A stretch of DNA of 32,000 nt, taken from the NCBI RefSeq assembly GCF_000025685.1, contig NC_013964.1, forward strand, positions 360,001 to 392,000. Direction: 5' to 3'. The position numbers and the translations under genes are program-made. The DNA comes from Haloferax volcanii DS2. GTDB taxonomy: Archaea > Halobacteriota > Halobacteria > Halobacteriales > Haloferacaceae. The notes beneath the pieces were generated by a model that did no database searches, had not been told where the DNA came from, and saw only the letters and a program-made list of their open reading frames with translations. Each line of letters starts with the position of its first letter. Position 1 is the stretch's first letter. This document shows positions 1 through 32,000 of the stretch, in pieces.

Positions 1-153
1 ATTACGACGGTACTACTGTAACGAGTCGCGGGCGCGGCTCGGCGTGACCGAACGACGGGCGACACGAGTGAAGGCGGCGTGAGCGGTGAAAAGAGGGGTG
101 ACGGCGCGAGTCAGGGCACGGCCAGTGCCACGGTCGTGGCGTCGAACGCCGGG

Positions 154-1146
154 TCAGTCCATCTCGCGGTTGTACGACTGCAACAGCGCGGAGGGGACCG
201 CGAGTCGGACGCTCTCGGTCCGGATGACCGCGTACGAGAGGACGGCAATCGTCGTCAGGTAGGGGTACGTAGACATAATCTGCGGGTTCATGAGCGTGTT
301 GACGAGCGGGTTGAGGACGCCGGCAAGGGGGGCGTTCGGGTCGAGGGCCAGCGAGAGCGACTGCGACCGGAGTTGAAGCGCGTCGAGCAGGCCGAAGAGG
401 TACGCGCCGACGAGCATCCTGCTGGGCCGCCACTGGGCGAAGACGACGAGTGCGACCGCAATCCAGCCGCGGCCCACGGTCATGCCGGGAACCCACAGTT
501 GGGAGAACGCCAGCGAGAGGTGCGCGCCGGCGGCCCCGGCGAAGCCGCCGCCGATGATGACCGCGAGATAGCGAAATTTGAACACCGGCACACCCATCGT
601 GTCGGCCATCTCGGGGTCTTCGCCGACAGCGATGATTTCGAGACCGAGGTTCGACCGATACAGGAAAAACCAGACGACCGGCACCGCGAGGAGCGCGAGG
701 TAGTCGGTTGCGGTACTGCGGAAGAACGCCTCACCGACGAGTGGAAGGTGGACGAGGTAGCGGCCGACTATCGGGAAAGTCATCTGGGGGAAGCCGGTGA
801 TGGACTCTTGGACCCACCCGGACCCGAAGAACGTCGTCAGGCCGGTCCCCAACAGCGTCAGCATGACGCCGCTTATGACCTGGTTCGACTTCAGGGAGAT
901 ACAGAGGAACGCGTGGACGGCCGCGAGCGCCATCCCGCAGGCGATGCCGACACCGAAGCCGAGCCAGTAGTTCCCCGTAACGGCGGTGACGACGAACCCG
1001 CCGAGCGCGCCGACGAGCATCATCCCCTCGACGCCGAGGTTGAGGACGCCCGCGCGCTCGCTGATGAGCTCTCCGAGCCCGGCCAACAACAGCACCGTCG
1101 CGGCCTGCACCGTCGCGTTCAGGAGGCCGGCGGCGAAGCTCACCAC
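154..1146 (-). CDS. ABC transporter permease (CUT2/BMP nucleoside-type, second permease)
   Basis: 330-aa ORF with high GC3. GTG start overlaps the stop of the upstream permease. Multi-span hydrophobic protein with the segment LLLAGLGELISERAGVLNLGVEGMM, typical of RbsC/YufQ-like permeases. Last gene of an ATPase-permease-permease operon. Confidence 0.85.
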   Translation of the reverse strand: MVSFAAGLLNATVQAATVLLLAGLGELISERAGVLNLGVEGMMLVGALGGFVVTAVTGNYWLGFGVGIACGMALAAVHAFLCISLKSNQVISGVMLTLLGTGLTTFFGSGWVQESITGFPQMTFPIVGRYLVHLPLVGEAFFRSTATDYLALLAVPVVWFFLYRSNLGLEIIAVGEDPEMADTMGVPVFKFRYLAVIIGGGFAGAAGAHLSLAFSQLWVPGMTVGRGWIAVALVVFAQWRPSRMLVGAYLFGLLDALQLRSQSLSLALDPNAPLAGVLNPLVNTLMNPQIMSTYPYLTTIAVLSYAVIRTESVRLAVPSALLQSYNREMD

Positions 1147-2282
1147 CGCGCATCACCGCCTGTGGCGTCGGCCGGCGCGTCGTTCCCCCGCCGGTCGAAC
1201 GCGATGCCGACTCGGTAGCGCTTGAAGAACTCCGAGGTGATGAGAAAGAGGATGACGAGCGCCTGAATGATTTCGACCAACGCCGCGGGGACGCCGAAGG
1301 CGACCTCGACGCTCGACCCGCCGACGAACAGGACGGCGAAAAACAGCCCGGCGAGCGTGACCTTGACCGCGCTGTTGCGGCCCAGGAGGGCGATGGGAAT
1401 CGCGGTGAACCCGTAGCCGGGGGCGAAGGCGGCGCGGAACCGCCCCTGCGAGCCGGCGATTTCAGCGATGCCGCCGAGCGCCGCGAACGCGCCGCCGAGG
1501 AGGAAGACGAACAGGTACACCGTGTGCCGGCTCATCCCCGCCTGCCGGGCGGCCTCGTCGTTCGAGCCGACGAACGTGACCTCGAAGCCGAGGCGCGTCT
1601 TGGTCATGACGACGTACGTGGCGACGACCGCTGCGACGGCGACCAACAGGCCGGCGTGAACGTCCGCGAAGAGCGGTATCGACTCGCCGCCGGGCACGAG
1701 TCCGGCGAGCGGCGGGAGGGTCGCGGCGTCCGAAAAGCGAGCCGACTGCGGGAAGTTCCCGGTGCCGCCCTGCATGGGACCGCGGAGCAGGTAGCTCTGG
1801 AGTTCCTGTGCGACGAACGTCAACAGAAGCGAGGTGATAATCTCGTTGACGTCCCACTTCGCGCGGAGCCACGCGGGGATGCCCGCCCAGAACGCGCCGG
1901 CGACGCAGGCGGCGAGAAACATCAGCGGGAGCAACGCCACGGCGGGAAGCGAGACGTTTACGGCGACCCACGTGCCGGCGAGCGCGCCGAGGAGGAGCTG
2001 TCCCTCGGCACCGATGTTGAACAGCCCCGCCTTCAGCGGGAGATACACCGCGAGGCCCGCCAGAATCAGGGGGACCGCCCTGACGAGGACCTCCGTGAGG
2101 CCGAACTGGCTGGTGAGCGTCTCGACGAACATCACGCCGTAGGCGTCCACCGGGTCGACGTTCAGCGCGACGAGCGCGACGCCGCCGACGGCTAAGGCCG
2201 CGAGGACCGTCAGTACCGGCGTCCCGTAGGCTAGCCACGCGGGGACGGTTCGACGGGGGTCGAGTTGCAGTTCGACGTTCAT
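1140..2282 (-). CDS. ABC transporter permease (CUT2/BMP nucleoside-type, first permease)
   Basis: 380-aa hydrophobic ORF. Its ATG overlaps the ATPase stop (ATGA at 2279-2282). Contains LKAGLFNIGAEGQLLLGAL, a YufP/RbsC-like permease segment. Confidence 0.85.
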   Translation of the reverse strand: MNVELQLDPRRTVPAWLAYGTPVLTVLAALAVGGVALVALNVDPVDAYGVMFVETLTSQFGLTEVLVRAVPLILAGLAVYLPLKAGLFNIGAEGQLLLGALAGTWVAVNVSLPAVALLPLMFLAACVAGAFWAGIPAWLRAKWDVNEIITSLLLTFVAQELQSYLLRGPMQGGTGNFPQSARFSDAATLPPLAGLVPGGESIPLFADVHAGLLVAVAAVVATYVVMTKTRLGFEVTFVGSNDEAARQAGMSRHTVYLFVFLLGGAFAALGGIAEIAGSQGRFRAAFAPGYGFTAIPIALLGRNSAVKVTLAGLFFAVLFVGGSSVEVAFGVPAALVEIIQALVILFLITSEFFKRYRVGIAFDRRGNDAPADATGGDARW

Positions 2283-3931
2283 GAGCTCCCACCGAGTCCT
2301 CGGACTTGAGCGCCCGCGGTCGCGGTGGCGTCCCCGCCGCCGGTCATTTCGAGCCCGATTCGCTCGCGGTCGGCGTCCTCGGGCGTCGTCTCGTAGACGA
2401 CCTCGCCCTCGTAGACGACGAGGATGCGGTCGCTCAGGTCGATAATCTCGTCGAGGTCCTCCGAGAGCAGCACCACGCCGGTCCCCTCGGTCCGCTGGTC
2501 GAGAATCGCCTCGCGGATGGACTCTATCGCGCCGACGTCGACGCCGCGGGTGGGCTGGTTCGCGACGAGGAGGTCGGGGTCACGGGAGATTTCTCGGGCG
2601 AGAATGAGCTTCTGTAAGTTACCGCCCGAGAGGTCGCCGGCCGTCGCGTCGGTCACGTCGTGGACGCCGCGAACGTCGAACGCCTCGACGAGCGCCTCGG
2701 CGTGCGCCCGGAGTTCGCCGTAGTCCAGCGTCACCCCGCTCCCGAAGCGGTCCTCGCGGAAATCCTTCATCGCCGCGTTGTGCATCACAGAAAGGTCCCC
2801 CGCGGAGCCGTAGCGGTTTCTATCTTCGGGGACGAACGAGACGCCGTTGTCGATAAACGTCCGGGGCGAGGCGTTCGTGAGGTCCCTCCCGTCGACAGTC
2901 AGTTCGCCCGCGGAGACAGTGCGGAGTCCGGCGATGACTTCCGCGAGTTCCTTCTGCCCGTTACCGCTGACGCCGGCGATGCCGACAACCTCACCGCGGC
3001 GAACCGTGAGGTCGACGTTCGACAGCGCCTCGATGCCGCGGTCGTCCGTGGCGGAGACGTTCCGCGCCCGGAGGACTGGCTCGCCGGGGGCGACGCGTTC
3101 TCTGTCGACCGTGAACAGCACTTCGCGGCCGACCATCATCTCCGCGAGGTCGGCTCGAGAAACGTCTGACGTGGAGACGGTGCCGACGTTCTCGCCGTCG
3201 CGGAGGACGGTCACGCGGTCGACGACCGCTTCGACCTCCTCGAGCTTGTGCGTGATGAAGATAATCGACACGCCCTCGTCGGTGAGGCGTTCGAGCGAGT
3301 CAAAAAGGAGGTCGGCCTCGGTCGGCGTCAACACGGCCGTCGGCTCGTCGAGGATGAGCAGGTCGACATCGCGGTACAGCGCCTTGAGAATCTCGACGCG
3401 CTGTTGCTGGCCGACGCCCAGCTCCCAGACTTTCGCGCTCACGTCGATGTCGAAGCCGTACCGGTCGGCCAGTTCTTGGATGCGCCGCTCCGGAACGTCG
3501 AGGCCGAGCGAAAACCGCCCGGCGAGCGACTGGACGAGCGAATTGGAGCGGACGGCGTCCGGGAGCCATCCGCCCGCGTCCGCGTCCGGGCGAAACGGCG
3601 TCGCCGGCTCGCGCTCGCCGAGGACGACGTTCTCCGCGACGGTTAGACGGGGAATCAACATGAAGTGCTGGTGGACCATCCCGATTCCCGCGTCGATAGC
3701 GTCCTGCGGGGAGTCCAGCCGAAGCCGCGTTCCGGAGAGGGAGATTTCGCCGTCGTCCTGCGAGTAGAGACCGTACAGAATCTTCATGAGCGTGCTCTTT
3801 CCAGCGCCGTTCTCGCCGAGCAACCCGTGGATTTCACCGCGCTCGACGGTGAGGTCAATGTGGTCGTTGGCCACGACGCCCGGAAACGCTTTCACGATGT
3901 TCTCCATCCGGAGAAATGGTTCCCTTGTCAT
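2279..3931 (-). CDS. ABC transporter ATP-binding protein with two tandem ATPase domains (CUT2 type)
   Basis: 550 aa. Two Walker A motifs (GENGAGKST, GVSGNGQKE), Walker B LLILDEPTA, and signature-like LSGGNLQKLILAREI. First gene of the minus-strand operon, divergent from the adenine deaminase. Confidence 0.9.
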   Translation of the reverse strand: MTREPFLRMENIVKAFPGVVANDHIDLTVERGEIHGLLGENGAGKSTLMKILYGLYSQDDGEISLSGTRLRLDSPQDAIDAGIGMVHQHFMLIPRLTVAENVVLGEREPATPFRPDADAGGWLPDAVRSNSLVQSLAGRFSLGLDVPERRIQELADRYGFDIDVSAKVWELGVGQQQRVEILKALYRDVDLLILDEPTAVLTPTEADLLFDSLERLTDEGVSIIFITHKLEEVEAVVDRVTVLRDGENVGTVSTSDVSRADLAEMMVGREVLFTVDRERVAPGEPVLRARNVSATDDRGIEALSNVDLTVRRGEVVGIAGVSGNGQKELAEVIAGLRTVSAGELTVDGRDLTNASPRTFIDNGVSFVPEDRNRYGSAGDLSVMHNAAMKDFREDRFGSGVTLDYGELRAHAEALVEAFDVRGVHDVTDATAGDLSGGNLQKLILAREISRDPDLLVANQPTRGVDVGAIESIREAILDQRTEGTGVVLLSEDLDEIIDLSDRILVVYEGEVVYETTPEDADRERIGLEMTGGGDATATAGAQVRGLGGSS

Positions 3932-4079
3932 GTGGTATATTCACAGGAGTGTATTGAATCCACCAAGATAACTGTTCTCATGACCGGAATATTTGTTTTG
4001 ACGTGCCCATCTGTTCGGGGGTGTTCGGATGACGTGGGGAAATTCATAAATCCCGCCTCCGACAAGAGCGCCTATCGAT

Positions 4080-5807
4080 GTGGACACCGACCGCCTCTCG
4101 GATAGCCGAATCGAACGGAGCGCAACGATGAGCGACGAACCGGTTGACCTCCTCGTCAGCGGGAACCTCGTCAACGTCGACACGGGGACCGTCTCGGAGT
4201 CGTTCGTCGCCGTGGACGACGGGCGAATCGTCGCGCTCGAAGAGCGACCGGCGGCCCGCGAACTCGACGCGGAGTACATCGCGCCCGGTCTCATCGACGC
4301 GCACATGCACGTCGAGTCGTCGATGGTGACGCTCCCGCAGTACGCCGACGCGGTGGTGCCGCGGGGCGTCACGAGCGTGGTTCACGACCCGCACGAGATT
4401 GCGAACGTGAGCGGCGTCGCCGGCGTCGAGGCGATGATGGCCGACGCGACACGGACGCCGCTGAAAGTCCGCTTTACCGTTCCGTCGTCGGTCCCGGCGA
4501 CGACGTTACAGGACGGGGGCGCGACGCTCGATGCCGAGGCCGTCGACGCCCTGCTCGGGGAAGACGAGGTCGTCGCGCTGGGCGAAGTGATGAACGTTCC
4601 CGGCGTCGTCGCCGGCGACGACTCCGTCCACGAGAAGATTCGGGCCGCGAGGGACCACGGGCTGACGGTCGACGGACACGCGCCTCGGGTACGCGGAAGC
4701 GACCTCCAGACGGTCGCCCGATACCTCGACAACGACCACGAGAGCATCAGTCTCGCGGAAGCCCGAGAGAAAGTCGAGGCGGGACTCCGCGTCTACCTCA
4801 GGGAGGGTTCCGCGAGCAAGAACCTCGCGGACGTGGTCGGTCTCGTCGACGAGGTGGGCAGTCGGCGGCTCTCGCTGTGTACCGACGACAGAGACGTCGT
4901 CGACCTCGTCGAGCGGGGCGGCGTCGACTTCGCGGTTCGAAAGGCCATCCGGTTGGGTGTCGACCCGGTTGAGGCGGTGCAGATGGCGACCGTCAACACC
5001 GCCGAGAGCTACGGGCTCCCCTTCGGGCGGATTCGGCCGGGGGCACCGGCTGACCTCGTCTTGCTCTCGGACCTGCGAACGTGGGAGGTGGACCACGTCG
5101 TCGTCGACGGAGCGGTCGACCCGACGAAGGGTGGTGGCGCGCCGCCGGCGTCGGCCATAGCGACCGGCACCGTGAGGTTCGAACCGGTGTCGGCGGCGGA
5201 CCTCGCGGTGCGACACGCGGGGGACTACCCCGTGCGAGTCAGAGTCATCGACGCGGTCGGCGGACTCCAGACAGGACGGGCGGAAGCAGACGTTCCCGTC
5301 GCGCCGGTCAACGAGGAACGGGTCCTCACCGCGAACGCGGACGACGACGTGCTTCCACTCGCCGTCATCGAACGGCACGGGGAAGCGGGCGGCATCGGCC
5401 GCGGATTCGTCCGCGGGCTCGGGCTGGAGCGGGGCGCTGTGGGATCGACGGTGGCCCACGACGCGCACAACTGCATCGTCGCCGGCGTCGACCACGACTC
5501 GATGGCGACCGTGGCGAACCACCTCCGGGATGTCGGCGGCGGCGTCGCGGCGTACGACCCGGAGGACGACGCCCTGTCGTCGCTGGCGCTTCCGATGGGA
5601 GGGTTGATGTCGGACGAATCGCTGGGGACCGTAAAGGAGACGTTCGAATCAGTCGAGGCGACCGCCGACGACCTCGGACTCGACCGCGACGGTGGCCTGA
5701 TGGCGCTGTCGTTTCTCGCCCTCGAAGTGATTCCGACGTACCGACTCACCAACAACGGGCTGGTCGACGTGGAGTCGTTCGAGTACGTGCCGACAGTTAT
5801 CGACTGA
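4080..5807 (+). CDS. ade: adenine deaminase
   Basis: Amidohydrolase metal motif LIDAHMHVESSMV near the N-terminus. The ~560-575 aa length and two-domain layout are typical of Ade. Adjacent to a nucleoside-type ABC system. The start is ambiguous: GTG 4080 sits about 30 nt after the TATA-like CATAAAT at 4045-4051, and ATG 4128 (MSDEPVDLLV...) is the alternative. Confidence 0.8.
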   Translation: MDTDRLSDSRIERSATMSDEPVDLLVSGNLVNVDTGTVSESFVAVDDGRIVALEERPAARELDAEYIAPGLIDAHMHVESSMVTLPQYADAVVPRGVTSVVHDPHEIANVSGVAGVEAMMADATRTPLKVRFTVPSSVPATTLQDGGATLDAEAVDALLGEDEVVALGEVMNVPGVVAGDDSVHEKIRAARDHGLTVDGHAPRVRGSDLQTVARYLDNDHESISLAEAREKVEAGLRVYLREGSASKNLADVVGLVDEVGSRRLSLCTDDRDVVDLVERGGVDFAVRKAIRLGVDPVEAVQMATVNTAESYGLPFGRIRPGAPADLVLLSDLRTWEVDHVVVDGAVDPTKGGGAPPASAIATGTVRFEPVSAADLAVRHAGDYPVRVRVIDAVGGLQTGRAEADVPVAPVNEERVLTANADDDVLPLAVIERHGEAGGIGRGFVRGLGLERGAVGSTVAHDAHNCIVAGVDHDSMATVANHLRDVGGGVAAYDPEDDALSSLALPMGGLMSDESLGTVKETFESVEATADDLGLDRDGGLMALSFLALEVIPTYRLTNNGLVDVESFEYVPTVID

Positions 5808-5943
5808 CAGCAGAACGACCGTCGCGGCGCGTGGAGTCGATATTCGTCCACAGAAACATCGTATTCAGCGACATTCGATTTCAAAACGGGGAGGAACTGA
5901 CTTGTATGACAATTATATCTAGAAGATGATGAAAATATTTAAG

Positions 5944-5950
5944 TATAAAT
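5944..5950 (+). promoter_or_regulatory. TATA-like box for the BMP lipoprotein gene (leaderless-type spacing)
   Basis: TATAAAT lies in an AT-rich stretch 27-33 nt upstream of ATG 5977. Confidence 0.45.
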
Positions 5951-5976
5951 TACAATGACAAGTAAGCGGTTACGCG

Positions 5977-7152
5977 ATGTTAGACGAGGAATCTTCGATT
6001 CAGCGGAGAGACGTACTGAGTGCGCTCGGTGCCGCCGGCGTCACCACGCTCGCGGGTTGTACCGGTGGAGACACCGGAGACACCGACGACACGGAGGCGA
6101 GCGAAACGACGGCCAGCGAGGGAACGACCAGTGGAACGACGACCGGCGACGTCGAGACCACCGACGGCGGGGGGCCAAGCGAGGGAGAGACGGTCAACGC
6201 CGCGTGGGTGTACATCTCCGAAATCGGTGATCTCGGGTGGTCGTGGGCGCACGACCAAGCCCGGCAGGCCGTCGACGAGCAGTACGACTGGTTGGAGACG
6301 GAGTACACGGAGGCCGTCGCGCCCTCGGACTCCGAGCGGGTCTTCGAGCAGTACGCCCAAGGGGACGTGGACGTGATATTCGGAACCACGTTCGGCTACC
6401 AGGACCCGATGTACGCGGTGGCGGAGGACTACCCGGACACCGTGTTCGAACACGCGACGGGCTACCGGACGCGGGAGAACATGGGTCGCTACATGGGTCG
6501 CATCTACGAGCCGCGGTATCTGGCCGGACAGGCCACCGGAATGGTCACCGAGAACAACACCATCGGGTACGTGGCCGCGTTTCCGATTCCGGAGGTCGTT
6601 CGGTCCATCAACGCGATGGCGCTGGGCGCGCGCTCCGTCAACCCCGAGGCGACGTTCAAGGTTCGCTGGGTCAACGCCTGGTTCGACCCGCCGACGGCAA
6701 GAGAGGCCGCGAACGCGCTCATCGACGAGGGCTGTGACGTCATCGCCCAAGAGCAGGACTCGCCGGCGGCGGTCAGGGCCGCCAGCGACGCCGGCGTCTG
6801 GACCTCAGGGTACAACGCTCCGATGGGGCAGTTCGGCGGTGAGAACTACCTTATCTCACCGATTTGGGACTGGACCGAGTTCTACGGTCCGACCCTCGAA
6901 TCGCTCCACGAGGGGTCGTGGGAAGCCGATGCGTTCTGGGGCGGGATGGAGACGGGCGTTCCGATGCTCGACGAGTGGGGACCGAACGTCTCACAGGAGG
7001 TCAAAGACCAGGTCGCCGCGACGGAAGAGCAAATCCTGAACGACGAACTCGACGTGTGGGCGGGCAGCGCGTTCGAGGGGGAAAGCGACGAGTTCCTCTT
7101 CCAAGAGATGAGCAGTTTCGTCGAGGGCGTCGAAGGCGAAGTGCCGAGCTAA
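5977..7152 (+). CDS. BMP-family (Med/PnrA-like) ABC substrate-binding lipoprotein, Tat signal
   Basis: N-terminus has the twin-arginine motif IQRRDVL followed by lipobox LAGC and a Thr/Gly/Asp-rich linker. The mature part has BMP-like segments (GYVAAFPIPEVVRSINAMALGARSVNP, VRWVNAWFDP). Probable partner of the divergent permease/ATPase operon. Confidence 0.8.
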   Translation: MLDEESSIQRRDVLSALGAAGVTTLAGCTGGDTGDTDDTEASETTASEGTTSGTTTGDVETTDGGGPSEGETVNAAWVYISEIGDLGWSWAHDQARQAVDEQYDWLETEYTEAVAPSDSERVFEQYAQGDVDVIFGTTFGYQDPMYAVAEDYPDTVFEHATGYRTRENMGRYMGRIYEPRYLAGQATGMVTENNTIGYVAAFPIPEVVRSINAMALGARSVNPEATFKVRWVNAWFDPPTAREAANALIDEGCDVIAQEQDSPAAVRAASDAGVWTSGYNAPMGQFGGENYLISPIWDWTEFYGPTLESLHEGSWEADAFWGGMETGVPMLDEWGPNVSQEVKDQVAATEEQILNDELDVWAGSAFEGESDEFLFQEMSSFVEGVEGEVPS

Positions 7153-7236
7153 TCCGCGTCTGCCGGGGATGCGCGGCGGAGCACGACGACGGTCGACCGG
7201 CCGACCGACGGACGAGTATGCCAACCCACAGCGCAC

Positions 7237-7241
7237 TTTTT
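7237..7241 (+). terminator. possible oligo-T terminator after the BMP lipoprotein gene
   Basis: T5 run in gcgcacTTTTTgcggccgcg, about 85 nt after the stop at 7152. There is no strong hairpin immediately upstream. Confidence 0.3.
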
Positions 7242-7455
7242 GCGGCCGCGAACTACCGCAGACGACGAGGGCCACCGGACCCCCGCCGGTGGTGGCGACC
7301 CGGAGTCACTGCGTTCGGCTATGGTAAACGAATTTCGCGGATTCCGAGAACGGACAGACCCGCCCTTAGACCGGAATATGAGAATAAGGCCAAATATAGT
7401 GTATTTACCGTACGTACATATTCATGTAGCATCGTATAGTTAACATAGGCGAACG

Positions 7456-7461
7456 TTAATA
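7456..7461 (+). promoter_or_regulatory. TATA-like box for the first IclR gene
   Basis: TTAATA lies 25-30 nt upstream of ATG 7486. Confidence 0.4.
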
Positions 7462-7485
7462 CGGGAGGAGTGACACAACCACACT

Positions 7486-8280
7486 ATGAAACAGACGGGG
7501 CAAAAAGGGGGGCCACGGACGCTGAAGACGGTCACGACGGCGTCACGGGTTCTCGACGCCGTCAAAGACTGCGATGGAATCGGTGTTTCGGAGCTCTCCG
7601 ACTATTTGGACATCTCGAAGAGCACGGCGTACATCCATCTCAGGACGCTGGAGGAAAACGGCTTGCTCGTCCAGCGCGGGGACCGCTACCGGTTCGCGTT
7701 CAAATTCACCGTCCTCGGAGAGTACGCGCGGAATCAGAGCCCGCTGTACCGATACGGTAAGCCGGAGGTCGAAAAACTCGCGGCGGAGACCGACCAGTAC
7801 ACGCACATCGTCACCGAGGAGAACGGCTACGGGGTCAACCTCTACCAGGTGAAAGGGGACACGAGCGTCGATGGAGAGTACCAGACCGAGAAGGTACAGA
7901 GCCAAGACCACCTCCACTACACCGCCTCCGGAAAGGCGATTTTGGCCGCCCTTCCCGACGAGCGAGTCGAGAAAATCATCGAACAACGCGGACTCCCTGC
8001 GCAGACGAAAGCCACTATCACCGACCGCGAGGCGCTGTTCGACGAACTCGAACAGATTCGCGAGCGCGGCTACGCGTACAACGACGAAGAGGAGATCAGA
8101 GGGTTTCGCGCCATCGGTGCGCCAATCGAAGACCCGAGCGGGCAGGTGCTCGGTTCGGTGAGCGTGTCGGGCCCGACCAGTCTCCTGCAAGGCGAGCAGT
8201 TCCAAGAGCACGTCCCGAAACTCGTCACGCAGTCCGCGAACGTCATCGAGGTCAACATCAACATGAACGCGCAGTCGTAG
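7486..8280 (+). CDS. IclR-family transcriptional regulator
   Basis: 264 aa. N-terminal winged HTH (VSELSDYLDISKSTAYIHLRTLEENGLL). C-terminal effector domain with SGKAILAALPDERVEKII, YAYNDEEEIRGFRAIGAPI and LGSVSVSGP, typical of IclR. Confidence 0.9.
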   Translation: MKQTGQKGGPRTLKTVTTASRVLDAVKDCDGIGVSELSDYLDISKSTAYIHLRTLEENGLLVQRGDRYRFAFKFTVLGEYARNQSPLYRYGKPEVEKLAAETDQYTHIVTEENGYGVNLYQVKGDTSVDGEYQTEKVQSQDHLHYTASGKAILAALPDERVEKIIEQRGLPAQTKATITDREALFDELEQIRERGYAYNDEEEIRGFRAIGAPIEDPSGQVLGSVSVSGPTSLLQGEQFQEHVPKLVTQSANVIEVNINMNAQS

Positions 8281-8594
8281 TCGATGGGACGGGGCGTTTG
8301 TAATGTTCGAACGCGCTTCCAAACGGGAGTCGTATGAGAATATTGTTAAATCCCCACGATATTCATCTTGCATCGCCTTGGAGAACGCTCAATATCACCG
8401 ACATCAGCACTCTCTGTTGGAGTTGATTCGTCACACCCACACAAGTGTGTTATCACCGTACAATACACCGTGCGCGATGACACGGATGCGGGAGCGGCAG
8501 ATAATTTTACACATCTACGACCGTAATCCGCTGCGACGAAGTGCTGAAATTGTATCATTAGATAGTCACGATTCGAGAGCATATAAAGTTCGGC

Positions 8595-8665
8595 AAAAAC
8601 GAACGTAACCGTCGGGCGAGCCAGGAGAGCGGGCGAAGACCGCGGGTTCGGCTCGCTCGAACCCG
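8595..8665 (-). terminator. candidate terminator of the second IclR gene
   Basis: An 8-bp stem CGGGTTCG/CGAACCCG with a 7-nt loop (8643-8665) starts 2 nt after the stop codon. Further downstream on the minus strand is a T5 run (A5 at 8595-8599 on plus) inside the small dyad GTTCG-TTTTTGC-CGAAC. Confidence 0.45.
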
Positions 8666-8667
8666 AG

Positions 8668-9435
8668 TCACGCGAGCGCGAGTTCCAGTTCGAACTCGCT
8701 GACGATGTCCTTGACCGTGTGTGCGAGTTCGGCCTTCCGGTCCTCGCCGGTCACCGAGTGGGCCGGGCCCGTGACGCTGAAACCGCCGATAACGTCGCCC
8801 GAACGGCGCGTCGCGGCGACGCCGATGGCGTAGAGTTCGTTGAAGTTCTCGGCGCGGTTGACGGCGTAGCCCTGCTCGCGGACGCGCTCCAGTTCCTCGA
8901 ACAGCGCCTCGCGGTCGGTGGTGGTGTTTTCCGTCTCCTGCGGCAGGCCCCACCGGTCGAGTATCTGTTCGATGCGCGGTTCGGGGAGTTCCGCGAGAAT
9001 CGCCTTCCCGACGGCGGTGTTGTGCAGGAACAACCGATTGCCGAGTTGCTCGTGGGACCACCCCATCTTGCTCCCCGAGGCGGTGTGCAGGAAGACGGCC
9101 TTCCCACCCATCTCGACGGTGAAAATCGACCGAAGGCGGGTCTCTTCGAACAGTCGCTCGGTGAACTGCCGCGCGAGGACGAACGCCGGTTCCCGCGTCC
9201 GGACTTGGTTCCCTAACCGAAGCAGTTCCGGGCCGATGAAGTAGAAATCGCCCTCCTTGATGACGAACTGTTCCTGCTTGAGCGTCGCGAGGTGACCGTG
9301 AATCGTGCTTTTGGGCTTGTCCATCCGCTCGGCGATTTCGGAGACTCGCGCGCCGTCTATCGCTTCGAGTTGCTTCAGAATCGCTATCGAGGTGGCGGTC
9401 GTCCGGAGCGTCTTTGGTGAGTTATCCGTTGGCAT
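8668..9435 (-). CDS. IclR-family transcriptional regulator (second, divergent paralog)
   Basis: 255 aa. HTH VSEIAERMDKPKSTIHGHLATLKQEQFV. C-terminal motifs VGKAILAELPEPRIEQIL, GYAVNRAENFNELYAIGVA and IGGFSVTGP. Convergent with the first IclR gene. Confidence 0.9.
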   Translation of the reverse strand: MPTDNSPKTLRTTATSIAILKQLEAIDGARVSEIAERMDKPKSTIHGHLATLKQEQFVIKEGDFYFIGPELLRLGNQVRTREPAFVLARQFTERLFEETRLRSIFTVEMGGKAVFLHTASGSKMGWSHEQLGNRLFLHNTAVGKAILAELPEPRIEQILDRWGLPQETENTTTDREALFEELERVREQGYAVNRAENFNELYAIGVAATRRSGDVIGGFSVTGPAHSVTGEDRKAELAHTVKDIVSEFELELALA

Positions 9436-9457
9436 ACCTCAATATTTTCGGCTATGT

Positions 9458-9464
9458 ATTTAAA
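9458..9464 (-). promoter_or_regulatory. TATA-like box for the second IclR gene
   Basis: ATTTAAA (minus strand TTTAAAT) lies 23-29 nt upstream of ATG 9435. Confidence 0.45.
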
Positions 9465-9538
9465 GTTCAGGATAGTCGAACAGCTGGTCGACCCCGCGGC
9501 GCAGGGTGGCCCGGCGGGCGCGGCGTCGTCGGGCGCGT

Positions 9539-10645
9539 TCACCCCTCGACTTCGACCCAGCCGCCGCGCTCGCCGGACTCGTAGGCCGCATCGAGGACGC
9601 GAAGCAGCTGCACGGCGTCGTCGGCCGTCGCGGGCACGTCGCCGGTCTCGTAGCCCGCGAAGTAGTCCTCGAAGTAGTCCTGCACGAAGTCGCCCCACGC
9701 CGGGAACCGGTCGTAGGTGAACTCGAACTCGACGGTCCGCTTGGGCGCGGCGGTCCAGTCGGGGTGTTCCGAGGTGATGTCGAGCGGGACCGTGGGTTCG
9801 TGCTGCAGCGAGTCGTGGTGCAGCGGCGTCAGCGCCTGCCCCTCGGTGCCGTAGAGCCCGAGGTGCGTGTCCTTGCCGCGGTCGCTCAGGTAGTAGCCGG
9901 TGTGGTACGTCCCGAGCGTCCCGCTTTCGGTCTCGAACTGGAGGACTGCTCCGGCTTCCACGTCAGCCTCGACCGCGTCGTGGAACCGGGCGTTCACCCG
10001 CGCGATGGGGTCGTCGAGAATCCACGGCATCACGTCGACCCAGTGCGGGCCAATCCACTGGAGCGCGCCGCCGCGACTCGTCTCCCTGTCGTAGAGGTAG
10101 TGGTCGGTGTCCCGGTAGGAGAGCTGGCTGGCGTTGAAGCGGCCGTCGAGCGTCCACACGTCGCCGAAGAAGCCCTCCGAAACTCGGTCGCGGAGCGCCA
10201 TCGCGACGGGGTTGCGCCGGTAGTACATCGTCGGCGAGACGGTCACGCCGAGCTCGTTGGCCCGCTCGGCGATGTCTTCGAGGTCGGCGGCGGTCCGAGC
10301 GATGGGTTTCTCGCTGACGACGTGAACGCCGTTCTCGACGGCGCTCTCGATGATTTCCGGCGTCTCGTCGCTCCGGTAGGTTATCCACGCCACGTCGACG
10401 TCGGCGTCGGAGACGAGTTCGTGTGGGTCCTCGTAGACCGCCGCGCCGCCGACGAGGTCCGCCATGTCCTGTCCCTCGGTCGTGATTTCGTCGGGCCGGT
10501 CGTCCATCGCCGCGATGTTCTCCACGTCGACCCGCCGGCCGGGCTCGCAGACCGCGGTAATCGTCGCGTCCAACTCGCTCGCGACCGCGAAGTAGGGGTC
10601 CCGGTGGTGGTGGTCGATACCGATGTATCCGATATTTGTACCCAT
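9539..10645 (-). CDS. Gfo/Idh/MocA-family oxidoreductase (paralog 1)
   Basis: 368 aa. N-terminal Rossmann-like IGYIGIDHHH and the family-typical ENGVHVVSEKPIA (EKP motif). TATA-like box 22-31 nt upstream of the ATG. Confidence 0.8.
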   Translation of the reverse strand: MGTNIGYIGIDHHHRDPYFAVASELDATITAVCEPGRRVDVENIAAMDDRPDEITTEGQDMADLVGGAAVYEDPHELVSDADVDVAWITYRSDETPEIIESAVENGVHVVSEKPIARTAADLEDIAERANELGVTVSPTMYYRRNPVAMALRDRVSEGFFGDVWTLDGRFNASQLSYRDTDHYLYDRETSRGGALQWIGPHWVDVMPWILDDPIARVNARFHDAVEADVEAGAVLQFETESGTLGTYHTGYYLSDRGKDTHLGLYGTEGQALTPLHHDSLQHEPTVPLDITSEHPDWTAAPKRTVEFEFTYDRFPAWGDFVQDYFEDYFAGYETGDVPATADDAVQLLRVLDAAYESGERGGWVEVEG

Positions 10646-10666
10646 ACACGTAGTTCACCGAAAGTG

Positions 10667-10676
10667 ATTTAAAAAT
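10667..10676 (-). promoter_or_regulatory. TATA-like box for Gfo paralog 1
   Basis: ATTTAAAAAT lies 22-31 nt upstream of ATG 10645 on the minus strand. Confidence 0.45.
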
Positions 10677-10744
10677 GTTCGGGTATAAGCAAGGTAATCG
10701 GCGGCGGACGGTGCGGTGGCAGACGGTGCGTCGGCCTCGTGCGG

Positions 10745-12844
10745 TTAGCGCTGCGGCGTCTCAACCCGACGAGACCACGACCGGAGCCACGGGCGAGTCC
10801 CGCCGTTGGGGACGTTCAGTTCGTGGCTGTTGACCGGGAGGTCCGGGTAGCCGCCGACCTGTTCCTGACTGTCGACGAGGTAGCTCTCCCCGCCTTCGAC
10901 GTTTTCGAGAATGCGTTCGTCGGTCGCCGTCCGGTCGGCCGGGCGCGCGCCGACGTTCGCGAGGTTGTGGTCGAACGTCCGGTCCGACGACATCGCCGCC
11001 AGTCCGTCGGGCCACAGCGGCCGTTCATCGACGACAGTCACGTTCTCGTCGACCATCGCCACGTCGCCGTCGGTGAGGTTGTCTTCGAGGTACGCCACGG
11101 CGGTGTCCACGTCGTCCTCGGTGAAGACGTTCGCCTTGTCCGAGTTGGGTCGGAGGTAGGCGTTGCCGACGATGCTCGCCTCGGTGTCGGGGTCAAGCCA
11201 GGTGCCGTCTTCGAAGTCGTACATCACGTTGTTGACGACGACGCTCTGGGTTCCCTCCTTGAGTCTGGGATGGCGGTCGGTATTGAACGCCCAGACGTTC
11301 CCCAGCATGGCGACGTTCTTCGCGTCGTTGCCGATGAGCGACCCGTAGCCGTGTTCGCCCTTCGGGTGGACCGAGTCGTCGAGCGCCTCGGCGACGAGGC
11401 AGTTCGAGACGGTCGTCTCCGCGGTCTCGTAGCCGACCGAGAGGCACTCGTCGACGCTCCACGAGGCGGAGACGTGGTCGATGACGTTGTTCGTCGTCTC
11501 GTCGGCCGTGTTGACCGTGTCGAGCGCCCAGTCCTCGGTCGCGTCCTCGATGCCCGCGTCGCCGAGTCGGACTCGAACGTGCTGGAGGACGCAGTCGCTC
11601 GCCCCGATATTCACGCGACCCTTGACCAGGGTGACGCCCGGCGAGGGCGCGGTCTGGCCCGCGATGTAGCACTTGTCGTACGGAATCGGGAGGTCGCGCA
11701 CGCCGAGGTCGATTGTTCCGCTGGTCTCGAAGACGACCAATCGCTCGCCGTCGATGGTGACCGCCTTTTCCAGTTGGCGGCGGGTCGGTTCGGTTATCAC
11801 GATGATCGGGGTGTCGTCGTCGAGCCACGGTGCGGCCTCGGCGAACCCGTCGCTCGGTCCGAAGTGGGACACGCTGTCCGGGCCGGGGTGGGCCGGAACC
11901 TTGCTGTTCGACGGGTTCGGGGTGTTGAACGTGGAAACCGAACCCCGAGCGGTGTCGCCGTCGGCCGTGTCCGCCACCGCGCGAACCTCGTAGTAGCGAC
12001 GCCGCGTCAGGTCGTCGGCGTCGACGCTGAACGCTCCCGACGAGGTGAGTTCCGTCGAATCCGTGGTCTTCCACGACTCGGTGGGTACCTCCCGGTACTC
12101 GAAGTAACACTCTGCGGAGTCGGCACCGCCGAGGTCGCCGAGGTCGCCGGTGAGCGTGGCGGACCCGGGGCCGATGTCGGTCACGTCGCCGGTCGAGACG
12201 AGCGGAACGCCCGTCGTGTTCTCCACGCTCCCCGCGACTTCGACGTCGCCGATATCGCGGTTCCGGTCGGGGTCGACCCCCGAGAGACTCTGGAACGTCG
12301 CCGTCGCGAGCGTCCCCGAGAGGTGGCTGGTGACTGCCAGTCCGACGTAGACGCTGTCGCCCAGCGAGATGTCGGCGGCGTCGAGCGTGTTAATCGACGT
12401 CCACGTCTCGCCGTCCGTGGAGTGGTAGGTCTCTATCGCGTCTCCGCTTCGCTTGAGACGGAGCCAGTCGGCCGGTGTGCCGCCGACGCTATCCGTCTCA
12501 GCGCCGTCTTCGGGCCGATACTGCATCGACGCCTCGCCGTTGGGCCGGCGACGGACCATGACGTTCTTCGAGTCGGGGTCGAGCGACTCGCGGACCATCG
12601 GGCCCGCCTTCGTCCAGCTTTCGACGTTGTCGATGCCGGTGTTCTGGACGGCGACGTCGAAATCGCCGCTCAGCTCCGTATAGTAGTAGTGAAACGCGTC
12701 GGCGGTGCCCCAGATGTCGTCGCCGCCGCCCTGCATCGAAATCACGGTCGCAGCCGCGGCGCTGCCACCGAAGAGGCCAGTCGTCGCCGCACCGATACTT
12801 CCTGCTCCGAGCACGCGGAGGAACGTCCGTCTGTCGGGTCTCAT
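10745..12844 (-). CDS. secreted pectate lyase (PL1-like) with N-terminal ConA/DUF1349-like and FN3-like modules, Tat signal
   Basis: 699 aa. Tat signal MRPDRRTFLRVLGAGSIGAATTGLFGGSAAAA with no lipobox Cys. aa ~35-189 have a DUF1349/ConA-like pattern (GGGDDIWGTADAFHYYY...WTKAGPMVRESL...WLRLKRSGD...VYVGLAVTSH). aa ~205-307 are a beta-sandwich-like module. The C-terminal half has PL1 right-handed beta-helix motifs: YIAGQTAPSPG, NVIDHVSASWSVDE, NTDRHPRLKEG...VVNNVMY. Confidence 0.85.
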   Translation of the reverse strand: MRPDRRTFLRVLGAGSIGAATTGLFGGSAAAATVISMQGGGDDIWGTADAFHYYYTELSGDFDVAVQNTGIDNVESWTKAGPMVRESLDPDSKNVMVRRRPNGEASMQYRPEDGAETDSVGGTPADWLRLKRSGDAIETYHSTDGETWTSINTLDAADISLGDSVYVGLAVTSHLSGTLATATFQSLSGVDPDRNRDIGDVEVAGSVENTTGVPLVSTGDVTDIGPGSATLTGDLGDLGGADSAECYFEYREVPTESWKTTDSTELTSSGAFSVDADDLTRRRYYEVRAVADTADGDTARGSVSTFNTPNPSNSKVPAHPGPDSVSHFGPSDGFAEAAPWLDDDTPIIVITEPTRRQLEKAVTIDGERLVVFETSGTIDLGVRDLPIPYDKCYIAGQTAPSPGVTLVKGRVNIGASDCVLQHVRVRLGDAGIEDATEDWALDTVNTADETTNNVIDHVSASWSVDECLSVGYETAETTVSNCLVAEALDDSVHPKGEHGYGSLIGNDAKNVAMLGNVWAFNTDRHPRLKEGTQSVVVNNVMYDFEDGTWLDPDTEASIVGNAYLRPNSDKANVFTEDDVDTAVAYLEDNLTDGDVAMVDENVTVVDERPLWPDGLAAMSSDRTFDHNLANVGARPADRTATDERILENVEGGESYLVDSQEQVGGYPDLPVNSHELNVPNGGTRPWLRSWSRRVETPQR

Positions 12845-12882
12845 GAGTGCATCACTCGAACAGACAACATATTCAACGATTG

Positions 12883-12888
12883 TTATAA
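12883..12888 (-). promoter_or_regulatory. TATA-like element upstream of the pectate lyase gene
   Basis: Palindromic TTATAA lies about 40 nt upstream of ATG 12844, inside a 375-nt AT-rich divergent intergenic region. Confidence 0.35.
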
Positions 12889-13219
12889 TTTATGGCAGCC
12901 TGGACGGAGGCCGACACAGCATATAAAGTCCGAGAGTGTCGAACGAATGACGCCGGCGCTGGTTCGAAATGACGAGATGAGACATGAGATATTACACCAA
13001 TATGTTTGTAACACATCGCCTATTCCTTATAAAATTCGGGATATTCGAATAGAGGCGTTCACTCACACACGTCCTCGATTACGCTCTGTCGGACATCGTC
13101 GTAATCGACGGTTCGCGGATGCAGGCGACGGTCAGGCGCGCGAATCGTTCCGGCGGAAACCGGAACCATGCAAAAGGTTATTACACTCCGACCAGCAGAT
13201 TGATGCAACGAGTCAGCAC

Positions 13220-14368
13220 ATGCAAGAGCTAGGTATCATCATGAACGGCGTGACCGGCCGGATGGGAACGAATCAGCATCTCATCCGCTCTATCGTCGCG
13301 CTGCGCGAGGAGGGCGGCGTGGAACTCCCCAGCGGGGAACGAGTCATGCCGGACCCGCTTCTCGTCGGCCGCAACGAACGCAAACTCCGCGAACTGAGCG
13401 AGGAACACGGTATCGACCGGTGGACCGTCGACCCCGACCTCGAGACGTGTCTCGACGGCGACGACGAGGTGTACTTCGACTCGCAGATAACCCCCCGCCG
13501 CCCGGACAGCGTCATGAAGGCCATCGACGCCGGAAAGCACGTCTACTGCGAGAAACCGCTGGCGAGCGACCTCAGCGCCGCGCTCGACGTGGCCGGGATG
13601 GCTGAAGAGAGCGACGTGAAACACGGTATCGTCCAAGACAAACTCTGGCTCCCGGGGCTGTTGAAGCTCCAGCGACTCATCGAACAGGACTTCTTCGGCG
13701 ACATCCTCTCGGTGCGCGTCGAGTTCGGCTACTGGGTGTTCACCGGCCACGGCCAGGAGGCACAGCGCCCCTCGTGGAACTACCGCGCCGAGGACGGCGG
13801 CGGTATCGTCGACGACATGTTCTCCCATTGGAGCTACGTGCTGGAGAACCTCTTCGGCGAGGTGGAGTCCGTCCGCTGTCTCCAGAAGACCCACATCGAC
13901 GAGCGAATCGACGAGGACGGCGAGCCCTACGAGGCGACCGCCGACGACGCCGCCTACGCCATCATGGAGTTGGAAGACGACATCGTCGCCCAACTCAACT
14001 CCTCGTGGACCGTCCGCGTCAACCGCGACGACCTCCTCGAAATCCAGGTCGACGGGACCGAGGGAAGCGCGGTCGCCGGCCTGCGCGACTGCAAGACGCA
14101 GGGCCACGCGAACACGCCGAAACCGGAGTGGAACCCCGACACGCCGAAGGAACACGACTTCTACGAGGACTGGACGGGCGTCCCGAACAACCGGGTGTTC
14201 GAGAACGCGTTCAAGCTCCAGTGGGAGAAGTTCGTCCGCCACGTCGTCGCCGACGAGCCGTTCCCGTGGGACTTCACCGCCGGGGCGCGTGGCGTCCAAC
14301 TCACCGAGGCGAGCTATCGGTCCTCCGAGGAGGGTCGCCGCGTCGTCCTCGACGACCTCAGCGTGTAG
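13220..14368 (+). CDS. Gfo/Idh/MocA-family oxidoreductase (paralog 2)
   Basis: This is only the 3' 383 codons of the 1209-aa track ORF; upstream of 13220 that frame is antisense to the lyase. ATG at 13220 (MQELGIIMNGVTGRMG), with ATG 13241 as an alternative. Contains GKHVYCEKPLA (EKP motif). 24 nt upstream of the LarA-like gene. Confidence 0.8.
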   Translation: MQELGIIMNGVTGRMGTNQHLIRSIVALREEGGVELPSGERVMPDPLLVGRNERKLRELSEEHGIDRWTVDPDLETCLDGDDEVYFDSQITPRRPDSVMKAIDAGKHVYCEKPLASDLSAALDVAGMAEESDVKHGIVQDKLWLPGLLKLQRLIEQDFFGDILSVRVEFGYWVFTGHGQEAQRPSWNYRAEDGGGIVDDMFSHWSYVLENLFGEVESVRCLQKTHIDERIDEDGEPYEATADDAAYAIMELEDDIVAQLNSSWTVRVNRDDLLEIQVDGTEGSAVAGLRDCKTQGHANTPKPEWNPDTPKEHDFYEDWTGVPNNRVFENAFKLQWEKFVRHVVADEPFPWDFTAGARGVQLTEASYRSSEEGRRVVLDDLSV

Positions 14369-14392
14369 AAAGGCCCCCCGACGAACAGTTTT

Positions 14393-15769
14393 ATGTCGAA
14401 CTCGGCCGTCGAGTTCCGCATGCACACAGATGGCGACGAGAACCCCGTAGACTGGCTCTCAGTCCCGGAAGACGTTATCCTCGAAGCGTGCGGTAACCCC
14501 TCGCTCCCCGAGTTAGGTATCATCGAACAAGTCTGGGAGACGAATCCCATTCCGGCGGCCGACGTTCCGGAGGCGGCCGCGAAGGCCGTCGCCGCGCTGT
14601 CGTTCGCGGCTGTTCCCGAGGGTGGCGAGGTCGCGCTCGGCGTCGGGAGCCGCGGTATCGCGAACATACCCGACATCGTCGCGGGCGTCGTCGACGCCGT
14701 CTCCGAGGCGGGCTACGAGCCGTTCGTCTTCCCCGCGATGGGGAGCCACGGCGGTGCGACCGGCGACGGACAGCGGGAGATGCTGAACGAACTCGGCATC
14801 ACCGAGGAGCGAATCGGCTGCGAGATTCGGTCCAGTATGGAGGTCGTGGAGGTCGGGCGCACGCCGGACCGCGACGTGCCCGTCGTCGCCGACGCCAACG
14901 CCGCGGGCGCGGACGCCATCATCCCCATCAACCGCGTCAAGCCCCACACAGACTTCGACGGCGAGGTCGAAAGCGGGCTGTCGAAGATGCTCGTCATCGG
15001 CATGGGCAAACAGCGCGGCGCGCAAATCGCCCACAAGTGGGCCGTCGACTGGTCGTTCCGACGGATGATTCCCGAGATAACCGAGCAACTGCTGGACTCG
15101 CTTCCCATCGTGGGCGGCGTCGCCATCGTGGAAGACCAGCACGACGACACCACGCTCATCGAGGGCGTCCCCCCGTCGGGCTTCCTCGACCGCGAGCGCG
15201 AACTGCTCGAAACCGCGTACGAACTGATGCCGAAGCTCCCGTTCGAGGAGCTCGATTTGGTCGTGTTCGACCGACAGGGCAAGGAGATTAGCGGGCAGGG
15301 GATGGACACGAACGTCATCGGCCGCCGGCCGTTTTCCATCAACGAGCCCGCGCCCGAGAAGCCGAACATCAAGCGCATCTACACCCACGGGCTGACCGAG
15401 AAGACCCACGGCAACGCGATGGGCGTCGGGTCGGCCGACGTGATTCACGAGGACATCGTCGCCGAGTTGGACGCGCAGACGACGCTCATCAACGCGCTCA
15501 CCGCGAGCACCATCCGCGGCGTGAAACTCCCGCCCGTCGTCGAGACCGACCGCGCGGGCGTGGTCGCCGCGCTGTCGACAATCGGCGTCGTCGAGCCCGA
15601 CACGGTCCGGGTCGTCCGCGCGGCCGACACCATGCATCTCCACCGGCTGTACGCCTCGCCGGCGCTCGTCGAGGAGGCCCGCGAGCGAGACGACCTGCGC
15701 GTGGTCGAAGATCCCACACCGATAGCGTTCGAGGACGGCCAGTTCGCCGCGCCGTCGCTCCGGGACTGA
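14393..15769 (+). CDS. LarA-like / DUF2088 (lactate-racemase N-terminal domain) family protein
   Basis: 458 aa. By eye the layout resembles LarA: VALGVGSRGIANI (cf. IVIISSDHTRP), FPAMGSHGGATG (cf. VATGFHRPST), and INRVKPHTDFDGEVESGLSKMLVIGMGKQRG (cf. ISEGFIESHFFAGFSGGRKSVLPG). The call rests on remembered motif similarity only. Confidence 0.45.
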   Translation: MSNSAVEFRMHTDGDENPVDWLSVPEDVILEACGNPSLPELGIIEQVWETNPIPAADVPEAAAKAVAALSFAAVPEGGEVALGVGSRGIANIPDIVAGVVDAVSEAGYEPFVFPAMGSHGGATGDGQREMLNELGITEERIGCEIRSSMEVVEVGRTPDRDVPVVADANAAGADAIIPINRVKPHTDFDGEVESGLSKMLVIGMGKQRGAQIAHKWAVDWSFRRMIPEITEQLLDSLPIVGGVAIVEDQHDDTTLIEGVPPSGFLDRERELLETAYELMPKLPFEELDLVVFDRQGKEISGQGMDTNVIGRRPFSINEPAPEKPNIKRIYTHGLTEKTHGNAMGVGSADVIHEDIVAELDAQTTLINALTASTIRGVKLPPVVETDRAGVVAALSTIGVVEPDTVRVVRAADTMHLHRLYASPALVEEARERDDLRVVEDPTPIAFEDGQFAAPSLRD

Positions 15770-15771
15770 AG

Positions 15772-15800
15772 AACGCGAGCGCGTCTTTTTCGGAAAAACG
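15772..15800. terminator. candidate bidirectional oligo-T terminator between convergent genes
   Basis: The sequence acgcgagcgcgtcTTTTTcggAAAAAcg has T5 at 15786-15790 on the plus strand and T5 on the minus strand (A5 at 15794-15798), preceded by a GC-rich dyad. It lies between the LarA-like stop (15769) and the GH28 stop (15818). Confidence 0.5.
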
Positions 15801-15817
15801 AGTGCGTCAGGCGTCGC

Positions 15818-17383
15818 CTACCGCTCGACCGTTTCTGGCTGCACCGAGACGACGGCCTCGTCCATGTCGCCGTAGTTGCCGGCGAGGAGTACCGAGGACT
15901 CGCCGTCGCTCTCGCCGCGGACGCGGGCGAACGGCTCGCCGTCGTCGGGGGCGACGCAGCCGCCGATTCGGAGGTTCTCGACGCCGTCTGCCTCGACTGC
16001 CGGCCCCTCATCCGCCTCGGCCTCGAAACCGTCGAGGACGACGGTCGAACTCGCTTCCGCGGTCAGCGGGGTCCCGCTCCCGTCGGGGACCGTCACGCGA
16101 ACGTCTTTGAACGAGACGCGACCGAGCGACTTACAGAAGACGCCGTGTCGCTGGTCGTACCCCTTCGCCATCGCCGGCGAGAGGTCCGAGGCGTCGAACG
16201 GGCGGGTCGCGTCGATGTCCACGTCGGTAAAGGAGATTCCCTCGAACCGCTGTTCGGGGAGGCCGGCGAGGAACGCCGCCGACTCGACCTCCTCGGCGGT
16301 GATGTGGTGGAAGTCGACGTTTCGGACGTTCGGCGTCGCCTCGGTGACGGGCTTGGGGTCGCTGTCGATGTCCGTCTGGTAGTAGCCGTTGATGACGAAC
16401 GGGCAGGCGACGCGGCGCATGATGATGGTGTCGAACCGGAGGTCCTCGACCGTCCCGCCGCGGCCGCGCTTGGACTTGATGCGGATGCCGCGGTCGGTGT
16501 CGGTGAAGGTGCAGTTCGTGACGGTGACGTGCCGCACGTCGCCGGCAGTCTCGCTCCCGATGACGACGCCGCCGTGGCCGTGTTCGACCGTACAGTTGGT
16601 TACGACGACGTTCTCGGTCGGGCGTCCGACCTCGCGGCCCTGCTCGTCCTTGCCGGACTTCAGGCAGATGGCGTCGTCGCCGGCGTCGATGTGGGTGTCG
16701 CTGACCCTGACAAAGCGCGAGGAGTCGATGTCGATGCCGTCGCCGTTCGGGGCGTCCGGCGGGTTCTGAATCGAGACGTCGTGAATCGTCACGTCGTCGG
16801 AGTAGACCACGTGGGTGTTCCAGAACGGGGAATTCCGGAGCGTCACGCCGGAGACTGTCACGTTCTCACAGCCGTCTATCTGGAGCAGCGGCGGGCGAAC
16901 CGTGAACGTGCTCACCTCGTCCTGCTGGTTGCCGCTTCGAATCTCCTCGAGTCGCGCGGCGAGTTCGGAGGGGTACTGCTCGGGCGGTAACGACACGAAC
17001 ACCCACCAGTAGGAGCCGCCGCCGTCGATGACGCCCTCGCCGGTGATGGTGACGTTCGAGGCGTCGGCCACGTGGAGACACGGGTGGAAGCCGTCTTGGT
17101 CCCACCCCTCCCAGCGGCTCTCGACCGTCGGGAACTCGGTGAAGTCCTGGACGAACCGGAGTTCCGCCCCGTTTGCCAGTCTGAAGGTCGTGTCGTCGCC
17201 GACGCGGAGCGGGGCGCTGCGGTACGTCCCGGGCGGGAGATACACCTCGCCGCCCTCGCCGGCGCAGTCGTCGAGCGCCGCCTGAATCGCCGCCGTGTCG
17301 AGCGAATCGTCGTCTTCGATACCGTAGTCGCGCACGTTCCGCTGTTCGAGAGTCACGCCTGAAGCATCCGCGAGCGCGTTCAT
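15818..17383 (-). CDS. glycoside hydrolase family 28 (polygalacturonase, probably exo-acting), cytoplasmic
   Basis: GH28 motifs are present: NSPFWNTHV, PNGDGIDIDSS, AGDDAICLKSG, HGHGGVVIGSE, RGIRIKS. Start assigned to ATG 17383 (MNALADASGVT...) because the 28 upstream codons of the track ORF are proline-rich with poor GC3. No signal peptide. Confidence 0.9.
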   Translation of the reverse strand: MNALADASGVTLEQRNVRDYGIEDDDSLDTAAIQAALDDCAGEGGEVYLPPGTYRSAPLRVGDDTTFRLANGAELRFVQDFTEFPTVESRWEGWDQDGFHPCLHVADASNVTITGEGVIDGGGSYWWVFVSLPPEQYPSELAARLEEIRSGNQQDEVSTFTVRPPLLQIDGCENVTVSGVTLRNSPFWNTHVVYSDDVTIHDVSIQNPPDAPNGDGIDIDSSRFVRVSDTHIDAGDDAICLKSGKDEQGREVGRPTENVVVTNCTVEHGHGGVVIGSETAGDVRHVTVTNCTFTDTDRGIRIKSKRGRGGTVEDLRFDTIIMRRVACPFVINGYYQTDIDSDPKPVTEATPNVRNVDFHHITAEEVESAAFLAGLPEQRFEGISFTDVDIDATRPFDASDLSPAMAKGYDQRHGVFCKSLGRVSFKDVRVTVPDGSGTPLTAEASSTVVLDGFEAEADEGPAVEADGVENLRIGGCVAPDDGEPFARVRGESDGESSVLLAGNYGDMDEAVVSVQPETVER

Positions 17384-17473
17384 AAACGTTGTGCCGAGGT
17401 ACCACGACGCACCGAAATCGGCGACGAGAGGCGAGACGAGAGACGGAAGCGGGGGCGGAGAGAGCACGCCGAC

Positions 17474-18460
17474 TCAGAGTCGGTCGCGCAGGAAGGGCCA
17501 CGCGCCGGCCTCGAAGAAGCGGTGGCCGCCGTCGCCGACGAAGAGGCTGCACTCTCTCTCGGCGTCCGCAGCGCGGTACCGACCCTGGATGCGGTCGAAC
17601 GCCCGTCTCGTCCCGGCTATCGGGAAGATGGGGTCGGATTCGCCCGCGACGATGCGGAGCGGTCGCGGGGCGACGAGGCCGGCGATGTCCCACGCCTCGC
17701 CGAGGCGTCGGAGGCCGGGAACGTAGTTGCACAGGCAGTGGTCGATGGGGACGATGGAGTCCTCGAACGGACAGACCGACGCGCAGGCGACGACGTGCCC
17801 GATTCGGTCGTCGAGCGCGGAGTGCCCCTCGACGAAGTCGACCAGACGACGCACGTCCCACACGCGCTCGCCGACGAGCGACCGGCCGAGGAGTTGGGCG
17901 CGCTTCTGCCAGCGCGTACACGCGCTGACGGCGTCGGACGAGTCCGAGTCGTCGGATGTGTCGGGTGACAGCTCGCCGAAGGCGCGCATGTCGGGAGCGA
18001 CGACGGCGAAGCCCCGCCGGGCCGCCTGTCGGGCCATGTCTCGTCGGTCGTCGGCGATGTGACGGCCGGCCGCCTCGCCCTCGGCGACGCCGGCGGCGAG
18101 GTCTTTGCCGTGTTCGGTGTGGCCGTGAAGCGCGACGGCGACGGGGTACGGCGGGTCCACCGAGTCGGGGAGAAGCAGGTAGAACGGGACGCGGAACCCC
18201 CGTTCGGTGCGGACGCTCCACGTCCGTCGCTCGTAACTCCGGTGTCGAACCGTCGCTTCCGGATGCTCCCGTCGCCTCGGGTCGATGTCCTCGACGGCGC
18301 TGTCGCGAACCGCCGGAAATCCGAGCACGTCGCGCAGTTCGGCGCGGAACGACTCCTGCCACGCCTCGAATTCCTGTCCTGTCTCACCCGCGTACGCGGC
18401 CGAGCCGTCGGTCGCTCGGAGGACGTCGTCGAACCAGTCGTCGTAGTCGAAGCCAGTCAT
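17474..18460 (-). CDS. alpha/beta-hydrolase fold protein (carbohydrate-esterase/dienelactone-hydrolase-like), atypical nucleophile region
   Basis: 328 aa from ATG 18460 (MTGFDYDDW...). The upstream 28 codons have mixed GC3. Has VAVALHGHTEHG, APDMRAFGE, LLGRSLVGERVWDVRRLVDF, HCLCNYVPG, APRPLRIVAGESDPIFP and GGHRFF (acid and His candidates) but no G-x-S-x-G. Directly upstream of GH28 on the same strand. Confidence 0.7.
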   Translation of the reverse strand: MTGFDYDDWFDDVLRATDGSAAYAGETGQEFEAWQESFRAELRDVLGFPAVRDSAVEDIDPRRREHPEATVRHRSYERRTWSVRTERGFRVPFYLLLPDSVDPPYPVAVALHGHTEHGKDLAAGVAEGEAAGRHIADDRRDMARQAARRGFAVVAPDMRAFGELSPDTSDDSDSSDAVSACTRWQKRAQLLGRSLVGERVWDVRRLVDFVEGHSALDDRIGHVVACASVCPFEDSIVPIDHCLCNYVPGLRRLGEAWDIAGLVAPRPLRIVAGESDPIFPIAGTRRAFDRIQGRYRAADAERECSLFVGDGGHRFFEAGAWPFLRDRL

Positions 18461-18950
18461 TCGGTGTCGTTCCGACGAACGCAACGGGTTCACAAGTGCG
18501 TGTCGACGTCGCGGATCGGAGGGTTGTTCCCCGTAGACGAACAAACCTAAATGCGAATGAAATCGGGCGTAAAACCCATCACTCGTCGGTTTTCGGTCGT
18601 TTTCGATGGAGAACGAACCGACCCGAAATCGGGAGAATGAGCATTACGGTTGTAGCGTCGTCACGGCGCGTGGCGAACCGAGTCAAGCCCTATTTCCGCT
18701 AGTAGAGGCCACAAATGCCACGATTCTGATGTTCGCGGCGGTGACTGGGACGCCACTCAGCGAGGACGCCCAACCGAATTCGGATGTTGAGTTCCCCATA
18801 CGCGAACAAAAACTAACATATCAATTATATATTAGGAACGAAAATCGGAAGACAGCGGCGAGATAGCGATGAAAGTGATACTATGATATGAAGAACAGCG
18901 ATGAGCCGAGTCGGGAGAGACGACGGGAGAAAGCAGAAAGCCGAAAGCGT

Positions 18951-19193
18951 TCAGTCGAGGGCGTCACTCAGGTAGCCGCACCGCCAGAAGACGACGCCGA
19001 CGGTCGCGAGGAGCACGCCGGCGAGGGCGAAGTCCATCATGAGGACGACGTACGACGCGGTCCCGCGTTCGATGCCCGTCATCGCGAGGAGGCCGAGGAC
19101 GACGATGAGCAACGTAAACGAGAGCACGCTCGTCCACAGCATCTTCTTTCGGCAAATCCAACATTTGAAGTACGACCGTTCTGAGGTTCCCAT
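18951..19193 (-). CDS. small hypothetical membrane protein (2 predicted TM helices)
   Basis: 80 aa with two hydrophobic stretches (VLSFTLLIVVLGLLAM; VVLMMDFALAGVLLATVGVVFW). High GC3 in the TM part. TATA-like GATAATAG (19216-19223) lies 23-30 nt upstream of the ATG. No family recognised. Confidence 0.5.
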   Translation of the reverse strand: MGTSERSYFKCWICRKKMLWTSVLSFTLLIVVLGLLAMTGIERGTASYVVLMMDFALAGVLLATVGVVFWRCGYLSDALD

Positions 19194-19314
19194 TACCGGC
19201 GATTTCGCAAAACAAGATAATAGTCCTTTGGGGGACCGCCCCGCGCGTCGCGAGAGTCACGGGCGCGACCGCGTAATCAAATGATGTCAGTAGACAATTA
19301 CCATTATCGATGGG

Positions 19315-19320
19315 TATATA
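19315..19320 (+). promoter_or_regulatory. TATA box for the family-5 SBP gene
   Basis: TATATA lies 28-33 nt upstream of ATG 19348. It is paired with the divergent TATA-like GATAATAG at 19216-19223, which serves the 80-aa membrane ORF. Confidence 0.5.
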
Positions 19321-19347
19321 CGGGATAGTCATAATGGGTACTGTGTG

Positions 19348-21444
19348 ATGGATTCGCAAAGCAGCGCTGAGTCCGACAAGTGGATCAGCGACGACGAGTG
19401 GGAAGACGTATCGCCACAGACGCGCCGTCGTCTGCTTCGAAACGCGTTCGGTGCCACGGCCGGCGCCGCTGCGCTGGCTGGCTGTAGTCAGGGCGGGAAC
19501 GAGGATACGCCGACGCCGCTCGAGAACGAAGGCGGTGGCGGCGAAAGCACGACGACTGACGGCGATTCGACCAGCCAGTCGTCGGGTCGAACGCTCGACC
19601 ACATCATCTCGCTCGCGCCGACGAACGCCCGGTTCAATCCGTACGGCAACGCCGCGAACTTCTCGTTCCGGTGGTACTGGGCGATGTTCGACCAACTGGC
19701 CGTCCACGACAAGGTGTCGAACAAGACGAAAGGGATGGTCGTCGAGGACTGGGAGTACGCCGACAACGGACAGGTCGCGTGGAACATCCGCGACACCTAC
19801 ACGTGGCACAACGGCGACGACCTGACCGCGGAGGACGTGGCGACCCAGCTCAAAATCGGCAAGCTGATGCAGACCGTCCACAAGGGCTACGGCGCGCAAC
19901 CGCTGTACGAGAACGTGGAGACGACCGGGAAGTACGAACTCACGTTCGACCTGGTCGAGCCCGACATCAGCCGGGAGATATTCGAGTTCGGTCACATGAA
20001 ACGCCGCGCGTGGCTCTGGGCGCACCGAGACATCTGGGGGAAGTACGCCGAGATGTTCGACGACGCCACCACCGAATCGGAACGGACCTCCGCCCAGCAG
20101 GAGATGATGCAAGCGGTTCAACAGAACGTCTGGGACAACGCGAACGTCCCGGGTAACTCCGTCTGGGAGTTCGTCAGCGGAGAGGAGAACGTCGCGCACT
20201 TCGAACCCTACGACGACTACGTCAGCCCCTTCAGCGACGCCGAGTGGTCGAACGGCGAGATTACGGGCGACATGATAGACTACAGCCTCGACTGGCACCG
20301 CTACCCGAACCAGCAACAGCGGACCAAGGCGATGCAGGAGGGCGTCATCGACGTGAGCTACCCGCCGGAGTCGCAGTCCGCTCGTGACCGGCTCAAGGAG
20401 AACGGGTGGGGGCCGGCCGACAGCCTCTCCGAGGACCAGATTACGCCGCAGATGCGCAGCGGGGCGATGGGCGTCCTGCTCAACTGTCAGAGCGACATCA
20501 CCGGCGACCCGCGCGTCCGGAAGGCGATTCACCACATCGTCCCCCGGAAGCCGCTCGTCGAGTGGGTTCCGGACTACGGCACCTACTGGGTCGAAGACCG
20601 CATTCCGTCCGGCATCGGGCAGGACAAGGAAGTGCCATGGTTCGGCGGGAACTCGAACTGGCCGAGCGGCGACCTCGCGAAGCTCGAGCGGTACGCCCAC
20701 ACGGAAGACGACGTGGACGAACAGCGGGCGACCGAACTCCTCGAGGCCGCCGGCTTCTCGAAGTCGGGCAACCGCTGGAAGGACCCGAACGGGGAGAACG
20801 TCACCCTTCGGTTCTACACGGCGACGTCCGACGAGGAGCCGATGGCCCTACGGTTCGCACAGATCGCGAAGTCCTACCTGGACGACTTCGGTCTCCAGAC
20901 CGAAGTGACCGCACAGGAAGCGACCATCCGCGCCGGCAAGACCATCGAGTCCGGCGACTGGGAGTTACTGTTCGACAACTGGGGCGGTGCGAAGTCCGGC
21001 CCGCCGTTCCTCGGCTTCTCGAACTCCTTCAGAGTCCAGGAGTCGCTGTCCGGACAGCCGCTTCCGAGCAACGACAGCTGGGCGATGGACCGCGTCGTCG
21101 AGGTTCCGTACCCCATCGGGGACCCGGCCGGTGACCTCCAGGAAGTCGACGTCATCGACAAGCTCAACGAGCTCCGGACGCAGATGTCGGACGAAGAGCG
21201 CAGACAGAAGGTCGCGGAAGTCTCGTGGATATTCAACCAGTCGCTGCCGATGATGCTCATCAACGAGGAGGGCGGCACGGGCGGCTACTGGCTGAATCAC
21301 GACAACTGGGCGACGAAGCCCCCGAACGACAACCTGAACCCGGCGTACCGCTACGAGATCGTCGAGATCGGTCAGTACTCCTACTGCCAGTACATGGCCA
21401 AGATGGGAACCGAATACTTCCACCCGGCGGAGGGAGGCCAGTAA
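19348..21444 (+). CDS. ABC substrate-binding lipoprotein, family 5 (Opp/Dpp class), Tat signal; probable oligosaccharide (oligogalacturonide?) binder
   Basis: About 698 aa from ATG 19348 (the track starts at GTG 19345). Long acidic n-region, then TRRRLLRNAFGATAGAAALAGC (twin-Arg plus lipobox) and a Gly/Glu/Thr/Ser linker. Size and periplasmic-binding-protein-like composition fit family 5. TATATA at 19315-19320 lies 28-33 nt upstream. The substrate is inferred from context only. Confidence 0.8.
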   Translation: MDSQSSAESDKWISDDEWEDVSPQTRRRLLRNAFGATAGAAALAGCSQGGNEDTPTPLENEGGGGESTTTDGDSTSQSSGRTLDHIISLAPTNARFNPYGNAANFSFRWYWAMFDQLAVHDKVSNKTKGMVVEDWEYADNGQVAWNIRDTYTWHNGDDLTAEDVATQLKIGKLMQTVHKGYGAQPLYENVETTGKYELTFDLVEPDISREIFEFGHMKRRAWLWAHRDIWGKYAEMFDDATTESERTSAQQEMMQAVQQNVWDNANVPGNSVWEFVSGEENVAHFEPYDDYVSPFSDAEWSNGEITGDMIDYSLDWHRYPNQQQRTKAMQEGVIDVSYPPESQSARDRLKENGWGPADSLSEDQITPQMRSGAMGVLLNCQSDITGDPRVRKAIHHIVPRKPLVEWVPDYGTYWVEDRIPSGIGQDKEVPWFGGNSNWPSGDLAKLERYAHTEDDVDEQRATELLEAAGFSKSGNRWKDPNGENVTLRFYTATSDEEPMALRFAQIAKSYLDDFGLQTEVTAQEATIRAGKTIESGDWELLFDNWGGAKSGPPFLGFSNSFRVQESLSGQPLPSNDSWAMDRVVEVPYPIGDPAGDLQEVDVIDKLNELRTQMSDEERRQKVAEVSWIFNQSLPMMLINEEGGTGGYWLNHDNWATKPPNDNLNPAYRYEIVEIGQYSYCQYMAKMGTEYFHPAEGGQ

Positions 21445-21526
21445 CCGCGCCGAGCGCCGCCACCTGAACGAGAAACCGTCGTCTCACCGAGTCAGTCAGA
21501 ACGTATCAGCCATACGGTGAACTCCC

Positions 21527-21558
21527 CGTCCGGAGGCGCAACGCGCCGCCTCCGGACG
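21527..21558 (+). promoter_or_regulatory. intercistronic perfect stem-loop between the SBP and permease genes
   Basis: CGTCCGGAGGCG (21527-21538), an 8-nt loop CAACGCGC, then CGCCTCCGGACG (21547-21558). This is a 12-bp perfect GC-rich stem, 83 nt after the SBP stop and 94 nt before the permease ATG. Confidence 0.6.
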
Positions 21559-21651
21559 CGACGACGGCGAGGTCGGTTCGGTCGAGTGCGGACGAAAGTA
21601 GCCCTATTCATAATGATTAAGTACCCACATGAGAGGTAAGAACTAGCAAGG

Positions 21652-23778
21652 ATGGTCGAGAAAAATTACTACGTGCGCCGGATAGCGCAGGCCCTGATAA
21701 CGGTCTGGGCGGCGATCACGTTCTCGTTCGTGACGGTTCGGCTCATTCCCGGCGGGCCGATGGACTACATCGCCGCGCAGATCAGACAGCGGTCCGGAGG
21801 GGCGGTTTCGTCGACCCGCCTCAACCAGATGGTCGAGATGTACTCGAACATCAACCCGGACAAGCCGATGCTGCAGGCGTACGTCGAATACATCGTATCG
21901 GTCGCGCAACTGGACTTCGGACGGTCTATCTTCTACGCGGACCCGGTCTGGAACGTGCTCGGACCGGCAATCCCGTGGACGATGTTCGTCTCGCTTTTCG
22001 CCCTCGTCATCGGCACCATCATGGTGTTTCTCATCGGCGGCTTCCTCGCCGTCCACGAGGGCGACACCTGGGACGTGGTCGGGAGTTACTTCGTCATCTT
22101 CTCCGACGCCGTCCCGTACTACATCGTCGGGCTCGTACTGCTTTTCACGCTCGGATTCGGTACCGAGTTCTTCCCCAACGGGGGGCGGTACGACAACGCG
22201 CTCACGCCCGGGTTCAACATCGAGTTCATGGCCAGCGTGCTGCGACACGCGGCGCTGCCCATCATGTCGTTCGCGCTGACCTCGTGGGGCGGCCTCGAGT
22301 TCCGCGCGCACTGTACCCGCATCATCGGTGAGGACTACGTCGACGTGGCGGAACTCAGGGGACTGCCCGACAGCCGGATTCAACTGCGGTACATCGGTTG
22401 GAACTCGATGCTGCCGATGTACACCGGCCTCATGGCCGGCCTCGCCAGCCTGTTCGGCGGGTCGGTCATTATGGAGCAGATATTCCGCTACCGCGGCATG
22501 GGCTTCTACTTCTACGAAGCCACGATGGCGCGGGACTACACGACGGTCATGGCGGCAGTCATCCTGTTTACCATCGTCACCGTCATCGGCCTGCTCATCG
22601 CCGACTTCACCTACGGCTTCATCGACCCCCGCGCCGGGCACACCCAGCGCGAGTCCTACTCGCGGTCGTACCGCGAAACGCTCCAGCGGTTCGTCAACCG
22701 CCTGCGGGGCGGCGGCGCAGACGAGACCGAAACCATCGACGACCGCATCGAAGGGAACCGCATCTCGGCCAGCGGCGCGATGAGCTTCGACGTCGATAGC
22801 TCCGACTTCTCGCGCGGAGAGTACATCAGAGAGCGAATCGACCAGAGTCTCCTGACCCCGTTCCGCATCATCTGGACCTCGCCGCGGGCGCGGGTCGGCG
22901 CGATAATCCTCGGTATCTTCGGCTTCCTCGGGCTGTTCGGGCAGTTCCTCGTCCCCGAGGTCAGCCCGATGCAGGGGCCGATTCTCCTGCAACCGCTGGA
23001 GAACGTGCGCTACCCGCTCGGCACCGACGACATCGGGCGCGACCTCCTCGCACAGCAGGTGCTCGCGACCCGCCCGATGCTCATCATGATGCTGTCGGGC
23101 GCGGCGGTGACGCTCAGCCTGGCCATCCTTCTCGGCGTCACGGCCGGCTACCTCGGCGGCGTCATCGACAAGGTGCTCATGACGGTGACGGACGTGATGA
23201 TGAACATCCCCGGCCTGGCGCTGGTCATCGTCCTCGCCGTGATTCTCGAACCGAAGAGCCCGGTGTTCGTCGGGGTCGTGCTGGCCATCGACAACTGGCC
23301 ACGGTTGGCCCGACAGCTCCGCTCGCAGGTGCTCACTATCCGCAGTGAGTCCCACGTCGAGGCCTCGCGGGTGCTCGGACTGCCAACATCGAGCATCCTC
23401 TCGAAGAACGTCATGTCCCGGCTCATGCCGATGCTGACGATGGGGACTGTCGGCTCCATGCGGAACATCCTGATGGAGTCCGTCGGCCTGTACTTCATCG
23501 GCGTGCTGCCGTTCACGACGAGCAACTGGGGCGTCGTCCTCAACATCGCCCGCAACGGCGGCGCGCTGTCCGGCATGGACCGCTTCCACTGGCTGCTCGC
23601 GCCGACACTGTTCATCGTCACGATGACGTACGGCCTCCAGCTGTTCGCGCAGGGGACGGACCGACTGTTCAACCCCCGCCTCCGCGCGCGGCACGCGGCC
23701 ACCGTCTCGACCGACGACATGGAAGGCGGTCGCGGCGGCTCGGAAGGCGGCGACGGTGCCGCATCGGCCGCGGACTAA
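21652..23778 (+). CDS. fused ABC permease (DppB/OppB-like N-half plus DppC/OppC-like C-half)
   Basis: 708 aa. The N-half starts YVRRIAQALITVWAAITFSFVTVRLIPGGP and ends LIADFTYGFIDPRAGH (OppB-type termini). A hydrophilic linker of about 72 aa spans roughly 22641-22857. The C-half has GTDDIGRDLLAQQV and LGVTAGYLGGVIDKVLMTVTDVMMNIPGLALVIVL (OppC-type). Confidence 0.85.
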   Translation: MVEKNYYVRRIAQALITVWAAITFSFVTVRLIPGGPMDYIAAQIRQRSGGAVSSTRLNQMVEMYSNINPDKPMLQAYVEYIVSVAQLDFGRSIFYADPVWNVLGPAIPWTMFVSLFALVIGTIMVFLIGGFLAVHEGDTWDVVGSYFVIFSDAVPYYIVGLVLLFTLGFGTEFFPNGGRYDNALTPGFNIEFMASVLRHAALPIMSFALTSWGGLEFRAHCTRIIGEDYVDVAELRGLPDSRIQLRYIGWNSMLPMYTGLMAGLASLFGGSVIMEQIFRYRGMGFYFYEATMARDYTTVMAAVILFTIVTVIGLLIADFTYGFIDPRAGHTQRESYSRSYRETLQRFVNRLRGGGADETETIDDRIEGNRISASGAMSFDVDSSDFSRGEYIRERIDQSLLTPFRIIWTSPRARVGAIILGIFGFLGLFGQFLVPEVSPMQGPILLQPLENVRYPLGTDDIGRDLLAQQVLATRPMLIMMLSGAAVTLSLAILLGVTAGYLGGVIDKVLMTVTDVMMNIPGLALVIVLAVILEPKSPVFVGVVLAIDNWPRLARQLRSQVLTIRSESHVEASRVLGLPTSSILSKNVMSRLMPMLTMGTVGSMRNILMESVGLYFIGVLPFTTSNWGVVLNIARNGGALSGMDRFHWLLAPTLFIVTMTYGLQLFAQGTDRLFNPRLRARHAATVSTDDMEGGRGGSEGGDGAASAAD

Positions 23779-23783
23779 CCAAC

Positions 23784-23819
23784 CGGACCAGCCGGTCCGT
23801 TTCGCGTCGCTGCTTTTTT
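23784..23819 (+). terminator. candidate terminator after the fused permease gene
   Basis: Hairpin CGGACC-agcc-GGTCCG (23784-23799) followed by a T6 run at 23814-23819, 6-40 nt after the permease stop (23778). Confidence 0.45.
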
Positions 23820-23909
23820 CGATTATCTCGACCCGAGAACGGTCGTGCCACACTGTCTCAGGGAAAAGGTTAACACACGCGCTATCGACCTACGAAACGG
23901 ACTTCAACC

Positions 23910-24011
23910 ATGAAAGTGGAGAAAGAAGGAAATACGACGCGGTACCTGCTCGGCCTCGTGATACTCGTAATCCTGCTCATCGGGGTGTACTACGGATTCA
24001 CCATGATGTGA
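23910..24011 (+). CDS. possible 33-aa single-TM micro-protein
   Basis: ATG AAA GTG ... ATG ATG TGA translates to MKVEKEGNTTRYLLGLVILVILLIGVYYGFTMM. GC3 is fairly high in the hydrophobic part. Not in the ORF track (<60 aa). Its stop abuts the stop of the convergent 72-aa ORF. Weak evidence. Confidence 0.25.
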   Translation: MKVEKEGNTTRYLLGLVILVILLIGVYYGFTMM

Positions 24012-24230
24012 TCAGAACAGTCGGTACGCCCAGAGCAGTACCCGGAACGCGACGGCGACGAACACCAGCAATCCACCGATTATTCCGAACATTCCCGCCC
24101 AGACGCCGGTCTGAAGGGCGGCACCGAAGAGAATCAACAGCGCGCCGAGGAAAACCACCGTCGAGGTGACACCGCCGATTTTGGAGCGAACTGTCCACAG
24201 CACGTTCTGTCGCGTTTGCGCTTGCGCCAT
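24012..24230 (-). CDS. small hypothetical membrane protein (72 aa, 2 TM)
   Basis: Start assigned to ATG 24230 (MAQAQTRQNVLWTV...), with TATA-like CTTATAG (24255-24261) 25-31 nt upstream. Two hydrophobic helices and good GC3. The longer 158-aa track ORF upstream is compositionally non-coding. Confidence 0.5.
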   Translation of the reverse strand: MAQAQTRQNVLWTVRSKIGGVTSTVVFLGALLILFGAALQTGVWAGMFGIIGGLLVFVAVAFRVLLWAYRLF

Positions 24231-24445
24231 GTCAGCACGGACATCGCGGACGAACTTATAGTTTGCCGGTATCGGCAGCCGAACCGCCCGAAGACTCCGA
24301 TATCGACGCGCATGGACTGCGCTGTCGGAAAGTATTAAGTAGTATTGAACGTGATAGATTCCTACTACGGTCACATGTTGACGATAGGCACGCGTAACGG
24401 GCGGGGTCGCTCGCCCGCCGTACGAACCGACGAGAGGGACTGACC

Positions 24446-25507
24446 ATGGCGACGCAACACACCAAACGGAAGACGCGGGACGAGCCATCTGCCGAGCACA
24501 ACGTCTTAGAGATAACGAACGCGAGCGTCGCGTTCGCGATGGAGCGCGGGGACGCGCGGGTCCTCGACGACGTGTCGATAAATGTTCGCCGCGGCGAGGT
24601 GCTCGGCGTCGTCGGCGAGTCCGGCTCCGGCAAGTCGATGCTGGCGGACTCCATGCTCGACGCCATCGACTCCCCGGGGACGCTCACCGGCGACGTGGTG
24701 TTCAACCCGCCGGAGGGGGGCGAGCCCATCAAGGTCAACGAGCTGAGCAAAGAGGAGCTCCGTCGGTTCCGCTGGGAACGGGTCTCGATGGTGGTCCAAG
24801 GGGCCCTCGATTCGTTTAACCCGACGCTCAGCATCGGTGACCACTTCGTCGAGACGCTCCGAGCGCACGACTACGACATTCAGGAGGGGATGGAACGCGC
24901 CCGACAGCTCATCTCCGACGTACACCTCGAACCGGACCGCGTCCTCGACGCATACCCCCACGAGCTTTCGGGCGGGATGAAACAGCGCGCGCTCATCGCG
25001 CTGAGCCTCATCCTCGACCCCGACGTGCTCGTGATGGACGAGCCGACCGCCGCGCTCGACCTCCTGATGCAGCAGTCGATTCTGAAGCTCCTCTCGGAGC
25101 TGAAAGCCGAGTACGACCTCACCATCGTCATCGTGACGCACGACCTGAGCCACGTCGCGCGCATCTCCGACCGCCTCGCGGTGATGTACGCCTTCGAACT
25201 GCTGGAACTCGGCCCGGTGCAGGACATCGTCATGGACCCCGCCCACCCCTACACGCGGGAGCTCCTCAACTCGATACCCGACATCGACGCCGATCTCGAC
25301 GAGATGGCGTCCATCGAGGGGACGAGCCCGGACCCGTTGAACGTCCCGAAGGGCTGTTCGTACCACACCCGATGCCCGCTCGCCGACGAGCGGTGCCGGG
25401 CGACGAACCCGGACCTCATGGAGGTGTCCGACGACCACGGGGCCGCATGCTTCTACACGGACGAGGCCCGCGAGACGATTCCCCTCAAGAAGGAGGTCTC
25501 GAAATGA
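24446..25507 (+). CDS. ABC transporter ATP-binding protein (OppD/DppD-like)
   Basis: Walker A GESGSGKS, signature LSGGMKQR, Walker B VLVMDEPTAALD, and an Opp-type C-terminal Cys-rich extension (CSYHTRCPLADERC...AACFY). Confidence 0.9.
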   Translation: MATQHTKRKTRDEPSAEHNVLEITNASVAFAMERGDARVLDDVSINVRRGEVLGVVGESGSGKSMLADSMLDAIDSPGTLTGDVVFNPPEGGEPIKVNELSKEELRRFRWERVSMVVQGALDSFNPTLSIGDHFVETLRAHDYDIQEGMERARQLISDVHLEPDRVLDAYPHELSGGMKQRALIALSLILDPDVLVMDEPTAALDLLMQQSILKLLSELKAEYDLTIVIVTHDLSHVARISDRLAVMYAFELLELGPVQDIVMDPAHPYTRELLNSIPDIDADLDEMASIEGTSPDPLNVPKGCSYHTRCPLADERCRATNPDLMEVSDDHGAACFYTDEARETIPLKKEVSK

Positions 25508-26619
25508 GCGCCGACCCCCTGCTCCGCGTCGACGACCTGAGCGTCCACTTCGGCGGCAACCAAGGCATCCTCGACCGCTTCCTCGGTGACGACAAAGGCG
25601 TCGTCCGCGCCGTCGACAACGTCTCGCTCGACATCGGCGAGAACGACGTGGTCGCGCTCGTCGGCGAGTCCGGCTGCGGCAAGACGACGCTCGGAAAGGC
25701 CATGATCGGCCTCCAGCGCCCCACCTCGGGGACGGTCCGCTTCCGCGGACAGGACATCTGGAAGTCCGACCTCGAACCCGGCGACATCCCGTACAAGGAG
25801 ATTCGGAAGTCGCTCCAGATGGTCCACCAGGACGCCGGGAACTCGCTGGACCCCAACCGGACGATATTCAAGAACCTCAACCCGGCGCTGAAGAAGTGGC
25901 GGCCGGAACTCAACCTCGTCGAGCGCCGGGAGCTCGTCCACCAGATGCTCGACACGGTCGGGCTCACGCCCGCAGACGACTACGCCTCTCGGTACCCCCA
26001 CCAACTGAGCGGTGGGGAGGCCCAGCGGACCGTCATCGTCCGGTCGATGCTCCTCGAACCCGACCTCATCCTCGCCGACGAGGCCGTGAGCGCCCTCGAC
26101 GTGTCGCTGCGGGTGAACCTGATGGACCTCCTCCTCGAACTGCAGGAGATGTTCAGCACCTCGTTCGTTTTCATCTCGCACAACATGGCGAACGCCCGGT
26201 ACCTCGCCGGTCGCGCCGACGGCCGCATCGCCGTCATGTACCTCGGCCGCATCGTCGAAATCGGCCCGGCGGACGAGATTATCAAGAACCCCCAGCACCC
26301 GTACACCAAGAGCCTCCTGTGGGCGACCTCCGGTCTCTCGGAGATAAACGACCCCATCGAGACGCCGCCGGTCAGGAAAATCGACATCCCGGACCCGGAG
26401 AACCCGCCGAGCGGCTGTCGGTTCCACACCCGCTGTCCCGAGGCGCGGGAGTACTGCACGTCGAACACGCCCGACCTCTCCGGCATGAGCGGCCCGTCGG
26501 ACCGCCACGAGGCGGCCTGCTTCGACGCGCACGACAGAATCGACTACCGGAACAGCGAGCCAATCACCGACGACCTCGACATCGACGTCGCGGACGACGC
26601 GGAACAGCCGGCCGACTGA
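25504..26619 (+). CDS. ABC transporter ATP-binding protein (OppF/DppF-like)
   Basis: ATG 25504 overlaps the upstream stop (ATGA). Walker A GESGCGKTT, signature LSGGEAQR, Walker B LILADEAVSALD, and a C-terminal CRFHTRCPEAREYC...AACF motif. The 44 extra N-terminal codons in the track ORF overlap the previous gene out of frame. Confidence 0.9.
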   Translation: MSADPLLRVDDLSVHFGGNQGILDRFLGDDKGVVRAVDNVSLDIGENDVVALVGESGCGKTTLGKAMIGLQRPTSGTVRFRGQDIWKSDLEPGDIPYKEIRKSLQMVHQDAGNSLDPNRTIFKNLNPALKKWRPELNLVERRELVHQMLDTVGLTPADDYASRYPHQLSGGEAQRTVIVRSMLLEPDLILADEAVSALDVSLRVNLMDLLLELQEMFSTSFVFISHNMANARYLAGRADGRIAVMYLGRIVEIGPADEIIKNPQHPYTKSLLWATSGLSEINDPIETPPVRKIDIPDPENPPSGCRFHTRCPEAREYCTSNTPDLSGMSGPSDRHEAACFDAHDRIDYRNSEPITDDLDIDVADDAEQPAD

Positions 26620-26686
26620 AAGAGAAACCTCGATTCGGACCGTCGTTCAGACGCCGTCGCCAACACCGAAACCGGTACCGGCACCG

Positions 26687-26766
26687 ACACCTGTTTTCGC
26701 TCCCGCACTGACGCCCGTTTTCACTCCCGCACCGATTCCTGCGTTCACTCCCGAATTCACTCCGCG
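26687..26766. repeat. degenerate 24-nt tandem repeat (about 3.5 copies, core TTC(A/G)CTCCCG)
   Basis: Units are acacctgttttcgctcccgcactg (26687-26710), acgcccgttttcactcccgcaccg (26711-26734), attcctgcgttcactcccgaat (26735-26756) and tcactccgcg (26757-26766). Units 1 and 2 share 20/24 positions by hand alignment. The last unit contains the stop codon of the Gfo paralog-3 gene. Confidence 0.7.
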
Positions 26767-27875
26767 TCGCCCGCCGGGCCGAGGTCAGTCGGGAAGCCGT
26801 TGGGGACCGACGGCGGACGCTCGCACTGCGCCGAAAGTTCGACGTACGCGCCCTCCTCGGCGGACTCGCGGATGCCGTCCATCGCTTCGAGGACGTGGAA
26901 CCCGAGGTCGCCGCTGGTCCGGTGGTCCCAGTCGGAGTCGAGCGAGTACGCGAGGTCGACGAGGCCGAGACCGCGCTGTTGGCCGGGGTGGTCGCGCTCG
27001 ACGGAAATCTCGCGCCACTCGCCGCCGTCGTCGCTGAGGTGGACGCGGGGCGTCCCGTCGAACCGGTTGGGGTCGGTGACGCTCAGCGTCCCCTCGGTGC
27101 CGTATATCTCGAATCCCGGTAGTTCTGACCCCCACACGTCGAAGCTCGTCAGGAGCGTCCCCGTCGCGCCGCTTTCGAAGGTCACGACGGCCGTCTCGTG
27201 GGTCGGCACCGACACCGGAATCCGCTCGCCGCGGCGCGGTTCACTCGTTATCTCGCGCTCTGCGAACGGCGTGTTCGCGGTCCCGGCGACCGACCGAATC
27301 GGGCCGAGGAGCGTCACGAGCGACGTGAGATAGTACGGCCCCATGTCGAAAAGCGGACCGCCGCCTTCCGCGTAGAAGCCGTCGGGGTCCGGGTGCCAGT
27401 GCTCGTGGCCGTGGTTCGACCAGAACGCCGTCGCGCCGACGGGGTCGCCGATGCGGCCCTCGTCGATGAGGTCGCGACAGGTCTGGATTCCGGTGCCGAG
27501 AACGGTGTCGGGCGCGACGCCGACGGTCAGTCCGCGCTCGTCGGCGGTCTCCAGAATCGCCTCGCCTTCGGCCTTGGTCGCCGCGAGCGGCTTTTCGGTG
27601 TAGGCGTGCTTGCCCGCTCGGAGGGCAGCGGACACGAGGTCGCCGTGGGTGCCCGCCGGCGTGAGCACGACCGCCACGTCGATTACGGGGTCGGCGAGCA
27701 GGTCCTCCGTCGCGAGGACGCGAGGCACGCCGTACTCGTCCGCCTTCGCCTCCGCGCGGTCCGCGTCGAGGTCGGCGCAGGCGGCGATGTCGAGGGCATC
27801 GAAGCGGTTCCCCGCCTCGAAGTAGACATCGCTGATAGCTCCACAACCGATGATACCGAGAGTCACGCGCTCCAT
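26757..27875 (-). CDS. Gfo/Idh/MocA-family oxidoreductase (paralog 3)
   Basis: 372 aa. LGIIGCGAISDVY Rossmann motif, AGKHAYTEKPLA (EKP motif), and GGGPLFDMGPYYLTSLVTLLGP in the C-terminal domain. Confidence 0.85.
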   Translation of the reverse strand: MERVTLGIIGCGAISDVYFEAGNRFDALDIAACADLDADRAEAKADEYGVPRVLATEDLLADPVIDVAVVLTPAGTHGDLVSAALRAGKHAYTEKPLAATKAEGEAILETADERGLTVGVAPDTVLGTGIQTCRDLIDEGRIGDPVGATAFWSNHGHEHWHPDPDGFYAEGGGPLFDMGPYYLTSLVTLLGPIRSVAGTANTPFAEREITSEPRRGERIPVSVPTHETAVVTFESGATGTLLTSFDVWGSELPGFEIYGTEGTLSVTDPNRFDGTPRVHLSDDGGEWREISVERDHPGQQRGLGLVDLAYSLDSDWDHRTSGDLGFHVLEAMDGIRESAEEGAYVELSAQCERPPSVPNGFPTDLGPAGDAE

Positions 27876-27953
27876 ACCGGGGCGACGCGGGAGAGGCCCA
27901 AATAGCTGTTGCCGGGCGCGGGCGCGAAGGGGTCGTCGGTCAGGGAAGCGCGC

Positions 27954-28988
27954 TCAGTCGTCCGCGTCTTCGAGGTTGCCGAGGCCGCCGATAGACGACA
28001 CCGACACCCACTCGCCGCGGCTGTCCGATACCTCGGCGGCGAAGACGATGTCCAGTCCTTTTCTGGCCGCAGCGGGTGAGACCATCGGCGGTCGCCCCTC
28101 GGAAACGGCCGCGACGAAGTCGCGTATCTGGGCGACGTGCGGGCCGTCGGGGCGGGGTTCGGGGAGTTCAACGGGCTGTTGTTCCCCGTTCACTTCGAAC
28201 AGTTCGACGCCCGTCTCAGTGACACGAAGCGTCCCCTCGGTTCCGTTGAATTCGAGGCTGATGGGCTGTTGGGGCCGCGTCGCCGTCGTCGCCGACACCT
28301 GCCCGAGCGCGCCGCCCTCGAATCGGAGGGAGAGCGCGGCCGTGTCGGGGGCGTCGATGTCGTGGTACAGCGCGTCGCCGGTGCCCGCGACCCGTGACAC
28401 GTCGCCCGCGACCCACTGGAGCAGGTCGATGCCGTGGAGCGCCTGCGTGAACAAGACGCCGCCGTCGAGGTCCGCGCTCCCGTGCCACGAAGACACGTCG
28501 TAGTACGAGCGGTCGCGGTGCCACTTCACCCGCACGTCGGCGAACACGAGTCGTCCGAGCCGGCCATCGCGGACCATCTCGCGGGCGAACTGCATCGTGG
28601 GGAACAGCCGCCGTTGGAGGATACAGGCGAGGGTGACGCCCGCGTCGCGGCAGGCGGCGACCATGTCGTCGACACGGTCGGGCGTGATTTCCAGCGGCTT
28701 CTCGCAGAGCACGTCGATGCCGTCTGCCGCGGCGTCGACGACGATGTCGCGGTGGGCACCGTTGGGCGTGCAGACGCAGACGGCGTCGAGGTCGGCGTCG
28801 GCTAACAGGGCGGCGTGGTCGGTGTACGACGGACAGCCGTATGTCTCACCGAACGAACGAGCGGTCTCCGCGGTGTGGTCGGCGCAGCCGACGAGGTCCG
28901 CGCCGTCGACGGCGGCGAGCGCTTCGGCGTGGGACCGGCCCATGCTCGAACAGCCGACGATACCGACCCGAACCGGCGTCTCGGTCAT
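27954..28988 (-). CDS. Gfo/Idh/MocA-family oxidoreductase (paralog 4)
   Basis: 344 aa. VGIVGCSSMGRSH, IDVLCEKPLE (EKP motif), and DGGVLFTQALHGIDLLQWV. Confidence 0.85.
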   Translation of the reverse strand: MTETPVRVGIVGCSSMGRSHAEALAAVDGADLVGCADHTAETARSFGETYGCPSYTDHAALLADADLDAVCVCTPNGAHRDIVVDAAADGIDVLCEKPLEITPDRVDDMVAACRDAGVTLACILQRRLFPTMQFAREMVRDGRLGRLVFADVRVKWHRDRSYYDVSSWHGSADLDGGVLFTQALHGIDLLQWVAGDVSRVAGTGDALYHDIDAPDTAALSLRFEGGALGQVSATTATRPQQPISLEFNGTEGTLRVTETGVELFEVNGEQQPVELPEPRPDGPHVAQIRDFVAAVSEGRPPMVSPAAARKGLDIVFAAEVSDSRGEWVSVSSIGGLGNLEDADD

Positions 28989-29120
28989 CGGCGCTCACCG
29001 TCGGACGAGAGAGTGGCTGTGACTGTGACTGTAGGCGTCATCGATTCGAACGTCAGCGGGCGGCGTGATAAGCGTTTACGAGCGGGGGTCGGGGTCGCGC
29101 AGTCGTGCGGTCGCGCGGCC

Positions 29121-30389
29121 TCACTCGGGCGAGAAGCTCTCGGTGAGCGTCCGCCCGACGAGTCCGGCGGCGACGAACGCGAGGACGCTGGTGCAGACGA
29201 ACGCCGTGGCGTAGTCGAACCGGGTGGCGAGCACGCCGACGAGAAGCGGTCCGAGAACGCCGCCGAGACCGCGGGCGGTCGAGCGAAGTCCCATCAGTTC
29301 GGACTCGCGGTCGACCGGGGCCACGTCGGCGACGAAGGCGATAGTGCCCACGGTGAGCATGGAGAACGTCACCGCGTGGACGACGAAGGCGGTGCTGCTG
29401 ATACCGATGCGGGCGAGCTGCCCGTCGGGGACGAGCGCGAGCACGACGACGAGCGCCTGCACGCCGCTGCCGGCGAGTCCGCCCACGATGAGCTTCTTCC
29501 GGCCGATGCTGTCGCTCAGGCGACCGAAGCTGTACATCGAGACGACTCGGACCGCGGGACTGACCGCGAGCACGGCACCCATGACGACGTTCGAGAGCCC
29601 CACGTCGGCGACGAGGAACACCGGAACGACCGAGATGAAGCCCTTCTCGGTCATGTTCCGGAGGACGATACCGACGTACAGCCAGCCGAGTCCGGTCCGC
29701 TCGAACAGTTCCCGCCGCGCGCCGCCGGGGAGGAGTCGCCCGCGGACTTCCCCAAGGAGTCGACCCGTGGTCAGCGTCTCTTCCGACGGCGGCGTCGGGT
29801 CGGCGATGCGGAGCGTGAGGAGCGTCGCCACGAGGCCGAGGCCGACGACGACGAGATAGAGGTCGGTCGGCACGAGCAGGCCGACGAGATAGCCGACGAA
29901 CAGCCGACCGCTGATAGCCCCGCTAGAGCGGGCGCTACTGTAGAAACCGATGGAACGTCCGCGCTCCGACTCGCCGCCCGACTCGCTCACGATGGTGAGA
30001 ATCACCGACTGGAAGCCGGCGGTGAACACCGCGAAGAGGCCACGACAGGCGATTTGGAGCGGGACCGAGGCGGTCACGGTCAGCGGGGCGATGGCGAGCG
30101 TCGAGAGGAACGCGGTCCCGATGAGTATCGCTCGCCGCCGACCCGTGATGTCGGCGATTGCGCCCCAGACCGGGGCGAACACGAACAGTCCGAAGGAGAA
30201 CGCCGCGTACGCGAGGCTCACCGCGAACGGCGACCCCTGTTCTCCGATGTAGAGCGCCATCGCCGTGCCGAAGAGCGACCCACACGCGACGCGAGAGATA
30301 CCGATGAGCGCGAGTGCGCTCCGCTGCCCTCGACTCGCTGGTCGAGCCTGCTGATTGACTACCACTACGACTCGGTGTGACACTACCAC
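29121..30389 (-). CDS. MFS transporter
   Basis: About 12 hydrophobic segments. MFS motif A appears in both halves (GAIADITGRRRAILIG; GRLSDSIGRKKLIVGG). No in-frame ATG before TM1, so a GTG start is needed: 30389 is the longest, and 30365 fits better 27-32 nt downstream of the TATA-like element at 30392-30397. Confidence 0.8.
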   Translation of the reverse strand: MVVSHRVVVVVNQQARPASRGQRSALALIGISRVACGSLFGTAMALYIGEQGSPFAVSLAYAAFSFGLFVFAPVWGAIADITGRRRAILIGTAFLSTLAIAPLTVTASVPLQIACRGLFAVFTAGFQSVILTIVSESGGESERGRSIGFYSSARSSGAISGRLFVGYLVGLLVPTDLYLVVVGLGLVATLLTLRIADPTPPSEETLTTGRLLGEVRGRLLPGGARRELFERTGLGWLYVGIVLRNMTEKGFISVVPVFLVADVGLSNVVMGAVLAVSPAVRVVSMYSFGRLSDSIGRKKLIVGGLAGSGVQALVVVLALVPDGQLARIGISSTAFVVHAVTFSMLTVGTIAFVADVAPVDRESELMGLRSTARGLGGVLGPLLVGVLATRFDYATAFVCTSVLAFVAAGLVGRTLTESFSPE

Positions 30390-30455
30390 CCAATAAAGAT
30401 TGGCGAGCCGGAAGGCGATGCGCCGAGGACGGCGGCGCGAGACTCGATGCGACCG

Positions 30456-31343
30456 TCAGGTCGACGGGCCGGCGCGGGCGATGGAGAACTCCGTGAGTCC
30501 GTGTCGCTCGGCGCACGTCCGGTCGCCGTCGGCGACGGCGAGAAGATACGCTTCGAGGTCGTCCGCGTCGGTCTCGCGGGCGTCGAGGTCGATATCGTCG
30601 GGGACGGCCGCGAGCGTGTCCGCGTCGCCCGAGAGTTTCACCACCGGAACGATGGGATGGCCGGCGGGCGTCCCCTGTCCCGTGACGTGGAGGACGAGGT
30701 GCGCGCCCGCGGCGGCGAGGCCGGTCGCGGCCTCCTCGACCCGAGAGGGCGCGTCGAGCAGCGTCACCGCGCCGGCGGCGGCATCGGCAGCGTCCGTTTC
30801 ATCGACTCGTTGGCCGTACGCCGCGACTCCCGTGACCGGCGCGTTGCCGAGGAATCCCGTCGCCGCGTCGAATCCACGGGCCGCCGCCTCCGTTCCGATG
30901 CGCGTCGCCCTCGCGGGGCGGCCCGCCGCGTCGAGCAGTCGGTCGGCGTGCCGTCTGGTCGAGTCCGCGAGGTCGTCGACGACGACGCCGACCGTGAGGT
31001 CACCGAGGGTCGCCGTCTGTTCGTCGGCTGTCGCGGTCGCCCCGTCCGTCCCCTGAGCGGCGGCCGACTCCCGGAGGTCGGCGACGGCGGCCGTGCCGCG
31101 GTCGACGCAAGCGTCGGTCCCCCCGGCGTCCTGTATCGTGAGTTCGCGGACTGGAAGCCCGCGTTCTTCGACCGCCGCGGCGACGACGTCGCTCCGGACC
31201 GTCTCGCAGCCGAGGCCGACGACGACCGTACCCGCGACGTTCGGGTTCCCGGCGAGGCCGACGAGCGTCCGTTCGGTCGGGTCGGCGGTGGCCCGCGAAC
31301 GAGTCTGGGGTGACTCGGCGGCGGTCCGGGTGTGGGTTCCGGG
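30456..31343 (-). pseudogene. UxaA/GarD-family-like ORF without a start codon (possible pseudogene, or 3' part of a recoded SAF-UxaA fusion)
   Basis: My hand translation of the minus strand from 31343 gives PGTHTRTAAESPQTRSRATADPTERTLVGLAGNPNVAGTVVVGLGCETV... and runs into the track ORF MTLLDAPSRVEEAATGLAAAGAHLVLHVTGQGTPAGHPIVPVVKLSGD... The GNPNV..VVVGLGCE and VTGQGTP...PVVK motifs are UxaA/GarD-like. GC3 is high. There is no ATG, GTG or TTG in frame for 192 codons (31343-30768). The frame equals that of the upstream SAF ORF, separated only by TGA at 31344-31346. Confidence 0.5.
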
Positions 31344-31652
31344 TCATCGCTCCACCTCCGCCGCCACGTCGCCGCGGCCGCGGGTGCTCTCGCAATTGTG
31401 CGTGTGGACCCACTCACCGGCCGCGACAGCCGCCGTGGTCCGCCCGATGACCTCACCGTACTTGCGGACCGTCTCGCCGGCCGGCAGCGGGTCGAGGGCG
31501 AACTTGTGGCCGAACGGAACGTCGTCCGCGAGCGTCACCGTCCGGTCTCCGTCGCGGACCTCGCGCCCGTCGTCGAGGTCTCCGAGCGCCGTCGCCACGC
31601 TGTCGCCGTCGGCCAGCACGAGGGCGGCCCCGTCGAGGACGCGGCCCTTCAT
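31344..31652 (-). CDS. SAF-domain protein (UxaA/altronate-galactarate dehydratase N-terminal/small-subunit type)
   Basis: 102 aa from ATG 31652, which overlaps the upstream stop (ATGA). Sequence is MKGRVLDGAALVLADGDSVATALGDL...VPFGHKFALDPLPAGETVRKYGEVIGRTTAAVAAGEWVHTHN. The GHKFA and VHTHN motifs are typical of the UxaA SAF domain. Confidence 0.75.
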   Translation of the reverse strand: MKGRVLDGAALVLADGDSVATALGDLDDGREVRDGDRTVTLADDVPFGHKFALDPLPAGETVRKYGEVIGRTTAAVAAGEWVHTHNCESTRGRGDVAAEVER

Positions 31653-32000
31653 TTGCCCCGCACCTCCGCGAGTTCGCGCGGGTGGACCTCCGTGATGGCG
31701 AACTCCTCCATCCGGCGCGTCTCGGCCCCGGTTCGCTTCCCGTCGGCGACGGCGAGCACCTCGTCGAAGACGCGCTCGCCCGCCTCGGAAATCGTCGCGT
31801 CGCCCTCGACCACCGCCCCGGCGTTCACGTCCATGTTCGACCGCATGCGCTCCCACGTCCGGGGATTTCCCGTGACCTTCACCACGGGCGCGACGGGGTT
31901 GCCGGTGGTGCTCCCGCGCCCGGTGGTGAAGACGATAATCTGCGCGCCGCCGGCGACCTTGCCGACGACGCTCTCCACGTCGTAGCCCGGCGTGTCCATC
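31649..32000 (-). CDS. UxaA/GarD-family dehydratase, C-terminal part (gene continues beyond the window edge)
   Basis: C-terminal sequence DTPGYDVESVVGKVAGGAQIIVFTTGRGSTTGNPVAPVVKVTGNPRTWERM...DVNAG matches the conserved C-terminal domain of altronate/galactarate dehydratases. The N-terminus is outside the window. Confidence 0.8.
   Translation of the reverse strand, partial: MDTPGYDVESVVGKVAGGAQIIVFTTGRGSTTGNPVAPVVKVTGNPRTWERMRSNMDVNAGAVVEGDATISEAGERVFDEVLAVADGKRTGAETRRMEEFAITEVHPRELAEVRGK

Follow-up and report, generated by a model that had tools for sequence, protein, structure and literature searches.

The window analysed here, a stretch of 32,000 nucleotides, forms part of megaplasmid pHV3 of Haloferax volcanii DS2 and carries a genuine pectin cluster, in which extracellular cutting, import, and hydrolysis of the fragments are encoded. 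An earlier sequence-only reading had described a pectin and oligogalacturonide island, and every co-localised component that it claimed was found where it had been placed or close by; four Gfo/Idh/MocA oxidoreductases, an MFS transporter, and a LarA-type nickel-pincer isomerase had been overlooked. The genes and gene parts are as follows:

8668..9435, minus strand: IclR-family regulator IclR2 (Pfam IclR_C and HTH_IclR)
9539..10645, minus strand: Gfo/Idh/MocA oxidoreductase GfoA (Pfam)
10745..12844, minus strand: predicted secreted PL1 pectate-lyase-like enzyme, 699 aa (profile, PDB, AlphaFold, and Foldseek matches)
13220..14368, plus strand: Gfo/Idh/MocA oxidoreductase GfoB (NCBIfam, family level; ends 24 nt upstream of the co-oriented LarA homologue)
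14393..15769, plus strand: LarA-superfamily (nickel-pincer nucleotide) isomerase homologue, 'group 22' (NCBIfam NF052515)
15818..17383, minus strand: predicted cytoplasmic GH28 galacturonan hydrolase (PF00295 and catalytic motifs; other possible starts at 17356 and 17467)
17474..18460, minus strand: Abhydrolase_7 esterase-like gene (Pfam), directly upstream of GH28
19348..21444, plus strand: Opp/Dpp-type SBP_bac_5 binding lipoprotein (Pfam; Tat motif and lipobox)
21652..23778, plus strand: fused double ABC permease (two BPD_transp_1 domains, Pfam)
24446..25507, plus strand: Opp-type ABC ATPase 1 (ABC_tran and oligo_HPY, Pfam)
25504..26619, plus strand: Opp-type ABC ATPase 2 (oligo_HPY ATPase)
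26757..27875, minus strand: Gfo/Idh/MocA oxidoreductase GfoC (family-level match)
27954..28988, minus strand: Gfo/Idh/MocA oxidoreductase GfoD (family-level match)
29121..30365, minus strand: MFS transporter (Pfam MFS_1)
30456..31347, minus strand: UxaA/GarD-family paralogue UxaA3, a pseudogene in DS2 (start codon missing in the Pfam-matching frame)
31344..31652, minus strand: SAF-domain small subunit of a split UxaA/GarD-type dehydratase (family match)
31649..32000, minus strand: C-terminal part of the UxaA/GarD-type large subunit UxaA1 (gene extends beyond the window; full length 396 aa)

The island had been taken to begin at 7486, with a second IclR gene (7486-8280) that is genuine by Pfam. 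This gene is not found in the corresponding cluster of other Haloferax species, and the boundary therefore lies near 8668 instead. Both of the proposed IclR regulators are real, but only IclR2, which is 98% identical to copies in other Haloferax clusters, is linked to the cluster. The likening to KdgR holds at the level of the family, although scores of 81 and 113 bits fall short of the 275-bit equivalog cut-off.

The lyase is, to judge from its sequence and predicted fold, a Tat-exported PL1 enzyme with three domains, as had been proposed for 10745-12844: a Tat signal (DRRTFL) is followed by a DUF1349-like beta-sandwich, an FN3-like domain, and the PL1 beta-helix. NCBIfam PelZ matches residues 356-693 with E 4e-60, albeit under the equivalog cut-off, whereas no Pfam pectate-lyase family matches and the sole Pfam match, to DUF1349, is sub-threshold. 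The sequence also matches PDB 9buj, a 'pectate lyase' (E 2e-19), and a Foldseek search with the AlphaFold model (pLDDT 87.6) returns PL1 structures on top, led by 9BUJ PfPL1 (E 1.9e-15) and followed by 7XKS, 1QCX, 7BBV, and 3ZSC. Across 34 lyase homologues the motifs named in the earlier reading (AGQTAPSPG, (N)VIDH..W..DE, and R.PR.K) do not vary, with the acidic residues and the R-x-P-R motif invariant; homologues of the lyase include Htur_4783 (58% identical) and Htur_4789, both previously assigned to PL1 (PMC3102087).

The signal-less GH28 enzyme proposed at 15818-17383 is confirmed by its PF00295 score of 154 bits and by the four catalytic motifs (NxD, DD, GHG, and RIK), all present and invariant; no signal peptide was found in its sequence. 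Its nearest solved relative is the cytoplasmic exo-polygalacturonase 3JUR of Thermotoga maritima (E 4e-48), identity across more than 30 genera is 57%–82%, and the enzyme is probably exo-acting in the cytoplasm. The esterase-like alpha/beta hydrolase upstream of it is present as an Abhydrolase_7 protein with weak matches to PDB 3NUZ and 3G8Y; however, an in-frame loss of 69 nt between direct repeats of 11 nt has removed the nucleophile elbow GHSGG, and the product—the same 328 aa in every H. volcanii assembly among those listed—therefore lacks a nucleophile and is probably inactive in DS2.

The proposed Opp/Dpp-class ABC importer was recovered with its SBP_bac_5 protein, which is predicted to be a Tat lipoprotein, together with the fused double permease and both oligo_HPY ATPases. 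Homologues of ATPase 1 (55%–61% identical) adjoin GH28 in other genera. The MFS transporter, a 53% identical homologue of which lies within the Haladaptatus halobius pectin locus, is a candidate carrier of monomeric sugar acid.

Synteny was read across 14 GH28 loci from haloarchaeal genera other than Haloferax, as the sequence-only reading had suggested, and PL1, GH28, and Opp ATPase genes recur together there. Within 10 kb of GH28, a PL1 homologue lies at seven of the 14 and Opp-type ATPases likewise at seven; thus, as far as gene order can tell, their co-location is not due to chance. That these are chance neighbours on a megaplasmid rich in sugar catabolism, making up no single system, is accordingly very hard to credit, and two further recurrences speak against it: the GH28–esterase pair is repeated in around 12 Bacillaceae loci, and in two Haladaptatus species FAH and LarA homologue genes lie by PL1 and GH28 in a different arrangement. 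Such a reading would draw on the mosaic character of the cluster, in which the UxaA genes and GfoC are restricted to Haloferax (GfoC does not adjoin GH28 at the non-Haloferax loci) and a search for an operator shared among the cluster genes found none. It would also draw on IclR2, GfoA, GfoB, and the LarA homologue, which constitute a separate conserved module, interleaved here with the pectin genes and found elsewhere without pectinases.

Within this module, IclR2 is 69%–72% identical to the IclR of the Halosolutus and Haladaptatus IclR-Gfo-Gfo-LarAH module, and GfoA, whose NCBIfam matches lie far under every equivalog cut-off, has orthologues (79%–84% identical) in modules without pectinases. 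The GfoB frame was recovered from within a long spurious ORF; public assemblies call a 382-aa gene. The LarA homologue scores 501 bits against NF052515 (cut-off 400 bits), its top 19 Foldseek matches are all LarA-family structures, and its invariant His/His/Lys/His residues are spaced much as in LarA; LarB, LarC, and LarE homologues have been reported in H. volcanii (PMC8305020). As it is retained, at 74%–87% identity, across pectinase-free haloarchaea, Haloquadratum included, it is connected with pectin only indirectly. The module probably processes a hydroxy-acid intermediate.

Other partners of GH28 at the 14 loci bear on the fate of the monomer. A XylDH-like Gfo dehydrogenase, distinct from the Gfo genes of the window, accompanies GH28 at 11, MR/MLE (enolase-superfamily) genes for two enzymes at five to six, a KdgD-like protein at three plus L088, and GH4 and the 644-aa protein of unknown function hyp644 at four each, and three further genera have GfoD homologues (41%–51% identical) in the vicinity of GH28. 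In Haladaptatus loci, PL1 and GH28 occur with lactonase, aldehyde dehydrogenase, MR/MLE, DapA-family, and FAH genes. Most of the GH28-linked catabolic genes of Haloferax lie 10–17 kb past the right end of the window; this block was read in H. gibbonsii, with confirmation in H. volcanii reaching the first MR/MLE gene only. The DapA-family protein is matched best by KdgD models (147 and 133 bits, against 72 bits for DapA), and the Gfo, MR/MLE, and KdgD-like matches all lie under curated equivalog cut-offs. UxaA genes were found near GH28 at none of the 14 loci, and this, together with the linked Gfo, enolase-superfamily, and KdgD-like genes, points to an oxidative (aldarate) pathway as the most likely route for the monomer.

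The explanation we prefer, with a probability of about 0.6, is that the genes for depolymerisation and uptake in the window make up one half of a haloarchaeal locus for pectin and oligogalacturonide utilisation, working as follows. De-esterified homogalacturonan would be cut extracellularly by the PL1 lyase, the resulting oligomers would be taken into the cell by the importer, and galacturonate would be freed by GH28 in the cytoplasm; these three steps of the pathway originally proposed fit the gene content. Its fourth, UxaA/GarD-based catabolic step is not supported: the dehydratase ORFs are present, but they are unlinked to GH28 outside Haloferax and one of them, UxaA3, is a pseudogene that differs from the intact 389-aa H. 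gibbonsii gene by a 152-nt frameshifting deletion and another of approximately 125 nt. The monomer would most likely be oxidised rather than isomerised, with a Gfo/Idh/MocA sugar dehydrogenase filling the role of Udh, enolase-superfamily and/or GarD-type enzymes yielding 5-keto-4-deoxy-aldarate, and a KdgD-like enzyme converting this to 2-oxoglutarate semialdehyde, which would then give 2-oxoglutarate.

The bacterial oxidative uronate pathway of Agrobacterium and Pseudomonas employs Udh, Gci or GarD, KdgD, and 2-oxoglutarate-semialdehyde dehydrogenase. KdgD-like DapA-family, enolase-superfamily, and GarD-family genes are similarly linked to the GH28 and PL1 genes here; however, the matches are sub-equivalog, and neither Udh, for which a Gfo/Idh/MocA enzyme would substitute, nor the semialdehyde dehydrogenase was found in the locus. 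Enzymes that could deal with the unsaturated ends left by such a lyase (GH105, GH88, PL22, KduI, and KduD) were not found.

A reductive, isomerase-based route lies nearest to the original proposal, with a UxaA-family altronate dehydratase acting last, KDG passing to the semi-phosphorylative Entner–Doudoroff pathway, and a Gfo enzyme standing in for UxaB. UxaA1 and the SAF subunit are encoded intact and side by side, and H. volcanii possesses KDG kinase and KDPG aldolase. Such a route is nevertheless improbable, given that no uronate isomerase was found among the scanned ORFs, that GH28 is partnered in other genera by KdgD-like and MR/MLE enzymes and not by UxaA, and that UxaA1 matches galactarate dehydratase alone in NCBIfam (200 bits). 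The KdgR-controlled pectinolysis of Dickeya and Escherichia coli relies on Pel, Ogl, KduI, KduD, UxaCBA, KdgK, and KdgA. A secreted PL1 with PelZ homology, an IclR-family regulator, and a UxaA-family gene are common to both systems, whereas in Haloferax GH28 is predicted to be cytoplasmic, the IclR scores lie below the KdgR equivalog, and Ogl, UxaC, UxaB, KduI, and KduD are absent from the scanned ORFs, in keeping with the earlier view that the enzyme set differs from the UxaCBA/KduID scheme.

Erosion of the DS2 locus is partial: two cluster genes, the esterase-like gene and UxaA3, are broken, and the second PL1 paralogue that sits between GfoC and GfoD in H. gibbonsii is missing. These losses lend some weight to a tentative alternative, namely that the locus is a decaying relic whose genes were gained for pectin use and whose pathway no longer works. 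The esterase-like gene is also the least conserved across Haloferax species (75%–93% identity, against 91%–100% for its neighbours), and haloarchaeal growth on pectin is nowhere reported (PMC9726719). However, intact genes encode PL1, GH28, the full ABC system, all four Gfo proteins, and the LarA homologue, each 91%–100% identical to its counterpart in other Haloferax species, and the lost parts are accessories, esterase and UxaA both being unlinked to GH28 in other haloarchaeal genera.

Pectin use by Archaea is indeed uncharacterised, which bears out what had been stated: growth on pectin, polygalacturonate, or galacturonate has been demonstrated for no haloarchaeon, strains in which PL1 and GH28 are encoded did not grow, and published enrichments aimed at pectin-growing haloarchaea were without success (PMC9726719, PMC12343721). 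To call the system undescribed is nonetheless too strong, as RefSeq has already assigned gene names to cluster members and the H. volcanii pectate lyase was recorded by Anderson et al. 2011 (PMC3102087).

The substrate could instead be some other acidic polymer that contains galacturonate or is related to those that do, for example rhamnogalacturonan, apiogalacturonan, or an exopolysaccharide of microbial origin. Sorokin et al. suggest a possible unknown activity of haloarchaeal PL enzymes (PMC9726719), and the only plates on which strain A-rgal3 formed colonies were those with rhamnogalacturonan (PMC12343721); moreover, GH78 adjoins PL1 and GH28 in Haladaptatus halobius, rhamnogalacturonidase and alpha-galacturonidase models also match GH28, and the DUF1349-like lectin-type domain of the lyase is unusual. 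Plant homogalacturonan is still preferred and the alternative considered unlikely, as homogalacturonan is acted on by the best relatives of both the lyase (PelZ, PfPL1, and T. maritima PelA) and GH28 (the exo-polygalacturonases 3JUR and PglA).

Among the closest known systems is the pectin/galacturonate (UxaR) regulon of T. maritima, comprising pelA, aguEFG, pelB, uxaE, uxaD, gntE, and gntK, which likewise combines an extracytoplasmic PL1 lyase, an oligogalacturonide ABC importer, and a cytoplasmic exo-GH28 (PMC3750489). For three of the Haloferax proteins, the best solved relative or one close to the best also comes from T. maritima: 3JUR PelB, 3ZSC PelA, and the LarA-fold 4NAR, which from accession order is probably GntE. 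A LarA homologue, GntE, belongs to the T. maritima regulon (PMC7583248, PMC3750489) as one does to the Haloferax locus, but the former is of group 20 and the latter of group 22. The regulator is IclR-type in Haloferax and GntR-type in T. maritima, an Opp-type importer with a fused permease takes the place of aguEFG, and the lyase carries additional DUF1349-like and FN3-like domains; UxaC, UxaE, and UxaD are absent, and the downstream enzymes suggest oxidation. Comparable pectinolytic sets, likewise predicted from genomes alone, occur in Haloterrigena turkmenica (Htur_4783-4790), Natronoglomus, and Natrarchaeobius (PMC3102087, PMC9726719, PMC12343721). The Haloferax set is smaller, with one to two PL1 genes and a cluster without PL2, PL11, PL22, or CE8, and has the esterase, the UxaA trio, and GfoC as accessories of its own.

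The sequence-only reading took positions 7486–32000 for a pectin-utilisation island, and that finding is real and was reasonably interpreted: the locus varies on pectin loci already known and is not a new kind of system, and the copy in the window is incomplete and partly decayed. Real genes, recognised by their GC at third codon positions and by the acidic make-up of their proteins in DNA of 59–72% G+C, include four Gfo/Idh/MocA oxidoreductases and a major facilitator superfamily (MFS) transporter that the reading did not mention; one of these oxidoreductases, GfoB, was concealed within a long spurious ORF. The features are listed below by position in the window.

7486–8280, IclR-family regulator (IclR1)
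8668–9435, minus, IclR-family regulator (IclR2)
9539–10645, minus, Gfo/Idh/MocA oxidoreductase (GfoA)
10745–12844, minus, PL1 lyase
13220–14368, plus, Gfo/Idh/MocA oxidoreductase (GfoB)
14393–15769, plus, LarA homologue
15818–17383, minus, GH28
17474–18460, minus, esterase-like gene
19348–21444, plus, binding protein of the importer
21652–23778, plus, fused permease
24446–25507 and 25504–26619, plus, ATPases of the importer
26757–27875, minus, Gfo/Idh/MocA oxidoreductase (GfoC)
27954–28988, minus, Gfo/Idh/MocA oxidoreductase (GfoD)
29121–30365, minus, MFS transporter
30456–31347, minus, UxaA3
31344–31652, minus, SAF ORF
31649–32000, minus, UxaA1

The lyase matches ADE01341.1 of pHV3 from Haloferax volcanii DS2 exactly, and DNA of the cluster is 92–97% identical to plasmids of H. 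gibbonsii and H. alexandrinus. Pfam found no pectate-lyase family in this protein and gave only a sub-threshold DUF1349 match, so that its placement by profile models needed more than Pfam; PF00544 does not match it but is on record for several of its homologues. The NCBIfam PelZ model covers aa 356–693 (E 4e-60), albeit at 204 bits and thus below the 840-bit equivalog cut-off, and a search of PDB sequences returned 9buj (E 2e-19) and pectin lyases A and B (E about 0.009). Homologues of the same architecture occur across haloarchaea and include Htur_4783 and Htur_4789, both placed in PL1 by Anderson et al. (PMC3102087). An AlphaFold model built on a 34-homologue alignment (pLDDT 87.6, with the signal peptide disordered) contains a PL1-type right-handed parallel beta-helix. 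The top Foldseek matches to this C-terminal helix are PL1 structures, led by PfPL1 (9BUJ, E 1.9e-15) and then B. clausii 7XKS, followed by 1QCX, 7BBV, and 3ZSC; the proteins matched include both pectin lyases A and B, the PelB of Verticillium, and the PelA of T. maritima. Elsewhere in the model, the matches are to DUF1349 structures (N-terminal domain) and to FN3 (middle domain). Membership of PL1, missed by Pfam, was instead found by the PelZ model below its cut-off, by 9buj, and by fold.

The motifs first noticed in the lyase are all invariant among the 34 homologues. R524, P526, R527, K529, D448, D456, D465, and E466 are unchanged, their roles being assigned from motifs, and R-x-P-R aligns with 9buj (the pattern sought was the catalytic arginine motif R-x-P-x-x-R/K together with acidic Ca2+ ligands). 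Given the invariant motifs and four acidic residues, a Ca2+-dependent pectate lyase fits as the predicted activity. The N terminus carries a twin-arginine motif. Between GfoC and GfoD, a second Tat-secreted DUF1349+PL1 lyase (621 aa; comparison locus L005:38578-40443) is encoded in H. gibbonsii and in several further members of the genus, with a catalytic domain 42% identical to that of the lyase in the window; the same interval in the window is a 78-nt spacer (27876–27953) without a second lyase.

The second enzyme had been described as a signal-less GH28, and this is borne out: a signal peptide is absent, PF00295 scores 154 bits against a gathering cut-off of 22.9 bits, and the NxD, DD, GHG, and RIK motifs are all kept, their residues (N213/D215, D236/D237, G269-H270-G271, and R301/K303) being identical in 21 of 21 sequences. 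The closest solved structure is 3JUR, a cytoplasmic exo-polygalacturonase of T. maritima, and the NCBIfam polygalacturonase, galacturonidase, and rhamnogalacturonidase models each match below cut-off. Orthologues are found in more than 30 haloarchaeal genera (57–82% identity), and the nearest bacterial relatives, at about 42%, belong to Paenibacillus and Bacillaceae.

The alpha/beta hydrolase upstream of GH28 is an Abhydrolase_7 member, and its homologues directly adjoin GH28 in about 12 Bacillaceae loci. In H. volcanii, however, the G-x-S-x-G elbow of serine esterases is missing: two copies of an 11-nt repeat, CGCGCTCGACG, bound a 69-nt in-frame deletion, with its junction near 17810–17820, that has taken out the GHSGG nucleophile elbow. 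Other Haloferax copies of the gene and the bacterial homologues retain this elbow. The same short, 328-aa protein is called in every H. volcanii assembly among those listed.

The Opp/Dpp-class importer is as described: its binding protein is an SBP_bac_5 lipoprotein bearing both a Tat motif and a lipobox, and this is joined by a fused double permease and a pair of oligo_HPY ATPases. The 708-aa fusion (21652–23778) unites both Opp-type permease components, which in Haladaptatus pallidirubidus are encoded by two separate genes (locus L088). Two gaps around the ABC genes are unusually long, and each holds a small ORF present in public annotations, neither having a family match.

Small ORFs in the long gaps around the ABC transporter genes
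18951–19193, minus, 80 aa, possibly membrane-spanning, in the 887-nt gap 18461–19347
24012–24230, minus, 72 aa, in the 667-nt gap 23779–24445 that separates the permease gene from those of the ATPases

Family, fold, and cell location together establish the front end of the pathway at that level. For the catabolic steps, a profile scan with one genome per species gave at least 16 haloarchaeal GH28 loci, 14 of them outside Haloferax; translated loci were compared both to the proteins of the window and to the neighbours in H. gibbonsii, and linkage was counted within 10 kb of GH28.

Genes linked to GH28 among the 14 non-Haloferax GH28 loci listed
XylDH-like Gfo dehydrogenase, 11 loci, identity 53–75%
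PL1, 7 loci, identity 49–58%
Opp ATPases, 7 loci
MR/MLE enzymes, 5–6 loci
644-aa protein without a family match (hyp644), 4 loci
GH4, 4 loci
KdgD-like DapA-family protein, 3 loci, plus H. pallidirubidus (L088)
UxaA genes, GfoC, and esterase, 0 loci

The conserved core is thus GH28, PL1, the Opp ATPases, the XylDH-like Gfo dehydrogenase (orthologous to WP_004971515 of H. gibbonsii), the MR/MLE enzymes, and the KdgD-like protein, and its catabolic genes lie mostly outside the window. In Haloferax, a block in the order GH4, USP, MR/MLE, MR/MLE, Gfo, KdgD-like protein, hyp644, and ThuA is situated 10–17 kb past the right-hand edge of the window, and the same block adjoins PL1 and GH28 in Haladaptatus; the H. 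pallidirubidus locus additionally carries genes for a lactonase and an aldehyde dehydrogenase. For the DapA-family protein, KdgD models give the best scores, at 147 and 133 bits, below cut-offs of 278 and 374. The Haloferax and Haladaptatus copies of the cytoplasmic hyp644 are 79% identical (L100:7089-9023 and L007:24327-26264), with no match in Pfam, NCBIfam, or PDB sequences, and this protein is a candidate for a missing step, such as the handling of unsaturated oligogalacturonides.

For the inferred back end, the conserved partners agree better with an oxidative uronate route than with the bacterial UxaCBA or KduID schemes. In such a back end, a Gfo enzyme would replace Udh, and 5-keto-4-deoxyuronate could be oxidised to the KdgD substrate, a step that is chemically plausible. 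The UxaA/GarD dehydratase ORFs, in which the earlier reading saw uronate catabolism, survive in part. On the minus strand, UxaA1 (396 aa, truncated at the window end) is followed by a 102-aa SAF subunit and then UxaA3; the SAF ORF and UxaA1 together hold SAF, GD_AH_second, and GD_AH_C in split form, both in H. gibbonsii and in H. volcanii. UxaA3, however, is a pseudogene: compared with its intact H. gibbonsii counterpart (389 aa), it has lost the conserved N-terminal region to a frameshifting deletion of 152 nt and about 125 nt more to a second deletion, leaving an open frame without a start codon that is by chance in frame with the upstream SAF ORF. The absence of any exact protein match to this ORF was the first sign that it is not a real gene as read.

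The parallel drawn between the two IclR regulators and KdgR, the bacterial pectinolysis repressor, holds at the family level only, as IclR2 and IclR1 reach only 81 and 113 bits against the 275-bit equivalog cut-off, and the BhcR and PcaR models score at least as high as the KdgR model on these proteins. Their assignment to the island is sound for one of them: IclR2 is part of a conserved module with GfoA, GfoB, and the LarA homologue, whereas IclR1 is absent from the cluster of other Haloferax species. K-mer and palindrome scans of intergenic regions gave one perfect 20-nt palindrome, GTTCCGGCGGAAACCGGAAC (13147–13166), 54 nt upstream of GfoB. It was rejected as a conserved IclR site, since it is missing from the other Haloferax cluster copies, which makes a conserved operator unlikely; near-matches are no more frequent than chance predicts, and a general repeat search gave only GC-rich coding-sequence noise.

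The 458-aa LarA homologue, also absent from the earlier reading, matches NF052515 ("nickel pincer cofactor-dependent isomerase, group 22") at 501 bits, above the 400-bit cut-off. Neither its single sequence nor a 40-sequence profile found a match in the PDB, and the link to LarA came only from the fold search: with a model confident for residues about 40–290 only, the best 19 Foldseek matches are all LarA-family (E 8e-10 to 8e-6) and the next has an E of 1e-2. H119, H185, K198, and H214 are unchanged in 40 diverse homologues, and their spacing of 66/13/16—compared as spacing, not by alignment—resembles the 66/10/16 of H108/H174/K184/H200 in LarA (PMC7583248); the set sought was a pair of catalytic histidines, the lysine that binds the cofactor, and the nickel-binding histidine. 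Homologues of LarB, LarC, and LarE, which would make the cofactor, are reported in H. volcanii (HVO_0197, HVO_2381, and HVO_0190; PMC8305020). Across haloarchaea, Haloquadratum included, the LarA homologue is 74–87% identical.

In Halosolutus and Haladaptatus, a module of IclR, GfoA, GfoB, the LarA homologue, and FAH occurs without pectinases (L089:301-12642 and L090:2529-12569); thus, the Haloferax lyase gene sits inserted inside a pre-existing module. Halosolutus adds a DUF4147/MOFRL (glycerate-2-kinase-like) gene and Haladaptatus an NMT1-type ABC transporter, and on pNG700 of Haloarcula marismortui the LarA homologue is flanked by DUF4147 and LUD-domain (lactate utilisation) genes. A small hydroxy acid (glycerate or tartrate, for example) is a possible substrate of the module.

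The match to the pectin regulon of T. maritima is striking: this too pairs a PL1 (PelA) and a cytoplasmic GH28 (PelB) with an ABC importer and, in GntE, a homologue of LarA (PMC3750489, PMC7583248). A bolder reading sees a working, so far unrecognised haloarchaeal pectin pathway unlike any bacterial scheme. An extracellular PL1 lyase would be followed by Opp-type import and by cytoplasmic GH28 and GH4; the Gfo/Idh/MocA dehydrogenase would serve as uronate dehydrogenase and might, in addition, turn 5-keto-4-deoxyuronate, the unsaturated monomer, into the KdgD substrate by direct oxidation, in which case KduI and KduD would not be needed. Enolase-superfamily and KdgD-like steps would then lead to 2-oxoglutarate, the nickel-pincer 2-hydroxy-acid epimerase module would be included, and hyp644, of no known family, would deal with unsaturated oligomers. 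Lyase and GH28 genes are common in haloarchaeal genomes, and neither pectin nor polygalacturonate nor rhamnogalacturonan supported growth of haloarchaea that carry both, all attempts at pectin enrichment or growth having been unsuccessful (PMC9726719, PMC12343721); with the pathway present, such failures would be due to induction, ester content, or the behaviour of the polymer in brine. With all of these components and this explanation taken together, the reading is improbable, at roughly one chance in five.

The earlier wording of an undescribed system is an overstatement. The genes already bear RefSeq names on the H. gibbonsii and H. alexandrinus copies ("pectate lyase", "glycoside hydrolase family 28 protein", "DUF362 domain-containing protein", "Gfo/Idh/MocA family oxidoreductase", "alpha/beta fold hydrolase", and "UxaA family hydrolase"), and the lyase was remarked on in the 2011 comparative genomics of Anderson et al. 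(PMC3102087); no enzyme or phenotype is known, and a literature search on hexuronate, polygalacturonase, or pectate lyase in H. volcanii gave nothing beyond that remark. As the locus lies in the main genetic model haloarchaeon, archaeal pectin use becomes directly testable, and because DS2 has lesions, H. gibbonsii may suit such tests better. The locus is also a source of predicted salt-active PL1 and GH28 enzymes, and it gives physiological context to an uncharacterised group of nickel-pincer enzymes.

Locus numbering suggests that the island corresponds approximately to HVO_B0318–B0336. By the same numbering, sRNA63 (HVO_B0326s, pHV3 378513–378690), an experimentally observed small RNA that is ethanol-induced and affects motility (PMC3956466), should lie within or adjoin it. 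The left 7.4 kb of the window, with a BMP-type ABC transporter and adenine deaminase, has no relation to the island. Positions 1–8280 form a separate cluster of two BPD_transp_2 permeases, a double ABC ATPase, the adenine deaminase, a Bmp/PnrA-type binding protein, and IclR1. Next to this cluster are HVO_B0299–B0311, genes with a predicted role in purine degradation (PMC8305020), and the cluster looks like a system for nucleoside/purine uptake and salvage rather than for pectin use.

Follow-up and report, generated by a model that had tools for sequence, protein, structure and literature searches.

A start-less UxaA-like reading frame in line with a SAF-domain gene is very probably a large2 pseudogene with two internal deletions

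In the window analyzed here (the whole stretch of DNA, 32,000 nucleotides long), an ORF encoding a SAF domain and a long start-less frame with recognizable UxaA/GarD sequence lie one behind the other in the same frame, separated by a single TGA. The question raised by this arrangement is whether the two parts are joined into one enzyme by recoding, are an artefact of assembly, include a shortened but functional gene, or represent an intact gene followed by the remains of another one. Here we show that positions 30456-31347 of the minus strand are, with high confidence, a pseudogene, in which large2, the last of the three genes of a large1-SAF-large2 operon of the UxaA/GarD family conserved in haloarchaea, survives as a remnant with two internal deletions at short direct repeats.

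All reading frames of the SAF ORF and of the remnant are on the minus strand, and the coordinates given in the first-pass annotation all proved right. As the first-pass annotation stated, the SAF ORF (31652..31344) ends in a TGA at 31346-31344, its terminal codons being GAG GTG GAG CGA TGA. Beyond this stop, the SAF frame continues as PGTHTRTAAESPQTRSRATADPTERTLVGLAGNPNVAGTVVVGLGCE... with no further stop for 295 codons, until the TGA at 30458-30456. The UxaA/GarD character assigned to this open frame was confirmed by two Pfam matches, to GD_AH_second (E = 1.9e-15, limited to profile positions 59-135 of 136) and to GD_AH_C (E = 2.3e-21, profile positions 113-240 of 242). The reported lack of a start also held: the ORF listing contains no ATG, GTG or TTG in the SAF frame across 192 codons after the TGA, and the sole start-bearing ORF of the remnant frame, 30456..30767, begins with the GTG at 30767 and encodes 103 aa. 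An ATG in another frame does overlap the SAF stop (ATGA, with the ATG at 31347-31345); the frame that it opens reads MTRNPHPDRRRVTPDSFAGHRRPDRTDARRPRR... / MTRNPHPDRRRVTPDSFAGHRRPDRTDARRP... and reaches a stop at 31002-31000, after 115 codons. Between positions 28815 and 31985, where the GC content is 70-73%, long spurious ORFs (100-520 aa) are present in most frames of both strands, including one of 521 aa that runs antisense to the gene of the MFS transporter. Within the window, open frames by themselves carry little weight.

A protein search with the remnant retrieved full-length relatives of 387-404 aa, the closest ones being P0001 of Haloferax sp. Atlit-6N (389 aa, 80% identity) and P0002 of H. 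gibbonsii (387 aa, 77% identity), with the 42-residue gap counted in both identity figures. Over the codons common to all three sequences, only 27 differ in amino acid from either ortholog. P0002 is named 'putative hydro-lyase (homolog to altronate dehydratase)' in its source, and the other ortholog is labeled 'UxaA family hydrolase'. The ortholog loci (L006 and L007) share their neighbors with the locus of the window (L002-L005), in the common gene order GH4, luciferase-like, DUF8074, ThuA, CBM9, large1 (396 aa), SAF (103 aa), large2 (387-389 aa), MFS, Gfo/Idh/MocA. In the Haloferax operon, the large1-SAF and SAF-large2 junctions are both 4-nt ATGA overlaps.

In the orthologs, large2 starts at the same ATG of the ATGA overlap, which there opens intact 389-aa and 387-aa genes, and the encoded proteins begin MTRNPHPDPRPVTTDSFAGYRRPDG...; the ATG frame of the window matches them over the first 24 residues and diverges exactly at the first alignment gap. 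The window thus retains large2 codons 1 to 22-24 in the ATG frame (MTRNPHPDRRRVTPDSFAGHRRPD), including the conserved motif F-x-G-Y/H-R-R-P-D. The first-pass annotation had dismissed this frame as arginine-rich junk, which is accurate for the 91 later, out-of-frame codons, but not for the first 22-24, which are a conserved ortholog N-terminus. The TGA of the SAF gene and the ATGA overlap are kept in every ortholog examined, with large2 intact in the other frame. Hence the TGA is the normal stop of the SAF gene rather than a nonsense mutation, as had been considered, and the comparison of related haloarchaea that was suggested to assess the conservation of the frame break yields a divided answer: the TGA and the ATGA are conserved, and the frame break is not shared by the orthologs. 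Large2 is also intact in the locus of Haloferax sp. Q22, which is among the genome-collection matches listed for P0001. Three Haloferax plasmids (two from H. gibbonsii and one from H. alexandrinus) gave megablast matches that are each split into three pieces, and each of these plasmids is annotated with three 'UxaA family hydrolase' genes at the locus.

The features of the locus are the following:

31649..32000, minus strand: 3' end of large1 (its last 116 codons), which encodes a UxaA-family large subunit, comes first in the operon and continues past the end of the window
31344..31652, minus strand: intact gene for the SAF-domain small subunit (102 aa; match to Pfam SAF, E = 1.8e-6), ATGA-coupled to the upstream large1
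31344..31347, minus strand: ATGA overlap of the SAF stop TGA with the probable ancestral large2 start (ATG at 31347-31345), identical in sequence in Haloferax sp. Atlit-6N and H. gibbonsii
31282..31347, minus strand: probable pseudogene segment A, native large2 codons 1-22 in the ATG frame (MTRNPHPDRRRVTPDSFAGHRR), aligning with the ortholog N-terminus MTRNPHPDPRPVTTDSFAGYRRPD
31276..31281, minus strand: junction of deletion 1, with 152 nt absent compared to the orthologs (alignment A1, columns 424-575)
30949..31280, minus strand: probable pseudogene segment B, large2 codons shifted into the SAF frame (PTERTLVGLAGNPNVAGTVVVGLGCE ... DDLADSTRRH), Pfam GD_AH_second positions 59-135
30945..30949, minus strand: junction of deletion 2, with 126 nt absent compared to the orthologs (alignment A1, columns 908-1033)
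30456..30948, minus strand: probable pseudogene segment C, with the C-terminal codons of large2 (ADRLLDAAGRPARATR ... FSIARAGPST) down to the native TGA at 30458-30456, Pfam GD_AH_C positions 113-240
31000..31347, minus strand: frame opened by the ATG today, 115 codons (24 native and 91 out-of-frame, arginine-rich), followed by a stop

Two more native codons (P and D) after segment A sit within the junction repeat. The part of large1 that is inside the window matches Pfam GD_AH_C (E = 2.2e-37), and the full gene encodes 396 aa in L002-L007. The SAF orthologs are 103 aa in length, with a stop and an overlap identical to those of the window. Around position 31365/31366 of the minus strand, the SAF gene of the window has one GGC codon fewer than the orthologs, inside a GGC/GGCGGCGG repeat, so that its C-terminal tail reads AAEVER compared to AAAEVER in the ortholog; this one-codon deletion is probably harmless slippage, and in other respects the gene looks constrained, with a dN/dS of 0.13.

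The state of large2 was examined in a three-way DNA alignment (A1) of the window with Haloferax sp. Atlit-6N and H. gibbonsii, which contains two clean gaps, both in the window only, between flanking blocks that are 92-97% identical. Deletion 1, of 152 nt, is located about 66-72 nt downstream of the ATG, with the window junction at approximately 31281/31280; it removes about 51 conserved codons and shifts the rest of large2 into the SAF frame. In the orthologs, an imperfect direct repeat of 12 nt, CGTCGACCAGAC ... CGCCGAGCAGAC, borders the deleted stretch on both sides; the window has a single hybrid copy of it, CGCCGACCCGAC. Deletion 2, of 126 nt (42 conserved codons), is in frame, with the window junction at approximately 30949/30948 and a CGCC microhomology at the breakpoint. 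Thus, short direct repeats are found at both breakpoints, and the deletions probably arose through slippage or a microhomology-mediated process.

The length of deletion 1 accounts for the appearance of a single frame interrupted by one TGA. Because 152 = 3x50 + 2 and the ATG frame is one base off the SAF frame, the codons downstream of the deletion fall in the SAF frame, and the remnant frame lacks a start codon because the real start is in the other frame, upstream of deletion 1. The fact that the remnant shares the frame of SAF is uninformative in itself, this being one of the two possible outcomes of a frame-shifting deletion at an ATGA overlap. In the most plausible scenario, the ancestral operon would have consisted of large1, SAF and large2, with each ATG overlapping the preceding stop (ATGA); a 152-nt deletion between direct repeats after large2 codon 22-24 would have moved the later codons into the SAF frame; and the other, in-frame deletion of 126 nt would have eliminated 42 conserved codons. 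If the gene is still translated, the product of translational coupling would be the 115-codon ATG frame.

To characterize the lost segments, 21 intact haloarchaeal homologs were aligned with the reconstructed window protein. Deletion 1 eliminates residues that are invariant in 21 of the 21 homologs, namely, G28, R30, LVLPSVICS (L34-S42, including C41), PHDHGC (P60-C65), Q67, G69, D71 and Q74, and with them the VICS and HDHGCGQ cysteine motifs. Deletion 2 likewise removes P187, L188, A199, G200, R202, A206, G207, E209, R210, H214 and P215, all invariant in the same set. In E. coli GarD (PDB 6U7L), the positions aligned to C41 and C65 (P0001 numbering) are cysteines as well; of the three positions aligned to GarD cysteines, C41, C65 and C98, the remnant keeps only C98 (GLGCE). 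Cysteines conserved across the UxaA/GarD superfamily have been proposed as the likely iron ligands and were tested by Cys-to-Ser substitution (Watanabe et al., PMC6336799). C41 and C65 probably correspond to these positions.

The GD_AH_second (PF04295) match points in the same direction, being incomplete: the remnant covers profile positions 59-135 of 136 compared to 1-135 in the intact P0001. The GD_AH_C (PF20629) match of the remnant, at positions 113-240 of 242, has the same extent as that of the intact large2 orthologs (112-240), but the 42 ortholog-conserved residues just upstream of it are deleted. No uninterrupted start-bearing ORF covers the domains, the ATG and the domains being in different frames. 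With an incomplete second domain, two of the three conserved cysteines lost and no in-frame start, the remnant does not appear to qualify as a functional large subunit, and we infer that the function of large2 has been lost.

We estimated selection on the remnant by the NG86 method, taking the remnant value from alignment A1. The dN/dS of the remnant compared to the Atlit-6N ortholog is 0.33 (295 codons, dS = 0.11), and that between the two intact large2 orthologs is 0.32, so that no extra decay since inactivation, as a trace of relaxed selection, was detectable in the remnant. The neighboring genes have lower dN/dS values than large2 (0.07-0.20; 0.14 for large1 and 0.13 for SAF compared to the Atlit-6N ortholog), and large2 appears to be a relatively fast-evolving gene everywhere. 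Because the window copy carries no measurable extra decay, the deletions are suggested to be recent relative to the species divergence, and the preserved GC3 and the open frame fit this dating. The unchanged dN/dS fits a recent event, and by itself it is no proof of lost function.

The same value can be read in favor of a remnant that is expressed as a shortened protein with a residual or new function, from a non-canonical or internal start, for which the ATA at 31136 or the GTG at 30767 would be the candidates. The frame is indeed uninterrupted, its dN/dS is not above that of the intact orthologs, and one gene caller produced a 226-aa model from it (P0003, MQDAGG..., L002:10517-11197). We nevertheless consider this very unlikely, given the 192 codons devoid of a canonical start and the parts that such a protein would miss, that is, the rest of the second domain and the 42-residue segment; a recent deletion would account for the unchanged dN/dS just as well, since the measured divergence mostly predates it. 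The public gene call P0003 begins at an ATA (window positions 31134-31136, minus strand), a codon position that is occupied by isoleucine in the orthologs, and it appears to be an attempted rescue of a start-less ORF, in other words, a mis-annotated pseudogene fragment.

Another reading, which we regard as highly improbable, is that the remnant has been co-opted: low-level read-through of the TGA, or a shift after the ATG, might fuse SAF to the shortened, cysteine-poor large2, and this large2 part might assist large1 in, for example, a regulatory or a scaffolding role. If true, a deletion would by chance have joined the parts of a split enzyme again.

Recoding in the stricter sense, whereby read-through of the SAF TGA or a frameshift after the ATG would yield a fused or restored enzyme of the UxaA type, has in its favor that the remnant shares the SAF frame over 295 open codons and that the region of the fused E. 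coli GarD aligned with large2 comes immediately after the SAF domain (query residue 3 corresponds to GarD residue 110). The first-pass annotation accordingly proposed that read-through would restore the SAF-catalytic order. The order is indeed that of fused GarD, but a full-length enzyme would not be restored: any read-through or shifted product would lack the 51 and 42 residues that are conserved in 21 of 21 intact homologs, including two cysteines. Furthermore, the in-frame arrangement is not conserved; the orthologs encode SAF and an intact large2 separately, in different frames, and keep the TGA/ATGA with no need for recoding, and the frame match in the window is a 1-in-2 outcome of a frame-shifting deletion. 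A scan of the whole window against Rfam, which covers described families, returned no family at the gathering score and thus no known recoding element. Taken together, these observations make recoding extremely improbable.

Finally, short repeats at a GC content of about 70-73% can collapse in some assemblies, but an assembly or sequencing artefact that conceals an intact large2 or a simple indel has next to no chance of being the explanation, given the recurrence of both deletions across the assemblies described below. The stretch 30400-31700 (1301 nt) is 100% identical in the NCBI assembly GCA_033550185.1 (L002) and in two Logan run assemblies (L003 and L005); a third Logan run assembly (L004) is identical over its 1102 nt, both deletion junctions included; and a JGI contig of 437,942 nt (L001), 99.5% identical over the same stretch, carries both deletions. 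The contig carrying L003 was found in at least 20 samples, and the exact SAF protein is indexed in 92 collection blocks. A 32-mer across junction 1 is absent from the metagenome collection. All the deletion-bearing assemblies may descend from one isolate.

Over 10.7 kb (window positions 21345-32000), L001 departs from the window by 32 mismatches and 37 gap openings, and its genes are in several cases of a different length; in particular, L001 has a single ABC ATPase gene of 746 aa in place of the two genes (371 and 353 aa) of the other assemblies. In Haloterrigena, the counterpart of this ATPase is likewise encoded by one gene (about 732 aa). The differences in L001 are most likely indel errors of that assembly rather than biology.

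We therefore return to the large2 pseudogene as the preferred reading. The attributes of a deletion pseudogene were all found at the locus: intact syntenic orthologs, missing conserved segments, a disrupted frame and the same state repeated in independent assemblies. Among the options put forward originally, that of a pseudogene stands; its proposed cause, a nonsense mutation or small indel near 31340-31347, does not, the lesions being the 152-nt and 126-nt deletions downstream. The deletions appear to be lineage-specific, on a replicon that we take to be pHV3 of Haloferax volcanii. The pseudogene is of an already known kind, an ordinary deletion pseudogene, and its importance beyond annotation is little. 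The region is best annotated as one UxaA-family large-subunit pseudogene that starts at 31347 and has two internal deletions; annotation as a protein of 226 or 103 aa, or as a candidate for recoding, should be avoided. When a frame-shifting deletion hits an ATGA-coupled gene, the result can imitate an in-frame stop between domains, which makes the locus a useful negative control for recoding screens. The strain, moreover, naturally lacks an intact third gene of this conserved UxaA-family operon and, as such a knock-out, could aid tests of the two paralogous large subunits.

Haloferax and Haloterrigena share the conserved three-gene layout, large1 (~396 aa)-SAF (~103 aa)-large2 (~373-404 aa), in which adjacent genes overlap by 4 nt. 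The operon loci are window 30456-32000 (minus strand), L006:4506-7170, L007:4506-7164, L012:2665-5287, L013:2665-5335 and L014:662-3371. Large1 and large2 are paralogous large subunits that are 32% identical. Large1 matches GD_AH_C strongly and in full (327 bits) and is devoid of the three GarD-like cysteines (LPTSVASS / PHQMGANQ / VVEFGTED), whereas large2 has the cysteines (VICS / HDHGCGQ / GLGCE) and a Pfam match to the second half of the C-terminal domain only. Judging from these sequence features, the two subunits look complementary, and the operon may encode a heteromeric sugar-acid dehydratase in which they share one SAF subunit. A literature search returned no characterization of the three-gene operon, which appears to be uncharacterized, and no paper on the present locus, the usable source being general background on the UxaA/GarD superfamily (PMC6336799).

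In comparison with its closest counterparts, the window copy resembles the intact orthologs P0001 and P0002 in its syntenic position, ATGA-coupled start and flanking DNA (92-97% identical), and differs from them by the loss of 152 nt and 126 nt, the frame shift after codon 22-24 and the lack of a start codon for most of its sequence. The superfamily of the locus is UxaA/GarD (COG2721), represented here in a split form with a separate SAF subunit. SuyAB (sulfolactate sulfo-lyase) is a heteromeric member of this superfamily (PMC6336799). Similarly to SuyAB, the present operon has a separate small SAF gene beside a gene with GD_AH_second and GD_AH_C, but unlike SuyAB, it contains one SAF gene between two paralogous large-subunit genes. 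The domain order, SAF, second, C-terminal, is also that of E. coli GarD (PDB 6U7L) and UxaA, and the alignment of large2 with GarD residues 110-243 includes its F-x-G-Y-R-x-x-D-G motif and its cysteines. The relationship to fused GarD is nevertheless distant, with a TIGR03248 score of 54 bits compared to the cut-off of 731. The present genes are split, whereas those of GarD and UxaA are fused, and the window copy of large2 is probably a non-functional remnant.
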